Source: Psammoneis japonica | Taxonomy: Eukaryota | Assembly (NCBI GenBank): GCA_008632985.1 | Contig: QPGO01000211.1 | Span: forward strand, 1 to 64,000 | Direction of reading: 5' to 3' | DNA: 64,000 bases | Position numbers and translations under genes: made by a program | Part shown: positions 1 to 64,000 of the stretch, one piece after another | Layout of the letters: every line of letters begins with the position of its first letter | How positions within the stretch are numbered: the first letter of the stretch is position 1 | Notes under the pieces: model-generated | What the model was told of the DNA's origin: nothing | What the model saw: only the letters and a program-made list of their open reading frames with translations | Databases searched by the model: none

Positions 1-122
1 TGTAATGACACTGATTAAATTTGAAGCCCTCAAAAGGATAATAGCGCTCCAGTCCCGAACTTGACGCTAAGTTCTACGAGTACTTGCATTCTTCGATTTG
101 CGTTGTTGAATAGCACTCGATC

Positions 123-2344
123 TTACTTCTTTACTGGTTCCATTTTGCCTGTCTGCGGGTTGAAGACCATTGTGCGTTCTTTTCTTGCCGTTTCAACCTG
201 TTCCTGCATGCGTTTCCTCGCGTTTTCCAATGCTTCTTCCTTTTCAGTTCGCTCCTTGCGATAGTCTTCTAGTTCTTTGAGAGCGGACTCTTTGAAGCTC
301 TTTCGTTTTGACAAAATCTCCATGAGCTCTGGTTCTTCAATGGCATCCAACCACGCTGCAAATTCGGATCGTGTGCTACGGCCAGGCTGTAAGATTTCTG
401 CAGCCAACAGTTCTGTACCCAACAACTGAACGTCCGATTCCACGAGGCTCGGACACTTGGCACGAATAACGGCAAAGGTTGGCTTGAGTCCCGAAACAAA
501 GGCCTCAAGAGCCGCCTCTTGCGCCGGATTACCACTTCCAAATCGAGGCACCACGTGCGCTAGCAAATTCACTTTGTCCTCTGGATCCATCCCGGCGGTA
601 GCTTCTCCGACAGGTGCCCAAAACTCTTCAGATGGTTTCCGCAAGCCAAGTCCTGACGGTCACGAAAAGCAAAAAGAGCGAATCATAAGTTGGAGTCTTA
701 GTACGCATACCTTCTGCAACCAGATGCAAGTTACGATCTTACCTTGCTTGAGAGCAATAATCTGTTCCTCGTTTCCAACAAAATCAATGTCAGTCACTAG
801 GTCAGTAGCCAACTGCGCTTGCATGTTAAACGTGAATGCAAACTGGTCCATCTTGATGAGGCATTCGTAGACACGAGGTAAAGCCTCCATATGACTGGCG
901 ATCCTGGCCTTTGCTTCTTCATTCTTGATTGCCTTGTAGGCTCTTGCTAATCGGGGAGCTACCAACTCCTTGTCACGGGACTCCATTACAGTTAGCATCC
1001 ACATCTTTTGGCTAAAGAACTTTTCAGGGTCTTCTTCATCAATAGCGTCATCCTCTGACGCCTTGGAGGCTTGTACGACATACATATTCATGGGTTTGTT
1101 TTGATTCATCACACCACCAAACAATCCGCCACCATCGATATCTCCAGCACCTTCCGGGCTAATATCAAAGCCTTTGAGTCCGTCCCAGCCATCTCCGGCA
1201 CTGAATTGGAAAAAGGATCCACAAATCCACATGTGCTGATCGTCATTCATGTCACGCCACATTTTGGTTTGAGCCCGTTCAAACTTGGACACGTACGCAT
1301 CCTTGGACGTGAATGGAACAATCATTTTCCCTCCGGGCTTGAGCAAATTCCAGGCCGTTCTTACGCCAGCGAACACGCAAAAAAGAAAAATTTAGCAACA
1401 GTCAACATGAACAACAATAATACGTCATTTTTGAAACATTCACTCTTACCGAAAAACTTCACGCGGGTTGGTGAGGAAATCCACAGTGTTGGCCATGACT
1501 ACAACGTCAAACGGCTCTGCACCAAGAGCTAGCAACTCTGGCGACTTGACCAAATTTCCTTCTTCGACATCATTCAAATCAGCAACGATAGTTTCGGTTA
1601 AAGAAGGATTTTGTTTCATGAGTTCCGGCGTAAGCGAGACACCCACGTGACGGCTCGGCTTGAGTCCCTCGGGAAAATACGAGTTTTCCGCGGCACCCAA
1701 TTCCAAGATACTCATACCGTCGCGAAGATAAAAGTTGTAGTGACTGTGTGAACAAAGTAGTTTGAAAAAGTAAAAGACTGAGAAACACTCACAGCAGCGG
1801 CAATAAAACAAAAAAAGAAAGTCAAAGACGCAAGGGCTCTCACTTTGTTAGTTTCTCGATCGCCGCAGGGTCCAAATCGGTCGTTTCCATAGCCTTTTCT
1901 TGTTCCCAATATTGCGCTGCATTGAATTTATTAGCCTCATCCGCCGTGTCATCCGTCGATGATGGCATGGTGGGCATTCCCGTCAACATGCCCTGTACGT
2001 CACCCATGGCGTTGGGTGTCGCAATTTCTTCCTTGCGCTTGAAAAAATCGGGCTCGTAGGGCCAAACCGGTGGCCATTTCCATGCCCCCTTTCCCACTCG
2101 TAATCCCGGTGCTTCGTCAATGGCTTCATCGGGAGCTGCCATGGGCATTTTCTTTTGAGCGTTTTGTTCCCGCATTTTGCGAATCATGGGGCCGATAATC
2201 AACGAAGGCGGACTAAAGGCATGCAAGGCCGTGTTGTCGTTTCTTGTTTGAATCGTAATTTGACCATTTGTGGGAAGGAGGAGCAAAGGCTTGAACGCAT
2301 CCCGCCATGAGCGCCAAGATTGCGACTGAACTGTATTTCACCAT
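123..2344 (-). CDS. Plastid-targeted class I SAM-dependent methyltransferase-like protein; 4 exons (2344-1844, 1743-1450, 1359-743, 652-123); one apparent 1-bp frameshift near 2270
   Basis: SILELGAAENSY motif I; FDVVVMANTVDFLTNPREVFR-TAWNLLKPGG; three GT-AG introns join the ORFs in frame; signal peptide MVKYSSVAILALMAGCVQA|FAP at 2344. Confidence 0.8.
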
Positions 2345-2853
2345 GGTTCAACTAACAAGAGTTTCAAAGACTCGACTTTTGTTATCTGTTTTCAACTTGA
2401 TCGTTGATCGGTTCGTCGGATTTTTTGATCAGTGATCGATCATGAATGAGCCAGTCGGGTTCCAGGTTATGATGTTTCCGTAGAATTTGTACTGAATTCT
2501 ACTTGAAGCTTGCTTCCGCGTGGATGACCACCTCTTCAAAAGTTCAACTTGGTGAGCTTGTTTGTCCGTGTAATTTGCCGTTTGTGTGCGTCATGACCTA
2601 TTCACAGTACAGTTTCGAAGCGGCGACCGTCTGATCTGAGAGACCTGGATGAGCGATGTGGATGACAATATTATTTGGAAATTGACGATGAGAAAATGAG
2701 AATCGATGGGAACAAATTCATGTTCGAGCAACCCGTTGCGACGAGAACCGAAACCGCGAAGGTCGATCGTGGAAATAGAAAACGCTGTGAATTGCTGATA
2801 ATGTGAAACAACATAAATTGTGAAAAGAAGAAGTAAATGAACGTACCCAAGGG

Positions 2854-4191
2854 ATGAAGTTACTGACAGCGACATTGGTGATATCGGCATTGCTACGCGG
2901 TTCAGACTCCCAATCAATTAGATTGTCTGATTTTTCCACGCATTCAGCCAGTCAGCCCTTAATCCAAAGACTCTCGCAGCATCCATCGATTGTGCCGGAG
3001 GAGCAGTTCATCCGCACCGTTGGCTCAACCGAGGCAGGAGCATACCAGGTACCCTTTGGGGAGATTTTTGCGATCGACGGGTGGCCAAAGACTGGAAGAA
3101 GGTCAAAGGGTCGCAACTACACAGTGGAGATGCTAACGCTTCGATCAGGCCTCTTGTTTGGCGGTGAAGCTAGGACGGAAAATCCTGAGAAGCACTGTGA
3201 GTATACAGATGGTCCCCGCGCTCCTGCTCCTTTGTTGCTAGTCGGAGTGATGCATGACAACGAGACGTGGTGGAAAAATTGTGTCAACGACACGTTTATA
3301 TTGTATGGTCCAGCTGCAAACCTAAGCGTTCCAGACTTAAAGAATGAAAGTACCGGGGAGTTTTCGAGAAAGAAACATGTGAATGATATATGCAGGCACT
3401 TAGTCCAGGCTGTCACGCAGGACCAATTCTTGGACAATGCAGTCAAGTGCATAAATCCAGAAGGGTGTTGCGGTGGTTGCAATGTTCCAAACACAAAAGC
3501 TACGTGCAACATGCTTGTGTCCTCGGGTATTCTGGAAGACAACAGGATCACAAGCCCCATCTTTAACTCCATCCATCATGACCAATTCTATAGCGACCAC
3601 GAGCTGTTCGTAAGATATCACGGGCATTCGGATGCCACACTACTTGCCCTTGAGGGTTTGACAGCACAGGTGGAAGAGGCAGCAGAATCCTGGCCTTCCC
3701 ATGAAGAAGCCGAGCGAGATCTTCATGCTCCGCCCATCAGTTGGTCCCTGTACAGCCTCCTTCTAATGTCATCCCTCACGGCAGTGGTTACCTGGAATTT
3801 CTCTAACCCATTTGGCAAGATGGGGAAAGCATCTCCATGGATGCTGAGCTTCTTTTGCATAGTGGCATGTGTGCCTCTATACGTGGCCTTGTGGGAGGAG
3901 CTGGAGCTGGAATGGTCGTCGTACAGTTTCACCACTGAAGGTGTACGTATATTGAAGCATTGCGCCGATCGGGATCTTGCAGATGGATATTTCTTTTCCA
4001 TGTGCATTACTACCGTACTTGACGTCACCGTTGGAGGTTCAGTGGAATACAAGGACTCCAAGTGGCTAGCCATTGCAATTCCAGCCGGTCTCCTCACACT
4101 CGTGGGACTTCTAGCACCACATCGAAATATCAGTTCCAAGACCCAGGTGGCTGACAAGAACAATAATCACCCCAACGAATCAAACGTTTGA
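2854..4191 (+). CDS. Uncharacterised signal-peptide membrane protein (445 aa, Cys-rich ectodomain, about 3 C-terminal TM helices)
   Basis: Single long ORF with hydrophobic N-terminus and hydrophobic C-terminal segments; normal codon and dinucleotide usage. Confidence 0.65.
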   Translation: MKLLTATLVISALLRGSDSQSIRLSDFSTHSASQPLIQRLSQHPSIVPEEQFIRTVGSTEAGAYQVPFGEIFAIDGWPKTGRRSKGRNYTVEMLTLRSGLLFGGEARTENPEKHCEYTDGPRAPAPLLLVGVMHDNETWWKNCVNDTFILYGPAANLSVPDLKNESTGEFSRKKHVNDICRHLVQAVTQDQFLDNAVKCINPEGCCGGCNVPNTKATCNMLVSSGILEDNRITSPIFNSIHHDQFYSDHELFVRYHGHSDATLLALEGLTAQVEEAAESWPSHEEAERDLHAPPISWSLYSLLLMSSLTAVVTWNFSNPFGKMGKASPWMLSFFCIVACVPLYVALWEELELEWSSYSFTTEGVRILKHCADRDLADGYFFSMCITTVLDVTVGGSVEYKDSKWLAIAIPAGLLTLVGLLAPHRNISSKTQVADKNNNHPNESNV

Positions 4192-4691
4192 TAAATAATA
4201 CCTGGTATATGGTTTACTGAGGACCGCGGTACATAAGCGAAGCGACGTTAGAATATATGCCAAATGAATCAATGCAATTGTGGTAAGTGAGTTGCTTTTC
4301 CTAGCGCTGAGACATCACGATGCTTGATGTGTTTTATAATCGATTATCTTTAGACTTTACCCCTTTTTGTAATACACTGAAATACAGCCTTTTATCGCTA
4401 ACTCTCTAGAGCTAGAGTAGCAGCTACTACGGTGACAGTAGAGAGCTATTCTCTCTAGAGTAGTAGAGAGTGTGTTACATTTTATTCTTGGAGCCAACAA
4501 TTCGTACAGCTGCAGTCGCAGCCGCATCCTACTTTCCTTCCTCGCTCATTTTTTTCTAATTCGTCGCTCCAGCTACATACTAGAGTGCGTTACCTTATTC
4601 ACTACTTTACTTGGTCGTCAATGCAACCATTCCTACAGCTGCGTTCGTAACAGCCGCACACTAATGTCCTTTCTCATCTCATAATTCTTCT

Positions 4692-5684
4692 CTAATTCGT
4701 CACTCCCTCTTCTGGTTCCATATAAAACAGTGTCAACGTAAATTGCTTTTCCTTTTCATCCCAATGCGTAAAGAACCGCCCCTCACCCTTATCGAGTGGT
4801 TCATTTGGAATTTTAAACGCCACCGTTTCGTACGGATCCGCCGCCACGAGCAGATACTGATAACGCCGATCCGGTGGACTTTCGACACGTTGTTCAAAGG
4901 CACTCATGAATCGATGGCGGGGTTGAATGTCGGCATCCATTTCCGGATACGACAACTCAAACGACAGACAACGTTGATTTGTATCGGGATCGCGTGATTT
5001 GTACACTTGATAGGCGGGACGGCCAATGCGAACCGTCTTTTCCTTTTTTGTTGTTGTGGTGGTGGATAATTGCGGCATGGGAAGCACTTGTTGACTCTGT
5101 TCTTGTTTGAGCTTTTCCAATGCCGCTCGCTTGGCGAGACCTGTCTGATGCTTTTTCCCCTGCGTGTGGGCCAAATAATTCGCTTCATTGGAATGAAGTG
5201 TCAAACACAATTTACATTCATAGGATCCCAAATGATTTCGCATCAAATACGGGTCCTTGGCCAAATCAATGCTTTCCAGAGCCAATTGCCGCAAACGCTC
5301 CTTGCGTTCGCGTTCGGCGTTTTGGGACGAACTCACACCTCCACCACCAAATTTACTGCCGACACGATTCTGACGGTCCGCCATGCCACCGCGGAGCCGT
5401 AAACGTAACGAAACGCAATGTTCGCGTTGATTCTTCTTTAGCAACAATTCATATTCGGATCGTCCCAACACCTTGCCCTCGTGCAACACCATGCCGTGAC
5501 GTCGCTGACGAACCTTGCGTTCGGGACTGCAAGTCGAAGAAGAACGTTTACGACTATTGATGTCTACATCACGACGGTGTGCAGCATCCCACAATTCACC
5601 CACAAACGACTCGTAGGGGACAGACGGAGAAAGAGTTGTTGCGGCTGTACGGCCTCGTGGTGTGGTTACCAAATACGTAATCAT
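4692..5684 (-). CDS. SF3A2: Splicing factor 3A subunit 2 (SAP62/Prp11) with an N-terminal ubiquitin-like extension ending LRLRGG
   Basis: RERLRQLALESIDLAKDPYLMRNHLGSYECKLCLTLHSNEANYLAHTQGKKHQ matrin-type Zn finger; PRHRFMSAFEQRVE and YQYLLVAADPYETVAFKIPN. Confidence 0.95.
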   Translation of the reverse strand: MITYLVTTPRGRTAATTLSPSVPYESFVGELWDAAHRRDVDINSRKRSSSTCSPERKVRQRRHGMVLHEGKVLGRSEYELLLKKNQREHCVSLRLRLRGGMADRQNRVGSKFGGGGVSSSQNAERERKERLRQLALESIDLAKDPYLMRNHLGSYECKLCLTLHSNEANYLAHTQGKKHQTGLAKRAALEKLKQEQSQQVLPMPQLSTTTTTKKEKTVRIGRPAYQVYKSRDPDTNQRCLSFELSYPEMDADIQPRHRFMSAFEQRVESPPDRRYQYLLVAADPYETVAFKIPNEPLDKGEGRFFTHWDEKEKQFTLTLFYMEPEEGVTN

Positions 5685-5787
5685 CGAGTTGTTATTGTCA
5701 TTGGTTGTTCATAATCATATTGTTGGTAGCGTAGAGATAAAAGAGAAAGAGAGAGAGAGGAGTATGTAGCAAGGACGACGGCAAATA

Positions 5788-5817
5788 GCAACAACAACAA
5801 CAACAACAACAACAACG
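5788..5817 (+). repeat. (ACA)n microsatellite
   Basis: caacaacaac... run seen directly. Confidence 0.9.
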
Positions 5818-6094
5818 ACGGCGGCGAGTTGTGTGCCATTGGCTGTCGTCACGCTCCTGCTGTCGTCATTTTTTCCGTAGAATTCCACGTGAGTTTTGTA
5901 CCACACATACAGCGAAATGCTGACATACAAAAAGACAGACGGCTGTCATTTTTCGCACGACTCGATATACTCGACTGAATGGAAAATTTTCCTCCGCGGA
6001 GTGCTCGAGTGCGCAGTCTTTCCCGTTTTCTCTCTAGAGACAATCCAACAGCATTGCTTGTTTTCTTTCATCATTCCAACGTACACAGTCTTTA

Positions 6095-6870
6095 TCAGCA
6101 TGGTTTTTGTGTGAGAGGTTCTTCTTCTCTTGTTGCCAGTTTTCTCTCCTGCACCCACAGCTCTCTGGCGCATCCTGCCAGCAGGAGGATGGAGAGATGG
6201 GGGGCTCTTCTGGCTCCACAACCATCTTCATCTGGAACATGAAAATTCAGGTTCCTTTCTCTCCAACCAAGTTTTGCCGAGTCAGGGTGCCAGCGGGTGC
6301 AGCCCCAAAGTGCTCCCAGCACGCCCCCGCTGACATTGCAGCACCCCCTGGGCCTTTCCCATGCTCTGCCTCTCAGCCATGCACAGGAAGAGCTGCTTCT
6401 TTCTCTCTCTCTGTGCAACTGCACCACCATGCTTGTCATCTTCTTGCTGTGGGCATCTCTGCAGGTGGCGCTGAGAGCAAAGAGCAACTCTTCTCTCTTG
6501 TGCGCAGGGGCAGCGTGAGTGTGACTTCACAGCAAGCTGGCTGGAGGCATGGTGGTGGTCCAACAATGCCAAGTCTCCTGGCAACAAGTGCAATGAATGC
6601 ATTGCCTCCTCTGGCAAGTGTGCCAGGCTGGCAGCTGCTCTGCTAACAGCACTGCCAGCAGCCGTCAAGGCAGAAAGAGGAGGGACAGGCCGCGAAGCTT
6701 GGCATTGAAAATTTGCAAGAACATCCTGGCATGTTTCATCATTTGTGCATGGAGAGAAAAAGAAACGTGTGACCTTGCCATGCCATTGCCCAGACAACCC
6801 CGTTGGTGAATGCTGCTTGCAGCCCATGGCGAGAACAAAAAAGTCCAAGCCGCCCGACCGTCGCCCGCCT
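6095..6870. other. TpA-depleted degenerate island, probably a decayed repeat, between the divergent SF3A2 and IBTK-like genes
   Basis: Only one TA (CTAA at ~6644) in ~775 bp; CA/TG-rich; no credible protein. Confidence 0.7.
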
Positions 6871-7119
6871 GTATGTGCAGGTGCAGATTGAAGATTCAAA
6901 TTCGGTCCTCTGCAAAACGTCACGGTGTTCTGCAGAGCGAGAGGACGAGAGGGCAAGAAACAAAAACGACAGAGCAATGCAGAACTTTGACTGTCCATTC
7001 CTCACTGCTAAACGAGATTCATTCATGGAGAAGAAGTGTGTTATGAGAATATTTGCATACATCTGCTCGAGTATCAGATAGCAAAAAAGTGAAAGATTTA
7101 AAAAAGTGTTCATATTATC

Positions 7120-10100
7120 ATGGGTAGATCACGTCGCTCGTCTTCGACGGGGTCCATGTCGGACGCAATAACGCAGGCCAAGACGACAACGCCACTGCCC
7201 TCCGAGAAAGCGCTCAAGGCGACACGGCAAATTTTTGATATTTTGATTGACTTGCGAAACGATAATGGCAAGAGCTTTTTGCACAAGGTCGAGTCCAATC
7301 ATGACATGGGAATCGCGCAGTCTTTGCTACAGCGAGCGTCACAGGTGGATATGTTTGGGGGCAATGATGCATCCATGAGCGTATTGGAACGCTTGTTATT
7401 GGCAAAAGACTTAGAAAGTGGATACTCGGCTCTTCATTGGGCCATGATGGATCGGAACTTGGCGGTTGTTTTGCAAATTCTGAGGCATGTGGCTGGGACA
7501 ACGGGTGACAGCGAGGCTTGTCGATTAGCACACCGTCCGATGCACTTGCTCCAAGGTGATATCAAGAATGAGACTATCCTTAGTATTGTAAACTCCAGAG
7601 ATAATGAAGGTTTGAATCCGCTCGAATTGCTCTGTCGGTTGCAGCAATCCGAGTTGGCAAAGTGTCGGAGGTCTCTGGCTACCAACAACGTTCTTCCTGC
7701 TGGATATGCTGACTCACAAAGGCGAGTCTTGGTGGATCCCGACGAGCCGTTAGACAATGAATTTCATGTCTTGCAAGAGTCACCCGTTTCGAACACAAAC
7801 ACCAACGAGACTGATGCTGCCAGGAACGACTTTGGATGTGAAGTCCTGACGTTTGGGAAAGTCAACCACTGTGCTCTAGGCGGTGATGGGACGGCAGCTG
7901 ATACAGGCAGCTCGACTAGTACCAAGAACCAGGTCCGACCTCAACGAGTACAGGCATTTGCACTTGCGGATGTAGGAAAAGATCAATCCGCTGTGGCTGT
8001 GGCTGCCGCGGCTCACCATACTTTGGTGGCGACCCGCAATGGAAGGCTTTATGCATTTGGATTTGGCAAGGGTGGCCGTCTGGGTACGGGTGATGAACGC
8101 CACATGCCTGTTCCGACACGTGTTTTGGGACCACTGGCTCGCCGCCGTGTTGTAGCCGTGGCTGCTGCGGAGAACCACAGTTTGTGTGTCACATCCGACG
8201 GCAGGGTGTATGCCTTTGGGTCCAATAGATTTGGGCAACTTGGGAGTTGTGCCACGGAGGAAAGAAGTGGAGGTAGTGGCAGCCTTCCCCGTCGTGTTGA
8301 CAACTTGAAGCAAGTGTTTTGTGTTAGTGTAGCAGCCGGTGATCGTCATTCTGTCGCCCTTTCCAACATGGGTGAGGTCTACGCTTGGGGAGATAACCAA
8401 GCGGGACAACTGGGAATCGCTCTTCGTGGTGGCAACAGTTCAGGTGCATCGTCTCAGCAAGTGCACCGAGTAGATGCGCTTTGGGAGGCGTCCCCACGAC
8501 GCGTCGCCCTTGCAATTTCAGCGGCAGCACATTCGACGTTGGTTTTGACCGGTCCGCCAAAGACCGGCGCAGCGCTTCCCTTGAACTCGGTCTTTTCGTG
8601 GGGACATGGAAACCACGTTCCTGTCAAGGTGAATTTCGCGAGTTCCAACGCAAACACAGCATCATCTCTGACCAATGAAACCGGCTTTATGACTTCCAGA
8701 GGCCGCATCAACCCCGTTGCGATTGCTTGTGCAAAGTATCACAATGCCGCTGTTTCTTCCGACGGCCGAGTGTTTAGTTGGGGTCTTCACGCCGAACCGC
8801 TGGGTACAGCAGGAAGGAAGTCAAATCGCTCGGCTGGAAGTATGGTGATTGCTACTCCAGAGGTTGTTTCTGGTATGCTCCCGGAGAACGGTGGGGGCAT
8901 TGCCGTGGCTATATCTGTTTGTGAGAGCCATACGGCGGTTCTCACCGATTGTGGACACTTATACACTTGGGGAGCAACGTATGGAAAGGATGTCCTTGGT
9001 CACGAAGGAGTCAGTTGGCAGCCCAACCCAAGAAGGGTTCCCGGAGTGTACCGTGCTGTTGGTGTCGCGGCGGCGAAGGAGCACACGGTTCTTTTGGTAG
9101 GGACCTCCTTTCCACGACAGCAAATGTTGCATGAACCCGCCGATCTTGCCTCTCCGTTGTCGCTTGAAAACGCTTCGGCAAGGATTATTGCCAAGCACGT
9201 GGACTTATTCAATGTAGTGCCCATCCTGGTGATAGCCGAACGAACCAATTGCAGCCTCTTGGCTTCGTATTGCCACGAATTTATCCGTTTGAACCTGGAT
9301 GGTGTCCTTACGCTCGGAAAGAGGAGTGAGATGGATAGATACCTGAACGATAAATTGGCAGATGGAGCATATACGATGGAGACTTGTCCACGAGATTTGA
9401 TTTTTCACCCGTTGCTCTTTGACTTGGTTTACTCAAAGAAAACATCGTATCAAAAAGGGACGTTCGAAGAGAGCAACTTATCCGAGTTTTTCGAGTGGTT
9501 AGATTCCTGCGTGGGTCTCTTGGATCAACTGCCGCTATCGCTGCTTTCCAAACACCAGAAAGCTCTTGGCTTGGGAATATCATCTACTGCTCTTGGACGT
9601 GGCCGTCGCGACAGATCCTTGTCTTTCAATGACACGAACGCTTCTCAAAGCATCGACCAGGACTCTAATGACGTCTCGCATGACCATGTCATTGGTGGGC
9701 AAGACAACTTCCGCGGATGCTCTGAGAGGTGCATGATGCTCACGGCGAGTATGAATCTCAATTCAGCCAAGGCTATTAGGTCCAAGCACGATTGTCTAAC
9801 GAAAGAGATCAGAAGTGTCAAGAAGCGTTTAAACCAGATATCAAGACTGCAAGCTTCGCAAGAGGGATCCGGTTCATCTGAGATTCTCACGATCGAGCAG
9901 AAGCAAAAGATCGGAAGACGACCATTGTTGGAGGCAGACTTGGACACCCTCGAACGCGCTTTGGCACAAGTAGAGACGAAGATGGAATCGCTTATCCTCG
10001 ACGATGGAGACGTCGAGCAAGACCGTATTTCAACCACTTCACCTTTAACAGAAGTCGATGAAGAAATAAAGTCTGATTCTTCTGCAGACGCCGCTGACAA

Positions 10101-11238
10101 GGAAAAGGATGGCGATTCTCAATCTGAAAGTGCGGATGCCGTTCGGAAGACATTCCGATGCGACATTTGCAAAATTAGTTGTCCGGATGCCAACAGCTTT
10201 GCCATTCACCAGAGCGGAAGAAAACACCGCAACCGTGTTGGTCAAATAGCGCAAGAAGAGGAGAAAAAGACAGCCGCATCAATGATGGAAATGAAGAGAC
10301 GCCAGCTACTGGCAGACGACGCGCCCCGCCGATCATTGACAACCACACCAACTGCGTGGCAGAAAAAGAGCAGCAATAGCTTGAGTGTGCAGCCAAAATA
10401 TAAGCTGCCTTCGCCACCATCGTTTCCGTCACCGGAGCGGAAAGTAACTATGTCTCCAAGTGTTGTACACCCACCTCCTCCGCTTGTCCTTTCACCGCAG
10501 AAGAATCTCGGGGGGTCCAAAAAGGTCGCGAGTTTTCGGAGCATTCTTGAGGAAGAGGAGAGAGTCAAGCTGGGCAAAGCTAGCCACAAGTCTCCTAAAC
10601 GCAGTCCTCGAATGCCTCCTACTCCAGCGACTCCCAATTATGCACCAGCTACGCCTGGAGGAGGAGGCAGCCGTGGCGACGACTCTACATCCAAGAAATC
10701 AAGTTGCCTGGGTGACTTTTTTGGTTTGCCTCCAACCACCGAAAAGACGACGACCGCTCCGTGGTCAACGCCTCCCGTCAAACAAATGACGACGACAAGT
10801 CCTGCTGCCAAGAGCTTTCTTGAGATTCAGCAGGAGGAACAGGCGTTTCGTGCAAAAGAAGAGCCCACTTGCGCCTTGGACGGTCACTGGTATATTCAAC
10901 AGCGTGAACGTGCTGGATCCATTTCTCAGATTCAACAAGAAGAAACTCGGGAACGAGAACATTTAATCCTCGTGGAAGAGCAGAAACGAATCGAGGCCGA
11001 AATTATGCGAGAACAAGCGGCCAAGAAACGAAAAGAGGGCGAAAAGAAAAGACAACGCGGGAGAAGAAAAGGAAACAACCCCAAACAACAGATGAAAAAG
11101 GACCAGAACAACGCGAATTCTACTTCTGGTTCCAACACGCCTACTCCATCCAAGGGGGGTAAGAAACGAACGAGGAGACGAAAAAACAACCAGGCACAAC
11201 CGAACACCGCCACCAGTACTGCAGCTACCACACCATGA
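7120..11238 (+). CDS. Ankyrin + RCC1-repeat protein with C2H2 Zn finger (IBTK-like), 1372 aa
   Basis: DLESGYSALHWA ankyrin repeat; multiple RCC1 repeats (VAAAENHSLCVTSDGRVYAFGSNRFGQLG); CDICKISC...HQSGRKH Zn finger; KSFLEIQQEEQ C-terminal motif. Confidence 0.85.
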   Translation: MGRSRRSSSTGSMSDAITQAKTTTPLPSEKALKATRQIFDILIDLRNDNGKSFLHKVESNHDMGIAQSLLQRASQVDMFGGNDASMSVLERLLLAKDLESGYSALHWAMMDRNLAVVLQILRHVAGTTGDSEACRLAHRPMHLLQGDIKNETILSIVNSRDNEGLNPLELLCRLQQSELAKCRRSLATNNVLPAGYADSQRRVLVDPDEPLDNEFHVLQESPVSNTNTNETDAARNDFGCEVLTFGKVNHCALGGDGTAADTGSSTSTKNQVRPQRVQAFALADVGKDQSAVAVAAAAHHTLVATRNGRLYAFGFGKGGRLGTGDERHMPVPTRVLGPLARRRVVAVAAAENHSLCVTSDGRVYAFGSNRFGQLGSCATEERSGGSGSLPRRVDNLKQVFCVSVAAGDRHSVALSNMGEVYAWGDNQAGQLGIALRGGNSSGASSQQVHRVDALWEASPRRVALAISAAAHSTLVLTGPPKTGAALPLNSVFSWGHGNHVPVKVNFASSNANTASSLTNETGFMTSRGRINPVAIACAKYHNAAVSSDGRVFSWGLHAEPLGTAGRKSNRSAGSMVIATPEVVSGMLPENGGGIAVAISVCESHTAVLTDCGHLYTWGATYGKDVLGHEGVSWQPNPRRVPGVYRAVGVAAAKEHTVLLVGTSFPRQQMLHEPADLASPLSLENASARIIAKHVDLFNVVPILVIAERTNCSLLASYCHEFIRLNLDGVLTLGKRSEMDRYLNDKLADGAYTMETCPRDLIFHPLLFDLVYSKKTSYQKGTFEESNLSEFFEWLDSCVGLLDQLPLSLLSKHQKALGLGISSTALGRGRRDRSLSFNDTNASQSIDQDSNDVSHDHVIGGQDNFRGCSERCMMLTASMNLNSAKAIRSKHDCLTKEIRSVKKRLNQISRLQASQEGSGSSEILTIEQKQKIGRRPLLEADLDTLERALAQVETKMESLILDDGDVEQDRISTTSPLTEVDEEIKSDSSADAADKEKDGDSQSESADAVRKTFRCDICKISCPDANSFAIHQSGRKHRNRVGQIAQEEEKKTAASMMEMKRRQLLADDAPRRSLTTTPTAWQKKSSNSLSVQPKYKLPSPPSFPSPERKVTMSPSVVHPPPPLVLSPQKNLGGSKKVASFRSILEEEERVKLGKASHKSPKRSPRMPPTPATPNYAPATPGGGGSRGDDSTSKKSSCLGDFFGLPPTTEKTTTAPWSTPPVKQMTTTSPAAKSFLEIQQEEQAFRAKEEPTCALDGHWYIQQRERAGSISQIQQEETREREHLILVEEQKRIEAEIMREQAAKKRKEGEKKRQRGRRKGNNPKQQMKKDQNNANSTSGSNTPTPSKGGKKRTRRRKNNQAQPNTATSTAATTP

Positions 11239-11328
11239 CTATACAAGTTTGTACAGCAGAACTCTCTCTAAAGTTAAGAAATACGTTTCTCACAAAATGT
11301 CAAAAGGAAGGATCATTCTTTCTTTTTT

Positions 11329-12813
11329 TTACGACTCTTGTTTCCATTCGACTGCAAAAATGGGCACGGGCGACCGTTTCGTAGTATCCACATGTTCTGG
11401 ATGAAAAGTGGAGACCTTCACCTTGCCTTTGAGACTGGGCAATGCCGCAACAATGTTTTGCACCTCGATGGAAAACTTTTCAAAACTCGTGGCTGACGCG
11501 GTCACAAAGTTGCTCATGACCATGTATTGACGTTTGGACGTTTGCATCATGCCGAGATTGCCAAAGACAAACTCATAGGCCGCATCGACGTGGGTGCTAT
11601 CCGTCACGGTAAAGGCCGTCGTTGTGGTGGCATCAAAGTTGGGATCGTGTTGGGCTACCCAATTTTGTGCCAAAATGGTGGGAGTCACGAGGGAAATCTC
11701 GGAAATGCCAGTAGCCTTGCCGATGGCTTCGTAAAACGCATCATCATTGCTATCGTCGTCGTCGTCGTCTTCTTCTAGAATGTTTGCGGTCGGATGATAC
11801 ATGGCTGCCGATTTACCAAAGATAGCTTCGAGTCGTTGAATGTCTTCCATTGAAACCTTATCGTCTTCATGTGCCTTCACTTTGGAAGCTGGCGGACTGG
11901 CCTTAAAGTTGGGAGGCGGTGTCGCCATGACTTCAATCACAACCGTAGGATAAGGCGATCGACGAGCCGCCTCTCGTTTTTCTTTATAGGCCTTGAGGTT
12001 CAAATCCACTTCACCCTCTTCATCTTCGTGTTTCATTTCCTCCATGATTTGTTTGGGTGTCTTTTCCCCAAATTTGGGATGCAAGTGAGCACAATTGATG
12101 CTTACTACCCAATTCGTATCGGCTTCGGCATCGTGATCCGTCAGCAAATCACGGGCATTGCGACGAGCGCGATTAATAACTTGAACGAGATTGTCAAAGG
12201 GATGAAACTTTTTGGCAAACTCGTTTGCCGCCGAAAGCACAACAACTTGAGTCTGACGCATGGTTCTTGGGACATAGGATTCTCCTGAATTATTAAGAAA
12301 AAAAAAAGAGGTGCGTGAAGAAGTGAGTAACTGAATGCAGAAGTGCCGATAAGAAATAAAAAAGCACAGTTACAAGTACATAAACATACCTAATTCCATT
12401 TGTTGATCTTGTTGTGTCGATCCGTGCGTCTGACCCAATTCCCGTGCTTCTCGGAGTCTTCGAAAAATGCCAGCAACAATCATGGCGTCCTCGCCCGATG
12501 TTTCACAGACATAGGAAACTTCTTTGCGAGTATACGGATTCTCGACTTGTCCATTCGGACCAACACGTGCACTGTTGGAAAGAGTTTCGGAAATCCAACG
12601 TTCGGTCGAAGCCAGTGCCGTCCACATGTTGCTGCTGTCCTTGCCGTCATTGGAATTCAAGTCATTTTCGCCCTTTGTATAGTAACGGCGAGTGGATGAA
12701 GGTCGCAAAGTATTAGTAGCTCGAGTAAAGGCTGTTGCAGGATTACTAGTAGAAGTAAAGGCTTCAGCAGCAGTCGCTGCCGATAGAAGCATTACAAAAC
12801 GAACAAGTCTCAT
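11329..12813 (-). CDS. Plastid-targeted protein of unknown function with two DUF1415-like motifs; exons 12813-12390 and 12284-11329
   Basis: MRLVRFVMLLSAATAAEA|FTS presequence; in-frame GT-AG intron; HLHPKFG...RRSPYP and FHPEH...RSPVP motifs. Confidence 0.75.
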
Positions 12814-13367
12814 GGTGCAGGTAACAATGCTGCTGCTGTTGATGTGCTCTCTTTTTGGAATGAAATCGAAATCAACTACTTGATGCAGAACATCAACTAC
12901 TGCGTGACAGCTTGTGAAGACTTGTGATTGGCAGATGGGCAACTTTTCGCTTTTCAGTACAATTTTCACGTAGATTCCTACGAGGAGATCGCGGGAATTC
13001 TCACGGGTACCGCATTGCTTCAATCTGATTGGCTCAAAAAAACATCGACACTTCCATTCTTGTGAGAATTCGCGACCATCAAGTCGTGTCTAATTTGCTT
13101 GTTTGGGAGATCGTGTGTGCGTGCATGCCCATCAGAAGACATCAGAAGACAAAAGTTGGCCCAAATGGGCATCCTTGCTTCCACCACCTCATTCTGAACA
13201 CATCGAGAAAATTTTGCCCATGACGCAACATTCAACATCATTCGCCGTTCGTTGTCGCTTGCCATGTATCAACGCCCATCATTATGCACCGCGGTCCATT
13301 GATTATTCGTATGGTATGCCATCCCGGATTCGAGTCGTTCTTGTTGAACGTACAGACTGAACGGAGG

Positions 13368-14753
13368 ATGATTTTGAAAAGAATAAAACCTTGCCGACGT
13401 CCGTACAGCAGCAGTGACTTGTCGTCGTCGTCGAGAACCCGACAATTTTGGAATAGAATACCTACGAGACACTTGAATGGTACCCATATAAGTTCGTTGG
13501 GATGCAGAAAAATGACAAGCAAACATAACGAGGCCATTGACAACAGTGATCTACATCAAGAACAGAAAATTGACGAACCACGAAAATTAAATGTCTATGA
13601 CGACAGTGACAAGTGGCAAGACTGGTTTCCAAGAGAAGAATATCTAGACCCATGGGGTGAATCGCTAGAACCTCTCGATTATGAACCACTGGATCATGAT
13701 ACACGTACGCTCATTCAGGAGCTTCAAAACACCTTTCATGGCATTCCATCCAACCTAGATGCACCCATCACGACAGAGCTGTGCAATCTCGTAAGTCCAT
13801 CTTGATTGGGGAAAAACTCACCTTAAGTCGTTATGTTTGTAGCTCATTCTAATTCATTTCATCTTTTTTCACACAAGGCAATCAAAGATTTGAATGATCT
13901 CAGTTTGGGTTCCAAGAAATTAAAAGGACGTGCCGAACGAGCTCACATGATTCTAAAGTGTATGGAACTGTTCTATTCGCTTCCTCCCCTAGATCCAAAA
14001 ATACAACTTCCATGGCCACTTCCAAGCCGCGAAACATACTTTGGAGTACTCAAGCTATTTGCCTCGTCCACAGCTCATTTCTCGGATCGACGAGTGCCAG
14101 AGACATGCATGGAAATTATAAAACGCATCGAGGCACGCTATCAAGAAAAGGGTGGATGGGTCAAGCAGGGCAAGGAATCCCAACAGACGGCTGCTCCGCT
14201 CATTTTAAGACCCAATGTCGTCATGTGGAATCAAGTCTTGTCGGCATGGGCCACTTGTACCGATGAACAAAAGGCCTACGAGGCTGCCAATTTGTTGAAA
14301 CAATTAAAGGAAAAGGACCTGGTGGATTCATCCACCTATGGTCATGTACTGCGAGCATGTGCCTTTTCCAATCAATCCAACGCTTCCAAAAAGCTAGCTT
14401 CGGAGGTTGCCGTGTTTGTGTGGGATGACTTTACAAACAATACACAAGGACTGGAACCCACATCGTACATGTACGCGTTTTATTTGCAAGCATGTCAATA
14501 CATTGCCCGTGCCTCGCGGCGCGATGAAAAGGTACAAGAAGCGTTTCGACACTGTTGCCAACACGGAATGGTCAATGCACACGTGATCCATGCTCTAAAA
14601 ATGGCGGCAAGCAGCAAGCTCTACAACAAGCTCATGCAAGAGGGAATTGAGGACTTTGGCAAAAAGCGGCATTTGGGCGATAGTGTGCTTGCACAACAAC
14701 TCCCGTATGAATGGGCGTGCAATTCCAATGTGACAAATCAGCTTGGATGGTAG
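13368..14753 (+). CDS. Organellar (probably mitochondrial) PPR-like helical repeat protein; intron 13791-13877
   Basis: RPNVVMWNQVLSAWA, DSSTYGHVLRACA and PTSYMYAFYLQAC repeats; Arg/Ser-rich N-terminus; start codon uncertain. Confidence 0.75.
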
Positions 14754-14991
14754 AGGAAACCAGTGGATATTTGCAAAGATATAAATAGTGTCTTAGATAT
14801 ATCCTATCCTACTAAGCTAAGCTAATAAATGAAAACTGAAAATGTAATAGCCAATCCAAAAGGCAACATGCAACTTTTTTTCTCGTAGTATGTTCCATGC
14901 ATAAAAAAGTATAGGTTTTCCTCGCACACAGTCCTACTGTCAAACAGTAATGATTCATTACTGCTTTTGTGTATCTGCGTCAACACACAAT

Positions 14992-16274
14992 TTATTGTGC
15001 AGGAACTGCAAACTTTTTTCGAGAATGCTGTTCGGGCGTTTTCCCTTTGAAATCGGGAGCTTCCGATGCTTCTGGATACGCTTCCATGAGAACCTGGATG
15101 ACCTCGGGCGGTGAACCGCTTTCACTACAAGCAGAAACATACAAAAAGAGAACGTTAGGGAAATATCCAGCCATAAAATGGAGACAAATAGTGCAAAAAG
15201 CTCTACTTACGTTGCAATGTGTAGAGGCAACAACCCGTTGAGCTTTCCAGGTGCCTGTGGGGGCAAAAGAAGAAGATATAATGACCGTTAGTATAAACAA
15301 AATCAAGTGATACGTTTGCATTTTCACCGGCTCACGCTAATCTTACCTTTGCAGCGTCTGGGTTCATCTCTAAAAGAGTCTTGACAATGTCAACGCTCAC
15401 GTATTTCTGGCAAGCAAGATGCAAGGGTAGCCACCCGTTGGTCTTTGTCCTCGCCTTGGCAGCCTCGGGATTCGCCTCGTACAAGAGCTTGAGTGTATCT
15501 GGCGAAGCATGGTGAAGAGCTGCCAAGTGCAACGCCTGTGTTTCAACGTAGAGAGAGGAGATATAAGATACGCTGCTCGTAGCAAACAACCCGCATGCAT
15601 AAACTATCATGAATTTGCTTCTCTTACCGTTTCTTCTTCCGAAGTGCACGTACTCGTCACCGCGTCGGGGTACGCCTTGAGTATAAGTTCAATCGCATCA
15701 CACGATTCTTCACAAAGACACGCATAATGCAGCGGATACCATCCGTTCCGGTCCTTCCACGAGGCGGCTTGGGGCCACGCCGACAGGAGACGTTGAATAA
15801 TGTTGGTTTGCAAATGATGAAAGCACGCAAGATGAAGACAGGTCTTGCCCGTCACACCAAAGGACTGGACGGCCACCTTGTTGAGATCGGCATCCATGAG
15901 TGCAAAAATAACCGACGGCTCGGCTTGGTTTCGAATCGCCACGCGAAGGGGTAACATGCCCATTTCATTCTTGGACGTGACGGCGTCTATTTAAAAGAAA
16001 AGATGCGTCAAAATGAGAAGCCATCGTTACTCATTACACAGTGCCAACAAACAAACAACACCATACTATACGTACCTGGATTTGCAGCAATCAACCTCTT
16101 GACCACATGGAGCGGAGGCTTGTGCATCAAGGCAAACGTGAGCGGAAGAGCCTTGTAGGACGACCCGGGTTCGCACGCTAGGCCCGGATTTTCGACCAAG
16201 ACATCTTTGACCTGTTCCCAATCTTCTCGTTCAATGAGATGGAATAGGGTGCAGCGAGTTAGGGATCTATCCAT
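14992..16274 (-). CDS. Ankyrin-like repeat protein, 5 exons (16274-16076, 15986-15628, 15535-15347, 15254-15211, 15124-14992)
   Basis: Repeated GWLPLHLAC / GWYPLHYAC / GLLPLHIA...AYPEA units; four GT-AG introns keep the frame. Confidence 0.8.
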
Positions 16275-16737
16275 GGTGTAAATGGGGTGCTCTCTGTGAG
16301 AGGCCGTGAAGAAAACAGGATGCAAAAAAGTAAGCAGTGTGAGCACGAACTTTGTGATCTCGTTTTCTAATATCCACAAAACAACCAGTCACTGGTCGAC
16401 CGACATGTTGCACTCATACATTGTAATAGCTACTCACCACTTGAGCTATAATGTTAGTTTGTTGTTTGTTCAGAGTATTTGGATACTGAGCGAATCGGAG
16501 GAGAGCAATGTGATGCGATGCGGCGACGGGGCACCAGGTGGAAAAAGCAAGCGGGTTGCGACATGATGGTTCTCATCGAATCAATCCCATGCAACTCCAG
16601 CGGGTTCTCATTTTCGTGACACCATCGCGTCAGGATGACGTCGAAAGATATTTACGCGCGCGATCAAGCGCGACCGGCCGTTGCAAGACTCCCATGATCC
16701 GCGACCCGCGCGACGCACGGACTCACGGCGCTCTGAG

Positions 16738-16780
16738 NNNNNNNNNNNNNNNNNNNNNNNNNNNNNNNNNNNNNNNNNNN
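16738..16780. other. Assembly gap (N run)
   Basis: Run of N seen directly. Confidence 1.
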
Positions 16781-17967
16781 CCTGTCGACGACAACAAGAA
16801 AGAACGCAACTTGACGATACCGGAAATGCATTGGAAGGATTCTCGGACGATGTAGCGAGTCTCTGGTGTCCAGTAAGAACAATTCCCGTGCTGGAAAACC
16901 CGCCAACCGCACTCGACTTCTTGCGTAATTTCGTGAGCAAGAGTGTTCCATGCATTATCCGAAATGCCATTCCCCAAAGCGACAATGACGATTCATCTCC
17001 CCTGTTGCTGACTCTCGATGATTTGGAAGAGCTGTGTAAGAATGGCGATGACGATTTGAAGCTGACAGTCAACGTCACTCCAGACGGACACGGCGATTGC
17101 GTTCGTACAGTGAGACTCTACGACGGCGACACTCGTCGCTTTTTTGTAAAGCCACAAGAACGGACCATGTCGTTTGACGAATTTCGTACCAATCTTCGTC
17201 GTACGAAAAAGGAAAAACAAAATGACGACTCTGTCGAGACGGATCAAAATGGACGTGCCGTTTTTCCGCTTTTACAACCAAAAACAACCACTACTCATCC
17301 CACTCCCAACGAACAAAACAATAATGATTCATCCGTCTTTTACTATTCATATCAAAACGATTGTCTCCGAACCGAATTACGTCCCTTATTTCTTCAAAAT
17401 ATCTTTCCTTCAACACTACAATTTGCGCAAGACGCCTTTGGCACGGGTCCTCCCGATGCCATTAATTTGTGGATTGGAAAGGAGGACGCGGTATCGTCCA
17501 TGCACAAGGATCATTACGAGAATTTATTTTATGTGCTGAGTGGTGAAAAGGAGTTTATGCTCTGTCCACCTGCGGATGTGCTGTTTTTAGATCAAGACGA
17601 GTTTGACTGCGGTGTGTTTGGTCAAGACGAAAATGGGTCGTGGTGTGTCGTTCCGGAATATAATATGGAGTTGGGTGGTATTCTTGAACGGCTCGATGGT
17701 TCTTCAAAGAGAGCTGTTAAAATGCAATGGATAGACAATGACATTGACAAACAAGACGATGATAATGACACACGATCTCGTTTGGCACATCCAATCCACG
17801 TCAAAGTCCGTGCGGGAGAAATGTTGTACTTGCCCGCGCTGTGGTTTCACCAAGTGTCGCAGACATGCGAAACGGTCGGTTTGAATTATTGGTATGACAT
17901 GCACTTTAATTCTCCGCAATGGTGCTATTTTAACTTTTTACAACAAATTGCGAAAAAGGAAAAATGA
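16781..17967 (+). CDS. JMJD7: JmjC domain-containing protein 7; 5' end lies in the gap
   Basis: VNVTPDGHGD, YYSYQNDCL, PDAINLWIG...SSMHKDHYENLFYVLSGEKEF, GEMLYLPALWFHQVSQ, NYWYDM. Confidence 0.9.
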
Positions 17968-18508
17968 GCCTCGTGTCGTATGGCGTCATTCTTGGATGTG
18001 AGGCATGAAACCCAGATATAGAGGCATTGCATTCTTTTCAATGAAGCTGTAGTTGTTCAAGACCGAGTTGTTGGGCTTTTTTGAGGGTGATAGGTATTTT
18101 AACAACGTCCTTTGAGACGATGAAAGGGCGAAGCAAGAGCTCTTTTTCTATTGACACGAGCAATAGCGTAGACTTACCTCCGACGACCGACCGACTGCGA
18201 CGACGCACACACAGCGACACGGCGAGCACCATGGTATCGCATTGTCTTTGCGGCGACAACATCGGTCACCCAGAAGTGCGTTGTAAAGCTTTTGTCGGAC
18301 GATGCAGAGAGTCGTCTCTGGGAAGATTCTTCATTCGAATATTCAGTTCGCCGAACTTTGAGTCGTGGCACGACTGGGGTGCTGCACGTTTGGCAATTTT
18401 TGAATGCACCCTTGGGTTCATCGCTACTCACCCTTCTTCACAAAGCTACAAATCCTCATGAAGAAACAGAGAAGTAAACAGAAACTGTCAAACAAACAAA
18501 GTATCAAC

Positions 18509-19652
18509 ATGCAAAGCGAAGAAGATGCAGTCATGCCATCCTTTATGGAGATCCCACTGGATGAGGAAGATTCGCGGTATTCTCAAAGTTTTGATCCACG
18601 AAGCGACGCAGAATTTGAGCTAGCCAGAGCATTCTTGAGAAATATGGGTTTGTCATCTTTCGAGATGTCATTTCGGAAGATCAGTGCGATGCCACTGTGC
18701 GTGACATGATCGCTTTGCTCCAGGAACAAGACTAGACGCCACTGACCCAAACACATGGTCTGGTCTCACCAACTTTGGATGCCCAAAACAAGTCAACGCG
18801 CTCTTTCGACCCAGCCTTCTGAGAATAAGACAAGACCCAGCTGTTCACAGAGCGTTCTCAGCTGTATTGGAAAATGACAATTTAATTGTAAACCACGATC
18901 GATGGCTCCTGCATCGACCACCGGCCACCCCGACACAGCCACTCACAAGACGCAACGTTCATCTGGACATGAACCCATGGGAGTTTTTGGACCCGAGCTC
19001 TGAGAAGACCATTCAGAAACGACTATCCCAGCTCCAATACCGTCAGAACGATCGAGCGTATATTGCCGAGAACAATGATGTCCATGTTTCCATGGCACGG
19101 CCCTGTGTCGTCCAAGCTATTCTCAACTTGAGGGACATGCCTGACCGACAACACGGGGGAACCATTCTCGTACCAGGATCGCACAAGACCTTTGGCAATT
19201 GGCTAAAGAATTGTGCTGATTCTAGCAAACGCCGCGAAGGACCAATGCAATATGTCTTGGATGCTTCGGACCCAATGATGCGTTTGGTTCAGCATCCAAC
19301 ACTGCGGGCCGGCTCCATGATTGTCTGGGATCAACGAGTCTTTCACGGGTCAACACCGAACCTGAGTCGTGACGTTCGTGCCGCCATCCCCATCAAGGCG
19401 TTTTCTGCAGATGTCTTGAGAAACGATCCACGACGAGCTCGTGAACGGGCTTTGGCAATTCGAAGCGAAGTTGAAAAGGCAGGCTTTGAAAATGAGTTGA
19501 CAGAGATCGGGAGCAAGTTTTTGGGTTTAACTTGGAAACCCAACAGTGAAGGACGACTTGAGTACGTTATAGATTGGAGCATTGTTTTTGTATCGGCATT
19601 CAGCGACGCTTCATCTTTCAGCAAGGCACAGGTAAAGGCTCGTATACCTTGA
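18509..19652 (+). pseudogene. Phytanoyl-CoA dioxygenase (PhyH)-family 2OG-Fe(II) oxygenase with frameshifts in its 5' part (pseudogene or consensus errors)
   Basis: KYGFVIFRDVIS is out of frame; VHLDMNPW, GGTILVPGSHK and AGSMIVWDQRVFHGSTPN give the HxD...H triad; frame breaks at ~18640 and ~18730-18780. Confidence 0.7.
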
Positions 19653-19749
19653 CCAGGTCGGTACGGGCCAGCGAACCAACGAGGCCTTCGGCTTTCGATG
19701 CGCCAACTAAATGCGACCGCGTAATTCGAGTTGGGCACACAAGTCCTAC

Positions 19750-21120
19750 AAGGCTTGACGGTAGGCTTCGAGGCGGGTCTGGTCGGCGGTAAAGGGATGA
19801 TAACGATAAAACAAAATGTGTGTTGTTGTTGTTGTGGTCGTTGAACAGCGGCCGAAGAGGAAGCTTATGCTGATCCTTCTTCTTCTTCTTGCATGATGGG
19901 TAAGGTTGTTACTATTGATTGATTGCAGATGGTATTTCTGTTCGAAAGAGGAGATTTTTCTTGTCGCGTGGGGTTTCTCTATCAATCTCCATGTCATGGT
20001 TGTAGCCACGTCATCTTCTTGACAAGATGAAAGAATAAGGCTGCCGTTATGTTGTATCTGGGTGAACAAATCCCACTATGTAAAAAACAAACCCATAAAC
20101 AGATGGATTAGCTTGAACCCAAGATGACCGGTAAAACATCTTTATAGCGGCAAATCCCATTTTCTTCGACAGGAGCTCAATCACATAGGAGCTGAGTAGA
20201 GGGAATTTATTCGCATCCTTCGCCGATTCCGGAAAGTGAGCAATGATGTGACTAACTGCCAGACGCCCACGCCATCCCGTCAATCCGTAAAAAAGCTGTT
20301 CAACGTCCTCGATCTTTTCAACGTTATTCGTTACTTCTGTAATGGCTTTCATCATTGGCAGCCCGAAAAGACACCTCGCCGACCCACCAAAAAACCAATG
20401 CTCAATTTCAACGACTTTGTCAATCGTATGCTCTTCATGATCATCGAGTCGGCCAGCCATCCCGACTTTGAAATCTTCGATAATTTGCGTCTTTTCTCTT
20501 CTTGCTGCATCTTTTTCACGAAGGAGTCAATTTCCGTACGTGTCCATGAAGGACAGCAGATTTCTTCCCACCCAAGTTCAGCAGGGTTTCCTGGGGAATC
20601 ACAACATGCTGGCCAGTGGCCCAAACCATCTGATCATAGTCCAACTCTGCACCACAACTGCTGACATCCTTCTTGTTTTCTTCACACATGCCATCCACAA
20701 TGCACATGTTAAACCTCTGTTCCTCAAGAAGGGCTGAAGGTTTGAGGTGCTTGAACTGTGGCTCTCCGCTGTCAGGGTGCATGGTCATCACCACAAAAGA
20801 GGGACAGCTGGCAGTGGGCAAAAATGGCACCACAGGGCCCAACAGGTCATGTTGAATCCATGGTTTACAACTTGCTTAAGAGCCAAAACCAAATGGTGGT
20901 TGATTTTCCAACTCCAGGGGGGCTTGTGCGGCACAAGAACTGCTTCTTAAAGATTGCCACAGGCCAACCAAAGCATCTCAAATTCACAAGGAATTCATCT
21001 TGGTTGCAGACCTGCTTTGTCCAAATGATGAATGTCTCAGATGACAGCATCTGAATTGCTGTGCTTTCATCTCTCTCATCCCTCACATCCTGTTTGATTT
21101 GAGTTTTGCTCAACATGGAT
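19750..21120 (-). pseudogene. Disrupted P-loop NTPase resembling Crinkler/RHS-associated CR-NTPases
   Basis: SPPGVGKSTT Walker A; CIVDG; CPSWTRTEI; WFFGGSARCLF; NPSVYGFVF; several frameshifts; 3' limit uncertain. Confidence 0.5.
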
Positions 21121-22439
21121 CATCTGCTCAGCAATGAAAGTTGTGTTTGTCAGTCTCCCTGTCTCTCAGCCATCATGCTCAACAACAGTTGCATGCCACA
21201 AAGAATGTTGCAAGGCTGTTGTCAGTTGTCTCCAATGCAAGACTGATTGTTGAGAAGCTGGCATCTCCTTCGGTCTGTGGTCTGTGTGCCAGATGTTGTG
21301 GATTTGCATGCAACAAGTTGCCCAGCTGTGCTCACCAGCAATTTGGCCCAGAAAACTCACAATTTCAGCCAGTTTTTTTTTTCGTTTAAAGACATTTGAC
21401 TGGATGCTGTGTTGCTGCTCATCAGCAGGGTATCTCTGTTTGCCCTCTCTCTGAGGCATCATTCTGGAGGTGATGTGCTGGAGTTTTGGCCAGTCATGTT
21501 TGCAAACAACAACCAAAGTGACCTGGCCCATTTCATGCTTCCATTTGGGAATGCCCAAGCCAGAGCAACTGCATCTGGCTTTGATGCTGTCAGAGTGTCA
21601 TCACAGTTGTGCTCTCCCTGCACCCATTTTTGTTCAGCACTTTGCACCATGGAACAGCAAGCTAGAAGAATCCAGTCTCCTGGCCCTCTGTGCAATGCCA
21701 TCACACAAAACTTGCTTTGGTGGTGCACCTCAACACAGCACCCCACATTTGGACATGCTGCATCTCTGCCAAACCTCTGCAAGAGTTGGCCAAGATCATG
21801 TGTGTTGTGGAAGAAGGCCACGTGACATGCCTTCTTCCACCCATGCAGCAGCGGCACCTCCAGCACCTGATCCCCAGCTCCATGCTGGTTCAACTTGTCA
21901 TCTGTGCAGCTGGTGCCAAGTGCTGAGGAAGCTCACAACCAAGAAAACCACAGTGCTGATGCTAAAATGGATGATGGCACCACCGAGATGTGGTTTGTGC
22001 ACTTTCCTTTGGTGCACCCATGGCGTCAGCCAGCCCACACCAGTGTGTCAAATTTGGCATGGTGGAAGCAGGTGGACCTTGTCTCGGCAGCTTAAAGCAA
22101 ATTGATGAAGAAGAAACAAAGTCAAATGATTGTGTGGCAGCAAAGCAACAAATGTGGCAAGCAATGTGTTGTAGATCTGGCTTTTGACTCTCTCCGCTGG
22201 CACAAGGGACACCCAGTGGCTAGATCTCCAACCAACTGGAACCTTGTCATGTCTCCAAAATTGTTTCCGTTGAAGCACGTCATCTCCATTCTCAAACAAA
22301 AACAAACTAAATTACAAGAAAGGCTTGCATGGACAAGCCAAGGTTTAGCCACACCCATGCATGGAAGTTTTGCGCTTGATCTCTGCATGTTGTTGTGACA
22401 TCACCACTCGTTTTGACTTGGCACATGCAACAACAGATC

Positions 22440-24380
22440 ACAAAACATTGAGTTGCCACCTTGTTTCATGGGGACGAGTCAAATGGTGACATGCAATGCA
22501 TCGAAACTCCAATTGTTTGCCATGAAAACACAGACTGATCCCAATGCATCGTGTCGACATCACTGAAAATTGCACCGACACTGACAGCGCTTCCATCTGC
22601 TGACACAGACACAGCCTCTCCAAACCAATCGCATTCAGCCTCTGCATGTGAAAGAATGTCCAACTGATTCCATCTCATTGAGTTGGCATCGCATTGAAAA
22701 ACTCCAACATGACCCACATCTTCCAATCCATTGATGTCATGAGACCAACTTCCAATTGCCACAACATTTCAATTCCCACTCAAGGACACAGACCTGCCAA
22801 AAAAGTCACCTGGCTGTGACGTGACCAAAGATTGACCACGTTGCATCCATGTTGACGTGTTTTGGTCATGAACACAAACCAACACCCTCTCATCATTCAC
22901 CTTGACTGATGGTGCACCCATGGCCATGATCAAACTGGTGTCATCAAGAGATGCAGAACACCCACACAGACCAAACCTGACTTGTCCATTGATTGGACAG
23001 CCCAATGGAACCCATTGCAATGATGAAGCTTTGCATTCAAACACCAAAACCTGCCCAGCAAGATCTCCGCCGGCATCATTTCCCTGTGCCCCAATGCAAA
23101 CAATGGTCCCCGAGCTGCTCAAGGACACCAGTGCCCCCAACTCATCACGGGCAACTTGCCCAATTGGTGTCTGTCCAAGTTGGTTCCATGACAATGTTTC
23201 AATGTTGCATTGAAGCAATCAAGCCAATCCAGAATTGGTGCCATTGTCAGTGTCATCCCAATGAGCCCCCATGGCCAGAATGACTCCCATCTCCGACAAT
23301 GACACGGAATGGCCAGAGCAAAAAGAAAAATCACCCGCAGCTTGTCTGTCAATGTCGCTGCTGAGTTGCACCCAATGGCTTGCAGAGAAGTCACATTGAA
23401 AGCTCAAGCTTGGCCAGCCTTTGCTTCACTGCTGCTGTTCAACAGTGCGCCCACAGCCAAAATCGCACTGTCACCATTCAAAGACACGGATCCCCCAAAT
23501 TCATCACTGTTGGCTTGTCCAACCAGTGCTTGACCCATGGGCATCCACTGCTGTGTGGTGGAATTGATCCATTGCATGGAAACAAAACCAGATTTGTGAG
23601 AACGGCATTGCTCAGCTCTCCCACAGCTGTGATGGTTCCGTCTCACGACAAGGAGATGGCGGCACCAAAACAATCATCATCAGCATTGCTGTGCAGAACT
23701 TGTCTGAGAAGTTGCCCCACTCCTGGAGTGGCTGGTGTGGGAGGCAGGGATGGATCAGTTGACAGCGTCAGCAAACTGGTTGATGCATTGTCACCACCTC
23801 CTCCTGTCACTCCAACAACAATTCTGACTGCGGCACCAACAACCAAAATTGCAGTTCCCAACGCAATTGAGTGTTTCCGATGCTTGTTGCTCAAGGGTGC
23901 CTCGTTTCCAATCTGATCATGTTCATCATTGCTGGGAACAGCTTCAACAACATGTGCATCCGCTTCAGCCACAGGAGCTGTTTGTCGAAGGCAAGAGCAG
24001 ATTCCTTCTCTTAGACAAGCATTTTCCTCATCATTTGATTGAGCAAGTTCGCCTTCTGCAACAACTGCACTCTCATTGTCTGCACTCGGTGGTGACATGG
24101 GATTAGAATGAGCTGTTTCCAGGTCTGATGTGAGCAACATGTGATCACTGCCATCAATTCCCCATCCACGATGGACCTGACACCCTTGGCTTGCAGCGCA
24201 TGCCCCTGCAAGACTGGCTGCCAAAGCTTTGCCGGCATCCTCTTCCTGGTTTGAATTCTCTCTTTCTTTGTTCCCATCGTCATCATCTTGTTCACTTTGG
24301 TCTTGCTCCTCTCGATTTTCTTTGTCACAAAGATGCTGACTGGCACATTGTTTCTTTGTTGCCCCAATCAACGCCCCAGT
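22440..24380 (-). pseudogene. Decayed type II membrane protein with FG-GAP/integrin-alpha-like beta-propeller repeats (copy A)
   Basis: Repeats WxQLGQxxxGQxxxDEFGxSVSLSxxG; single TM segment (IALGTAILVVGAAVRIVVGV); in-frame TGA stops; Tyr absent. Confidence 0.75.
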
Positions 24381-24892
24381 GAGCAGCTTTCACCTCCTCG
24401 ATCGCTGACTCGTCATGTGTTCTCTCAATCAAATTTTCTTCTTTGTCGTCACTTTCAGCTTTTGCAGCTCATTTGTTGGGACCATTCATTGCTGTCCTGG
24501 AGTGCAGTCAACTTTGTAAAGTGTGGCATTTTGTGCTGACTGCTGACAATGATTCAGAGTGCAGGGAGCCCTGTTCCCTGTGTGCCTCTCCGTTGCTCTG
24601 CTCTCAGGATTTTCGAATTTGCTGTGTCCAAGACTGACAACTCCCCAAGTTCCATGGATGTGAAGTAAAAGTTTGCACGCATCATTGTTCATTTGCACAT
24701 TCATGTGTTAACACAGAAATAAATTGACACACAATGTCAACGTCTTGGATGCACTGCTGTGAAATGTCAACAGTTGGCGTGTGGAGAGGAATCTTTTCAA
24801 TAATTTTGTACGATGAGAGTGCTGTCATTGCCGTCTGAGTCTCAAGTAAATGATGCTTTCGATGCTGCACCTCTGTTGCTTCTGAAAATCAG

Positions 24893-26660
24893 ATGGGAAC
24901 AATGAATTGCTCCAAAGAAAGGCCAAAAAAGATGGATGGATTGGAGAAAGGAGACATGGAAGGCGAACACGAGCAAGAACAAGAACAAGCACCCCTCGAT
25001 CTGGCGAATCGCATTCATGAAACACAATTGGAGGAGGAAGACAGCAATGAAGACACTGACACAAGCATTCCGTTAACCATGTTGCAACCTGAAGGAGGTG
25101 CTGCTGAGGCAGACAGCATCACAACCATGTCCAAGTTGCAGTCTTGTCAGTCAAATGCAGGTCTCATGCTTTCACGGGTTGACAATGCAGAAATTGATCT
25201 GCCGAGAGCCAAACTTGCCCAGTCCAATGATGGGGAAAATGTTCGGCTCCAAGCAGAGGTTTCTCACCTTCGTCAGTCACATCTGGTTGCTCAGGCGGCT
25301 GAGGAGATTCGTGAAGACATGTCGGTTGACAATGAAAATGCAAAGAAAAAATGATGTCACAGACGTCTCATTGTTTTTGTTGTTCTCCTTTTGGCGATTG
25401 TTCTGGTTGTGGCTGTTGCAGTGCCCGTTTCTTCCAGCACCAACAGCAGCGGCGACATCAACATTGAGAATCCTGAAACACTGAAACAAGTTGCTGCATG
25501 GCAACCCATTGGACAAGTCTTGCACGGCAATGCCCAGGAGGATTTTTTTGGAACCTCCAACTCCTTGTCAAGGGACAGGACCACAGTGGCCATGGGAGCA
25601 TGTCGATTTGTCTCCGTGCATTGAATCAACCCTGACACTCAACAGTGGACACCCATTGTCAAGAATTGGTTGGATGAGCCATTGGTGACAACTTTGGGTG
25701 GTCCTTGTCATCAAATGGTGCGGGCACAATTTTGGCTGTTGGAGCATGTGATGTTGACAGTGACGGATTCAGTGCTGGTCAAGCTCAGGTGTTTGAATGC
25801 AATTCCTTCATGGACCACTGGCTCCAGCTTGGCAGTGACATTGATGGAGGGGTTTCGGGTGACAGGTTTGGTTTTTCATTGTCCACATCCGAGGTGGGAG
25901 ACATTCTTTCCATCGGAGCACCGTTTGATGACACAGGCAGCGGTCGCCATTCTGGATCAGTCCCATTGTTTCAACTCAAATGTGGTGCTTCCTTGTGGAA
26001 CCAACTTGGACAGATGCTGATTGGACAAGCTGCAGGTGATGAATTTGGAGCTTCAGTGTCCCTGAGCAGCTCAGGAAACATCGTTGACATTGGAGAACTC
26101 AAAAGTGGATTGATCGGAAGCTCTGCCGGTCCGATTTTGGCATTTGAATGCAATGCTTCAATCTCACAATGGGTTTCATTGGGCAATCCAATTGACGGAC
26201 AAATTGCTGATGGTCAGTTTGGAATTTCTGCTTCTCTCAATGACAGCGGCTTGATCATGGTGGTGGGCGCATCTGGAAGCAACAAGAGAGTGTCAGTTCA
26301 TGCCCTCAACTGCACATTGTGACATGGATGCAACGTGGCCAAACACTGCTTGCTCCGCAGCGAGGAGACAATTTTGGTGGATCCATGTTGCTGAATGGGA
26401 ATGGAGCTGTCTTGGTTGTTGGGAGTGATTCTCATGATGTCAATGGATCAGTGAATGAGGGTCAAGTTTCAATCTTTCAATGTGACACCAACACAGTGTA
26501 ATGGAGTTGAATGGGCAATCACACAAATGGCACGAGTCTGAGTTTGATCATTTTGGACATGCCGTGTCCTTGTCGGCAAACAGAAGTGTTGTTGCAGTTG
26601 GTGTGTGGGAGAGAGGTGTCAATTTCGACCAATCGGGGTTGGCACATTTGTTCACAGTAA
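24893..26660 (+). pseudogene. Decayed FG-GAP-like repeat membrane protein (copy B, head-to-head paralogue of copy A); a third fragment lies at ~26800-26960
   Basis: Shares LAQSNDxEN, the TM segment and WLQLGSDIDG..GDRFGFSLS / WNQLGQMLIGQAAGDEFGASVSLSSSG with copy A; stops and frameshifts. Confidence 0.75.
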
Positions 26661-27923
26661 AAATTAGAGCCTTGATTTTTGCCCTTTGCGGTTTGACTTG
26701 GTCCAATCCACCTCTGGTCATGAGTGTTGATTGTCACAAAGCCCACAATGGCACGTCAATGTTGACACTGGTTGAAACCAGAACACATTGCAAGCAAAGC
26801 TTTGGATCCAATCAATGGACAAATCACCAATGGTTGGTTTGGGTTGTCTGCTTCTCTTGATGACAGCAGTTTAACAATGACAGTGAGTGCACCTGAAGGC
26901 AATGAAAGTGTGTTGGTTTACATCCATGACCATGAAATGTCAACATGGAAACATTTGCCATTCAGCTTGGTCCCAGCTGGTGGCATGGCAGGAGCATTGA
27001 TTGTCTGACAATGACACAGCAACCTTGCAAGTGGTCATGGCCAGGTGCCCACACAAGAATGAATGACCACCTTGACATCTTCCATCACCAGAAAACCCTT
27101 GTGGCCCATCAAGGTTAAGGTTTTCACAATGTGCTGGCTTTGCTGTTTCTCATTGAGAAACTGTGCTTTGTTGAGGAATGTGGGCTGAACAAGAATTGCA
27201 GACTCAAAACGAAACTTGGGCACCTGCAATTGTGCATCAATCTCCTGTGTTTGTTTGGCACATCATCCTTCATGGAGTGTTCTTCTGATCATCCTCCTTC
27301 CACCAATTTGCACCTTTTGTCACACTTCTTTGCCTGGTGGACAAAGGAGGTTGGTTGAAACAGCGCTGGCTTTGGGCACAGGCTTGTTCCCACACCTGCC
27401 TGAAGCAGGTGTGTGGGGCACTGAGGACAATGTCAACAATGCACTTGCATTGGGCATTGGGCATTGCTTCATTGTTGGCAGTGCTGAATGACTCCTGTTG
27501 AAAACAATTGGGTCAATCACACTGGTGCTTTTGGTGGCCATCATCATGATGTGCTGTCTGCACCTGAGAGCTTCTTTTTCAAGCAAAAAGCACTTGACTG
27601 CCAAAGTGCAAAACAACAACACAATGTGCTGGCAGCATTTCAGACAGGAGCTCTCTTTTGAAAGTGACACAGCAACATCATCAATTGCACAGAGCTGTTC
27701 AAGGAGAAAACACTGTGCACACTGGCACACTTGAGAGAGTTCAAGCAGGATTTTTTTTTGTTTCAAGCATTTTTGGCTTTGTCATGGTGTGCAAAAGCTG
27801 CCAATGGCATTCTTGTGGCTGGTTTTGATAGAGATCCTTGTGTCGGTGCAGGAATGACACTGCCGCTGAGACCCCCCCCACACCAGGAGAATTGTGATCC
27901 CTGTGAGTCCGGGTGCACTGTTC

Positions 27924-28370
27924 TGCAATGTGCAGCTGCTGACAAGAGCCAATGCATCATGGCAACGTGTCACAGCCTTTAAATGTCACAAAGGGCGTGA
28001 CAAAAACAACCTTTTGTCTGCATGCATGCTGCATCATGAATTCACAGCGGAGTGGTTCATCGCAACCATTGGGCAGGAGACCAGGGGTTCGAAACCCTGA
28101 GTGGGAGTTGTCTGCAGCAACGTTGATCACTGTCAAACGCGCAAAACTCTGTGCAGTTCTGCATGTTCCTTCGCACGTACCCACACTGTTCTGCCAAAAC
28201 CGTGCAGTGTCAGTGCACGCCAGTAAAGAGCCGCATGGATGCGTGACACATGGGGAGGAGTGCAACGCACAGCTGCTGACAAGAGTCAATGCATCATGGT
28301 GACGTGTTGCAGCCTTTAAATGTCACAAAGGGCATGACAAAAACAACCTTTTGTCTGCATGCATGCTGCA
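27924..28370. repeat. ~110-bp direct repeat (27924-28033 and 28261-28370) downstream of the copia RNase H remnant
   Basis: cagctgctgacaagag...cctttaaatgtcacaaaggg...gcatgcatgctgca occurs twice. Confidence 0.9.
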
Positions 28371-28399
28371 GTTCTTCTGGTGAACAGCGCAGAGCACAG

Positions 28400-29540
28400 T
28401 GGTGCATTGTCGCTGCCAGGCTGGGGGCCGGTGGCAACTGCTCAACATGTGTCCAAGTGTCAGCAGAACAGCATTTGGGCAACATTCTTGGCAAGTGTGT
28501 TGCTGCAGTTGGCGGTCGCATTGATGCAGCCCATCTTGACCATGTCACGTTCAACCCAATCCTGCAGTGCAAAGTGGTGCATGTCCACATGATGGGTGTG
28601 TCTCATGGGTTGACTGGCACTGGTCATCATGAGAGATGCATTGTTGTCTTCACAGATCAATGTGGCCTGTGTGTGTGGAAATGACAGTTTGCCAGGACAG
28701 AATGAAGGTGCAGCACCATCTTTCCTGCACCCAATGCCGCAACAAGTTCTGCTTCTGAGGAGGATGCAGAGACAGTTGGTTGAACTCCAGTCTTCCATGC
28801 AATGGCAGTTCCAGCAAGCAGGAAAGCTGTTCCTGCAACAGATCATCAATGGTGCATGTCAGCAGCCCAGCTGGAATCCTTGTGTCCAGTCATTTCATGT
28901 GGAGATGCGGCCTGTGGAGGTTGTGGCACTCTGGTGTCATGGGGCACGGTCTTGGGTGATGGTGGTGGCATGAAGGGGGGCATCTCGTCAGGGCATTGGC
29001 ACCAGCATGTGAGACCAAAATCCAGATGTTGCTTGAGGAACTGAAGGGCATTCTTGACCCCATCGCAGTGCATGGTGCCTGGGTTGGACCCGAGCTGGCT
29101 CAGCTTGGTTGTCCATGGCCCAGATTAATTCACCAATGGCCTTCAGATGCAAGAAACCATGTTGTTGCTAGAGGGCCTTGGAGGCAGCAGCATCTGCGGG
29201 AGTGGGGGGCTCATCCAACAGTGTGGAGCAGGAGGCATCACCTGGCATGGGAACATCAGGGGATGTCTGGTGTGTGTCAGCTGAGCCAGCAAGAAAATTG
29301 CAGTTCGTGAGCATCCGCTTCACATGGGAGGTGCTGTGGAGCTGAGTGCAGTCCTGTTCTGTTCCACATCACATCCCAGAAAGAGAGTCAGGAGGCCCTG
29401 ATGTTTGATCTTGCCACCGGTGAGATGACAATCCACAATGTTGCAGCAGATGCAACAACGCGTCTCGTCCGAGTTGGTGGTGATGGTGAAGTCATCTGCT
29501 TGTTGCAGGAAGAGCACCTCCTCTCCATTCACTGTGCCAC
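28400..29540 (-). mobile_element. Ty1/copia reverse transcriptase C-terminus plus RNase H remnant
   Basis: EVLFLQQADDF (from RQVDDF); DSSWAAD...AIAWKTGVQPTVSASSSEAE; TLICEDNNA...HVDMHHFALQDWVERD. Confidence 0.85.
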
Positions 29541-31009
29541 TGTGGGTGCATGGTTCATGGGTGGTTGGAGTCAGGTGCAGGCAGAGAAAAAGAACAAGAG
29601 ATGTTTGTGTGCCACCATGAGAGAGACAGAAAGGAAAAGCAAAGAAGGCTTGTGAATCTGAAAAAGTGCCATGATGAGTTCCAGGTTTGCCAGGTGATCA
29701 ATCCTCCCCCTGTTGGCTGCTGCTGCCGCAACCACAGCGGTGCAGTTGACAGCATTGGCGTCCACAGCAATGACTTCACTCCTGCCAGTCCTTCCAACAA
29801 TGACAGAAGGATTTGTTGTGAGTCCTTCCGCAACCTCTTTCAACCACATGAAAAAACAGCAGCAGCAGCAGCAGCACCAGAATCGTCATCCTTGTTGCAT
29901 TTCTTTCAAATCCATGTTTCATCCTCTTCTGGCAGCAGCAGCTGCCACCATGAATGGAAGTTCCAAAAGTGGCAACCCCAACAAAAAGAAGTCCGTGCAA
30001 AGAAAAATTCGTGCCACTTCATCCAGCAGTGGCAGTGCTGCTGCTACGAGGAATCAAAGCAGCACCAACAACAAGGCACAAACAAAACCAAAGAGATCTC
30101 ATCACGCCATGGCCGTCCTGGCCATGCCACACACAGCCATGGATTGCATGGCCAATGAAGCAATTTTGAAAATGATTGTGCAGCGTGCAGACAAACTGTC
30201 CATGGCTCTAAGATGCCGAAGTCCTCAACCACCAAGTTCGGCCTGTTTGCGCAAGCATGTTGGCAAAGTCCACTCACAACTTTGGGATTGCATCATGAAC
30301 GATGAAGCACAAGACTGTGAATTTTCAGAGGAGAAAGAGAGCCATTTGCCACCAGTGTTTGATTTGCCTGATGTTTGTGCCCATCCGCAAAATCCACCCA
30401 ACACAGCACCAGAAGCCTGGTTGGAAATTCAACCCAATTTGAAGGGCGTGTGTGCAGTCACAATGATCCAATGGGTTGCATCTTGGAAGAAGCAATGGGA
30501 AGGGGTTGTGATTTTCAACACACACCCGTGGCCTGGAAGCTCAATTTGCTGCCTTGAATGCCGATCGACAAGCTTGCAAATTGGGTTCAGTGCAAGCTGC
30601 GCCAGTCCAGCCGCAACACTGCCCCAATGTGAAACAAGTGGCACAAACCAATCAAGTTATTTTTGTTGATGATGAACCTGAAGACAAGTGCCAATTGCTG
30701 CTCTGGCAGGCTTGGCAAGAGCAACAAGGACAGGAACGACAAATGCAACAGAGCGTGGATGATGATGATGATGACAGTGGCAGCACAAGCAGCACGAAGG
30801 ATGCCTTTTTGGATGTGGCAACTGGCACCGCTTTTTCGGATGCAGTGGTTGATGATGAATGCCCCAATGACCAGCTGCTTGGCGGAGCCCGGCTGCCAGC
30901 CAATCAACAAGTCTTGTGCAATTCCACATGTTGTGGTGGAACCTCTGCGCTGTGTTGTGTTGAGAACAAAAGATGTGATGCAATGGGAACCCAGAGGTGT
31001 TGTGCAACT

Positions 31010-32990
31010 CATTGCAACAAACTTTCTCCCGCTGATGCCGATGCCCTTTGCCAAGCCCTGTCCTTTCTCAACCCAACCAACAACCCTGCCATGCAACCAG
31101 AAATCACCACTGGCATCCGTTTTCTTGGCCAACCAATCGGCTCTACCAAATTCGCTTCAAATTTCCTGATGGACAAAGCAGAAACTTTCACCTCACCGAC
31201 AAACAAACTCAAAGCACCCCATTTCACAAATGTGCAATTCCATCCATTACACACCTCCTTGCCGCAGACGTTTGTCACAACCTGATGCACAACACCAACT
31301 GCCCCAACCCCTTCGAATGGGCCTCCCCCTTCAAAGACACCATCATCAGCCACTCACTCCGATTTCTCTCATGCCCTGCTGAAACAACTGCACCTCTCCT
31401 GTCGGCAGCCCATCTTGTTGCCACCCTCCCAGTCTCCCTCAGCGGCGTCGGATGCCACGACATCTCTGCTGCTGCCATCCTTTCCTTTGTCACCTCCCTT
31501 GCCCATTCCATCCGCTGCACCAAACATGGCATCCCACTTGCCGGTGACCAACTCTTCCACCTCCCCCAAAGCTGTTCCACTGCCCTTGGCTCCTGGTCTA
31601 ATCTACAATCCAAACTTTCACTCTGTGCCATCTTCAAGCACCATGCTCCCCCAAAGCTGTTCCACTGCCCTTGGCTCCTGGTCCAATCTACAATCCAAAC
31701 TTTCACTCTGTGCCATCTTCAAGCACTGTGCTCCCATCCTCTTCCAATGTGACTCACCATCCTTTGAGTCCCTCAGACACTCTGTCGAAAACCACAACCC
31801 ACGTGGCCTTGCCCAATGACTCCACCACTGTCATCACAAACACAGCATGCTCTCATAAATCCTGAACAACTCTGCCATCCAGCCAGCTCTCCCATCCCTT
31901 CTTTCTCCCCTTGCAAGTTTGTGCCTTCACTCCCTCTCAAGACTTCACCCATCCAACAGATTGCCCTCTGCATCACTCACCCTCCTTCTTCTGCAAAAGC
32001 TCCGACTCCCTGCTGTCTCTTCTGATTTTCTTTCCAAAGACTGTCCTTGTGGCTGCACCTGACCAGATCCATGTGGCAATCATGCATTCACCTGCATCAA
32101 AATGCACAAAGCCCCACTCTTGAACCATCTTCGTGACACCCTTTGCACGATCATTGAAACCCTGGGCCCTCTCAGCGGCCTGTGCCGAACCTGCCAACAA
32201 GTTTTTCTCAACCCAACCAGTCTTCTGGCCAATCATCCTCTTAAACGCCCCACTGACATTGGAGCACAACTCATTCCCGGCTCCACCCTCCCTGACGCCC
32301 CATCTGCACATCGATTTCTCGCCATTGATGTTGCCGCACCTCCAGCTCCCCCCCCCCCCCCACCTCCTGCACCTGGTTTGCCTGCCCCTGAAAACCCTCT
32401 TGCCAAGGCTCACCTCAGCAGTGCTTGGGACAAGCTGCTTGGCCGCACAACATCTGCAGCCTGCCACTTAGACATCATCAATGCCGTCAACCATGCTGGC
32501 TTGTTCCTTCTCCCTTTTGCCATCCACCACCTCAGTGGCGTTGGACACCATTTCCATGTTTTCTTTTTTGGCCAATCTGCCACGTCATCCTCTCCAATGC
32601 CTCCTCTCCCACCCAAACCACCCTGGACAAACCCATCTGACCTTTCCCACTCCCAAGCTTCCTTCTCGGCATGCAAAAACTCCCTTCCAGCACCCTCCAA
32701 CTTTCTCACCCGTGCCAACACTGCCTGGAGCAACACATCTCTCCTGACCGACTCGGCGACTCACATCACACCGCTGCTCCCCTTCTGTGGGCATCCCAAA
32801 TCCTGAGCTCAAACTTCAGCTTTGCCCTTTCATCTCACCTCTCGAACTGCCAACAACTCCTTCTCACACACCCAACTGTCGCCAACACATCCAATGCACA
32901 CCCGTCCATCCACACCATCAGCCAATCCTTTTTCTCTTCACCACCCAGCGTGCCACACGCGACTCTCCCTCCAACCAACCACACATCTCC
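31010..32990 (+). mobile_element. Non-LTR retrotransposon 3' remnant with restriction-like endonuclease (CRE/R2-type architecture)
   Basis: GIRFLGQPIGS (end of RT); LPVSLSGVG; CPCG...DPCGNHAFTC..HK...NHLRD Zn knuckle at ~32040-32140; RPTDI...AIDV (REL PD..D motif). Confidence 0.75.
31561..31730 (+). repeat. 85-bp tandem duplication inside the non-LTR remnant
   Basis: Units 31561-31645 and 31646-31730; ctccc microhomology at the junction. Confidence 0.95.
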
Positions 32991-33220
32991 ACTGCCCTCT
33001 CTCTAGAGCAGAGAGAGACACCCAATTTTAAAACATCAATCAACGCCCCACATTCTGTGCAGAGGTGCACAAATTGTCTGTTGTCATTCCCACACGCGCA
33101 TTCGCACACTCAGCACGCTGCATGCGGGCGACAACAGATGATTCACGCACCTCTTCTGTGCCCGGTGCAAACAACAGAGTGTGGTCAATTCGTTCCTCTG
33201 CCCCATTGATGTTTCTTTAA

Positions 33221-33686
33221 CCCTTCAACCACCAGGGGAGCAAATCTCCACGGGTGGAGATTTGCTCCACTCAAGGATGTGTGACGTGTCATGCACTTTT
33301 ACAATGATGCAATGAACACAGTAAAAAAATGTCGCATCGTGTGCAATCTGCGTAAAGTGTGCCACGTGCATTTGCTCATTGGGAGCAAATCTCCACCGGT
33401 GGAGATTCTCTCCCAGGGTGTGGTGTCATTGCTCTGTTTGTGATGGCAATTCATGATGACCTCCATTGTTAAAGGTTGAGATTTAGTTCCTCTCTGTTCA
33501 CAGATGAAGCTTGCAAAAAACCCGGTGTTAAAAGTCGACATTGAACTTTCTAAATTGCAAAAAGGGTGCCTCCAGATTTTCAGCGAATGCGTGTTCCAGA
33601 ACAAAATCGCGCGAATGAAATGTTGCACATGTCTGAAATTACTTCATTTGCCACATTTGTGATGCAAGCGCCCGGTGGTTGAAGGG
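33221..33686. mobile_element. piggyBac-type MITE (466 bp)
   Basis: TTAA target duplications at 33217-33220 and 33687-33690; TIR CCCTTCAACCACC(A/G)GG; two internal ~32-bp palindromes. Confidence 0.9.
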
Positions 33687-33789
33687 TTAAGATGCCAGCG
33701 GTGCAAGTGAACAATGTGAAAGGAGAGCCTTTGACAAAAATCGTGTCCGGGGAAACTGCAGCGCAGGCTGAAGAGAGAATTTCCAAATG

Positions 33790-34800
33790 AACAGAGGGTG
33801 TCCTGGAGAATTCAGACGGTGTTGCGCTTTCCGCTGGTGATTGTATCACGGCAGAAGGAGTGCCTTGTGTGTTTGAGCCTCTGCAGCAACAACAACAAGT
33901 TGACACAGTGCCAGAAGAGTGCAAACAACTTGCTGCCTTTGCAAAGGGGGAAATGGACAACAGGACGAAGCACAAACCCATGTCAGAAGCATCGGTGCCA
34001 TTTGCAAAAGAAACATTGAAAGGGTGCGGATTTACAGTGGAAGTGGCCCCTTTCATCACCAAGTGCGGTTCCGGAGCAGACCCACCCCCATGTTCATGGA
34101 AAATTGTGGACGGAAAACCCAAGGAGTGGAAGAAAGGCAAACATGCTGGCACACCTGGAGCTGGGGACTGGGTTCGTGACAACCTGTTGGGTGACGACAC
34201 AAACTTTGGTCTCAAGGTTGTTGCCGGTTCTGTGCTGCCAAAGATTAAAGCCAATCGTCGCAGTGCTTCGGGAACGGGAGATTTAGCCATTGGAGATCCA
34301 ATTTCGATGAACCATGGAGAAGAACATTTGTTTGCGAACGGTTTGGTTGAATTGAAAACACATGAGCATCCCTTGAAAACTGGACAAAGTTTGCTCCAGC
34401 TGCTGGCATTGTCGATGATCAGTCGCCTTAAAACAGGCGTTGCCCTTCTCGCTGCCGACTGCCATGCAAAATGGGAAACCTTTCACTTCTCGAATGGTCA
34501 TACGGTGCAACGCCAAATTTATCAGCACGGCCGAAAAGCTTGGGAAGATTTCATGGAATTGATCAAGTCTCTGGGAATGCAGGTCTTTAAGATAAAAATG
34601 GACACAATCGACGAAGAGGACGAGCAGAACCTGGATGGTTTTCATTTTGGAGACCAAGAAAGTAAGAAATTAGAAGCAGTGTAGGACGAGGCGTTGCTCG
34701 AGCGCATGGCTGACCATCTCGGCGATGTCTACGGCGAACGACCAGTTGTCCCATTCTGGGCCCGTGCAGAGTCAAGAGTTCCTGACTGCTGCGTCTGACG
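33790..34800 (+). pseudogene. Degenerate PD-(D/E)xK restriction-like nuclease fold protein (Crinkler REase-like)
   Basis: SGTGDLAI...GLVELKT...QSLLQLLALS...VALLAAD motif order; premature stop at 34684. Confidence 0.45.
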
Positions 34801-34899
34801 CACAGCCATCAACAGGAGGAGGCGGACAGCTGCTGCCTGTTGCGGCATAAATGACAAATGCTTCTAGTGTCTCAAAGCCAGCACAAGGCACTCCAGAGC

Positions 34900-37800
34900 A
34901 GTGCACCAAGTTGACGATAATTCAAAAACAAAAACCGGCCTTGTCGTAGAACAAAAACAAAAACACCCCTTACACACATTTCCACACCAAACCACGCATG
35001 TGCATGTGGGGAGCCACAAGCCAACAATGCCGGCTTCAGTCGACAGCAGCAAAAACAAAATGGGCAAGACACACAATGGCGCGTTTGAATCCATTTGTGA
35101 CGGCAATTGTCAATCAATCATGACGCAAGTCAATGCAGTCATGGCTGCTCAGTCAAGGCAAGCCCAGAACCAAGTCCAGATGGCTGAGGCGATCTCTCAG
35201 ACGCTAACTGCGGAAGCTAGAGACAAGATCATCGCCAAGAGTGAGCAATGCAAGATCAACAACATACAAGTTGGTGCACTGTTCTTCAAGTTACTCACCC
35301 AGAAGGCCATCGTGGACACTCGCTCAACTGCAAACTGCTTCGGCAAGAACTTGTCCAGCCTTGACTTGCACATGTCAACCTGCAACTCAAACATCAAAGA
35401 GTTCAACAAGTGTGTCAAACTCAACCATGATGGCCTCAGAGCTGGGGGAGAAGGCTGCGATGACCCAGTCATCAACCCATTCAAAGGTTACGCAGCAGCT
35501 GGCAACCAAGCATTCATCAAGTGCATGGCTGACATTGAACAGAAGTGTGACGATGGTGAGGACCACACTCCGGAACAAGTCATGCAACTGGCTCTCAACA
35601 AGTGCACCAATCTTGATCAAGCAGAGAACTGGGGAGCACTCTCTCCAGAGCAAGAAAGGATTGTTGCACTCACCGCGGAAGTCAAAACCATCAAGGACCA
35701 CAACCTCAAGCTCTCCAAGGCTCTCAAGAGCACTCCTGACAAGTCCAAGGGAGGTGGCGGCAAGCAGAACTCCAAGAACAAGAGCAAGAACCCAAAGCGT
35801 GCCAAGAAACAGGACAAAGCCTGGAAGAAGACTCTGCCAAAGGACAGCAACCCCACAAAGACTGTCAATGGTCACAAGTGTCACCACAAGAGTCAGAAGG
35901 GATGCGCCTGCCATTGGTGCAAGTGCCACTCTGCTTGGGTGGCTCACTTGCCTGATGATCCGGGAGACAAAGGCTGTCAACTTCGCAAAGCTCAAGAATC
36001 TGAGAGCCGCTCATCCAACTCCAACAAGAAGGCATCCTGCACAAATGCTCTGGCCTCAATCATCAAGGACCTGGAGTCCAAGGAATGACTGATCCAGGAA
36101 GCATTCTGGACACAGGTGTTCTGCATGAAGGTGGCCCTCATCACGTTCACAATTGCCCTGGTCACCACGAGCTTCGTAGACACGATGACCCACTGTTGGT
36201 GCTCACAGTGTTCACGGCACTCAACCCACCAGAGAACAAGTGGAAAAGTGCATCCAAGTGAGCAATGACGTTGGGTGAGTGGATTGTTTCACAAATCCCA
36301 GCTGACGGCATGACTGGCAGATGCAAACCAAGGTGAAACAAGAGTCAACACTCACCGCGATGCATCACTCCCAAGAAGAAAGGCCATCCCACTCAAGTGG
36401 CACACAAAAGGCTCAATGCAAGATCACCTTTCACAAGACAGTCTACGCCAACTCCTCAACCACCACGACGCCATTCAAACAAGAGCTGAGGTTGGAACCA
36501 GCATCTTGTCCATGCAACCTGCACAATGTCGAATGACAGACCACACTTTGTCGGCAACGTCCTGCAAACAAGCAGATCAAAGGAGCAGGCAGATGGTTAG
36601 ATGCAGAAGGAGAAGGCACACTCAAGTGGTGCACCAAGGATGATGACGGACAGGTGCACATGATCACCATCTACGACGCACTGCATGTTCCCAACTCACC
36701 CATTTGCCTCCTCTGCCCTCAGCAATGGAGCCGTCAAGCACAGGATCATCACCCTGAACCACATGGAACAACTTCCTGGAACCAAGACAATGGTCTCCTG
36801 CTCATGTGGGATCAAAGGAAGCACACAAAGCTGGTCCCTTGGACCAACAATTCCAACGTTGCATGCTTCCGTTCCACACCCGGTGCTGCTGACTGCCGGG
36901 CATTTGCCTTTGCAGTGGATGCTGATGACAATGTTGAGACTGTTGAGCACGCAGCCCATCAGACGCACGTGACATCCACAGATGACAAAAGTGACTCAGA
37001 GTCCATGGATGCTGCAAATGACAAAGATGCCTTCACAAGTCCTGACGAGACAGGTCCTGACGAGACCCAAGGCACACGCAACAATGTTGATGAGGAAGTG
37101 CCACTGTTGTTCAAACCGATGGATGCTGCACACAGATCCAACTCACCTGATGAGAACCTCAAGGATCTGGTGACCCCAGAAGTCCAAACCTGCCTGCAAG
37201 ACCCCATCAAAGTCATCCCTGATGATGATGCCCTGGCGGCCACCGACAACCAAGCTGGCAGCTCCCAAAAGTCTGCCCGACGTAGATGCCCATAGACTTG
37301 CACTGGTTTTTCGTCAAAAGTCTGCCCGTTTGGAGTGCAGCTTCTGCACAATTTTTGCACCAGTGTGTCTCATGAACCGTGGACTTTTCTACGTGATTTT
37401 TTGTGCAGAATTCGTGCAACAGAAATCAAACCGAACATCTCACGAGGCAGCGGCCTTTTTGGGATTTGTTGTGCACACAATGCACCAGATTCTCGCATGT
37501 GGACACAAAGGTGGAAAAGACAAACAAACACACTGGGAACTTCAGCGAAATTCTACGTGCAATCGGGCAGACTTTTGTTGTGGGCAAACTTTTGGGAGCT
37601 GCCAGCAAGGTGAATTGTTGCGTTGGCACTGCTGTCTTGGACACCAATCATTCAAAATGACAAAGCTCCTGGCTGTGTTGGGTGTCCTCCTGCGACACCT
37701 CCTGAAGGTCAAGAAACCCAAATGTGCTGGCTGCCTCTGTGGCGCCATGACCAAACGCCCTTGGTGCACCAAGTCCAAATGGAGGTCAAACATGCATGTC

Positions 37801-38850
37801 GCTGCAAAGCCAGGGGAGGTCATGTCGGCAGATCAACTCAAAAGCTTGACCCCAGGCTTTGTCCCTCAACTCAAAGGGAGACCTGCAAAACAGCAATGCA
37901 GAGCAGCAACAGTGTTTGTTGATCACCATTCAAAACTGGGATGTGTGTTCCTGCAACGATCACTTGCCTCCAAAGAAACCCTGAAGGCCAAGCATGCTTT
38001 CAAAGCCTTTGCGAGACGACATCATGTCCAAATCAAACACTGCCATGCCAACAACGGTCAAGTTGCTGACAATGCTTTCACACAAGACGTTGAGAAACAG
38101 GGTCAGACAATGTCATGCTGTGGCATCAACACCCACTTTCAAAATGGCATTGCCGAGAAGCGAATCCGCAACCTGCAAGAACAGACTCACAAGCAGCTGC
38201 TGCACGCAAAAGCAAGATGGCCAACAGCCATCATTGAGATTAATCTCTGGCCAAGTGCACTGCACAATTCCAATGAGCTCAAGAACAACTCACGCAGCCA
38301 TGAAGATGGCAGCTCGCCAATCAAATGATTCGCCTCCATCAAAGTTGCTCCAAATCTCAAGCAACACCACACTTTTGGATGCCCAGTCTACGCACTGGAC
38401 AACTGACTGCAGAGTGGACAGAGAGCACCTGAGTGGCAATCAAGAGCAAGGTCAGGAATCAACTTGGGACCATCACCAAGACACACTGGATCAGTCAACA
38501 CAGTGCTCAATCTTGAGACGGGACTTGCCTCACCGCAGTTTCACGTCCAATTCACAATGACTTCTTTGAAACAGTGGGCCCTTCAGCAGGGAATGCACCG
38601 GCTTTCTTGCAATGGCAAACCGCACCAGGACTCAAGAAACAAAGAACATCAAGATTCAACATCTTCAAGACCCAAAAGGAAGTGAGGGAGCCATGCTCCA
38701 CTGTGCCAGTGCAGACCACTTTGGCGCCAGAACCCGATGTTCCGCAACAACTCAAAGATGAGCATTTTCCTGTTGTGGAGGACAAGATGCCAGAACCAGC
38801 AGGAGATGCACCAACTGAAGACACTCAGGAGATGGCAGTGTGTTGGAGCA
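34900..38850 (+). mobile_element. Diatom Ty1/copia (CoDi-like) retrotransposon remnant: gag, protease region, GAG-pre-integrase and integrase; RT absent
   Basis: Gag with WCxxHxxWxxH...C knuckle; GEGTLKW...DALHVPNSPICLLCPQQW; LLRWH..LGH...CAGC; SADQLKS, ATVFVDH, HFQNGIAEKRIR, GPSPRH...LETGLASPQFHV. Confidence 0.9.
37255..37605. mobile_element. 351-bp MITE inserted in the copia pol region
   Basis: 24-bp TIR ctggcagctcccaaaagt(c/t)tgccc; 4-bp TSD CAAG at 37251-37254 and 37606-37609; removing it restores D-N-Q-G-E-L-L-R-W-H. Confidence 0.9.
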
Positions 38851-38899
38851 TCTAAAATGAGTGGGGCAATGTCCGGAACCCAGAGCTGTTGAAGAGAAG

Positions 38900-41700
38900 A
38901 TGCTTCAACTTCTGAAATTGCATTGTGGTGTCAGCAGGTGCCTGTTGTGTTGTTGGATTGAAGTTTGTTGAGGACTTCCAGGCAAACCACGGCCACCACA
39001 GCAACCAGGGCAAGTGCAACAAGTCACGCAGGAAACCTCACAGGATTCCCTTTTGGTGACATTGACTTGTTGTTGGTTTGACACTTGGCGTCAGATTCAC
39101 CATGGGAGGCAGAGTCAGATTTCACAATGGCACTGGTGTGGGAGGCATTGTTGGAATTGGTGCAGGAGGCAGAGTTGGTTTTGGCAATGGCAGTGGTGTC
39201 AGATCAATGGCAGAGGCCTGTGCAGAGTGGGTTTGAATGATGCCTGTGGCATGGGAGGCAATGATGGAATTGGCATTGGATGGAGAGACAGCTTTGGGGA
39301 TGGAGGTGGTGCAGAGTCAATTGTGGGAGGCGGAGTGGGTTGTGATTGCAACTGTGGTGTGTGGGAGGCAAAGACAGATTGGACGTCGGAGGAAGAGATG
39401 GTGGTGTCAGCAACAGAGGTGGTGTGGGGTCAGCTGCAGGAGGTGCAGTGGGTCTCAATGATGGGTTTGGCATCAGAGGCAGAGATGGCTTTGACAATGG
39501 AGGTGGTGTGGGGTCAATTGCAGGAAGAGGCACAGTGGGTTTTGGTGACATGATGGCAAAGTTGGAGGTGCACCTGGGCCAGACATTGGAGGGACTGCTG
39601 TGGTCTCTGGTCTTAGAAACACAAGAGCAGTCTGCATGACAGCAGCAGTTGGTGGTGGTGCTTCTGGTGCATTTGTTGTCACAGCTGCCAATGGTGGTGT
39701 CAAGGTGCTTGGTGGCGGGGTGAAAGTTGCTGCAGGCAAAGATGTTGTTGCTGCCAGTGCAAGACTTTTTGGCTGTGAGGTGGTGCTTTGACTTGGGGGC
39801 AAACTTGTTGGAGCACTGCCAGGAGTCAGTGTTGAGTCTGTTGGTGGAGCAATGTTTGACTGTGGAGTGGAGGAGGGAGAAGTGGGCAAATTCATTAAAG
39901 TCCCCACTGGAGTTGGAGAAGCTGCTGATGTGAGACTGTTGGGTTGGGGTGTCAAGGACAGATGTGGCAGCAGACTCATTGGAGATCTGGCTGGTGCCAA
40001 CATTGAATCTGTTGAGAGCTGTTTGGCATTGACACAGAGGTGGGAGATGGTGGAGATTTCATCAGAGGTTTGCCTGGAGTTGGGGCAGAGCCTGCAATTG
40101 GTGCCAATGCATTTGGCTTGGGTGCAGAGGATGGACAAGAACAAGGTGAATTCATTGGGAGTGGTTGGCCAGGCGACTGCTGGTTCAGATCCATTGGTGC
40201 TCTGACAATTTCAACAATGGACCCATTGGAGTCAATTGTGTGCAGCTCAGAAGTCACTGGGAACTCTTCAATCCCAATGTTGAGGAGCCACAGAGTCAAA
40301 ACTGTCTAAAACTTGGCTGCAGAAAATGATGTGAACTGCATTTTGATTTCTTCATTTCTCCTGTGAAGCTCATCTTCTGGGTGTGGCTTTTGCAAACAAA
40401 CAAGCCCTTCTCTTCACCAACTGATTCACTCATCTTGCTGTCAATCCCAGAGCCAAACACATGGGTTCAATTGAAGGGAACCCAGCATTGCACACAATTT
40501 TTGCTGTCCAACTGGCATCCATGAACAGCGCCATTCTGTTTCCACACAAGAGCAGCTCACAGTTTGCAAGCTAAACATTGCTGATGGATTGCCCTGTGCA
40601 TGTCTCTCAGCCTCCTGACATGTTGTTGTGCACTTCTTTGAATGTTGTTTCTGTCAGCTCTCTTTCTTCAAGCACAAATGGCCTTGCAGGTCATTCAAGG
40701 CAACATGATGCATGGCACTGATGTTGAGTTTGGTTTACATCACATTGCAACCCTTCCAATGAAGCAAGGCTTGAAGAGCTGTTTTTGTTCTCAGTTGCAA
40801 GAACCGCCCCTGATGTGACAGAGGCAGCAACAAGAACAGCCATCACAGCCACTGCTGATGCAATGGCTGCACCCATTCCTGTGCCCAGGCCAGTGGCTGT
40901 TGCTGCTCCAACTGTCATGGCCACTGTTGCACCAGCTGCCACAGCAGCTGCATTTGCCACAGCCTGAGTGGCCATTTCTTGCTGGTGAGCAACCACTTGT
41001 GCGCTGCAGCACAGAAATGGGACAATGACTGTGGGTCAGTTAAAGAATTGCTCAAATTAATCACAACAATGCACACACACATTGAACAAGCAACTTGTGC
41101 TGGCAGCACAGCTCCAGCTCCTCCTCCTCCTCCCTGTTCTTCTTGTGGTGCCACCATGCTTGAGGGGCACCCTTTCCATCTAACCCACACCAGCATCGTT
41201 GTCATCATCTGTTTTGTTGATGCTCTTTTTCAATTTTGTTGCTGCATGACTGACCATTCCCAAACCAGCCATGCCGGCAGTTGCAAAAAGAACCTTCCGT
41301 TTCATGTCGCTGCTGTCTTCTTCTTCCATGCTGGTGTGTTGCCATCATTGCTCTTGGCATTTGAATTTGATGTGCTGCCATCAGAGCTTCTGTCATGGCA
41401 GGCAGCAAAAACAAAAAGATCTAGAAAGACCAAAATGTTGAACACAAGCACACGTCATGAAGCAGCAAAAGGCAACATTTGGTTGGGTGGATGGACTCAC
41501 ACCGCACTTGCCAAATCTTGTTCTGAACCTTGTGGCATCAGAACCTTCATGGCTGCTTTCTTCAGAAGAGGAGTCATTCTTCATGCTGATGAATGCTGCA
41601 AATGCTTAACAACACTGGCAATTGATGTTTTTGGGCAGGTGTTTTGCTCTTGTTGTGACAGAAGCATCATCCAAAATGGTGCTTTTTGATTTTCTGTGAC
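38900..41700 (-). pseudogene. Decayed Pro/Thr/Ser-rich (mucin/PT-repeat) surface-protein gene with an Ala-rich TM segment
   Basis: PTxxPT-rich fragments (39200-40150); AAAVAAGATVAMTVGAATATGLGTGMGAAIASAVAVMAVLV; many stops; TA-depleted. Confidence 0.5.
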
Positions 41701-42486
41701 TTTGCTTCATTCACAAGTGGAAGTAAAAAGTCGCCAGCCAGCCAACTCCGTGACACCTCCTTGCATGACTTGTCAACGTGATTCACAGCTTAAAATTTGC
41801 ACAAAAGTGTGCTACAAAGTTGTGGAATTTGAATTCTATGTCCAGCTGCTAATTGGAAAGGCAACAGATAATCATTGCTCCAAAATTCAAAATTCTCAAA
41901 TCGGGTGCGCGCCATCTTTTTTGTCACAATGCACAGCACAAACAAACGCCAACACCACATCTAACAATCAACAACGCGCAGCAAGCACAGCAAACATCGC
42001 CCAAAAACATTGGCAGCCACCATGGACTTTGACGATCCCGCTTCTTTTACTCTCATCAGTCGCTCCAACAGGTGCCCAACAATCAAGACATTGACAACGA
42101 CACTGCAACTCCCGCTCCAACAGACGAGTCGGCTGTCGACGGCAATGCCGCATAACGTCACTTTCGCGAATTTCTTCGCAACTGCCGCCAGGGCCCTAAC
42201 CGTCACTGGTGACGTGACCCTCTCTTGAAAATGCATCGCAGAGAAGTGCAATAACGGAATCAGAGCCGTCTCTTGAAGAGAATCAAGTGGTTGTTGCAAT
42301 AATTGTGTAGCTCTGACTCATAAAGTACAGTTTGTGGCTTGCATTTAGTTCACAGAAATATGACGGTCGCGTATCTCTAGGGCTAAACACTATTCAAACG
42401 ACCTTTTGTTCGTCTGGTAATGCAGAACGGCCAAGGGGCATTCGTGTCAACATGGAAAAATGGTAAACTATGCCTTATCACAGTTC

Positions 42487-43832
42487 TCACCCCGGGTCGA
42501 GAATAAGCGGAAAGGGTGCATTCTCCTGCTCTACCATGCGTGCCGTGAGTTCTGCACCATATTGAAATGCCACAAAACACAAAGCGGCTGGACCAGAAGC
42601 ACCCAGGACTGTTCTTAGTCTGGGTGGCGGAGGAAGCCTGTTGTGCAGGAACGGATTCAATAATGATCTTACGACTCGATTCTTTGTCATTGCTGGAGCC
42701 ATTACCTGTACGGATGCTGTGTCTGATTTTTGTCGCTTCCAATGGCTTGTATAATGTCCAACGACGTGATGAACTTGCCCCGCAAATCCACCCGCCAAAA
42801 AGGCAGCAGTGAGAGTCACCGGGGTAACATCCAGCGCATCCTCCGTTGCTGCTTGTTTGTTCTTTTGCTTTTCTTTCCTGATTAAATTGTACCGTTCTAA
42901 CTCATCAAAAATGATTGGAACCCATTTGGACCCAGACAAGAGATAGTCGTGAAATTCTTGCAGTAGCAGTCGCCGAAAGGATTCAAAACACCCAAAGAGG
43001 CATGCATAACCCACCACATGATGAATGGTTCTACGAAACAAAAATCTCGTGTCAAGGTGCTGCTGTACCCATTTTCGATCCTTCAGGTTTCTGAACGGCA
43101 CATGGGCTAGCACCTCCCATGTCGTCATGACGGCGGATTGAGCAATGCCCGCACAGGCTCCAGCTTTGAAATGCGCCGACAAAGGTATCATCATGTCGTC
43201 TTGCGGTTGGTGGTGCGTCTCGTCGTGTTTTGCTGTTTTTTCTTTTGCAATACACTTTGCACAATGACGATCTACATTAAACTCATACATTCCAAATACC
43301 GTAACACCGAGAGCAACGTTCTTCGCCAAGGCTGATCACAGAGACCGAGAGTGTGAGATACAAGTTGAAACTTCGAAAGAACTACAGTAGGACTACTGTA
43401 GCCCTATATTGCTACGATCATCGCGACAGTAGTTCAACTCACATTCTGCTTGTCTCAAAATTGGATGGCCTTTGGGTGTGTGCTTCGCTGTAGTCACAGC
43501 AACAGAAGACCCAGCTGTTCGGCTTCCTAACGTAAGAAATGCTTTCTTTCTTACAAAGCCCAGCACAGCATTTTTCTTTAACGCAATCAACGCGGCTATT
43601 GTTATCAAAAGCAGAATGGATGCAAAATATGCGGCATGGGATGTTGCAAGTCGATAACAACCATTCCGACTTGTGTATAGGCTAAACACTACTTACCTTT
43701 TGCAGCACCCGCAAACAACATGGCCAAGGAAGTTGTTGTACGTAAGTCTTCTGAAACTACGGGTTGATGCGCGGGTTTGCGTTTCTTCTCTTTGACCGCC
43801 GTCAACAGCGGCTCCATGTTACGTCCGTCCAT
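42487..43832 (-). CDS. Divergent mitochondrial-carrier-like membrane protein, multi-exon
   Basis: AHFKAGACAGIAQSAVMTTWE, GYACLFGCFE and AAFLAGGFAG helix motifs; upstream exons with a GT donor at ~43696; exon limits approximate. Confidence 0.55.
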
Positions 43833-44000
43833 CTTTTTTGTTGTGTTTTCTAGCCTCGACAATCAATATTCAAAACGGCAAAACGACGAAACACAATGAT
43901 GCGTCTGATCTCAGTTTTGCCTTTCTCATCGTTCAATTACCATCAAAAGCCATCGTCACCTGCTGCGAGAGTAAAAAAAAAAACACGTATAAACCGCAAA

Positions 44001-45510
44001 CCGCGATCTTTTGCGTGTCGTCACGCGTTTGTCGCGCGCGCGGTGCGCGCACCTTTTGGGCAGATAAAGCAGGTGAATCTAAACCAGATAGATCTCACCA
44101 GAACGCGCAAGAAGAAAAAAGAATGGTGTTGAAAAAGTGAGAACCAAAACGAAAAAACGGGAAAACAACAACAATGTGGATGATCGCATTGCTTGAAAAC
44201 CGATGAAAAATCATTTAAGTGTTCATGATCGAATCGAACATAAAAAGGTCACCTGGAACTGGAGGAGGACAGAGCATGTGTCTGCCGCAGCCAAGGCACA
44301 GCCAGCAGCTTCCAACAGAGCTCCCCAGCTTCCAACATGATTCTCCCATGTGTCCAACAGAACTGAGGATGCGCGGAGGACCCTGACTATCTCTCTGCCC
44401 CTCTGCAAGAAAGATGAAAAGATTGGACAAATCAACAAAGCCCAGCAGCTTGGAGTTTTTTGTCAGCCTCTCTTTCTTGCCCCAGCTGACACACCACCTG
44501 CTCCTGATCGATTGCGGCACATCCACGCTGACACACCACCTGCTCCTGATCGATTGTGGCACATCCATCAACTGCGTCGTTGCAACACTGTAATCAACAA
44601 TGCACAGCAATGCTTGCACCGCGATCTTTTGCGTCATCGTTCGTCGTCGCGTCCGTCGCGCGCGCGCCTTTTGGGCAGACAAAGCAGGTGCATCTAAACC
44701 AGATTGGATCTCACCAGAACATGCAAAAAGAATGGTGTTGAAAAAGTGAGAACCAAAACAAAAAAATGGGAAAACAACAACAACAGCAACAATGTAGATG
44801 ATCACATTGTTGGAGGCATTCATCAAGACTTTGGGTGAAACTGTGGGCAAGCAGCAAAAATTGTGAATGAGAACAGCTCACACCACCAGCAGCTCACTCT
44901 CCTCTCTCGTCCCTGAAACAAAAAAGGCTGCACAACGACCCTCCATCTCCAAGCAAGCAAGGCCAGCAGCCAGACTCTCAAGATGTTTCTGCATGTTTGT
45001 TTGGAAACACTGTGGCAGAAGAATTGGGCAGTGGTGCGTGCCACCTTTGTGGTGTGCCTTGCGCACATGACGCTGGGTGTGGCGCGCTCTTGGTTGCATC
45101 ACATGTGTTGATGATGTTTTGTGTGAGATGAGAAAAGACTGGCTTTGACATCCCTTGCTGGAGTGCTGCCACATGGAGAGATGGAGGCGGTGTGGCTCCC
45201 CTCATGGCACCTGGGCCGCACCCCCGCACATTGTGCGCCACAAGACCGCCGTGCCACACAGCCAAGAAGGTGCGCCCCCCCCCAGCAGCAGCAGCCTCCA
45301 ACAGAGCTTCCCAGATCCCAACATGATTCTCCCATGTGTCCACCAGAACTGAGGATGTTTGGAGGACCGTGACTGTCTCTCTGCCCCTCTGCAAGAAAGA
45401 TGAAAAGATTGGACAAATCAACAAGGCCGAGCAGCTTGGAGCTTTTGTCAGCCTCCTTTTTTGCCCCAGCTGATGTGCCACATGCTCCTGATCGATTGTG
45501 GCACGTCCAT
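44001..45510. repeat. Patchwork of local duplications: 44001-44185 matches 44619-44810; ~44300-44525 matches ~45285-45510; 42-bp tandem at 44485-44568
   Basis: Copies aligned by eye; TA-depleted; probably remnants of one non-autonomous repeat family. Confidence 0.85.
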
Positions 45511-45896
45511 GCGAGATGTGAGAGGAGAGAGGAGGTGTGTGTGCAATGTCGTTTGTCTGGCAGCACATTTTGTGTTGATTGGTCCAATCTTCCGCGGGTT
45601 GGGGCTTTCAACCGCTCGTGACTTCCGACCATGAAGCGCGACCAAAGTTTCACGACATGACGTCATCTGTCCGTTGGATTTAAGATTTTTGGCAGTCACG
45701 TTTGCAACACACACAAAGAAAGGAAGATGGCGGCAAACGTGTTCTGTTCTATCGCTTTGTGTCAATTGTATGACAGAACATGACTTGGACGTTTCAATAC
45801 AATGATTTTCAATCCATATGTTGCCCATGTGGAGGTCCTTTATCATCAATCAATCCCGCAAAATCGATCCCCAATCGAGAGAACTCTTTCTTGAAA

Positions 45897-47398
45897 ATGG
45901 GACCACACTCTCACATTGACTTACTCCTACTGGACGACGATATTGTATCAGGCGATATATTTTGCATACATAAGCACTCTGGAATCATGATTGATGTTTT
46001 GGATACCTATCATAGCTGTGTGCATCCAGATGAGATATCCGATGACGAAGCGGAAGAGAATGACAACATCATAGATTGGTCTCCGATTGCAGTACAGAAG
46101 TTGTGCATGGGCAGTCGACGACTACGTGCCGAGGCCCTTCTAACGGCCTTTGAAACACCAAAGCCAATGCTTGAACAGCATAATGTACAAGTAGAATGCC
46201 ATGAGTTTGGAGAGAACCCCGTTGATGCCATGACCGTCGCGCAACACGATCTGTGGGGCCAAGTCCGCAACACTGTTCGAAGTGACACAGTTATTGTTGC
46301 TGTGGAGGTAAGAGAAACTGCGATCATTTTCTTGGATAACATGACCGATCTTTGTAACCAAAGCATGCTTTGTTGGCGCGCTATCGTAGGCATCTGCAAT
46401 TTGTGAAAATGACATCTTTGTTCAACAAGGAATGCTGAACGAGGATGTTCCTCTTCCTTTTGTTCCTGGATGTAACTTTGTGGGTATTATTCATTACAGC
46501 GGCCCCGATGCGCAAGAGAATTTTGGGTTCAAACAGGGTGATCGCGTTGCATCCATCACCAAGTTTGGTGGCAATGCGAAATACGTGTCGGTGGCAGCTG
46601 ATAAGCTTGTTCACGTCCCTAAACGAGTAGATCCGCCCGAGGTTGCAGCCGTCCTTACAACGTATCTTCCAGCTTTTCAGGCTCTGCAACATGGTTGCAT
46701 AAAGAGGAGTCGATATTCTCCATCTAGCCTTGACAACAAAAAGGTTCTAGTGACGGACGGACTCAGTGCCGAGGGCCAGGCTGCGATACGAATGGCATTT
46801 TGGTCCGGGGCGTCCGCGGTATATGCAGTAGGGAAGAAAAAGAACCACCGTATGCTAAAGAGCTTGGGTGCGATACCACTTTTAGATCATCCGGATGATT
46901 GGCTTCCAAGAGTGGAGGGTAAAATGGATGTGGTTCTTCATTTTGAATTTCCTGTGAATTTGGATGACGCCAGGGCAGCCATGAAGCGAAAGGGACGATT
47001 GGTGTGTTTCGCCAAGCCCTCCACTGAGAAAGACCCGGGGTTCAGTTGGATACATGGAATCCAGTTATTTGTGGAGCAGTCGTCTCTCTCCATGATTAAG
47101 AGGGCATCACTGTATGATCCTCTCTTTAGTTTCAAATCGTTTCCCGAGCAGTTCAAGGTATACCCTGAAATGGAAACTCATCCTACAGAATGCCACGCCA
47201 TGCGGCATCTCACACTGATTTGCTTGTCATTCCTCTTTGCAGAGAGACCTAAAGTTCTTGCTGGCGTTATTATTAAAGCGACAAATTCGTCCGAAGATTG
47301 ACAGATTCATTCCTTTATCTGGGGTTGCAGACGCGTACAATGAAATACATGAGCGGATTGTGGACGGTTCCATTATTTGTGAACCATGGAAAGAATAG
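45897..47398 (+). CDS. MDR-family (quinone oxidoreductase/VAT1-like) oxidoreductase; introns 46308-46389 and 47158-47242
   Basis: PLPFVPGCNFVG, FKQGDRVASITKFGGNAKY, YLPAFQAL, KKVLVTDG; both introns in frame. Confidence 0.85.
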
Positions 47399-47481
47399 AC
47401 CTAATACGTTTCTCTCTTAGTCATTAGCAGAGGAAGCATTTATGCTAGCTTTCACCTTCTTCAGTGACAGCGACGGCCCAT

Positions 47482-48386
47482 TTACGACATTACGTTGATA
47501 ACCTGTGCTTCTACGAGTCTTGTGAGCAGTTGTGCCTTTGTCCCTCCCATTGGAAGACCGTTCTGTCTTGCCATAGCTTTTAGATCACCAAGACTATACC
47601 TCGGCAGTGCCTCATCGACAAACAGTCTTTGTTGTTTCCACAACAATAAGGAAGCGTTTTCGCTTTCCAACTGTTGAATTCTTGCTTGAAGCTTGATCAA
47701 ATCGTCCTCTCCGCGGACCGCCGCTCTGGCGACTGCACGAACTTTCGGCTGCGATACCTCGACGGATCGTAGAGTCGCTCGACCCACCACTCGTGCCAGA
47801 GCACCTGACATGCATAAAAACGGCAAAGAAATCATAGTACATGAAACTGAGTCAACAGAGATTCATAGAAGACGTTCAGATAATCAGAACCAAACCAACC
47901 TGCCACGCTGTCCTCCTCCAGCGGATCGCCATTGGCCACCAGAAATACCAACGCCCACGTGATTGCAGCGAGAGGAAGGTTGTTCGATACACCAAAGTAC
48001 ACAGCCGTCGAAGCTACGCCACCAGCTGCAATAGCTACTGTAAAGGGAGAATAATAGGACGATATCTGTGCCGACTTGTCTGGGAATGATGTTTCGGGAG
48101 GAGTAACGACATCGTCACCCAGCAAATGTGTGCTCACACGCTTCATATCTAGCCGAGCACGGGTTGACGCCATTACCTCTCGTTCCAATGATGCCATTAT
48201 TTTATCCGTTTTTTTAGCATCACGACTGATGCCGAGTGGTCCAATTCTCGGACTGAATGACGATGCTGGACAACACAACGCCGTTTCTCGTCTGAGCTTT
48301 GTTGTCAATGATGAAGGATGAGCTGAGAAGCTTGCTGCACTCACAAGCAACAAGGCCAGCATTGCCAGCGTTAGCATGGCATTCAT
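47482..48386 (-). CDS. Plastid-targeted membrane protein with a C-terminal SAP domain; intron 47899-47805
   Basis: LLVSAAS|FSA presequence; TM hairpin; YSLGDLKAMARQNGLPMGGTKAQLLTRL SAP motif. Confidence 0.75.
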
Positions 48387-48559
48387 TCGCCGACTGCTAA
48401 TGAATGCCTGAACGCTGAGTCGAAGTAGTGTCATCTTACTTGTCATTGCCAACTGTGATGACTTCGCGTCATGGTGATTTGAACGCACCCTCCGTGATTT
48501 TCAATTTTCAGCCAATCACATTGCGGCATTTCGGCATGCTTGTTCGAATCGTCGGACTC

Positions 48560-49200
48560 AATCATCCTCTCTGGAAGCGGCTCACATGGGCAGATGCATG
48601 GCGGTGTGTGTTGTTTTCGTTTGGAGAGCCCCGATCAGACCAACTCTCTTGTTGCTGTCAAGAGAGTGACTCCTGCAAGGCTCCCTGGCTCCTCAAGTGC
48701 AACAAGTCAGCATGGCAAGAAGAAATTTTCAACTGACAACTTGGCAGCACCATGACATTCTAAGAAGGAGCTGCGCATGGCTCTGTCAACCATGCAAACA
48801 ACCCACCTTGTTTGCTGGCTGGCACCAGATCCCCACAGCAACTAATGCTGCAGTTGTTAACAACTTCTGATGGAAAGCAGCACCAATTTCTGCCTTTGCT
48901 GCAGGCATGTGGGGCAGTGAAGGCATGGTGAAACTGCTCCTTTGGAGCACAGGAACTTGAGACATGGGATGGAGACATGCCATGAGTGCCGACTGGACCT
49001 TTCCACCACCAAAAGAGCATCTGTCTTGATGGAAGCTCATGTGCAGCAACTTCTGACTTGCCATGACATTCATCCAGCTGACTGGGCCCATGTTGGCCAA
49101 GCTGGGGAACAGCTGCGCAGACACTTCTGCTAAAGTGGGAGTCTTTTGCTCCTTGGTTTGTAAAAAGCTGGATCTCTTTGGTGACATGAAGGCTGGAAGC
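48560..49200. other. TpA-depleted degenerate island
   Basis: About 5 TA in 640 bp, mostly CTAA/TTAA; CA/TG-rich. Confidence 0.6.
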
Positions 49201-49433
49201 AAGAGAAAGTGACTAGATCTATTTGTTAGAGGAAGATGAAATGTCTGCTTTTGTTAGAGCCTTGTTTTGCAAGTTCGTACTCCGAGTGGCTTTTTGCTAG
49301 ATGCGCATGCTTGGTGCGGCATTGTAGGTGCCGTCCTTCATAAAGTTGTGAGTTAGTTGCCGTGGTTTTCGAACGGTGCACCTCGCTAGCTATCATAGCA
49401 AAAAAAGAAAAAGCCTTATATCTACAGCTGTCT

Positions 49434-50684
49434 CTAGTCTACCCGCAACTGCACAACCCTTGCACCACCTCCGTTGACATTTTGACCGATTCGCAGTCGT
49501 TCACCAAGATACACACCGTCGAAGATGCCTTCTCCAGATATTGGCAGTGATGCGCAAAGAGACGATTCTTTCCAGCAAATTTTTCCACTGTCAATGTTGG
49601 CAATAAAGCGTTTTGGAACTCGTATAGAATCGGCATCTTGTGGTGTCAGACTTCCAGAAACTGTAACTTGAACGAGCGGTCCCAACACCTGGCCAATGTT
49701 GGTGACTGTGTTGTCTGAAAATATCTGGAAATTGTCGTTAAAGTCAAACTCAGGAAAAGGAATGCGACGATCAATACCACCACCATCTGGTCCTGGCTGT
49801 AAATAGGTCAACACCCATTTTCCTGGAAGCAAACTGGGTTTCCAGTCGTATCTAGCATCTACAATTGAATCAATGAGTCTCGCAATTTCGAACCGTTCTT
49901 CCTGTGAATAATCATTCGGACGACGGCCGTTAATATACTTGACGAGACGAGTCACATCACTTGGCTCATTCGGAGATGGATCCAAGGTACACTTTGGCGG
50001 CGGACCAAAGAAATCTGGCGTAAAGGATTCCACAAGTGCTTCTCTTGCGGATTTGCTCCACGTTTGTGACTGCTCTTGCACAAGCCCGTCTGAGTCGATT
50101 TTGTAGACAATGTCAGATTCATACGCTGATATTCTCGGATGCCATGGGAGCTGGAGCACTCCTCGGGAACGAATCGATCCGGTGATTGTCCGTTCCTCTG
50201 AATTAATCTCGAGAGGTTTGACAAGCTCAATCATGGATTGATCTGGGTCAAACAGTATGCGCAGTGCGTTTTGGTATTGACTCAGGCTAGAAACAGAATT
50301 CGTTGGGTCTACAAAAACGCAGTCATCGCGAAACAAGTCGGTTGACAAGTCGCCAGTCAAAAAGTACCCTCCAGTACCTTTGGAACCAACCACCAAATCG
50401 TTGGATAATCGTGATGCAATCTTCTCTAGAGGCAAATTTCTTGTCTTTTCGTCCGTTGTTTCTTTTCTACCGAGTGGAGCCAATTTTGTATAGGGACGTG
50501 CGAAAGAAGGCAATTCATCCGCTGCATTGGCTGAAGTTGGGTGCTTTTGCATAATGGAGACTGATGCCAACCCTGCCGCAGTTCGACTTAGCCATTGTCG
50601 TCGCGAAAAGTCGGTAGTAGACGAGAGACTGCCAACGCTTGTCAATGTCAACGTTCCAACCATGCACCTGAATAGTAGAATCAT
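49434..50684 (-). CDS. Plastid protein: DUF2358/SnoaL-like domain fused to a PAP-fibrillin-like domain
   Basis: YFLTGDLSTDLFRDDCVFVDPTNSV...LQLPWHP; LPGKWVLTY...FDGVYLGERLRIGQN; SRR..L...ANA transit motif. Confidence 0.75.
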   Translation of the reverse strand: MILLFRCMVGTLTLTSVGSLSSTTDFSRRQWLSRTAAGLASVSIMQKHPTSANAADELPSFARPYTKLAPLGRKETTDEKTRNLPLEKIASRLSNDLVVGSKGTGGYFLTGDLSTDLFRDDCVFVDPTNSVSSLSQYQNALRILFDPDQSMIELVKPLEINSEERTITGSIRSRGVLQLPWHPRISAYESDIVYKIDSDGLVQEQSQTWSKSAREALVESFTPDFFGPPPKCTLDPSPNEPSDVTRLVKYINGRRPNDYSQEERFEIARLIDSIVDARYDWKPSLLPGKWVLTYLQPGPDGGGIDRRIPFPEFDFNDNFQIFSDNTVTNIGQVLGPLVQVTVSGSLTPQDADSIRVPKRFIANIDSGKICWKESSLCASLPISGEGIFDGVYLGERLRIGQNVNGGGARVVQLRVD

Positions 50685-50959
50685 GATGAAGATTGCAAAC
50701 GGCACAACTACGATGTTTCAGTGCTTGGTGAACAATGGATTGAGAACAGGTGCGCATCACCATCTCCATGATGATTGATGGAAAAACTGGATCTCCAATC
50801 TGAATCTGGATCTTTCGGCAGCCCTGATGGGCCGTAGAAATTGGCATTAATTTACGCACGTGCTTCGCCGTGTTAAAAAATTGGAAGAACGACGATGTGA
50901 TGTGATGAGGAGCATGCGATGATTGAAAGCTTGAAGAGCGGTTTCCCGTGCTTTACCGT

Positions 50960-52200
50960 GGTGAAATGGGGATTGTCCAAAATGGGGTGAACGTTTCAAA
51001 CTACACATGAAGGAACATGATGTGTCCAGGAACAGCTTGACAATGTTTTCCGTCCAACTGTCAGTTTTGGGCGTTCTCCACATCTCGGTCCCACTCCTTG
51101 AGCCACACAATGCTCTTTCATGCAGCATTTTTGAGTTGAAACACAGTGAAGCATTGCACTGTTCAAGTGCAGTGCTGCAATCCCCCACTTGCCCAACTTT
51201 GGAAAACTGAGTGTGTTTGTTTTGATGCTGACACCCATTTTTTTTCTGTTGCTGAAATTTTCTGTGGTCGGGAGCGAAAAACCGGCTTTTGGCAAAGCCG
51301 CCACAAACAAAAACAACTCATTTCTCATCTTTTCTTTTTAGATCAAACGATGTACACATCTTTGAAAGAAAGTTGAGGTGACATCATCTGTCTGTAAATT
51401 TGAGCCAGAAACATGTGCAAAATGCCTGGCGCTGCAAATCAAGTGGCTTTCCGACACTTTGAGCCTGGCAAAACTGGGCTCTGGAGAGAAAAGCAGGGCA
51501 TGCAAAGAAAGTGCTGTGCTGCCAGTGTGCCCCAAGTGCTGGTGTGGCAGCATGGTGCTTCTGTTGCTTTTTGTTGCTGGCACCAATCTTGTTTCCAAAC
51601 AAAAGTTTCACACCATGTGATGTGCACCCACTTCCAGCTGGCAACTCACATCACACCACAGTTCCTGGCCGCCTCTGCCCCACAAAAAGGTGCTTGGTTT
51701 TGTTTCCTCCAAACAGATCATGCATTTTGTCTTAGCACCCCTGCAATTTTGGTTTTGGGCCAGCTCTTCTTTGTGCTTCTCAGCCGCATCTCTTGGGGCA
51801 ATTGTGCCCTGAATTTTTGTTGCCAATGCCCCCCCCAGATTTTCCTCCTCTTTGTGCAAGGAGGTTTTGTCTCTTTTTTGCAGAGCACACCACAGAGTGC
51901 AGCTCTCTCTCATCTGGGCCTGGCAGAGAAAAAGAGGAGAGAGCAAAAAAGAGAACATTGCCAGTGCTTGCAAAAAAGTCCCTCCCCCCCCTCCAAACAA
52001 GAGCGAGAGAGAGAGAGAGAGAGAGGAGGGCATGTGTGGGCACCAAAAAAGAAGAAGAAGAGAACAAAGCCGGGGTTTGGGGCCAACCACTTTTAGAATG
52101 ATCAAATTTGCAAGCCATCTTTTTGTGTGCAAAGCAGCACACAATGACAGTCACACACAGTGGGACGACTCGCTCAATCTCCTTGAGCTTTGAGCACATC
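50960..52200. other. TpA-depleted degenerate island with an (AG)n tract at ~52005-52025
   Basis: About 6 TA in 1.24 kb; spurious Cys/His-rich ORFs. Confidence 0.65.
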
Positions 52201-52586
52201 TCATGCGCCACGATGATTCGGGATGAGCTTGGAACAACTGTCGCGGCCCAGTTGAACTAACAGCGAGACACAGCCGTTCGGACAAACAAACTGTCGGACA
52301 TCGTCATGCTCAAATAAATGCGTCATGTGAGAAGCGATGACGTCATTTTTTCTGACGCAATCAAAAAGTCAAACCAAAAAGCGACCACATCACCCTGCCA
52401 TCACCCATCACAATCCCATCAAAATGTTGTGTTCGAAGAACGTCAATCATACTAACTGTATAGGTCGCCATAACAAGAAGCTGCTGTTGTTCTCATTTCA
52501 AGTCATAGGTGGAACGAGATAGATCCGCATCGTTGTGATTGTCAAGTTAATTTCGCTTTCTTAACGCGCATCTCATCGAGAAAACA

Positions 52587-53623
52587 ATGATCTCGCTTCC
52601 GCCACAAAATTGCAGAGGCGAGCGGAATGTTGGAGCTTCGACAAAGGTCACGTCTTCACATAGCTGCGATATCAAGGCTCTCTCAATAGATAATGTGGCA
52701 TGCACCCCGAAAAGCAACAGCGTACCTTCAACATTATGCTTTTCGAAACACTGCGCTATAGTGCTTTGGGCGGCACTGTTTGCGACGCTGGCCTTCTTGG
52801 GTGGCAACAATGATGTTGTTACCGGGGACCAGGACTCTGTGTATGTTCCTGGTGCGGGTTTCTCTGGCTTTTGGTTTACCTTGGGACGTCTACAAAGCAT
52901 CTCGAACCCACACGACAAGGACTACTATTGTTTTTCTGCAGGTTGTTTAGGCGTGGCGACAACGTTGTTCACTAATCAAACGATTGAGGACGTGGTAAAC
53001 AAAGCACGCAGCGCACAGCTGGGATTCAAGAATGGATCCATTCACCGCCATTCTGTAGTTGAACACTTTGTTGACGACCTTTTATCGGATGCGACAATAC
53101 GAAAGCCTTTCAATAGTTCCGATGTCTGTCACCTTAATTCTGGCATGTACAATGCCACAAGAGGTTCGGATAGCGAGTCACCGCTTTCCCGGATTCATGT
53201 AATTACATCTACCAAGGAGAGCTGGTTTAGATGGAAAACGTCAATTCGAACACCAGAGAGTGTGTCTGAACTAAGAGAGATGCTGATTCAAACAACTTGG
53301 ATGTACGTAATCGAATGCGAATGCGTTTCTGTGCTCGAGCTAGATTCATGAATCTAACATCATCATGCCTGCGTTCTTTTTCTCTTTTCCGTAGCCCTTT
53401 TGCTACTGGTAATGGCATGTGGCACCAGGATTCACATACAGGGTTACAACATATGGATGGAGGAGTGACAGCTCTCTTTCACCCAAAGTGCAGGCACTTT
53501 CTGGGCTTACCAGCTTTGAGGATGCCGAGTCTACTTCTGAATTTTCTAAACTTTAACCTCGGGCAAGAGAAGGCGGTAGCATTTTGGGAAGCTGGTCAGC
53601 TTGTTGGCTTGAACAATAGATAA
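52587..53623 (+). CDS. Patatin-like phospholipase domain protein; intron 53303-53394
   Basis: VPGAGFSGFWF Gly-rich loop; CFSAG nucleophile elbow; WIPF; MDGG. Confidence 0.7.
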
Positions 53624-53899
53624 TTTTTTCACCTTTATAGAAATAGATTGATCGTCTTAAGGTGGGCTTGAAACGATGTTGCTCGCACATTCAGAGATCT
53701 GCCGCTCGTTAATTTCACCGGCAAAACGAGCACAATGGGAGGAGATGACCGGCAACAATGCATTGAACGAAATCTGTCGAAATGGCAGATTGAAGAGTAG
53801 CGCTTTCAATGATCATGCTATCAAAGTGGTGGAAACTGCTGTTCTTCCATACGAACACTGTCTGGGTTTGGACCAGAGCTTTGAATCAGCCAATCTAAG

Positions 53900-54790
53900 A
53901 TCAGCCTTTGCCAATCATGACCCGCCAGCTGTAGAATGTGAACCTGAGTGCTTGACCACATTTGTCAGAGCACCTTGGCCTGAAGAAATTCTGGCTTTGT
54001 GTCTTCAAAATCACATCACAACTGCACCGATGTGCAGAGCCTTCAGAGTTCCATGCACGTCAAGGAACTGCTCTTCTCCAACTTGGTGGTTGAACGTCAC
54101 AAGTGAAGAGAGGCTTCCCCTCCTGCACCCGCAGTTCAATGGCCTCTGATTGTTTGAAAGCTTGAAACTGATCAGCTTGGAGTGGCAGATCAACACTAAA
54201 GCTGAGCTTCAAGTCAAGTTTGGTCTTGAACAAATTTGTGTCTTTCACAAGCTGATGCTCCAGCTTTGTCTTGTTTGCCAACATCAGTGGTGGCCAGCAC
54301 TTCCTGCTGGCAGTGGTCATCTTTGCTGTGGAAAGATGCAGCAGCATTTCATGTCTGAGACATGAGGCATGCAGTGTGGTGCAAGTGTGGCAACTTGCTT
54401 CCTTGCCAGTGAGCACAATGGTGATGTGATGCTTGACGCTCAACGACGCTCTCTGGCTTTGCCAGATGCACAAGACAGAAAAGCCAAGCACGGGGGTTGG
54501 TGGTGGAATGAACCATGAGCAAAATGAACAAACCCCAAAGAGCAATTTTTGGCACACATGGCTTTCCCTCCAAACCAGATCATGCACCCTGGAATTGGGA
54601 GTTGCCTCGCTCCCGCGCACTCTCAGGCTGGGAGAGCGAAAAATCCACACACACCACAGAAACTCCCTGAACATCAAAAAGTGTTCCTCTTGGGGAGACA
54701 GGCCAACACCAAGAAGTTTGGAGTGACATGCCTCTCTTTTCTATTTTTGAACCTGCTCTGTGTTTGAACACAAACTTGACGGAAGCAGCA
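53900..54790. other. TpA-depleted degenerate island (decayed coding-like sequence)
   Basis: About 3 TA in 890 bp. Confidence 0.6.
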
Positions 54791-54892
54791 GTCCAAACAC
54801 ACGAAAGACACCCTGACAAGTTTTGCAATTTCTGCGGGTGATCTGGGAACGTGATCACCGGCAGAAAGATAGACACACCGACAGTAATAAGA

Positions 54893-54947
54893 ACGTCATA
54901 ATGACGTCGCTTTCGACGACAGTTTGACGTAAGCAATTTGATGACGT
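54893..54947 (+). promoter_or_regulatory. Cluster of four TGACGT (bZIP/CRE-like) motifs upstream of the MPC gene
   Basis: acgtca 54893-54898; tgacgt at 54902, 54925 and 54942; 95-150 bp before the ATG at 55041. Confidence 0.5.
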
Positions 54948-55040
54948 GGCTGGGCGCGGGAAAAAGTCCCGCTTTCCCATTCGCTGGATGCACACAACGA
55001 TCACATCAACACTTCAAAGATCTTCAACCGCGTTGACACC

Positions 55041-56042
55041 ATGGCACTGTCCACCTACAAGCTCGCTTCGAGGACGTTGATGCACTCCCGATCCGCCATG
55101 CGACGTTGGGTGACCTCCCATTCAACTGGATTGAATCAGAAGTCTGCTAGAACTAGTCCTTTCGCAAACACATTATTGAAGCCGACAAATAATGTTCGTC
55201 GTACAATGTCCACAATTGCAGTCAAGAAGACCACTTGGTGGACCGACCCTGAAGTTTGGGGTGTCATCACTGCGGTTTCTGGTTGGACCATGTCGCTTGC
55301 TGCGATATACGATTCTCTCCAGGACGGTCCGGAGGTGATTTCGCTCAATATGACTGGTGTTTTGATTGTCTATTCCTCCCTCTTTCTTCGCTGGGCTTTC
55401 ATCGTGACACCGCGAAATCTTCTCTTGGCGTCATGCCACTTTGCGAATATCTGTGCACAGCTAAATCAGCTTCGTCGTGCTCTTCAATACAAGTGGGACA
55501 ATGGGAAAGAGGATGAAGTCAAACAAATGGCACAAAAGGCAGGTACAATTGGCGGTATTGGAGCACTCGCCATTGTAGGTGGTCCTCAGTTGAGAAGCTC
55601 CTTGATTAATGCCAATCTTGGTCCCATTAGCAAATTTGCCTCCTCTCCTGCTGGTCCATTTTCAACGCACTTTTGGGCTCCCACCAGCAAGTGGCTCATT
55701 TCAGGAGCATCTTTGGCGGATTGGAACCGCCCAGTTGAGAGTATTTCCCTGCCGCAGTATTTGGCACTCACTTCCTGTGGTATTTTGCATGCACGCTATG
55801 CACTCTTGGTGATCCCCACCAACTATATGCTGTGCAGTGTAAACCTTGCTCTTTTTGTCAGCAGCGCTTGGCACCTTGGTCGAAAAGTCAAGGCCGATTA
55901 CATCGATAAGGAAGAAGTGGAAGAAGCCGTAACGGACGAGGAGATCAAAGGGCCTGCCCAGATTCCAACCGTGCTCATCAAGAAAAGGAGCTCAAATTGG
56001 AATGTTGATGGGGTCCCGAAAGATGAGAGGCACACCCTGTGA
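55041..56042 (+). CDS. Mitochondrial pyruvate carrier, single-chain tandem of MPC1-like and MPC2-like domains
   Basis: GPEVISLNMTGVLIVYSSLFLRWAFIVTPRNLLLASCH (MPC1-like); PAGPFSTHFWAPTSKW...RPVESISLPQ...PTNYMLCSVN (MPC2-like); mitochondrial presequence. Confidence 0.9.
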   Translation: MALSTYKLASRTLMHSRSAMRRWVTSHSTGLNQKSARTSPFANTLLKPTNNVRRTMSTIAVKKTTWWTDPEVWGVITAVSGWTMSLAAIYDSLQDGPEVISLNMTGVLIVYSSLFLRWAFIVTPRNLLLASCHFANICAQLNQLRRALQYKWDNGKEDEVKQMAQKAGTIGGIGALAIVGGPQLRSSLINANLGPISKFASSPAGPFSTHFWAPTSKWLISGASLADWNRPVESISLPQYLALTSCGILHARYALLVIPTNYMLCSVNLALFVSSAWHLGRKVKADYIDKEEVEEAVTDEEIKGPAQIPTVLIKKRSSNWNVDGVPKDERHTL

Positions 56043-56275
56043 GCCTTCTTGTTCTGTGATGCGCTCCGAGGTATGGTTTCACTTTCCAATGTGAAGCTCC
56101 TCTTGAGCACACTAATCCGTTGAAACTCACAGACTCATTGGATATATCAGTTACATACCGGTATTGATTTTTGTAGATAATAAAAGTTTAGATAAAGTGA
56201 GTTACTAGAATTGGGGCTTTGAAATCGCATTCCTGCTTCAGGGAGGGGGGTGTCGCGTGAGAGCTGCACGTAGTG

Positions 56276-57397
56276 TCATCTAATGTTTGACTTTGCTCGT
56301 TCCTTTTCGTGTATCGTAAATATAAGGGATCCGGGAGAACCCACACGTTGGTTTGGTGGTGGCAACGGGGATTCAGCATAACCATATGCTGATGACACGG
56401 GAGACTGGGACGTCCTGGGCCAAGAGAATCGTTCCCGCTCTGCTCGATAAACTAACACAACATTGTCACCCCGAATCATGATTTGCTTCAGGTATCGCTT
56501 GCGGACAGCCCATCCTTTCGATGCTGAAAGACTATCAGAGCTTTGCTTTCTTGGATTGGCCTCTTGCAGCGCACGGATTCTCCGTTGCACTTCAACCTCC
56601 ACGTTGGAGAGCGCTGTGTTCTCTTCTTGGTTTTCGCGAACATATCGTGGGCTGTACACCTCTTCAACGTCTCGACATATCATGTTCATGTGCTTGTCAA
56701 AGGCAACCAAGTATCCTGTGAGTGTACCACGAATGCCGTTCACATAGCGAATCAAAATTCGTACGCGCTGCCGTTGCATCATGCAATTATATAGCAGAAC
56801 AAGAGGTCCCTTGCTATGCGCCTCAGCAATTGCTGTAAACGCAGATACCTTTCGCTTTGTTGGTGCTGCCGTTGTTTTCTTTGGTGGTGCGGCTTTTTGA
56901 ACTTGTTGGAGAGGATCGCAGTCTGGAAGAAGCTTGCGGCATTGATCCAAAAAGTTGAGTACAGAGGCTTCTCGTGCTAGCCAAGGATGATTGGACTGTA
57001 GCACTTGTTGTTCGGGTGCCCGTAGTAAAGTGGCAACTGGATCAAAGTTCGGTGATGTCATGTCTAGCACACCACTCATGTCTTGCGATGAAGTCAGCTG
57101 ATAGTAAGACTCCTCGTGTTGTTCCCCGGTTCGAGGTGCTTGCAATTTCTCACGGTCTGTTTCCTTTACAGTCAAGAGACTAACCGTGTTTCCGTACTTT
57201 TTAGCAAGTTTGGCTTGCAGTTTGGCCTCCCCTTCAATTGTCCCTCCATACTTTTGATAAATCTGGTCGAATTTATTCTTCCATTCATTTTGGTCTGCAA
57301 TGGCATCCGGCGCGATCAAAGAATAGTAGGCTTCCAAGCGCCTCCGCAACGAGGGTTTTCCCAAATTCACATCTCTTTCGTCTGATGACTTGGACAT
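56276..57397 (-). CDS. Sm-like protein with LSM11-type architecture (long N-terminus, long insert between Sm1 and Sm2)
   Basis: NFDPVATL; GPLVLLYNCM...RVRILIR...GTLTGYLVAFDKHMNMICRDVEE; KQIMIRGDNVVLV. Confidence 0.75.
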   Translation of the reverse strand: MSKSSDERDVNLGKPSLRRRLEAYYSLIAPDAIADQNEWKNKFDQIYQKYGGTIEGEAKLQAKLAKKYGNTVSLLTVKETDREKLQAPRTGEQHEESYYQLTSSQDMSGVLDMTSPNFDPVATLLRAPEQQVLQSNHPWLAREASVLNFLDQCRKLLPDCDPLQQVQKAAPPKKTTAAPTKRKVSAFTAIAEAHSKGPLVLLYNCMMQRQRVRILIRYVNGIRGTLTGYLVAFDKHMNMICRDVEEVYSPRYVRENQEENTALSNVEVEVQRRIRALQEANPRKQSSDSLSASKGWAVRKRYLKQIMIRGDNVVLVYRAERERFSWPRTSQSPVSSAYGYAESPLPPPNQRVGSPGSLIFTIHEKERAKSNIR

Positions 57398-57981
57398 GGT
57401 ATAATGCTTAGACCGCGAGCAATAGATGAGACTTGAATTGAGTGAGCGATCTTCGCCTAACTGATAACCGCAACTTGAAGTACCTCTCTCCGAAGTATCA
57501 TTACCAAATTGGAAGTAGAGCACTAAAGCAAACACAGTTTGTGCGTCTAACGGTGCGCTGGGATCTCATCACGTTCTCCTCGCTATCCTGTCGTTCTTGG
57601 TACTTCTATTATGTACCATGACGCCTTTGACAACTGACAAACGCAGCGGCTATGGATGAAAGATCCAAGATCCGCGAACAAAGGCAACAAACAGAAAATT
57701 CAAAATGGCGGGAAAATTTTATACATATGAATGGATATGTATACAATTTGAATTTGCGACATTTTTGAAAGCCGTTGAAATTCCGCGAACAGAAAAACTT
57801 GGCGCATGCGATGCACCTCACCACAAGACCAAAAAGAAGATGGATCTCGCTCTCAAATCAAACAGAACTTCTTTTTAATGTATGCATCCATTCCTTCATG
57901 CGAATAAATGAGGCGTGCTGAGCATTGGCGCAAGTAGTAGGGCCCTCTAGACACAGCAACGTCTCAAGCCGAGGTGTCAAA

Positions 57982-58533
57982 ATGGGAGCATCCGTTTCGT
58001 CGTGCAGTGCTACAATGTTTGTCGAGGAGACAGATGATGATTCCGCGAAACCAAAAAGTAGCCGCCACAATTCGTTGAATACAGCCACACTGTGGTTGAG
58101 AGAAAGCAACGGTACAACGACTACCTATAGAGGAGAAGTCAAACGTGGGAAACCTCATGGACACGGTTCGGCACAATATGCAAACGGCGATGAGTATGTC
58201 GGAAGTTGGAAACATGGGATACGATGCGGTACTGGAAAAATGACATTTGCACAAAGTGGAGCTGGATATCAAGGGCAATTCTACAATGATACCCTTCATG
58301 GTCCAGGTGATTTCTTTTGGGCTGATGGACAAGAGTACTCGGGTGACTTTCACTCTGGTCAAATGCATGGTTATGGCATCTACTCCTACGGCGACTACTT
58401 TTACAAGGGATCCTACAAAAAAGGAGTGCGAGTGTCCGGTAAAGGCCTTTGGCATGATTCAAAATGGGAACCCGTATCCAGCAAAGTGCACAAAAATGAT
58501 CCAGGTCACAGAATAAGCGAAGTGACGGTGTGA
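57982..58533 (+). CDS. MORN-repeat protein, possibly N-myristoylated (MGASVS)
   Basis: YRGEVKRGKPHGHG, YVGSWKHGIRCGTG, YQGQFYNDTLHGPG and YSGDFHSGQMHGYG repeats. Confidence 0.85.
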   Translation: MGASVSSCSATMFVEETDDDSAKPKSSRHNSLNTATLWLRESNGTTTTYRGEVKRGKPHGHGSAQYANGDEYVGSWKHGIRCGTGKMTFAQSGAGYQGQFYNDTLHGPGDFFWADGQEYSGDFHSGQMHGYGIYSYGDYFYKGSYKKGVRVSGKGLWHDSKWEPVSSKVHKNDPGHRISEVTV

Positions 58534-58734
58534 AGCAACGTTCAACTGACTTGAAACGAAAATCACACCGCAGCCAAACGCGGCTGGTACATTTTGATTT
58601 CCGGCGCTCGCGGAAATTAAGAATCAGGAGTTTAATGGTTAATGGTTTGCCAAAACCCAGAAAAAAATTAAGGTTTAGAAGTGTTCATTGCAGGATCATT
58701 CTGTATTGATCTTGAAAAGTCTGTGCCGACTACT

Positions 58735-59745
58735 CTACCATCCATGTTCAACTTGCGAACTTGGCAGCAACATTTCGTTTTTTCTCGTCTGCAGAATTGA
58801 ATCAATAGCATCTGGGATGTCAATCAAGCTTTTGATTTGAGCGCTAATCTTTCCTTGTGCTTGATCTGCCAGTTTCTGTCGTTGCTCAAGCGTCTCCTTT
58901 GTCGCTGTGGACCATTTGGGTTGTTTTGATAAATCCAATCTGGACGCAGAGGACTCCTCGTGTTCCGATTGTTTCCACACTGCATAAGCGCCACAATCTG
59001 CACTCGCGCCCACGTCATTTCCCAAACAATCCCCAACGTGTACCCAAACGTTAGAATCATCGAGGATGCGAGCAGGGTGCAGACCATGGAACCGAGACAA
59101 GGATGCCTCGTAGATTCCACTATCGGGTTTCCGAGCCGGGAAAACATCCGCATCCTCGCCACTAACACAGAAATCAAAGTACGGTTCGAGCGATTCCATA
59201 AACATGGGGTTTCCTCTTCCATTCGTAATCGCACCAATGCACACATCTGGGTGCTTCTCTTTTACTTGTCGCAACATGGACAATGCATCCGGAAACAAAT
59301 TTCGTTCTGCCGACCGCTGTCTTTCGTCTAGCCAGGCATCAAAGCATCTTTCCACAACAGATGCATGGACGTTATCAATCTCTGTTTGTAGCTCTTTTTG
59401 AATGGCACGCATGCGAAGATCCGTGTACGTTATAGGATCTTCGATTGCTTTTCGAATAGCACTCGTGTGTTTGAGGATGCTTTCGTTTGTTGATTTTCTA
59501 TATCCAAATTTGTGCATTGCGTCGACCATTGCAACATTGGCTTCCTCCACTACTGGACCTATCGGAAAAAGCGTATCGTCTAAATCAAACGTAAGCAATG
59601 CCAGAGATGAAGGAGTTGCCAGTCCAAATTCGGACGATGAATCTGTCGACATGCCAAAAACTTTTTGCTGTCGTAGAGGGTGGAGCGATGCAGGCATAAA
59701 CGCATGCGCAGTCGACAACACGCAGGCAACACTTGTGAAAATCAT
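58735..59745 (-). CDS. Plastid-targeted HAD-superfamily hydrolase
   Basis: FDLDDTL motif I; ITNG; RKPD; HVGDCLGNDV; STAHA|FMP presequence. Confidence 0.9.
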   Translation of the reverse strand: MIFTSVACVLSTAHAFMPASLHPLRQQKVFGMSTDSSSEFGLATPSSLALLTFDLDDTLFPIGPVVEEANVAMVDAMHKFGYRKSTNESILKHTSAIRKAIEDPITYTDLRMRAIQKELQTEIDNVHASVVERCFDAWLDERQRSAERNLFPDALSMLRQVKEKHPDVCIGAITNGRGNPMFMESLEPYFDFCVSGEDADVFPARKPDSGIYEASLSRFHGLHPARILDDSNVWVHVGDCLGNDVGASADCGAYAVWKQSEHEESSASRLDLSKQPKWSTATKETLEQRQKLADQAQGKISAQIKSLIDIPDAIDSILQTRKNEMLLPSSQVEHGW

Positions 59746-60036
59746 GGTGGAATCCCTCATCGTTCTAAATACTTCTGAACAACGAATAATCAGCGTCGAC
59801 TTCACTCGGAGCGTTGTCTAAAATGTTCAATTTTTTGTGGTCGGTGCTTTTTCTGTGACGTGTTTTGTGGCGGTCGTGAGCGAGTCGTGAATTTCTTTTT
59901 TGGTCGCGCTTGAACCGTGATGCCACCACCGCGCGCACATCCGACAAGCGAACAACTCCAACCCGCGTGACTGAAAGAACTCGTGACTGCACGTGTTGCC
60001 GGTTGCCGCCGCCGCAATTTTCCAGAATGGTCAACA

Positions 60037-61855
60037 ATGGCGCTCGTTGCTCAGTCAACAATGGCGAGTCCTTCAACTCGTTCCCAACCACATGCTTCGG
60101 CATTGCCTGTCCCGGTCTCGATTACGCTGTATAATCTCATGTCTCCCTTAGACGAAAACAATACGAGAAACAACGTGGCGGAATTTGGCGCACGAAGTGT
60201 TTGGTTTCGTCCCGAGCATGGATCTCACCTGTTGGTTCCTGTATGTCTAAAAGTAGTAGTTGATGGCGATGATGAAGGCGAGAGAATATTGTACAAGTCG
60301 ATCCCAAGTCATGATTCGGTTCATCCATGTTGGGACTTACTCGATGAACGAATACAGGAGCTGGCGGCTGTCTCGGCGGTGCAAGAAAGCAACTCACAAG
60401 AACAAGTCGAGGATTCTGTATACGAAGAATTGAGCGTTTACGAATCAATGAGAGCTGTTATAGCTATTTCTAATGAATCCTTACAAGGAGCTGATGCAAA
60501 GACAAGGAATAACGGTCTTACCGTTCTGGCAGATGCCCCGCTGCATCCGAAACGACTGAGAAAGCTCCCTCCGCAGGATGTATCAAGTGCTGCAGGGCCT
60601 CCCCTCAAGGCCTTGCCTCCCAACGCAGTGATCATTAGGTATTCGGACGGATCTGCTCGAGTTCTATCTTCATTGTATGATACTCTGTTACGACAGCAAA
60701 TTATTTCTGAAGACAATGTTGACCTGTTGGATGTGTCGGCGGTGTCCTCTGACTCTGTGGGAAAACCGCGATTTGATGACAATGTCTTTGATGCTCTAGA
60801 TGCCGCAGCAAGCACACCCCAGCGAACATCACCATCTGCTCTCTTAATGGCTGAAAATCACATTGACGTTAAGGCCAGTGATCTTCCGGACGAGCTGCTA
60901 CAACCTTCTCTTGGTCAGCAAGCAAAGCATAAAGTTGTGACGCCGCCCAAAGTGGAAAGAATAAGCAGTCTGCTAGATAGTGATGATGAAACTTTGCTCT
61001 TGCCATCGGAGGCCGATGCGACGAAATCAAGTTTGAGCCAAGAAATAGCTGAGCTCGAAGAATTGCTCAAGCGAGAGGAAAGCGAACTTGAGCATGACTA
61101 CGAAGCATTAAAAGAGGTATGTGTGCGTCCACCGAAACCGTAACGTCTTCTCTGTGGTAGGCAACGTATCTCTCTCACGTGGGTTCTTTGAATCTTAGGC
61201 TAAAGGCGAAGTTATGGCCCTCATGGATGAGGTTAAACTCATTGAACAGGAAACGAAGGACATTGTGGACGAAACTAAAAGCGAGAAGTAAGTTACGATC
61301 GAATGCAGACCGTCGCTTTTGTGTTAGTCTTTATTGACCGTCATGCACCTTTCTTGATGCGTGCTATACTTGTAAAGGAATCGACAGGCGCAAATTGAAT
61401 TTCAATTGGAGGCCCATCGCCGAATTATATTGCAAGACTTGAGAACCATTTATCCCATTGACTGTAAAGTGGAGAAAACCTCGAGACGGTATTACATTCG
61501 TGGACTTGAGTTACCGCCAGAGACAAACTATACCAGCCACAACGAGGAGGAGCTCTCTGCTGCACTCGGATACACATGTCACGTTGTTTCGATGATCTCA
61601 AAGTATTTGGCTGTCCCTCTTCGTTATCGCCTCGTATGTAATTCATCCAGTTCGGCCGTTCAAGAGGATGGACACACAATATTCCCACTGTTTCAAGCAC
61701 GAATGGTAGAAAAGACACAATTGGATCGCGGCGTTTTGTTGCTGAACCGAAACGTGGATTGTTTGTTGATGGCCCGTGGCTTACAGATGCATACAAATAC
61801 TCACATTTTGGGAAAGATAAAGCGCCTTTATGACGCCGTCATTGACGGAGTGTGA
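60037..61855 (+). CDS. UVRAG/Vps38 (ATG14 family) PI3K complex subunit; introns 61117-61198 and 61288-61377
   Basis: Coiled coil followed by LRTIYPI...SAALGYTCHVVSMISKYLAVPLRY...FPLF...GVLLLNRNV. Confidence 0.8.
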
Positions 61856-62022
61856 CCATGTTGGATATCACTTTTTATGGAAGATTGACAGCGTGCTCAG
61901 TTATTTGGCTCACAAAATCGCGGAATATTGCACGGGTGATCGCAAATCACGCTGACTCTACTCTACTGTACAGTATGGACGAGAGAGTCTCTAGAGTTTG
62001 CATTTCAAAAGCAAATGAAACT

Positions 62023-64000
62023 CTAATTTCCCCAGTATTCTTTCCACCCGTCTTCCCCGCTGGTCTCCTTAGTTATTGTCTCGGACTCTTCCTGCGCTAG
62101 TTCCGATGCACCTTCATCATTGTTGGATGCGTCTGACCTACTAGTGCCACCTTCAACTTCACTCTTACCCACCGGGTGGACCAGACCGTATTTCGTCAAT
62201 GTCTGGAAGTTGTGAACTTGATCTTTGGGCAGCACATTATCTGGATGGCGTGGCACTTCTTCACTACTAGGACCAGGAACTTCAAAGTCCTTTGCGACAT
62301 CAGCATTGTCCTTCATGGAAGCCAAATCTTTGTATGTATCCGAAATTTCTTCGATACCCACACCACTTGACCAGCTTTTTTGATCGCGATATGACCGTCT
62401 CGCCGCAGCCTCTTCCTCTTGAGAAGCATATCCCAGCCATTTGCGTCGGTCCGTTCCTTCTTCATGGCCATCTTCCTCCTTCACTGGGGCTGGGCCCTCC
62501 AAGCTGTCGCCACGGATTGTTTGCCATTTCGCACTGCAGTGGATTTCACGAACCTCAAAGATTCTCTTCACAAACACGCCAATCTCTCGGCTTGCGCTTG
62601 GCGCTAAACCTTGTTGGACAGGCTTATGCGAAATCGCAATGGCGCTTTGCCGAAAGCGAGAGACTGACACAAGGCGGTCCTTTAGTACATTGTAACATGT
62701 ACTTTGCGGCGTAATCATGAGAAGAGACTTGAGCATTCGAAAAAGCATGGCGCCGCTACCCTCGTCGTCTGCATCTCTGTCCCATTCCAGCATGCGCAAG
62801 TGAAGATGCCGAAAGAGAGGCCGTTCCAATAGCTCCACCAACTGATCAAGCTCCAGCAAGAACATGAGATTGATTTCCAGCGGGTTAATGTTATACAGAA
62901 ATGTGGATGCCGTCCGAAAGGCTCCACCCCAAAGACAAAGGGACACCGTAGATACTGCGTTGTGTGCGAAAGAGTGCAGGATAATGTGAAATAATCTGGC
63001 GCGACGACTGTCATATTCGCTTTCCGTTCGTGATCCAATGCAGTCCAAGAGAACGTTGCGCAGTTCTTGAGCTTCTTCCGCGTTGAGCAAGACAAAACTC
63101 ATTTGCTGCACGAACGACGAGAGAAATTCCAGGTCCTTGGAAAAGGACCTCATGTCGTCGCTGTCAGGTTTTCTCCTCGTCGTGTTCCGCCTAAGCATTT
63201 GTCTCTTTGTTCGGGCTTTGGCGAAACTATCTAACTCCAAAGCAAAGGACACAAACACAAATTCTGGTGGTTGTAGCGTGCACATGAACTGAACGACACG
63301 CGAAAGGGCCGATAGGAGGCCGTCATTGTATGAATGGAGGCGAATCAACGCCGAAAAAACCTCCCTGTCGCGAGACATGGAAAGTTGTCGGTCCGGGTCC
63401 ATAACGTCAAGCGCAAATGTTGCATCTTCATTGCTCATGGGATAACTTCCACTACGACCTTCGTCCCTGGCATTCTGCGACTCTACGGATGACTTCACCG
63501 ATTCACCGGGCGCTGGTACAGTGATGCGCGCAAGGACCTGCAAACTCTTGAAAATAATGGGCTCGGGTGGATTGTCCACTAGCTGATCGATAATGGGTGT
63601 AATGAACTCTCGTGCGTACTTTATACGAGTCAAAGAAAAAGCAGACAAAGCGAGAGTTAGGAACAGCCAACACTACATACACAATTTTGCGTGTGGTATC
63701 TTGCTCACCTCCGCTTTCAATACGTTCGGAACAACGCTGTCGTACAGTACAATGACCCACTCAAGGGCGCATTGCCGAGACATCATCACCGCCTCTTTTC
63801 CCCTTATGGTTGATCCGTCTTCCTTTGAGGAGCTTTTGTTTATCGCGATAGTATCTTTCTTGCCGCCTGTGGGAGGAGCAGGAGGAGCCGAGCTACGGAA
63901 CCACCCAGTGCTTTCGATCCCGGACCCGTCCTGTTTCACATCCATACGATACGGTTTGCGTTCAACCGCAGGAGGATTGCGCCCGGAAAGACCACCAGGA
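62023..64000 (-). CDS. VAC14: VAC14 (PIKfyve/Fab1 scaffold), 3' part; the gene starts beyond the window; intron near 63630-63710
   Basis: HNAVSTVSLCLW...LLELDQLVELLERPLFRHLHLRMLE...LKSLLMITPQSTCYNVLKDRL. Confidence 0.85.

Follow-up and report, generated by a model that had tools for sequence, protein, structure and literature searches.

Which process could remove the dinucleotide TA almost completely from a long stretch of a diatom genome, when the genes on either side keep it? This question is raised by a window of 64,000 nucleotides (positions 1 to 64,000 of contig QPGO01000211.1, Psammoneis japonica, assembly GCA_008632985.1), in which a mosaic of unrelated sequences at 20547–41800 forms a TA-erased, CpG-decayed block. 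The composition and sequence comparisons described below suggest that a region-specific process acting on DNA probably converts TpA to TpG or CpA in this silent island, through A:T>G:C transitions that affect the TA step, a self-complementary dinucleotide, on either strand.

Extent and limits of the TA-poor DNA

The main block (20547–41800; 21,254 bp) contains 107 TA, an observed/expected ratio of 0.08 versus 0.52 in the flanks, and 430 CG (ratio 0.33), and CA+TG reaches 1.74; the flank ratios are 0.98 for CG, 1.20 for CA and 1.23 for TG. The block is sharply bordered on the left, at about 20547, and ends on the right at about 41800. These values agree with the original prediction that TpA is nearly absent and CA and TG strongly enriched. 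Two TA-free stretches that had been proposed at 22348–24011 and 25076–26498 were both recovered, with coordinates within 2–3 bases. The longest run, of 1666 bp, spans 22346–24012 (P = 5e-27 if TA occurred at the same rate as in the flanks, with 1389 TA in 38,907 bp), and the second, of 1425 bp, spans 25074–26499 (P = 3e-23 at the same rate); the TA that closes it, at 26499, is CA in read run X1. The accompanying claim that CG still occurs in the TA-free runs holds for the pseudogene at 22385–23774, which has 28 CG and 0 TA, but needs qualification, since CG is nevertheless strongly depleted throughout the block (observed/expected 0.05–0.47 per kb).

The comparison of TA-poor DNA with the flanks demonstrates a narrow context specificity: TA and CG are down, CA and TG are up, and the remaining 12 dinucleotides shift by at most 0.12. 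Loss depends on the 3' base in the order TAT > TAC > TAG > TAA, and TTAA is the most resistant. AA stands at 1.21 versus 1.19 in the flanks, and AT and TT are likewise unchanged. Pol-eta-type WA mutagenesis would turn A into G at AA as well as at TA, which the AA values do not show; Pol eta, one of the candidates named originally, fits poorly because AA is untouched. A TpA Rho of at most 0.43 combined with CpA+TpG of at least 1.52, which defines a cluster in the Bigelowiella natans preprint discussed below when it extends over at least three consecutive 1-kb windows, was found in 13 consecutive windows (21001–34000) and in seven more (35001–42000).

Beyond the main block, five further islands of 0.8 to 1.65 kb carry the same signature in the window. 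They lie at 6001–7000, between the SF3A2 and RCC1 genes (TA 0.09, CG 0.41, CA+TG 1.55); at 44101–45750, where TA is erased (0.07), CG is mildly reduced (0.60) and internal direct repeats are present; at 48401–49200 (TA 0.14, CG 0.36); at 50901–52450 (TA 0.08, CG 0.44); and at 53851–54850, upstream of the MPC gene (TA 0.06, CG 0.28).

TA depletion and CG depletion coincide in every island, with a Spearman correlation of 0.70 across 128 windows of 500 bp, as would be expected if TA loss were a by-product of cytosine methylation, with 5mC-derived T:G mismatches repaired in patches by an error-prone, Pol-eta-like activity and no enzyme specific for TpA. The somatic-hypermutation literature describes a preference of Pol-eta for A>G at WA; WA includes AA, which is unchanged here. 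Moreover, the island at 44101–45750 has lost its TA and yet retains CG at 0.60, and in the segments the loss of TA outpaces that of CG about 2–4 times, until TA reaches a floor of about 0.05–0.08 of expectation. Copia loci of other organisms (L030, L066, L068, L057 and L054) have CG reduced to 0.27–0.39 and still hold TA at 0.39–0.61. We therefore regard a methylation by-product as unlikely.

The flank TA ratio of merely 0.52, together with the non-functional nature of the islands, could also indicate a genome-wide TpA>TpG/CpA bias that shows up only in the absence of selection, without any targeting. The host genes speak against this. Among the 6405 codons of fourteen host ORFs in the window, GTA makes up 15% of Val codons, ATA 16% of Ile codons and CTA+TTA 18% of Leu codons; Tyr accounts for 2.2%, and TA at the codon junctions stands at 0.56, not at 0.07. 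The ordinary TA content that had been claimed for the flanking genes is thus borne out, and since these genes use TA-containing synonymous codons normally, the erosion is regional. Furthermore, window 4001–5000, which covers the gap from the end of one ORF at 4188 to the start of the next at 4695, has a TA ratio of 0.90, and the edges of the block are step-like. Such an untargeted bias appears quite improbable.

Constituents of the main block

We identified two FG-GAP_2 repeat pseudogenes in the block. The first (22385–23774, minus strand; Pfam PF14312, E=1.5e-6), whose span was set by tblastn of 78 homologues, carries frameshifts and TGA stops, and the second lies at 25436–26950 on the plus strand (PF14312, E=1.9e-12). 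They are inverted paralogues with 62–66% identity (34–38% divergence). A high-copy short element with a motif that resembles a tRNA T-arm (GGTTCGAAACC) occupies 28040–28265, between 110-bp direct repeats at 27924–28033 and 28261–28370; its summed contig depth is 26,000–37,000 versus about 60. No tRNA or Rfam match was found for this element or anywhere else in the window.

A medium-copy, less eroded repeat follows at 32840–34173 (TA 0.16, CG 0.57; depth 1500–3500), adjoining the least eroded segment, 34174–35093 (TA 0.27, CG 0.82). The latter overlaps a protein-like ORF at 33791–34681 on the plus strand whose family was not recognised: it has no relative among viral contigs, and a search of the ESM Atlas with this ORF and the ORF at 20050–20526 returned 'hypothetical protein' clusters only.

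A truncated Ty1/copia element lies at 35094–39069 on the plus strand, with gag at 36256–37205 and integrase at 37483–38742 and no RT; its repeat limits, 35094 and 39069, were taken from loose contig ends, and its depth is 375–780. The integrase has 59% identity to copia integrases (phmmer E=1.3e-86), and tblastn with 150 copia proteins gave matches at the gag and integrase intervals only. The single-copy DNA at 39070–41800 is the most decayed part (TA 0.07, CG 0.11). Altogether, about half of the main block is single-copy at ≥80% likeness in run X1, and four single-copy stretches (20547–22384, 23775–25435, 28266–32839 and 39070–41800; about 10.8 kb) gave no Pfam family in a search of 147 short ORFs.

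Among the 76 ORFs with a length of 100 aa or more, Pfam searches detected FG-GAP_2 (two ORFs) and gag_pre-integrs and nothing else, those of 147 ORFs of 50–99 aa gave 0 matches, and a relaxed rerun on 52 ORFs added Pol_BBD at E=0.047. The block had been described as holding two copia elements, a non-LTR element and multigene pseudogenes. One copia fragment and the two FG-GAP pseudogenes stand; the second copia and the non-LTR element were not confirmed, because Pfam and tblastn returned only FG-GAP_2, gag_pre-integrs, Pol_BBD and a single copia.

Two observations concern annotation. The copia integrase gives no match to Pfam 'rve' despite its 1e-86 phmmer match, an example of how erased elements escape Pfam. 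In addition, 33 ORFs of at least 150 aa overlap 20–43 kb; TA-free DNA is without TAA and TAG stops and therefore gives rise to long false ORFs.

Direction of change and read contigs

To establish the direction of change, we used columns of the copia proteins with at least 50% agreement among at least 40 homologues. Only one of ten conserved Tyr columns is kept, and five are now His or Cys (CAT, TGT, TGC); nine of the ten have changed, whereas the columns of all residues except Tyr and Arg show change in 52 of 219 cases (Fisher p=3.4e-5). Of 16 conserved Arg columns six are intact, and seven of the ten changed ones are now Cys, Gln or His. By comparison, Asn (8/8), Trp (8/8) and Phe (9/11) columns are largely kept. 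The integrase ORF (384 codons) has a single Tyr, 22 His and 21 Cys. TA was thus lost from this element by mutation, and its sense strand is enriched in CA and in TG alike, which shows that both strands were used. Related copia loci from metagenomes have TA ratios of 0.36–0.96 in 80 of 80 cases; among their 1269 1-kb windows, two fall below TA 0.25, neither of them with a gain of CA/TG.

The repeated sequences give the same picture. Between the FG-GAP_2 pseudogenes, CA<->TG double differences number 59 where 8.4 would be expected (P=7e-30), next to 0 CG<->TA doubles, and four AC<->GT and six AT<->GC doubles as controls; the CA<->TG doubles evidently reflect independent conversion in each paralogue. 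Among 12 listed variable sites of the high-copy element, other copies have TA at seven and CG at three where this copy reads CA or TG, the TA variants making up 6–75% of depth. The 110-bp repeat pair differs at nine positions, which include three CA<->TG doubles and two CG changes. The FG-GAP Tyr columns are less informative. Nine Tyr-consensus columns are now Phe in seven cases, His in one and Leu in one, with no clean Tyr>His/Cys signal, and a noisy tally of all aligned Tyr, made with 78 distant homologues, gives Phe 29%, Cys 11% and His 7%.

Contigs of run X1, built independently from reads at a depth of about 60, reproduce six single-copy stretches (13,611 bp) with 24 differing letters. 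Two other read runs contributed little: X2 matched mere scraps of the window and X3 none of it. Of the 60 TA sites that remain, at least three have TA in one version and TG/CA in the other (P=0.0012 for at least three of 24 differences falling on TA), and at least seven of 256 CG sites differ; among the 19 of the 24 single-copy differences that were listed, 13 are CG<->TG/CA. Three TA sites thus provide the evidence of recent activity, and these differences at residual TA hint that it took place in situ.

RNA adenosine deaminases favour U 5' of the edited A, according to the Discussion of the preprint (bioRxiv 10.64898/2026.01.13.699255), and TA loss could accordingly be the imprint of A-to-I editing that retroelement RNA underwent before it was reverse-transcribed. 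This is very unlikely: CA and TG are both up on the copia sense strand, the non-retro FG-GAP pseudogenes and unique DNA are hit equally, and changes occur in place between two versions of one locus.

TA avoidance is widespread among genomes, so native composition of the inserts, or selection against TA through avoidance of nucleases or insertion targets, could be put forward instead. However, the signature is common to unrelated sequences, the elements are broken pseudogenes, conserved Tyr became His or Cys, the copia relatives have normal TA (80/80) and other copies of the high-copy repeat retain TA. Such an origin is extremely unlikely, and the original view that the block does not show the native composition of one element is upheld by the Tyr columns, the copia loci and the repeat copies.

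A sequencing, assembly or polishing artefact is scarcely credible either: some platforms miscall modified bases systematically, but the independent ~60x contigs agree, and the affected genes also have frameshifts, stops and 34–38% paralogue divergence. The comparison with read contigs therefore came out in favor of the TA-poor sequence, with the proviso that X1 may be the assembled sample itself, so that the agreement excludes assembly or polishing error and not a read bias at the level of chemistry.

Proposed process and comparison with known systems

The Tyr columns, the paralogues and the CA+TG gain support the conversion of A:T to G:C at TpA on both strands of silenced DNA that was originally suggested. 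The repeat targeting proposed along with it stays a conjecture, given that about half of the block is single-copy, and so does a role in defence. The process would act on a silent region made up of transposon relics and pseudogenes. In parallel, and separable from it, CpG would decay in the way usual for 5-methylcytosine, with CA and TG as the common sink. The process may be carried out by a dedicated enzyme directed to silent chromatin, where it would inactivate mobile DNA. The most likely enzyme would be an ADAT/TadA-like adenine deaminase that acts on polynucleotides and whose product inosine would be copied as G; a thymine modification of the 5hmU type could be an alternative route. The natural tRNA substrates of ADAT do not match the order TAT > TAC > TAG > TAA found here. 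If a dedicated enzyme exists, this order, with TTAA as the most resistant context, would be its footprint.

More tentatively, diatoms may carry a chromatin-directed, enzymatic TpA mutator of double-stranded DNA, an adenine-deaminating or thymine-modifying counterpart of RIP that is allied with cytosine methylation against transposons and shared with chlorarachniophytes. We consider this wider reading possible but somewhat doubtful; as part of it, a mutator common to both groups would therefore be old within the SAR supergroup. Diatoms offer working genetics (CRISPR, transformation and known DNMT mutants) as a route to the enzyme, and an enzyme that occurs in nature and mutates A to G in DNA specifically at TpA would be of interest for base editing.

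Fungal RIP resembles the proposed process in that context-specific transitions on both strands wreck repeated or mobile sequences in situ and may extend into the DNA next to them. It is the opposite in direction: RIP makes TpA from CpA by C>T and GC falls, whereas here TpA is destroyed by A>G/T>C. RIP as the cause was ruled out, the TA of 0.08 and CA+TG of 1.74 being the reverse of the increase in TpA that it produces. As for duplication of the RIP type, the FG-GAP pair, the copia element and the high-copy element are repeated, and other parts are single-copy at ≥80%.

CpG decay of 5mC, as known from methylated transposons, appears to operate in the main block, judging from CG at 0.33 and from the seven of ten changed Arg columns that turned into Cys, His or Gln. 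The TA loss goes beyond it, as TA falls faster than CG, even in the island with CG 0.60. As a sole cause, 5mC decay was discarded: a C>T change at CG leaves TA untouched, and Tyr (TAY) turned into His/Cys.

The footprints of APOBEC3 and ADAR in animal retroelements are likewise deaminase-type, context-dependent hypermutation of mobile elements. These enzymes act on single-stranded cDNA or RNA, strand-specifically and on retro-copies only, in contrast to the use of both strands and of non-retro DNA seen here. A strand-specific, retro-only A>G imprint was excluded on the same two counts. TadA-derived adenine base editors, which prefer a 5' pyrimidine, resemble the proposed process in producing A>G in DNA via inosine and differ from it in being engineered and Cas9-guided. 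To our knowledge, no natural eukaryotic TpA mutator enzyme with double-strand symmetry has been identified.

A full-text literature search found no description of TpA hypermutation in diatoms, nor did the passages of PMC9998398 and PMC3145265, which mention diatom DNMT4/RID relatives and hold nothing on TA. No such system had been thought to be described at all when this locus was first noted. This has to be corrected, since the available text of a 2026 preprint reports exactly the same signature in Bigelowiella natans, where TpA hypermutation was first shown experimentally, in integrated viruses (Mettrop et al., bioRxiv 10.64898/2026.01.13.699255). According to that text, two integrated viral regions acquired 231 de novo mutations, of which 230 were A>G or T>C, all of those at TpA. 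It also reports TpA-poor, CpA+TpG-rich clusters and an enrichment of low-TpA genes for RT and DDE domains (bioRxiv 10.64898/2026.01.13.699255). Hypermutation of the B. natans type would further be marked by a de novo rate about 1000-fold above baseline under mutation accumulation and by a candidate deaminase that resembles ADAT2 and has DNA-editing residues.

As far as these sources go, a single preprint on a single chlorarachniophyte documents the process. Its occurrence in a diatom, with a footprint at saturation, would mean that it is peculiar neither to one alga nor to giant-virus inserts, and would link it to transposon silencing and CpG methylation. The likeness to the NCLDV/virophage system of B. 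natans, as presented in the preprint text, covers the change itself (TpA>TpG/CpA), the use of both strands, the confinement to regions and the long-term cluster footprint. The host here is a diatom (Stramenopila), unlike B. natans, a chlorarachniophyte (Rhizaria), and instead of giant-virus inserts the targets that could be identified comprise a copia element, FG-GAP pseudogenes and a short repeat of high copy number. Erosion is near saturation here (TA 0.08), whereas the Rho reported for the B. natans NCLDV region is 0.45, and it is accompanied by strong CpG decay, of which the available text of the preprint makes no mention. The diatom process was deduced from its footprint in the sequence, whereas in B. 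natans a de novo rate was measured; the shared signature indicates that the two are apparently of the same kind, a hypermutation confined to TpA.

Composition and content of the TA-poor DNA

A dinucleotide count and a list of TA gaps over the window matched, nearly to the base, the two TA-free runs of the original prediction, which lie at 22346–24012 (1666 bp) and 25074–26499 (1425 bp). At the TA rate of the flanks, the window DNA outside the TA-poor parts, the longer gap has a probability of 5e-27. The main block (20547–41800) holds 107 TA in 21,254 bp (observed/expected ratio 0.08) and 430 CG (0.33), with CA+TG at 1.74; the corresponding ratios in the rest of the window are 0.52 for TA, 0.98 for CG, 1.20 for CA and 1.23 for TG. 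The remaining twelve dinucleotides differ by no more than 0.12 between TA-poor DNA and flanks. The block begins with a step at about 20547 and ends at about 41800. Its left edge coincides with the junction of two adjacent minus-strand ORFs without known family (20050–20875), one of normal (20050–20526) and one of erased composition (20519–20875), and may cut through one gene. Strand skew is strong inside the block (C 38–43% in 31001–33000; G 38% in 39001–40000). Five further TA-erased, CpG-poor islands of 0.8–1.65 kb, with the signature of the main block, lie in gaps separating host ORFs: 6001–7000, 44101–45750, 48401–49200, 50901–52450 and 53851–54850. Diverging ORFs border at least two of these gaps, and solo LTRs or other relics are possible origins of the islands.

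Within the block, Pfam detected two FG-GAP_2 pseudogenes (22385–23774, minus strand; 25436–26950, plus strand), inverted relative to each other and 62–66% identical, weak copia traces and nothing else. ORF 37174–38325 matches copia integrases (phmmer E=1.3e-86, 59% identity), and tblastn with 150 copia proteins placed gag at 36256–37205 and the integrase region at 37483–38742, and found no copia reverse transcriptase in the block. The second copia and the non-LTR element proposed originally were not recovered by copia tblastn or by Pfam on short ORFs. Pfam reported no integrase core (rve) in ORF 37174–38325 despite the phmmer match; changes of Tyr to His/Cys and of Arg to Cys/His/Gln appear to mask hypermutated elements in profile searches.

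Read-contig depth delimited three repeats: a high-copy short element (about 28040–28265), a medium-copy repeat (32840–34173) and the copia family (35094–39069); the rest of the block is single-copy, as judged at 80% likeness or more. The short element reaches a summed contig depth of 26,000–37,000, compared with about 60 in unique DNA, and is flanked by direct repeats (27924–28033 and 28261–28370). Because it contains the tRNA T-arm-like GGTTCGAAACC, it may be a tRNA-derived SINE; ARAGORN and Rfam made no call on it. The protein-like ORF 33791–34681 (plus strand, 297 aa), in the least-eroded segment, has unnamed eukaryotic (oomycete) hypothetical proteins as its closest Atlas clusters and no relatives in a search of viral contigs. 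Over 20000–43000, TAA and TAG are gone and TGA is the sole remaining stop; stop-to-stop ORFs that reach 150 aa or more and touch this region number 33, many of which overlap one another on both strands, and most are probably spurious.

Direction of change at TpA

Four independent tests (protein columns, relatives, paralogues and a repeat family) agree on a change from TpA to TpG/CpA. Among copia columns with at least 50% agreement in at least 40 homologues, Tyr is kept in 1 of 10, five being now CAT, TGT or TGC (p=3.4e-5 against all residues except Tyr and Arg), and Arg in 6 of 16, seven being now Cys, Gln or His; the control columns Asn (8/8), Trp (8/8) and Phe (9/11) are largely kept. Tyr-consensus columns of the FG-GAP pseudogenes are now mostly Phe, and their residue tallies are uninformative on direction. 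TA is 0.36–0.96 in 80 of 80 related metagenome copia loci; out of 1269 1-kb windows in these loci, only two are below 0.25, and neither gains CA/TG. The copia family is not natively TA-free.

In the FG-GAP pair, 59 double differences are CA<->TG, where 8.4 would be expected (P=7e-30); none is CG<->TA, and there are only 4 AC<->GT and 6 AT<->GC control doubles. Such CA<->TG doubles are the mark of a self-complementary CG or TA step that was converted independently in the two copies; three occur among the 9 differing positions of the 110-bp repeat pair 27924/28261. At 12 listed variable sites of the high-copy element, other copies have TA (6–75% of depth) at seven, where CA/TG stands here, and CG at three.

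Contigs built independently of the assembly from reads of sequencing run X1 (depth about 60) differ from it by 24 letters over six single-copy stretches (13,611 bp in total). Of the 19 differences listed individually, 13 are CG<->TG/CA, three TA<->TG/CA (22173, 26499 and 27829) and three other changes. Residual TA sites differ at 3 of 60 and CG sites at 7 of 256; the probability that at least 3 of 24 differences land on TA is 0.0012. These differences point to recent activity, and another X1 contig carries a TG<->CA double at 32745–32746.

Probable regional TpA hypermutation and its alternatives

There is good support for the central proposal, that a second process turns A:T into G:C at TpA in silenced DNA, and we consider regional TpA hypermutation likely. 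Beyond this, repeat targeting, a defence role and the enzyme are inferences. The loss is context-dependent: the TA-poor/flank ratio is 0.03 for ATA/TAT, 0.09 for GTA/TAC, 0.16 for CTA/TAG and 0.23 for TAA/TTA, and 23 of the 108 residual TA in TA-poor DNA lie within TTAA and none within ATAT.

A side effect of methylation-linked repair is an unlikely source of the TA loss: depletion of TA goes together with that of CG (Spearman 0.70), yet the two are separable, as in island 44101–45750, where TA is 0.07 while CG is 0.60. With the flanks assumed as starting composition, TA retention in younger segments would drop about 2–4 times faster (log scale) than CG retention, down to a floor near 0.05–0.08. 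Five environmental copia relatives (L030, L066, L068, L057 and L054) are CpG-poor (0.27–0.39), with CA+TG at 1.30–1.55 and ordinary TA (0.39–0.61), and thus indicate CpG decay without TA loss in other hosts.

An untargeted genome-wide bias is slightly less probable still, since TA across codon junctions is 0.56 in 14 host ORFs and the overall TA ratio is 0.90 in the segment 4001–5000, which covers the gap between an ORF end (4188) and an ORF start (4695); the loss is regional, not genome-wide. Across the 6405 codons of these 14 ORFs, 15% of Val codons are GTA, 16% of Ile codons are ATA and 18% of Leu codons are CTA or TTA; Tyr accounts for 2.2% of all codons. The flanking ORFs are long, intron-poor and eukaryotic (SF3A2, an RCC1 protein, JmjC/cupin, MPC, LSM, MORN and Vac14). 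Named best matches are all diatom for the JmjC protein (42–55% identity, the 55% match at 24% coverage) and, save one Tiarina transcriptome row, for SF3A2 (up to 69%), which identifies the host as a diatom.

Three more readings, namely native composition, the imprint of RNA editing, and artefact, are each very improbable: the copia relatives are ordinary in TA; CA and TG are both raised on the copia sense strand and non-retro DNA is affected, so the process acts on DNA, on either strand; and the X1 contigs reproduce the TA-free sequence, which excludes assembly and polishing error and nothing beyond, because X1 may be the very sample assembled.

Comparison with Bigelowiella natans

The original claim that no such system had been described is overtaken by a 2026 preprint (Mettrop et al., bioRxiv 10.64898/2026.01.13.699255), the only directly relevant account in our full-text literature search. 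According to the available portions of this preprint, 231 of 302 nuclear mutations in B. natans mutation-accumulation lines fell in integrated NCLDV and virophage regions, 230 of them A>G or T>C, all stated to be at TpA; the rate, about 6e-7 for each site and generation, is 1000 times the baseline. They also report 124 genomic clusters of TpA-poor, CpA+TpG-rich windows and an enrichment of RT and DDE domains in low-TpA genes, put forward an ADAT2-like deaminase as the enzyme, and mention neither CpG nor diatoms. The portions available of two diatom epigenetics papers (PMC9998398, PMC3145265) describe RID-related DNMT4 genes of unknown function and make no statement on TA. The main block passes the cluster thresholds of the preprint in 13+7 consecutive windows. 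Compared with B. natans, the new features are a different host group, transposons and pseudogenes as targets, erosion close to saturation, a link to CpG decay and a flanking-base rule.

Follow-up and report, generated by a model that had tools for sequence, protein, structure and literature searches.

What removes nearly every TA dinucleotide from some blocks of a genome, along with much of the CG, and what do the contexts of the few surviving sites say about the agent? The question is raised by the window (the whole 64,000-nt stretch of DNA that was analysed), about 25 kb of which holds TA at ~0.07 and CG at ~0.33 of expectation.

Composition and content of the depleted blocks

In blocks of transposon and duplicated-gene DNA, almost all TA and most CG have been converted to TG or CA. 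The TA-depleted zones as defined here comprise 24,886 bases with 110 TA, compared with 1,363 TA in the 37,345 bases of the gene-bearing remainder, and about 93% of TA and about two thirds of CG have been removed from them. The observed/expected ratio (o/e) of TA is bimodal along the window and the blocks are sharp-edged, with 0–9 TA per kb in the main block versus ~36 per kb in genes; the interval 22350-26490, outside the earlier tally of survivors, is equally depleted (0–9 TA per kb). Depletion of CG runs parallel to that of TA across the window (Spearman 0.71–0.75). The change is restricted to these two dinucleotides: while TpA is down to 0.07, CpA/TpG rise to o/e values of 1.7–1.8, AT and the remaining dinucleotides are unchanged, and AA is not lost (o/e 1.20 in depleted versus 1.18 in normal DNA). 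Per kb, the loss of 32 TA and 35 CG sites equals the gain of 67 TG/CA sites (sums by hand), and the balance between TA plus CG loss and TG plus CA gain likewise holds for the Copia remnant compared with 80 relatives.

Table 1. Features of the window (positions in the window; strand where assigned).
Feature	Position	Strand	Basis or remark
Main TA-/CG-depleted block, first part	20750..33230		TA per kb; contains five features between 22300 and 33220
Decayed FG-GAP-repeat gene, copy A	22300..24000	-	Pfam FG-GAP_2; blastx frames
Decayed FG-GAP-repeat gene, copy B	25000..26950	+	Pfam search; blastx frames
Very abundant repeat	27370..28703		Single positions covered by as many as 50 distinct contigs of run X1
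Decayed cellular-type gene fragment	29900..30943	+	Matches N-terminal part of homologues; one frameshift
C-rich stretch	31000..33220		85-nt tandem duplication at 31561-31735
Half-depleted stretch	33231..34999		TA 15.3 per kb, CG 40.1 per kb
Copia-type LTR retrotransposon remnant	35000..38800	+	gag, protease region, integrase
Main depleted block, remainder	38801..41800		Includes G-rich 39000-40000
Small depleted island between genes	6001..7000		5 TA
Small depleted island, internal direct repeats	44200..45800		CG far less depleted, o/e 0.6–0.8
Small depleted island	48400..49200		TA profile
Small depleted island	51000..52400		TA profile
Small depleted island	54000..54800		TA profile

The FG-GAP copies form an inverted pair (1022-nt alignment, 66% identity) in which Tyr is kept in none of 19 Tyr-consensus columns. 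The abundant repeat contains an internal 110-nt direct repeat, and other copies of it still have TA at positions that read CA or TG in the window; the two 85-nt tandem units of the C-rich stretch differ at a TA/CA site. Homologues of the cellular-type fragment carry a cytidylyltransferase-like domain at their end. No reverse transcriptase was found in the Copia remnant, whose 17 Tyr-consensus columns now include 11 Cys, 3 His and 1 Tyr; overall, Tyr is still held in only 1 of 39 such columns.

Because the TpA process removes the stop codons TAA and TAG, the dead DNA is open over long stretches in each of the six phases, and transposon domains are missed by profile searches because Tyr codons are erased; annotation of such DNA thus meets spurious long frames and hidden transposon domains.

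Direction, strands and timing of the change

Intact homologues, set beside the decayed Copia element and the decayed cellular gene, show that TG/CA arose there from ancestral TA and CG. Of 228 conserved columns in the Copia remnant, 59 carry a replacement (18 by CpG transitions, 12 by TpA transitions, 18 by other single changes and 11 by multiple changes), and the polarised changes number 12 at TA, with three T-to-C and no A-to-G changes outside TA. The cellular gene fragment has 31 of 88 conserved columns replaced, seven by CpG and five by TpA transitions. Conserved Tyr, Arg, Thr, Asp and Glu are replaced as TA and CG transitions predict, and the intact homologues have ordinary Tyr content (1.6–5.9%) with ordinary TA and CG.

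The process acts on both strands. On the Copia sense strand, CA stands at 127.4 and TG at 84.9 per kb, compared with 121.0 and 89.9 expected under symmetric conversion. The alignment of the two FG-GAP copies contains 35 double transitions between CA and TG versus nine of all other kinds (3, 2, 2, 1 and 1), and the mutation therefore took place after duplication. Residual TA is still hot, as 3 of 61 sites differ in the contigs that a public run (X1) provides for this locus, compared with 4 of 6,893 bases outside YR dinucleotides (p=2e-5).

CpG is lost most heavily where T precedes the C or A follows the G, survival being 0.20–0.25 for TCGA and 0.5–0.6 for GCGC, and 13 of the 20 differences listed between the window and the run's contigs are CpG to TpG/CpA transitions. 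It is most simply read as deamination of methylated cytosine, and such decay leaves the TA loss unexplained. Diatom transposons are described as carrying DNMT5a-dependent CpG methylation (Hoguin et al. 2023, PMC9998398), and 5-methylcytosine deamination is consistent with the CpG-to-TpG/CpA conversion of these blocks, a likeness drawn here from sequence.

Flank hierarchy of surviving TA

TA survives mainly as TTAA, CTAA/TTAG, TAAA and TAGA. An initial annotation had tallied by hand the survivors at 20700-22350 and 26490-33220 and proposed a gradient from YTAR through the mixed classes (YTAY or RTAR) to RTAY; the full count gave identical numbers (24, 15 and 2, n=41; chi-square p=1.7e-6 against a 1:2:1 expectation), as did a recount of 39000-41050 (five YTAR and one mixed, n=6). 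The gradient was borne out across all depleted zones, in which the YTAR/mixed/RTAY split is 56/45/9, compared with 241/713/409 in the gene-bearing remainder (chi-square 75.4, p=4e-17), and a first-order Markov expectation built from the depleted DNA itself gave p=4e-6. A second baseline was drawn from metagenomes: 54 related Copia loci that are intact (273 kb, 9,928 TA) split 17.2%/52.2%/30.6%, from which the depleted zones differ with p=1.7e-20. The same order recurred in the depleted zones outside the three stretches counted earlier (28/29/7, n=64, p=2.6e-8) and in the half-depleted stretch, which was assigned to neither set (11/14/2, n=27, p=0.0012).

TA loss was fitted by an additive per-strand model; survival of the mixed class is 0.095, near the geometric mean of 0.36 and 0.033. 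The integrated loss rates by the base after TA are 2.25 for T, 1.49 for C, 0.82 for G and 0.30 for A, with non-overlapping bootstrap confidence intervals, every successive difference in rank upheld in 99.9% of 1000 resamples, and similar values across three baselines; the +1 term has a likelihood ratio (LR) of 93, and the rate ratio of Y to R is 3.3 (95% CI 2.4–4.7). At the +2 position A protects about 3-fold (LR 38, p=3e-8): the survivors with A there are TAGA, TAAA and TACA, while TAGG, TAGC and TAGT are lost as fully as TAC and TAT. Survival of TACG is 0.10 versus 0.02–0.03 for TACC and 0.06 for TACT, and TACG is not the most depleted context. The proposed target TAY stood insofar as a pyrimidine after TA marks the fast context, but the order is T > C > G >> A, with an additional effect at +2.

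Strand placement of the flank preference

The initial annotation also assigned the preference to a strand, as A-to-G change at TAY, and this reading is only partly supported: the product spectrum and twelve DNA-level events agree with it, but Tyr-codon outcomes argue against it. Survivor counts are compatible with A-to-G at TA-Y, with A-to-G at R-TA or with strand-symmetric recognition of the duplex, and cannot separate these models because algebraically only the sum of both strand terms is identifiable. The product spectrum was compared with forward simulations on intact relatives as a stand-in for ancestral sequences, and its statistic S, read with a poor class-by-class mass balance, was 22.3, compared with 21.0 for a 3' TA model with TCG-biased CpG decay, 9.9 without a TA route bias and -1.2 for the mirror model. 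The 3' model led no bias by 16 (16 classes) to 28 (256 classes) log-likelihood units, the 256-class comparison deciding nothing with the small genic baseline. The mirror model was worse by at least 53 units with the transposable-element baseline and at least 40 with the genic one, and no bias was disfavoured by 10–28 units even when CpG decay was given a separate route bias. Each of the six non-palindromic classes leans in the 3' direction. The best simulated model fits imperfectly, a comparable 3' model having a chi-square of 78 on 16 classes.

Directly polarised events divide. Log-likelihoods under the 3', null and mirror models are -3.17, -4.16 and -6.6 for six in-window paralogue events and about -3.0, -4.2 and -7.1 for six events from run X1 (hand calculation). 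The 22 Tyr-codon events (13 Cys, 9 His) give -20.3, -15.25 and -13.6 for 3', no bias and mirror, or -13.4, -11.8 and -11.7 for the 17 that remain after weakly aligned FG-GAP columns are set aside; Tyr codons preceded by A became Cys five times and His never, and those preceded by T became His three times and Cys never, opposite to the 3' prediction. Five Ile-consensus columns are now Met and two are Thr (ACA), also against the 3' prediction, an argument softened by the fact that Ile/Met is a common natural exchange. Summed over 34 directly polarised events, partly by hand, no bias totals about -23.6, 3' -26.4 and mirror -27.3.

Alternative explanations

It is very improbable that there was no hypermutation and that this is foreign or unusual DNA that was always poor in TA and CG, or a product of selection or of an assembly artefact. 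TA is indeed under-represented outside the depleted blocks, in genes (o/e ~0.5) and in related Copia loci, but the ordinary composition of the intact homologues, the pattern of conserved residues replaced and the 35 aligned TG-versus-CA sites between the gene copies all speak for change in place. The contigs of run X1 are also 99.8% identical to the window over 13.5 kb (24 differences), although the window could itself derive from this run. An ADAR-type origin, in which retrotransposon RNA is edited from A to I and the changes enter DNA by reverse transcription, deserves hardly any credence, even though one affected element is an LTR retrotransposon and U is preferred before the edited A, as discussed for Bigelowiella natans (bioRxiv 10.64898/2026.01.13.699255). 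Editing of the sense strand only predicts gains of ~36 TG and at most 23 CA per kb (the latter from CpG decay only), but the Copia sense strand gained 36 CA and 25 TG; T-to-C changes occur on the sense strand of both Copia and the cellular gene, and the FG-GAP pair and the cellular gene fragment, which are not retroelements, are equally affected. The neighbour preference of ADAR favours G, from which the order T > C > G > A differs. Because both strands are affected, this explanation was rejected, being refuted for the bulk of the signal. Equally remote is error-prone synthesis of a Pol eta-like kind during repair of the blocks: the A-to-G errors of Pol eta fall on WA, TA being a hot spot, but a generic WA signature was excluded by the comparison of AA set beforehand, AA being untouched, and by the absence of polarised Copia A-to-G changes outside TA.

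Two further possibilities concern the site of the lesion rather than its existence. TpA hypermutation that lacks a 3' preference, through symmetric reading of the duplex tetranucleotide followed by a random choice of strand, or through a preferred purine at -2 relative to the edited A (R-T-A), retains an appreciable minority chance: survivor counts are compatible with it, Tyr-codon routes prefer the mirror or no bias, and no bias has the best total over the polarised events, but the product spectrum rejects the mirror and disfavours no bias, and the six non-palindromic classes and twelve DNA-level events favour the 3' side. A lesion on the thymine of R-T-A, either oxidised (for example 5-hydroxymethyluracil) or with G misincorporated opposite T, would give T-to-C changes equivalent in sequence to A-to-G at TA-Y, and all results are symmetric under complementation. 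Hydroxylation of thymine with a TpA preference occurs in dinoflagellate DNA, but we know of no oxidised thymine base of this kind in diatoms, and nothing in the window supports such a lesion, which we consider unlikely. Adenine deamination is what the B. natans authors discuss in their preprint, where the chemistry is likewise a proposal (10.64898/2026.01.13.699255).

Proposed mechanism and significance

The contexts of the surviving TA point to a sequence-selective DNA-editing defence. We consider it probable that silenced mobile and duplicated DNA was mutated in place by two dinucleotide-specific transition processes, of which the TpA one is flank-selective. The depleted blocks would represent a silenced Copia element, an abundant repeat, an inverted FG-GAP pair and a dead cellular gene fragment, on which one process would convert TpA to TpG or CpA and the other CpG to TpG or CpA, both at the DNA level. 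The rate on the strand undergoing A-to-G change would be set by the base that follows (T > C > G >> A) and by the one beyond it (any base but A), placing the preference 3' of the edited A. The lesion may be hypoxanthine that a sequence-selective DNA deaminase with a 5' T requirement forms from adenine, as proposed for B. natans, and the process may be aimed at heterochromatic or repeated DNA as genome defence. What the data demonstrate is the direction of the change, its limitation to TA and CG, its occurrence on both strands and after duplication, and the order in which flanks govern survival; the chemistry, the 3' placement and the targeting are the elements that we infer. A TadA/ADAT2-type agent would be a DNA-acting protein of the cytidine-deaminase fold with the motif HxE...PCxxC; no deaminase family match was found among the window's open reading frames scanned against Pfam. 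The depletion is absent from all 80 related Copia loci of other organisms (TA o/e 0.36–0.93).

More speculatively, a single 5'-T-guided deaminase could make both lesions in silenced, duplicated DNA, producing T-I (read as TG) from T-A and T-U/T (read as TTG) from T-C(G). Its target would be TA followed first by T > C > G and next by a base other than A, and the whole would form a defence triggered by duplication that resembles repeat-induced point mutation (RIP) but has a chemistry opposite to that of fungal RIP. If true, adenine editing as immunity would be common to at least two distant lineages of SAR (stramenopile-alveolate-rhizarian) organisms.

Localised TpA hypermutation has been reported once before, in a 2026 preprint on a chlorarachniophyte, which is the closest known case. 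Here the same signature is found near saturation in an unrelated diatom-like lineage, on transposons and duplicated cellular genes, and the first quantitative flank hierarchy for TpA hypermutation (+1 T > C > G >> A, +2 not A) offers a fingerprint for matching candidate deaminases and the B. natans mutations.

Relation to known systems

In the tRNA substrate of TadA and ADAT2-ADAT3, U precedes the edited A, resembling the absolute need for a 5' T seen here; compared with the TadA context U-A-C-G, the 5' T is present, C at +1 ranks second after T, and G at +2 is not favoured. BjADAT2 is described as deaminating DNA at C in TCG and at A (PMC10354150), and CpG decay here also favours TCG, but its adenine context in E. 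coli is given as GAA, not TA.

Fungal RIP (PMC7296669, PMC2621366) resembles the present case in its dinucleotide-specific transitions, its action after duplication on both copies and its killing of genes, and both copies of the inverted FG-GAP pair are affected here. RIP converts CpA to TpA and enriches TA, whereas here TA is destroyed and CpA/TpG accumulate; with TpA at 0.07 of expectation and CpA/TpG at 1.7–1.8, RIP chemistry was rejected.

In B. natans, integrated giant-virus and virophage DNA undergoes A:T-to-G:C hypermutation restricted to TpA, which the authors interpret as a defence of the genome in which a deaminase acts on DNA adenine (Mettrop et al., bioRxiv 10.64898/2026.01.13.699255). 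According to that preprint, TpA-depleted genes are enriched in transposon domains, the de novo rate rises ~1000-fold in some mutation-accumulation lines only, and 231 mutations are published. The window shares the A:T-to-G:C transitions only at TpA, giving TpG/CpA, and the confinement to blocks of foreign or mobile DNA with the rest ordinary, plus one decayed cellular-type fragment. B. natans is a chlorarachniophyte and the present DNA comes from a diatom-like stramenopile; TA o/e is 0.07 here, near saturation, versus 0.45 in the B. natans virus block; and where B. natans has viral inserts as targets, the window has a retrotransposon, repeats and cellular-type genes that are duplicated or dead. 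CpG decay accompanies the TpA loss here, whereas the Results and Discussion text of the preprint mentions neither CpG nor a flanking-base preference.

Gene content and extent of TA depletion

The window is gene-dense and eukaryotic, with a G+C content of ~48% and long, intron-poor reading frames that include those of an SF3a subunit 2, an RCC1-repeat protein, a JmjC/cupin protein, a mitochondrial pyruvate carrier and Vac14. For the JmjC and transposon proteins, the best named relatives come from Thalassiosira, Cyclotella, Nitzschia and Epithemia (45-55% identity), and judged from these two proteins the source organism appears diatom-like. An assembly gap of 43 N (16738-16780) lies within the JmjC/cupin gene frame.

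Depleted DNA extends from ~20750 to 41800 and recurs in five small islands elsewhere in the window, with TA at 0.0-0.2 of expectation, CG at 0.05-0.8 and TG plus CA at almost twice expectation. Across 500-base windows the observed/expected ratio of TA is bimodal, and it follows that of CG (Spearman 0.71) and opposes that of TG/CA (-0.80). The stretch 22350-26490, which the initial annotation had set aside as a gene, is depleted to the same degree as the remaining block. The ordinary genes of the window (1-20700 and 41800-64000) already hold TA at only ~0.5 of expectation, and 80 related Copia loci of other organisms range from 0.36 to 0.93.

As TAA and TAG are gone, open frames at 20000-42500 are long, 33 stop-to-stop frames of at least 150 codons being found on both strands, many of them overlapping; gene callers can be expected to over-predict here, and Pfam detects almost nothing. 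The longest open frame between 20700 and 33220 (29698-30666) belongs to a decayed fragment of a cellular-type gene and not to a transposon. G/C skew is strong, reaching -0.5 over 31-33 kb and +0.44 over 39-40 kb, and A/T skew is slight. The stretches 31000-33000 and 39000-40000 possibly represent one type of C-rich element, inverted relative to each other, and self-BLAST gave no alignment between the two.

Features of the depleted block and their positions in the window
Feature	Position	Strand	Description
FG-GAP-repeat pseudogene, copy A	22.3-24.0 kb	minus	
FG-GAP-repeat pseudogene, copy B	25.0-26.95 kb	plus	head to head with copy A
Abundant repeat	27370-28703		internal 110-nt direct repeat, spacing 337 bases
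Decayed cellular-type gene fragment	29900-30943		matches N-terminal region of cytidylyltransferase-domain proteins
Half-depleted stretch	33231-34999		
Copia-type element remnant	35.0-38.8 kb		gag, protease region, integrase

Conversion of TA and CG to TG/CA

Relative to genic DNA, depleted DNA has 32 fewer TA sites, 35 fewer CG sites and 67 more TG/CA sites per kb, with the remaining dinucleotides barely shifted, and the base composition is almost constant because the TA and CG conversions cancel. AA stands at 1.20 in depleted against 1.18 in normal DNA; this comparison, which the initial annotation had proposed as a check for the WA signature of Pol eta, rejects that signature.

The direction of change was read from conserved protein columns. 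The 120 closest protein homologues of the Copia remnant have a normal Tyr content, and of the 228 columns in which 60% or more of these homologues share a residue, the remnant is replaced at 59, by 18 CpG transitions, 12 TpA transitions, 18 other single changes and 11 multiple changes. The CpG transitions turned Arg into Cys, His or Gln and, after C, Asp into Asn, Glu into Lys and Ala into Thr, while the TpA transitions turned Tyr into Cys or His, Thr after T into Ala, and Val-GTA into Ala. Outside TA, three replacements are T-to-C and none is A-to-G. The cellular gene fragment, whose homologues carry a C-terminal cytidylyltransferase-like domain, is replaced at 31 of 88 conserved columns (7 CpG and 5 TpA transitions), and Tyr is kept in 1 of the 39 Tyr-consensus columns pooled from three gene sets. 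From these replacements it follows that the ancestor was ordinary sequence, in which TA and CG were converted rather than originally lacking. The sole retained Tyr codon, at 35489, is TAC followed by G (TTACG); of the 109 further TA that survive, 11 are likewise part of a TACG half-site, with no excess over baseline.

In metagenomes, none of 79 pattern matches to the mutated integrase was confirmed as a close relative, and the 80 related Copia loci recovered by profile search all have ordinary TA and served as a baseline only. Since none of the 80 is depleted, the process is not general among organisms with that transposon family.

Strand symmetry, repeats and timing

Both DNA strands are mutated. 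On the Copia sense strand, CA rises from 91.4 per kb in the 80 relatives to 127.4 in the window and TG from 60.3 to 84.9, where symmetric conversion predicts 121.0 and 89.9, and editing of sense RNA only would limit the CA gain to CpG loss, ~23 per kb. ADAR-type RNA editing is rejected on this strand symmetry and on the presence of non-retroelement targets.

The two FG-GAP copies are 66% identical in an alignment of 1,022 bases, with TG opposite CA at 35 aligned dinucleotides and all other double-transition pairs totalling 9; it follows that the two copies were mutated independently of one another, at an ancestral TA or CG that they shared, after duplication. This discordance, together with the polarised replacements, rejects an inherited TA/CG-poor composition. 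The flank classes of the 35 sites (16 mixed, 7 R..Y and 12 Y..R) carry no information, since the CpG-derived ones cannot be separated from the TpA-derived. The half-depleted stretch holds TA at ~42% and CG still at ~80%, and the TpA process is thus the faster of the two.

The contigs of X1, a public sequencing run that is possibly the source of the window, include the window's own locus. Up to 50 of them cover a single place in 27.4-28.7 kb, and 4-11 cover places in the Copia part, suggesting that parts of the depleted block are repeated. Summed contig depth, which is not readable as copy number, is 20,000-43,000 over the abundant repeat against ~60 elsewhere, and near the lowest seen over the cellular gene fragment. 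Either hypermutation spread from the block into this fragment as adjoining unique DNA, or the fragment arose long ago by duplication of a gene located elsewhere. Contigs and block differ at ~1,126 places, 880 of them by transitions, and other copies of the abundant repeat retain TA at CA or TG sites of the window; for reading the sequence context, 7 TA-versus-TG/CA places were usable among 40 listed of ~1,127 differences. At 22173-22175 a run X1 contig shows two A/G differences (gtAgAtc versus gtGgGtc), of which only the first is at TA.

Over 13,485 bases, own-locus contigs and window disagree at 24 places, the 20 listed comprising 13 of CG versus TG/CA, 3 of window TA versus TG/CA and 4 others. 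Among these listed differences are 3 of the 61 remaining TA sites, compared with 4 of the 6,893 bases that belong to no YR dinucleotide (p=2e-5), an excess which suggests that the TA process is recent or still active.

Flank rule of surviving TA

From the TA sites surviving at 20700-33220, the initial annotation had derived a per-strand A-to-G target, TAY. Its hand tally proved exact, with 24 YTAR (TTAA, CTAA, TTAG or CTAG), 15 mixed (YTAY or RTAR) and 2 RTAY sites over the combined stretches 20700-22350 and 26490-33220, and YTAR making up 5 of the 6 survivors in 39000-41050. Over all depleted zones (24,886 bases, 110 TA) the three classes count 56/45/9, which departs from the gene-bearing DNA elsewhere in the window (241/713/409; p=4e-17), from a 1:2:1 expectation (p=3e-10) and from a Markov expectation computed on the depleted DNA itself (p=4e-6). 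A fourth baseline, drawn from metagenomes and made up of 273 kb in 54 intact related Copia loci, has class shares of 17.2/52.2/30.6% and 36 TA per kb, nearly identical to the window genes, and gave p=1.7e-20. The bias is replicated in depleted DNA beyond the stretches first tallied (28/29/7; p=2.6e-8) and in the half-depleted stretch, which was assigned to neither set (11/14/2; p=0.0012).

Each TA was modelled as two half-sites, one per strand, with survival equal to exp(-(r_top + r_bottom)), and four rates describe the ten tetranucleotide classes. By the base 3' of TA, the rates (95% CI) are 0.30 for A (0.13-0.50), 0.82 for G (0.60-1.10), 1.49 for C (1.26-1.81) and 2.25 for T (1.85-2.79); every step of the order T > C > G > A is upheld in 99.9% of resamples, and the order is unchanged with a genic or uniform baseline, where the fit is adequate (deviance p 0.67-0.76). 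YTAR sites survive at 0.36, mixed sites at 0.095 and RTAY sites at 0.033, with extremes at TTAA (0.56) and ATAT (0 left of ~61 expected). In the multiplicative model from which the +1/+2 estimates come, an A at +2 lowers the rate ~3-fold (LR 38, p=3e-8), and positions +3 and +4 show no effect on TA loss; the survivors include 41 TAGA and 0 TAGG, 45 TAAA, 23 TACA and 3 TACC. The flank bias is confirmed and highly significant, and its interpretation as a target is partly supported, TAY being a fair first approximation to a fuller rule in which TA is followed by T>C>G>>A and next by any base except A.

An origin of the survivors as new TA made from CA/TG was rejected, as the precursor tetranucleotides differ at most ~1.5-fold and TAGG is absent despite common CAGG/CCTG. 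Protection of A by an adjoining methylated C predicts an enrichment of TACG, which was not found among survivors (odds ratio 1.06-1.31, p 0.47-0.86).

CpG survival in the depleted zones is 0.20-0.25 at TCGA, 0.24-0.29 at ACGA/TCGT and 0.5-0.7 at GCGC and CCGC/GCGG, and simulations fit better with a C-to-T route biased to T-C-G than to C-G-A. This T-C-G bias resembles the need for a 5' T in the TA process.

Strand assignment of the flank preference

Because only summed strand terms are identifiable from survivors, namely the 3-prime term plus the complement of the 5-prime term, their counts cannot split A-to-G at TA-Y (the 3-prime model) from A-to-G at R-TA (the mirror) or from a symmetric duplex reading. 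In the products, all six non-palindromic classes skew toward the 3-prime-predicted one. Gains being additive, an odds-ratio test on product pairs is on the wrong scale, and forward simulation was used instead. The simulations started from intact relatives of the Copia element, took rates fitted to the survivors and let CpG decay favour either route. The statistic S is the number of predicted winners per kb less that of the losers, and its observed value is 22.3; the 3-prime model gives 21.0 with TCG-biased CpG decay and 15.3 and 10.0 in the other two CpG settings, and across the three settings S lies between 0.0 and 9.9 for the symmetric model and between -12.2 and -1.2 for the mirror. In log-likelihood, the 3-prime model is ahead of the best symmetric one by 16 units with 16 classes and 28 with 256 classes, and of every mirror model by at least 53; with the small baseline of genic DNA it is ahead by ~10 with 16 classes, and the 256-class comparison does not decide between the models. 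Twelve events read at the DNA level, from places where TA is retained in one copy or allele, also lean 3-prime, with log-likelihoods for the 3-prime, null and mirror models of -3.17, -4.16 and -6.6 in six in-window paralogue events and, by hand calculation, ~-3.0, ~-4.2 and ~-7.1 in six events from run X1.

Codon outcomes lean away from the 3-prime model. Tyr codons, in which both routes alter the residue, became Cys 13 times and His 9 times, and the dependence of Cys:His on the preceding base (A 5:0, C 4:3, G 4:3, T 0:3) runs opposite to the 3-prime prediction, with log-likelihoods of -20.3 (3-prime), -15.25 (null) and -13.6 (mirror). Removal of the FG-GAP columns, a weak set whose homologues are ~40% identical and in which 8 of 19 'Tyr' columns are Phe in the window, brings these to -13.4, -11.8 and -11.7. 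Ile-consensus columns, with 5 Met and 2 Thr-ACA, lean as the Tyr codons do. Taken together, the large, model-dependent product spectrum favours the 3-prime model, and the small direct sets are mutually discordant. A symmetric or mirror reading, which the Tyr codons fit better and against which both the product spectrum and the 12 DNA-level events lean, is unlikely. The A-to-G orientation at TAY put forward in the initial annotation, in agreement with the latter two and at odds with the Tyr and Ile outcomes, is moderately probable, and the remaining probability falls to other accounts.

Proposed mechanism

On the simplest account, the depleted DNA would be silent and CpG-methylated, as diatom transposons are according to one study (PMC9998398). 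The 5-methylcytosines in this silenced DNA would become T, and a sequence-selective activity would alter an A that follows T so that it is read as G. A candidate chemistry is adenine deamination to hypoxanthine, which would fit the absolute need for T before A and is proposed by the authors of a preprint on Bigelowiella natans (bioRxiv 10.64898/2026.01.13.699255). By sequence, a thymine-side lesion at R-T-A would look the same as adenine deamination.

In the tRNA substrates of TadA and ADAT2-3, U precedes the edited A, resembling the T before A in the process described here; TACG is not the preferred context in the window. An amphioxus tRNA deaminase acts on DNA at TCG and at adenines (PMC10354150). 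It is possible but speculative that one 5'-T-dependent deaminase causes both the TA and the TCG lesions.

Comparison with known systems

Fungal RIP likewise targets duplicated DNA after duplication, whereas the chemistry and the effect on TA in the window are opposite to it. Among open-access papers and bioRxiv, no TpA depletion was found reported for repeats of diatoms or other stramenopiles, and the only close precedent found is the 2026 preprint on TpA-restricted hypermutation in B. natans (Mettrop et al., bioRxiv 10.64898/2026.01.13.699255), a kind of system that has itself only very recently been described. The defining sequence signature is common to both, while the window represents another lineage, in which depletion is near saturation, CpG decay runs alongside, and the targets comprise a retrotransposon, repeats, and duplicated and dead cellular genes. 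The flank hierarchy is without mention in the text of that preprint, and the novelty of the finding, open to direct test, lies in the flank rule.

Follow-up and report, generated by a model that had tools for sequence, protein, structure and literature searches.

Why does a retrotransposon remnant in the diatom Psammoneis japonica carry cysteine or histidine where its relatives carry tyrosine, and how far does the cause extend into the DNA around it? We addressed this in a stretch of 64,000 nucleotides (the window; contig QPGO01000211.1 of assembly GCA_008632985.1, positions 1 to 64,000 of the forward strand). A first-pass annotation, made from the letters alone, had described the replacements in a copia element and read them as the two strand outcomes of transitions at TpA, with CpG decay acting on the same DNA. 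Counting confirmed the replacements and supported their reading as TA loss, the scale of which beyond the copia element had been overlooked.

The element is a truncated, dead copy with gag, then protease, then integrase:

34868..36085, + strand: remnant gag of a retrotransposon of Ty1/copia type, open over 406 codons
36555..37090, + strand: protease-region remnant, found by tblastn of 24 full-length relatives (E down to 7e-18)
37483..38742, + strand: integrase remnant, interrupted by in-frame TGA codons at 38326 and 38404

The gag frame, first given as 395 residues, runs to 406 codons from stop to stop; its homology to relatives begins at about 35006, and it matches 25 of them (E 1e-98 to 1e-26, 31–52% identity). 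The protease remnant matches the relatives' residues ~50–400 and lies in a frame that differs from those of both gag and integrase. At the integrase remnant, 3,977 library proteins match at E ≤ 0.001 (best 1e-86) and 330 at E ≤ 1e-30, and the tblastn coverage of full-length relatives (1,100–1,500 residues) reaches residues ~200–790. The element stops after integrase, at 38742, and reverse transcriptase and RNase H are absent. Integrase homology points to a Ty1/copia LTR retrotransposon, an affiliation that we favour because the domains of three full-length relatives scanned run gag_pre-integrs (above cut-off), SH3_retrovirus and RVT_2 in order; the window's own gag_pre-integrs match (Pfam E 2.6e-4) lies below the cut-off. 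A repeat search and a word-9 self-blastn found no direct repeat flanking the element as LTRs, which, the copy being truncated at its 3′ end, is no argument against LTR-element origin.

Residue fates were counted on 195 proteins aligned onto the window by tblastn, taking as consensus a residue present in ≥60% of the relatives at codons covered by 10 or more. Across gag, protease and integrase, the window retains 2 of 16 Tyr-consensus codons. The 14 lost codons read Cys nine times (TGC six times, TGT three), His twice (CAC and CAT) and Val, Ser and Asn once each; one Tyr-consensus codon in the protease remnant reads CAT. Tyr frequencies among relatives at the TGY/CAY columns are, for example, 145/150, 36/36 and 34/36. 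Fates of Tyr codons against those of Phe, Asn and Lys had been suggested as the check: Phe is kept at 13/14, Asn at 15/16 and Lys at 24/30 columns, and because of this A→G change is not general. Trp (13/13), Gly (27/28) and His (14/16) were also retained, and over all non-Tyr, non-Arg consensus residues 273/347 are kept (Fisher p = 8e-8 against Tyr).

Whole-frame composition gives the same picture. The gag frame contains, as first noted, a single Tyr, together with 18 Cys and 19 His, against 9–19 Tyr (2.2–4.6%) in each of the 25 gag relatives, and the gag alignment retains 1 of 11 Tyr-consensus columns. The integrase frame (37174–38325) has one Tyr in 384 residues and none in its aligned part, while the median Tyr content of 130 integrase relatives is 3.0%. 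Intact relatives with Cys or His at the Tyr columns, the counter-evidence that the first-pass annotation had named, did not appear: the pattern occurs in none of the 25 gag and none of the 130 integrase relatives.

The direction of change is TA loss, since relatives carry Tyr where the window reads TGY or CAY. In a codon alignment with the DNA of four intact relatives, ten conserved TA dinucleotides could be followed, with one kept, six reading TG, two CA and one TT. Nine Cys to two His does not depart significantly from an equal split (binomial p = 0.065), and base composition confounds the raw TG/CA counts, so we make no claim of strand asymmetry. CpG decay in the same DNA, also claimed at the outset, was borne out: Arg is retained at 8 of 19 columns (the others being 3 Gln, 3 Cys, 2 His, 2 Gly and 1 Lys), CG o/e within the element is 0.41, and the Asp→Asn changes are there at 3 of 22 consensus columns. 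In the gag alignment, 3 of 9 Ile columns show Ile→Met, as does 1 of 15 (ATG) in the tblastn count, which also has Val→Ala (GCA) twice.

The strings originally quoted for these replacements (FNKCVKLNHDGL, ALNKCTNL, LLRWHCCLGH, CAGCLCG, VDHHSKLGCV, KHCHANNG and MSCCG) all lie in + strand frames. Tyr→Cys/His itself holds, at 11 of 16 columns, but some of the consensus positions assumed for it need correction. For WHYRLGH, the column under the first Cys of WHCCLGH is variable, and the second Cys is an Arg→Cys change; for VDHYS, the column under the His of VDHHS is variable too; and for ISYCG, the relatives' majority residue at the position in MSCCG is Phe.

Dinucleotide counts over the 64-kb window placed TA loss and CpG loss at the same locations, one ~20.5-kb tract and four short intergenic patches (none has a strand):

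21000..41500: TA/CG-stripped tract, 99 TA against 1,295 expected
33250..34750: island with intermediate decay inside the tract, TA o/e 0.22, CG 0.74
6001..7000: intergenic patch sharing this TA/CG loss, TA o/e 0.09, CG 0.41
44250..45500: intergenic patch with TA loss and local duplications
51001..52000: intergenic patch, TA o/e 0.07, CG 0.22
54001..54750: intergenic patch, TA o/e 0.11, CG 0.50 (1-kb bin)

Within the tract, TA o/e is ~0.05, CG o/e ~0.3 overall (range ~0.1–0.4) and TG/CA o/e ~1.8 (~1.5–2.1 over tract and patches), compared with TA 0.5 and TG/CA 1.2–1.4 elsewhere in the window. Both borders are sharp at 250-bp resolution. The left edge is independently bridged by a contig from run X1 (from a single public study, which probably used the sample of the assembly) that extends ~5.2 kb past the left end of the compared stretch. 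Relative to the rest of the window, ATA/TAT falls to 0.03, GTA/TAC to 0.10, CTA/TAG to 0.16, TTA/TAA to 0.27 and CGN to 0.31–0.45, CAG/CTG rises to 1.8, and the strongest TA depletion is at TAT. Part of the island is repeated ~20–40 times in run X1 (summed depth 1,336–2,655 against ~60); it contains an open 297-codon frame, and neither this frame nor the ORFs of the patch at 6001..7000 matched a Pfam family.

The copia element is one tenant among several in the tract. Others are:

25607..26592, + strand: arm of an inverted, duplicated fragment of an FG-GAP_2 repeat gene (Pfam FG-GAP_2, E 1.9e-12)
22584..23586, − strand: the other FG-GAP_2 arm, 66% identical to 25607..26592
27924..28370, no strand: satellite with a 337-bp tandem unit, direct repeat at 92% identity
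28457..28842, − strand: weakly similar to the RNase H side (C-terminal end) of copia polyproteins (tblastn E 1e-4 to 4e-4)

The weak polyprotein match came from only 2 of the 24 full-length relatives and is opposite in orientation to the copia remnant. The satellite is very abundant, with a summed depth in run X1 of 24,683–36,628 against ~60 and a joint that 'goes back 337'. For the copia family itself, run X1 suggests ~3–6 copies at ≥90% identity. The stripped DNA includes the retrotransposon, satellite and repeats plus single-copy-depth DNA and pseudogene arms. The FG-GAP_2 inverted duplicate is non-transposon DNA and was also struck by TA loss: its arms show 33 TG/CA double differences, against 1–3 in each of six control classes. 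With 66% identity and 149 transversions among 322 substitutions the duplicate is old, which makes parts of the tract ancient. The FG-GAP_2 remnants keep 0 of 14 Tyr-consensus columns, but eight of these read Phe, which is probably ancestral to the subfamily. We also considered selection for Cys and His, as in zinc binding, and rejected it, as the frames are broken and the signature is common to non-coding neighbours.

The stripped composition differs from the general equilibrium of the genome. Across 15 host ORFs totalling 6,633 codons, positions 2–3 have a TA o/e of 0.52 and a CG o/e of 0.94, and positions 3–1 have 0.55 and 0.88. Five loci of intact relatives, used as composition controls (metagenome contigs found with an 8-row gag alignment; at ~40% protein identity to the window they are too distant for fine nucleotide polarisation), have TA o/e of 0.45–0.56 and CG o/e of 0.77–1.08. 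Since the window background of TA (o/e ~0.5) is itself low, part of the effect may be a long-acting general bias.

TA loss is ongoing or very recent. Run X1 contigs, at ~60x, reproduce the tract with 0–7 differences per contig, and compared with the window they show 132 transitions and 17 transversions in total, with nearly all changes being transitions at YR dinucleotides; among 40 listed differences, 24 are CG↔TG/CA, 10 TA↔TG/CA and 6 other. Such differences may reflect allelic or strain variation and, here and there, paralogues. In 11,845 bp of run X1 contigs whose depth is single-copy, the differing fraction is 4/55 for TA sites and 7/259 for CG sites; TG/CA→CG was seen at 9/2,585 and TG/CA→TA at 1/2,585 sites, and bases outside YR steps differ once in ~6,047. 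By these estimates, TA decays ~2–3 times faster than CpG, and its decay exceeds that of bases outside YR steps by a factor of hundreds; the ratio of TA to CpG decay, on undecayed baselines of TA o/e ~0.5 and CG o/e ~0.95, is 2.3–3.3 in three agreeing estimates (element, island and X1 differences). All findings come from a single 64-kb window and one public study, and the rate for the tract is a proxy taken from 4/55 versus 1/~6,047. Among the public runs that contain the stretch, no RNA datasets are listed.

The direction, context, regional restriction and recency of TA loss are established by these counts. We consider it likely that Tyr→Cys/His is the protein footprint of an in-place, context-specific TpA-transition process on a silenced, repeat-rich diatom tract, together with CpG loss. 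Such a process would remove TpA by turning TA into TG or CA (A:T→G:C), and the same DNA would lose CpG (CG→TG/CA), most simply via deamination of 5-methylcytosine; the dead copia copy would have been carried along with its neighbours, the satellite, repeats and duplicated pseudogene fragments. The process may be enzymatic and of the same kind as the targeted TpA hypermutation of Bigelowiella natans. Adenine deamination next to a 5′ T would be the leading candidate, with thymine modification and T:G-biased repair as possible alternatives. Weighing against this reading, depletion is strongest at TAT, and T is not known to occur 3′ of A34, the natural ADAT substrate.

That TpA-only case was described in the chlorarachniophyte B. 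natans by Mettrop et al. 2026 (bioRxiv 10.64898/2026.01.13.699255). According to the preprint, mutation-accumulation lines gained 231 mutations in two viral regions integrated into the genome, of which 230 were A→G or T→C, all at TpA; the mutation rate of these regions was ~1,000x background; TpA-poor CDS were enriched in reverse transcriptase and DDE domains; and the word CpG is absent from the main text (bioRxiv 10.64898/2026.01.13.699255). The two hosts are alike in their TA→TG/CA changes and in TpA depletion with CpA and TpG gain clustered in tracts; restriction to silent or foreign tracts, at rates that exceed those of the remaining genome by orders of magnitude, may be a further point in common. 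In the diatom, TpA changes giving TpG or CpA account for 9 TGY and 2 CAY of 16 Tyr columns and for 10 of 40 X1 differences, and the long-term footprint covers 20.5 kb plus four patches. However, the host here is a diatom, of a different phylum, and the targets are an LTR retrotransposon, satellite, repeats and pseudogene fragments, whereas those described in B. natans are giant virus and virophage. TA o/e of ~0.05 over 20 kb is near saturation, in contrast to a Rho of 0.45 given for the B. natans NCLDV region. Nor is the diatom spectrum almost exclusively AT→GC: CpG decay is strong (24 of the 40 listed differences). Because the tract is also rich in CpG transitions, unlike the AT→GC-only spectrum reported for B. 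natans, two processes are superimposed, which may be uncoupled.

Other known systems each share part of the signature. Retroelement editing in animals, by APOBEC3 (G→A) and ADAR (A→G, preferring a 5′ U), is a defence, as the diatom process may be; unlike the change here, which is in place, on both strands and extends to non-retroelement neighbours, it acts strand-specifically on the element's cDNA or RNA. CpG decay of methylated transposons, diatom transposons being described as CpG-methylated (PMC2806351, PMC9998398), matches CG→TG/CA in the tract and Arg→Cys/His/Gln in the element, but accounts only for the CpG half and cannot remove TA or yield Tyr→Cys/His. Fungal RIP in ascomycetes (PMC2621366, PMC7882544) also makes gene-killing, context-specific transitions in repeats and foreign DNA. 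It changes C→T mainly at CpA and creates TpA, however, whereas the diatom tract destroys TpA and creates CpA and TpG; in place of the TpA excess of RIP, TpA is depleted 10-fold and CpA/TpG are enriched.

The alternative that survives best, although we think it unlikely, is passive ageing, that is, old neutral DNA resting at the diatom's ordinary equilibrium, with methylation-driven CpG loss and no targeting or special enzyme. The truncated and frameshifted element, the many transversions in the 66%-identical FG-GAP_2 duplicate and a background TA o/e of only ~0.5 in genes and intact relatives are all consistent with age. Yet synonymous and junction positions of host genes, which are equally old, have ten times the TA o/e of the tract (0.52–0.55), the tract edges are sharp at 250 bp, non-Tyr, non-Arg residues persist where Tyr does not, and near-identical contigs still differ at TA far more often than at non-YR bases.

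Only slightly less credible, and also improbable, is that the same process runs on another chemistry, with modified (for example, hydroxylated) thymine in TpA pairing with G, or with a T:G-mismatch glycosylase, recruited by methylated DNA, fixing errors to C:G. In some protists TpA is the preferred site of thymine modification, and T:G glycosylases are context-dependent. The joint loss of TA and CpG in the tract and all four patches suggests a link to methylated chromatin, and both strand outcomes occur, with a Cys-to-His split that is not significant. However, the TpA case of B. natans, described in a preprint whose main text does not use the word CpG, indicates that methylation coupling is not required.

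Editing before integration, in which retrotransposon RNA or cDNA was hyper-edited by an ADAR- or ADAT-like activity (A→I after U) and then inserted, would fit the excess of Tyr→Cys over Tyr→His and of conserved TA→TG over CA, but His outcomes are present and the strand split is not significant. It is largely refuted, and very improbable, as flanking non-retroelement DNA (FG-GAP arms, satellite and low-complexity sequence) is equally stripped and TA sites outside the element still differ between near-identical single-copy-depth contigs. Least probable of all is an assembly or sequencing artefact or chance composition, for although the sole public source is one study, probably of the window's own sample, its ~60x contigs reproduce the tract and bridge its left edge, and the protein pattern is codon-specific at p = 8e-8.

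Under the favoured reading, an in-place TpA-transition process alongside CpG loss, the wider implications are more tentative. It is conceivable, though we would not call it probable, that diatoms defend themselves by chromatin-targeted editing with two arms (a TpA-specific A:T→G:C mutator plus CpG methylation decay on transposons, satellites and duplicated DNA), the same system as in B. natans; if so, B. natans being a rhizarian, the system would date back to the ancestor of the SAR supergroup or be widespread within it. As far as literature searches show, TpA-specific hypermutation has otherwise been reported once, in the 2026 chlorarachniophyte preprint; full-text searches found no report of TpA decay or hypermutation in diatoms, and the terms 'dinucleotide', 'hypermut' and 'tyrosine' are all absent from PMC2806351. 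A second, near-saturated case would mean that the process is not peculiar to one alga or to integrated viruses, would link it with CpG decay and with the silencing of transposons and satellites, and would open it to study in a group whose model species are genetically tractable, so that candidate deaminases could be knocked out.

The loss of TA also bears on gene prediction. Since no TAA or TAG stops can arise and TGA is the sole new stop, stripped tracts may hold long open 'ghost' frames, Tyr-poor to Tyr-free and rich in Cys and His, which mislead gene prediction and escape Pfam. In a Pfam scan of 5 and then 80 ORFs from the tract, the patches and host genes, 72 of the 80 had no family, and the only matches in depleted DNA were FG-GAP_2 and the sub-threshold gag_pre-integrs. 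Such tracts are revealed at once by a scan of TA/CG against TG/CA dinucleotides.

Compared with real relatives, the copia remnant has exchanged most of its conserved tyrosines for cysteine or histidine, as the first-pass annotation had read from the sequence alone. The window was searched by tblastn with 195 proteins, and codons were counted where at least 60% agreement held among at least 10 relatives. Only 2 of 16 consensus Tyr codons were kept; nine had become Cys (TGC six times, TGT three times), two His (CAC and CAT) and one each Val, Ser and Asn. By comparison, the residues against which counting had been proposed were largely kept (Phe 13/14, Asn 15/16, Lys 24/30), as were Trp (13/13), Gly (27/28) and His (14/16), and Tyr differed from all non-Arg consensus residues other than itself (273/347 kept; P = 8e-8, Fisher exact test). 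Arg was kept at 8 of 19 codons (3 Gln, 3 Cys, 2 His, 2 Gly, 1 Lys), in keeping with the CpG decay that had also been claimed for this DNA. In a 26-row gag alignment, 1 of 11 columns with at least 60% Tyr was kept (6 Cys, 1 His), as were Phe at 5/6, Asn at 8/9, Lys at 11/14 and Ile at 5/9, with Ile replaced by Met at three. A codon alignment with the DNA of four intact relatives held ten conserved TA dinucleotides, of which one survived, six became TG and two CA, so that loss of TA is indeed the direction. The 25 gag and 130 integrase relatives show no such Cys/His pattern at their Tyr columns and therefore leave this reading standing. The consensus motifs cited in its support were partly inexact: of the positions quoted, two fall on variable columns, another is an Arg-to-Cys change and at another the relatives have Phe.

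The element persists as remnants in three frames:

34868–36085, + strand: gag frame, 406 codons open, with the single Tyr previously counted there, 18 Cys and 19 His
~36555–37090, + strand: protease-region remnant, in a frame different from that of gag
~37483–38742, + strand: integrase remnant in a third frame, interrupted by in-frame TGA codons at 38326 and 38404

All stops breaking its homologous frames are TGA. The gag frame has 25 relatives (E 1e-98 to 1e-26) in a 5.8-billion-protein collection, and the integrase frame matches 3977 proteins at E ≤ 0.001 (best 1e-86) in a representative library, with only a sub-threshold Pfam match of its own. In three full-length relatives the Pfam domains follow the Ty1/copia order: first gag_pre-integrs, then SH3_retrovirus, then RVT_2. 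Tblastn of relatives on the window found no reverse transcriptase or RNase H at the 3′ side, and a repeat search and self-comparison of the window found no flanking LTRs. Beside a satellite, and in opposite orientation to the main element, 28457–28842 (− strand) is weakly matched in tblastn by the C-terminal end of copia polyproteins (E ~1e-4, for 2 of the 24 full-length relatives used).

The cause of the tyrosine loss is regional and no peculiarity of the element. From ~21.0 to ~41.5 kb, with both edges sharp at 250-bp resolution, observed/expected dinucleotide ratios (o/e) are ~0.05 for TA, ~0.1–0.4 for CG and ~1.5–2.1 for TG/CA, against TA ~0.5 and CG ~1.0 in the remainder of the window; only 99 TA occur in this tract, against 1295 predicted from its base composition. 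The tyrosine loss was correctly read, and it is the part that shows of an erasure of both TpA and CpG throughout the tract, as seen in one window and one sample. Flanking bases matter strongly for TA: tract relative to remaining window, ATA/TAT stands at 0.03, GTA/TAC at 0.10, CTA/TAG at 0.16 and TTA/TAA at 0.27, and the four CGN classes at 0.31–0.45. Besides other repeats and low-complexity DNA, the tract contains:

22584–23586, − strand: FG-GAP_2 gene fragment (Pfam), arm of an inverted duplication
25607–26592, + strand: FG-GAP_2 gene fragment (Pfam), the other arm
27924–28370 (and 27.5–28.8 kb): satellite with a 337-bp tandem unit
33791–34681, + strand: open frame of 297 codons, no Pfam family, within a segment of 20–40 copies

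The FG-GAP_2 arms are 66% identical, so the duplication is old, and TG stands opposite CA 33 times, against 1–3 in six control double-transition classes; this excess reflects ancestral YR steps (TA, CG, TG, CA) that decayed independently in each arm. FG-GAP repeats carry an F-E-Y-like motif, at which the arms read FECN, FECK or FQCD. Set against distant relatives, the remnants keep none of 14 consensus Tyr columns, but 8 of these read Phe, which is probably ancestral in this subfamily.

Copy number was gauged from contigs of X1, a public sequencing run probably from the assembly's own sample. The satellite is very abundant (summed contig depth ~25,000–37,000, against ~60 for single-copy DNA), and an X1 contig joint that goes back 337 agrees with its period. 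Copia sums to 150–370. Copy number does not predict decay, since segments at single-copy depth are stripped like satellite and copia, and the least stripped part is the 32800–34750 segment (island 33.25–34.75 kb; ~20–40 copies, TA o/e 0.22, CG 0.74), which may have inserted later than the rest, immediately upstream of gag. Beyond the copia truncation point, low-complexity DNA (38972–40210; CA o/e up to 2.7, CG ~0.1) is open over long frames on either strand; those of the minus strand are rich in Pro/Thr/Ser and those of the plus strand in Gly/Trp. At the right edge, a 276-codon open frame (40859–41686, + strand) with 30 Cys, 19 His and 0 Tyr is likely a further 'ghost' of the same decay.

Four short intergenic patches carry the tract signature of TA/CG loss and TG/CA gain, each between apparently intact host genes; a Pfam search of their ORFs found no family:

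6001–7000 (6.0–7.0 kb)
44250–45500 (44.25–45.5 kb), with local duplications
51001–52000 (51–52 kb)
54001–54750 (54–54.75 kb)

The tract differs from the general equilibrium of the genome. Host genes, sampled as 15 long ORFs (6633 codons), have a TA o/e of 0.52 at codon positions 2–3 and 0.55 across codon junctions, and the corresponding CG values are 0.94 and 0.88. Five loci encoding intact gag relatives have TA 0.45–0.56 and CG 0.77–1.08, so the element started near TA 0.5 and has since lost ~85% of its TA and ~55% of its CG. Among the host genes, a Vac14-like protein has all its named relatives in diatoms (Fragilaria, Corethron, Epithemia and Attheya; best identity 56%), and an Atlas search agrees, which makes the host a diatom only distantly related to those named, and not Bigelowiella. 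A Cupin_8/JmjC-like gene contains a 43-base run of N, an assembly gap (16738–16780).

TA loss is recent or ongoing. X1 contigs, from one public study, reproduce the tract at ~60x, one bridging its left edge, and differ from the window by 132 transitions and 17 transversions; among 40 differences listed (110 further), 24 are CG<->TG/CA, 10 TA<->TG/CA and 6 other. Per-site rates came from the 11,845 bp of five long contigs whose depth is that of single-copy DNA (23 of 25 differences listed). Among those listed, 4 of 55 TA sites differ, as do 7 of 259 CG sites (a further CG shows C>A), 9 of 2585 TG/CA (to CG), 1 of 2585 (to TA) and 1 in ~6047 bases outside YR steps. The TA:CpG decay ratio is ~2.3–3.3 by three agreeing estimates, from the X1 differences and from the copia element and the 33.25–34.75 kb island, the latter two assuming undecayed baselines of TA o/e ~0.5 and CG ~0.95. 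At 32745/32746 both bases differ, TG standing against CA. Two A-to-G differences lie 2 bases apart at 22173 and 22175 (one at TA, one at GA), and may hint at clustered events.

TA has therefore been lost recently, by transition on either strand, with a strong flanking-base effect, within the tract and together with CpG. The loss of TA is probably the work of an enzyme, and by analogy with Bigelowiella natans the leading idea is adenine deamination beside a 5′ T. Thymine modification at TpA and T:G-biased repair in methylated chromatin are alternatives expected to leave the same footprint. A passive long-term bias is possible at low odds. Editing of the RNA before integration can be excluded as main cause, because non-retroelement flanks are equally stripped and both strand outcomes occur.

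Erasure of this kind appears to have been described once before, very recently, in that other lineage; our case is drawn from one window and one sample, and full-text literature searches turned up no earlier account of diatom TpA decay. As the B. natans preprint presents it (Mettrop et al., bioRxiv 10.64898/2026.01.13.699255), two integrated viral regions in mutation-accumulation lines mutate ~1000 times faster than the remaining genome. Of 231 changes there, 230 are A-to-G or T-to-C transitions, every one at TpA; reverse transcriptase and DDE domains are over-represented among 324 TpA-poor CDS, and an ADAT2-like adenine deaminase is proposed. TpA context, direction, localization and footprint are common to both. 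However, our host belongs to another phylum, the process has hit a retrotransposon, a satellite and pseudogene fragments rather than viruses, decay is near saturation, and heavy CpG decay is superimposed, whereas the preprint's main text makes no mention of CpG or diatoms. Fungal RIP works on these dinucleotides in the reverse direction, turning CpA into TpA. For the CpG half, the simplest explanation is the CpG methylation described for diatom transposons (PMC2806351; PMC9998398). Two gag relatives from ENA assemblies (P0004 and P0012) have His or Cys in place of conserved Arg residues, as in DTCST and FHENL, yet keep their Tyr, so that in other copies or organisms CpG has decayed and TpA has not.

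Follow-up and report, generated by a model that had tools for sequence, protein, structure and literature searches.

TpA-poor islands in a 64-kb diatom window and the direction of change at TpA in a Copia-type relic and a local duplication

Introduction

Between 44.0 and 45.5 kb of a 64-kb stretch of diatom DNA (the window, by which we mean all 64,000 nucleotides analyzed) lie two copies of one noncoding sequence that differ at several places where one copy reads TA and the other CA or TG. Was TA there first and then lost, or did it arise from CA and TG, and do the two copies by themselves record a mutational process directed at TpA? Changes of this general kind are familiar from RIP of Neurospora and other fungi, which converts C to T at CpA and leaves TpA enriched and CpA/TpG depleted. 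The original prediction for this locus ran the other way: the duplicates were said to show TA becoming CA or TG directly, with TA as the ancestral state and different copies hit independently.

A process with that direction is described in the available text of a preprint on Bigelowiella natans (Mettrop et al., bioRxiv 10.64898/2026.01.13.699255): in its mutation-accumulation lines, the mutation rate of two integrated viral regions exceeds that of the remaining DNA about 1000-fold. Nearly all of the changes in these regions are reported there as A>G or T>C, all at TpA, and the proposed cause is an adenine deaminase resembling ADAT2 that acts against foreign or silenced sequence (10.64898/2026.01.13.699255). 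The same text states that RNA adenosine deaminases favor a U 5' of the edited A and cites amphioxus and Trypanosoma as organisms whose ADAT2 edits DNA (10.64898/2026.01.13.699255). For diatoms, the literature searched yielded no report of TpA depletion or hypermutation; the accessible portions of SPLASH (PMC9258296) and of Maumus et al. 2009 (PMC2806351) did not treat either subject, and the latter portion noted that a Copia element of a diatom is methylated at CpG.

Results

Composition was analyzed in this one 64-kb window of the genome. Six islands (Table 1) made up 26,107 bases (26.1 of 64 kb, 41% of the window) and had observed/expected (o/e) ratios of 0.08 for TA, 0.36 for CG, 1.66 for CA, and 1.78 for TG, versus 0.52, 0.99, 1.20, and 1.22, respectively, in the 37,850 bases of background; the remaining 12 dinucleotides differed between islands and background by no more than 0.12. 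CA and TG were both enriched when counted over all islands (2897 and 2709, respectively), and their joint excess of about 1650 dinucleotides came close to the joint TA and CG deficit of about 1740. One-kilobase segments fell into two classes, with a TA o/e below 0.2 in 24 of 64, from 0.2 to 0.3 in only 2, and above 0.3 in 38, and across them TA correlated negatively with CA/TG (Spearman, -0.81) and positively with CG (+0.75). The islands are not merely noncoding DNA, because background outside long ORFs had a TA ratio of 0.59 and a CG ratio of 0.99. They contained the Copia-type relic and broken FG-GAP_2 genes, with background non-ORF DNA unaffected. A stretch at 39043-42072, tiled by single contigs with one or two other letters, had TA o/e values of 0.04 to 0.16. 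The sequence contexts of the TA that remained in the islands were biased in a way that suggests TAY to be preferred.

Table 1. Islands, relics, and parts of the local duplication, with positions in the window
Feature	Coordinates	Strand	Remarks
Small island	6093..6872	.	Like signature; between SF3A2-like gene and RCC1-like gene
Largest TA/CG-depleted island	20948..41607	.	Copia-type relic and FG-GAP_2 pseudogene relics inside
FG-GAP_2 repeat pseudogene relic	22469..23673	-	Inverted partner of 25607-26857; inside 1666-base TA-free stretch
FG-GAP_2 repeat pseudogene relic	25607..26857	+	Inside 1425-base TA-free stretch
Copia-type polyprotein relic	36561..38781	+	Pol beta-barrel, gag-pre-integrase, integrase region; used for polarization
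Duplicate-bearing island, whole spacer	44000..45681	.	9 TA vs 51 expected at background level
Unit A, first part	44000..44196	.	CG-rich head, then A-rich stretch; ~80% identical to 44618-44814
Unit A, second part	44303..44528	.	89.4% identity with 45289-45512 over 226 columns
42-bp tandem doubling within unit A	44485..44568	.	Period 42, 2.0 copies, 97% matches
Unit B, first part	44618..44814	.	Aligned to unit A
Stretch private to unit B	44815..45288	.	474 bases, zero TA; counterpart in unit A unrelated
Unit B, second part	45289..45512	.	Aligned to unit A
Small island	48215..49131	.	Like signature; TA/CG depletion
Small island	51002..52258	.	Like signature; TA/CG depletion
Small island	53932..54742	.	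Like signature; TA/CG depletion

The direction of change could be read from the Copia-type relic, which was polarized against 120 homologs over 260 conserved columns, with the protein consensus, not an ancestral DNA, serving as the ancestral state. The relic departed from that consensus in 56 columns: 10 departures were single TA>TG changes, 2 were single TA>CA, 16 were CG>CA, 4 were CG>TG, 6 were other transitions, 10 were transversions, and 8 took more than one step; none of the 56 created a TA. Changes from A:T to G:C lay at TpA in 12 of 16 cases (binomial P=4e-5), and those from G:C to A:T lay at CpG in 20 of 22. The consequence was most visible in the nine conserved Tyr columns, which now held six Cys (TGY), one His (CAT), one Ser, and a single Tyr, versus Phe, His, and Asn columns that were kept in 35 of 37 cases (Fisher P=1.5e-6). 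Both classes were lopsided, TA>TG outnumbering TA>CA by 10 to 2 and CG>CA outnumbering CG>TG by 16 to 4; a strand-specific step could account for this, and the CpG ratio could also be biased by which changes are visible at the amino acid level.

Paralogous contigs gave the same direction. The comparison over 37000-39000 rested on 34 best-supported differences, drawn from within the best 40 of 586. At three of these 34 (37501, 37513, and 38955) the window had TG where most paralogous contigs had TA, in each case within a TAG context in the paralogs, which does not fit a TAY preference, and at about 13 of them it had CA or TG where the paralogous contigs had CG. Among the same 34 differences there was no case of TA in the window facing CA or TG in the paralogs. 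For the islands, the evidence of the Copia-type relic thus supports TA as ancestral and CA/TG as derived, the reverse of RIP. This part of the original prediction therefore stands by way of a relic 6 to 8 kb away, and not by way of the duplicates from which it had been drawn.

Independent hits could likewise be followed in the Copia-type family. Across the 120 homologs, 811 of 1015 cells in the Tyr columns were Tyr and 37 were Cys or His, and the replacement of Tyr by Cys or His formed a footprint only in proteins P0121 and P0228 and perhaps P0180, from which one would predict that the footprint is restricted to certain lineages. P0121 and P0228, the closest relatives of the window copy, had Cys or His at 7 of 9 and 4 of 5 Tyr columns, respectively; both were Tyr-poor (0.8 to 1.2%, versus a median of 3.2%) and Cys-rich. 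The window copy and these two relatives had lost different Tyr: column 36684 was His in the window copy and Cys in P0121 (P0228 had no residue there), column 37897 was Cys, Tyr, and His in the window copy, P0121, and P0228, respectively, and column 38389 remained Tyr in the window copy and was Cys in both relatives. The claim that different copies were hit independently therefore holds for this family; for the local pair, the TA-type differences stayed at the level of chance, as set out below.

The FG-GAP_2 relics carried related marks. Nine of their 11 Ile>Val changes came after a T (P=1e-4), and their inverted pair contained 31 doublets in which CA in one copy faced TG in the other, versus about 4.5 expected. 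Three such doublets also occurred in a 110-base pair of island sequences, all nine of whose differences were transitions. CA-versus-TG doublets are to be expected where a hypermutable TA or CG ancestor resolves independently on either strand. The Tyr test itself was set aside for the FG-GAP relics, which were too divergent from 120 homologs (about 40% identity) and internally repetitive; there, Tyr was replaced by Phe seven times, by Cys twice, and by His once.

The local pair is a direct duplication of a noncoding unit of about 0.6 to 0.9 kb, lying between two divergently oriented genes: to the left of the spacer is a minus-strand gene whose contig cover ends at 43958, and to the right is a plus-strand gene whose ORF begins at 45780. 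Units A and B were identical at 371 of 416 aligned positions (89%) and differed by 31 transitions and 14 transversions. With bases coded as purine or pyrimidine, identity was 91.6% for the first parts (44000-44176 vs 44618-44785) and 96.5% for the second parts (44303-44528 vs 45289-45512). The 42-bp unit that is doubled in unit A was present once in unit B, at 45469-45510, and the long private stretch of unit B was matched in position by about 106 unrelated bases of unit A (44197-44302). Over 44001-45510, o/e values were 0.10 for TA, 1.37 for CA, and 1.84 for TG, and the longest TA-free run of the spacer reached 886 bases (P about 7e-15 at the background TA frequency). The ORFs inside the duplicate region spanned 184 to 211 amino acids, their length arising because TAA and TAG are almost missing there; a Pfam search of three minus-strand ORFs within it (44215-44850, 44978-45568, and 45099-45653) returned no families, and an Rfam search of 43000-46500 returned no matches.

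Nucleotide comparison found no third copy of the unit within the 64-kb window, and a BLAST search of the region against all 64 kb, with bases coded as purine or pyrimidine, gave only the known pair and short matches at chance level, E-values in a two-letter code being meaningless. Sequencing runs came from one study and one sample, with no RNA run listed, and the comparison with run X1 covered the best 40 of 586 differences and the best 16 of 375 pieces. Among the listed contigs of this run, the one run that contains the locus, no further copies at least 80% alike were seen. Its summed word depth, which does not equal copy number, was 56 to 82 over 43923-45728, 60.6 in the single-contig stretch beside it, and 307 to 1486 over 37000-39106. 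In run X2, one contig joined 43331 to 43443, and a second joint connected 43595 to 43697; the two skipped stretches each have CT..AC ends, equivalent to GT..AG when read on the minus strand, and this run therefore looks transcript-derived. Its cover over 44224-45728 was zero, which we do not take as a sign of silence.

The individual differences between units A and B were located where the original prediction had placed them: TA at 44065 against CA at 44680, TG at 44177 against TA at 44795, TA at 44388 against TG at 45374, and, as a doublet, CACA at 44490 against TGTG at 45474. We found a fourth TA/TG site, at 44089/44705, adjoining a 1-base indel. CpG decay between the copies, likewise part of the prediction, was borne out both by its example (CGCG at 44104, CATG at 44720) and by an excess of CpG-type changes (12/87 vs 7/197, P=0.003). 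What did not hold was the assertion that the duplicates show TA turning into CA or TG directly. Two copies provide no polarity, and the assertion is unjustified because the TA-type count matches ordinary transitions at many CA/TG sites: four TA-versus-CA/TG differences were seen, versus 5.1 to 5.3 when 31 transitions and 13 transversions were placed randomly on either copy (P for at least four, 0.78 to 0.81). Random transitions produce such differences often in a region with this much CA and TG. TA-type transitions affected 4 of 62 sites, versus 7 of 197 in other contexts (Fisher P=0.30). The TA-type differences of this pair are not above chance, and the CpG type alone is in excess. CA-versus-TG doublets numbered two, versus 0.4 expected (P about 0.05).

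These counts are what would be seen if hypermutation were old and over before the local duplication, with the unshared TA newly made by C>T or G>A at CA/TG and only CpG decay elevated since. The match of the TA-type count to random placement, the ordinary rate of TA-type transitions, and the confinement of the excess to CpG are all in keeping with this history. Against it, the CACA/TGTG doublet requires a hypermutable CG or TA ancestor that was hit after the two units split. The only TA common to both units sits in a CTAA context, which is over-represented among surviving island TA, while the unshared ones sit in contexts that are under-represented there (ATAA, ATAG, GTAG, and CTAT), a weak pattern at n=5 all told. 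A further point against it is a hint of recent change: contigs of run X1 had CA at 44615-44616, against TG in the window, and CA at 41869, against TA in the window. We regard an early burst that had already ended as possible, and as the lesser prospect. The evidence is evenly balanced as to whether TA was lost at the four local TA-type sites after the duplication, and some of these four differences, together with the CACA/TGTG doublet, may be hits of that age. The 42-bp tandem unit was tried as a third copy and rejected; it covered no TA-type site, and its one CG/TG site was ambiguous.

Discussion

The islands were probably made by hypermutation of TpA to TpG or CpA together with CpG decay, acting on silenced DNA and leaving a signature like that of B. 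natans. Under this model, TpA and CpG, the two self-complementary pyrimidine-purine steps, would both be driven to CpA and TpG. Loss of CpG would be the ordinary decay of methylated cytosine, and loss of TpA would come from an A:T-to-G:C transition confined to TpA, yielding TG, or CA if the other strand is hit. The island at 44.0 to 45.7 kb was presumably made by the process seen in the Copia-type relic. An enzyme may be responsible, for instance a putative adenine deaminase of ADAT2/TadA type, and silencing or methylation may mark its target. We give roughly equal weight to either side of a broader proposition, namely, that diatoms or this lineage possess an active DNA-level system directed at TpA, converting A:T to G:C on silenced, mobile, or foreign DNA, accompanied by CpG methylation decay, and leaving kilobases free of TA, which is still running and has hit units A and B independently; its continued activity would be indicated by the TG/CA doublets and TA/CA sites at which alleles or copies differ within islands, and such a system would suggest an old genome defense spanning the stramenopile-alveolate-rhizarian (SAR) group.

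A second route to the same substitutions would be A-to-I editing of retrotransposon transcripts at the RNA level by an ADAR- or ADAT-like enzyme, fixed by reverse transcription. The surplus of TA>TG over TA>CA on the sense strand of the Copia-type relic is what this would produce, and known RNA adenosine deaminases prefer a U preceding the edited A. It is nevertheless unlikely to explain the islands, which include DNA that is not of retroelement origin (the FG-GAP relics, the 44.0- to 45.7-kb spacer, and the single-contig stretch at 39043-42072) and which are enriched overall in CA as well as TG. The lost Tyr of related Copia-type copies are His as well as Cys, and CA/TG doublets separate the local duplicates at the DNA level, which also argues against editing of transcripts.

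Less probable still is that the islands are foreign or otherwise distinct in composition, TA-poor from the start, or that TA was selected against, with no mutation directed at TA. In its favor is that no relative of the 44.0- to 45.7-kb sequence shows an earlier state of that island. In the Copia-type family, however, the predominance of Tyr in the Tyr columns of the 120 homologs means that the TA-free state of the window copy is derived, and the near equality of the CA and TG excess and the TA and CG deficit also speaks against an original difference in composition. Fungal RIP-like decay, by which C>T at CpA would make TA the derived state, has in its favor nothing beyond the TA/CA and TA/TG differences between the copies, and its probability is negligible, because RIP creates TpA, whereas the islands combine a TA o/e of 0.08 with CA/TG ratios of 1.66 to 1.78, conserved Tyr codons became Cys or His, and no relic mismatch makes a TA.

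The preferred reading, TpA-directed hypermutation with CpG decay, shares with RIP a restriction to transitions and to particular dinucleotides, a concentration in transposon copies and duplicated DNA, and hits at different sites in different copies. The two part ways in that A>G at TpA destroys TpA, whereas the C>T change of RIP at CpA creates it, and in that a need for duplication left no sign here: the single-contig stretch at 39043-42072 was equally depleted, older and more diverged copies being possible. The likeness to adenosine deamination by ADAR and ADAT lies in the A>G outcome and in the U or T preferred before the edited A; unlike RNA editing, the footprint here is in chromosomal DNA and on both strands, and the enzyme is putative. 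The part played by CpG resembles decay in methylated transposons, as seen in the 20 of 22 G:C>A:T changes at CpG in the relic, in the CpG-type differences of units A and B (12/87 vs 7/197), and in the island CG ratio of 0.36. CpG decay alone cannot remove TpA, however, and accounts for roughly half of the excess of CA and TG and no more.

Compared with B. natans, as portrayed in the available text of the preprint, the resemblance is in A:T>G:C transitions that turn TpA into TpG or CpA according to strand, in the enrichment of transposon-type domains in TpA-depleted sequence, and in the fact that single-copy DNA can be a target. The host here is a diatom, a stramenopile, and not a chlorarachniophyte of the Rhizaria, and what we see is a historical footprint alone, whereas the rate in B. 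natans was measured de novo. Depletion is also deeper here, with a TA o/e of 0.08 over 26 kb versus a Rho of 0.45 given in that text for the B. natans giant-virus region. Finally, CpG depletion coincides with TpA depletion in the window, whereas CpG has no mention in the available text of the preprint.

If the preferred reading is correct, diatoms would be a second, phylogenetically distant algal group with TpA-specific hypermutation, which has been known from Bigelowiella only since 2026, and the mechanism would extend from a chlorarachniophyte to the stramenopiles. Genetic tools exist for diatoms, and the phenomenon would become testable in them. There are practical consequences as well. Islands free of TA are almost without TAA and TAG stops and therefore harbor long spurious ORFs, protein databases take in hypermutated transposon relics as "proteins" poor in Tyr and rich in Cys (P0121 and P0228 are examples), and repeat finders overlook copies that differ mainly by transitions.

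The window is nuclear DNA of a diatom, and its genes were densely packed and intron-poor. For a housekeeping gene, the nearest entries of the protein collection were only 53% identical, a distance at which no noncoding orthologue would be expected to align. The best named relatives of its JmjC gene, at about 50% identity, were from Thalassiosira and Cyclotella species, and the nearest Atlas cluster to its Vac14 fragment was Bacillariophyta.

Duplicated sequences and variants within the islands

Under the proposed island process, TpA to TpG/CpA hypermutation together with CpG decay, an ancestral TA or CG resolved differently in the copies of a duplicated sequence would appear as a CA-versus-TG doublet. 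Both broken FG-GAP_2 copies fall within 1.4- to 1.7-kb stretches with zero TA. The two copies differ by 161 transitions, 62 of which make up 31 such doublets. All 9 differences between the copies of the 110-base repeat are transitions, with no transversions: three CA/TG doublets, two CpG-type changes, and one other. This repeat looks like a young duplicate changed almost solely by the island process. Of the 3 differences within the 85-bp repeat, two form a CA/TG doublet and the third is a CA/TA site.

Duplicated features in the islands
Feature	Coordinates	Description
Broken FG-GAP_2 repeat genes	22584-23586 and 25607-26592	Inverted duplicate; ~70% identity
110-base repeat	27924-28033 and 28261-28370	Direct repeat; 9 differences between copies
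85-bp repeat	31561-31735	Tandem, 2.1 copies; within large island

Contigs of sequencing run X1 differ from the window within islands at 44615-44616 (TG in the window, CA in the contigs; an adjacent double change) and at 41869 (TA versus CA); these could be allelic or strain variants of island type. In units A and B of the local duplicate in the spacer island, the leading stretch (44017-44052 and 44643-44669, respectively) is rich in CG, in part as alternating (CG)n, and retains its CpG despite the CpG-poor island overall.

Sequence context of surviving TA

Across all islands, 122 TA with readable flanks remain. Relative to background shares, TTAA was over-represented 4.6 times and TTAG/CTAA 2.6 to 3.0 times; ATAT was absent, and GTAT/ATAC and CTAT were almost so. 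This skew suggests that the process favors TA with a pyrimidine next, although the preference is not strict, because three TA>TG sites found against paralogs have the context TAG.

Probable high-copy edge, database relatives, and neighboring genes

Summed contig depth reached 1486 in the bin 38806-39106, the top value across the contig-compared stretch; the pile-up there rises to 35 contigs at 38991, and loose contig ends are numerous at 38974-39072. A fragment of a high-copy element probably has its edge in this bin. The two closest relatives of the Copia-type relic among the 120 homologs compared, the database "proteins" P0121 and P0228, are low in Tyr and high in Cys, and are evidently translations of hypermutated Copia-type relics; long open reading frames persist in TA-free relics, which are therefore predicted as genes.

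Run X2 contigs omit 43332-43442 and 43596-43696; read on the minus strand, both stretches have GT..AG ends. This run looks derived from transcripts, and at least two introns appear to be present in the minus-strand gene at 42435-43958. Elsewhere, the JmjC/cupin gene is interrupted by an assembly gap of 43 N (16738-16780).
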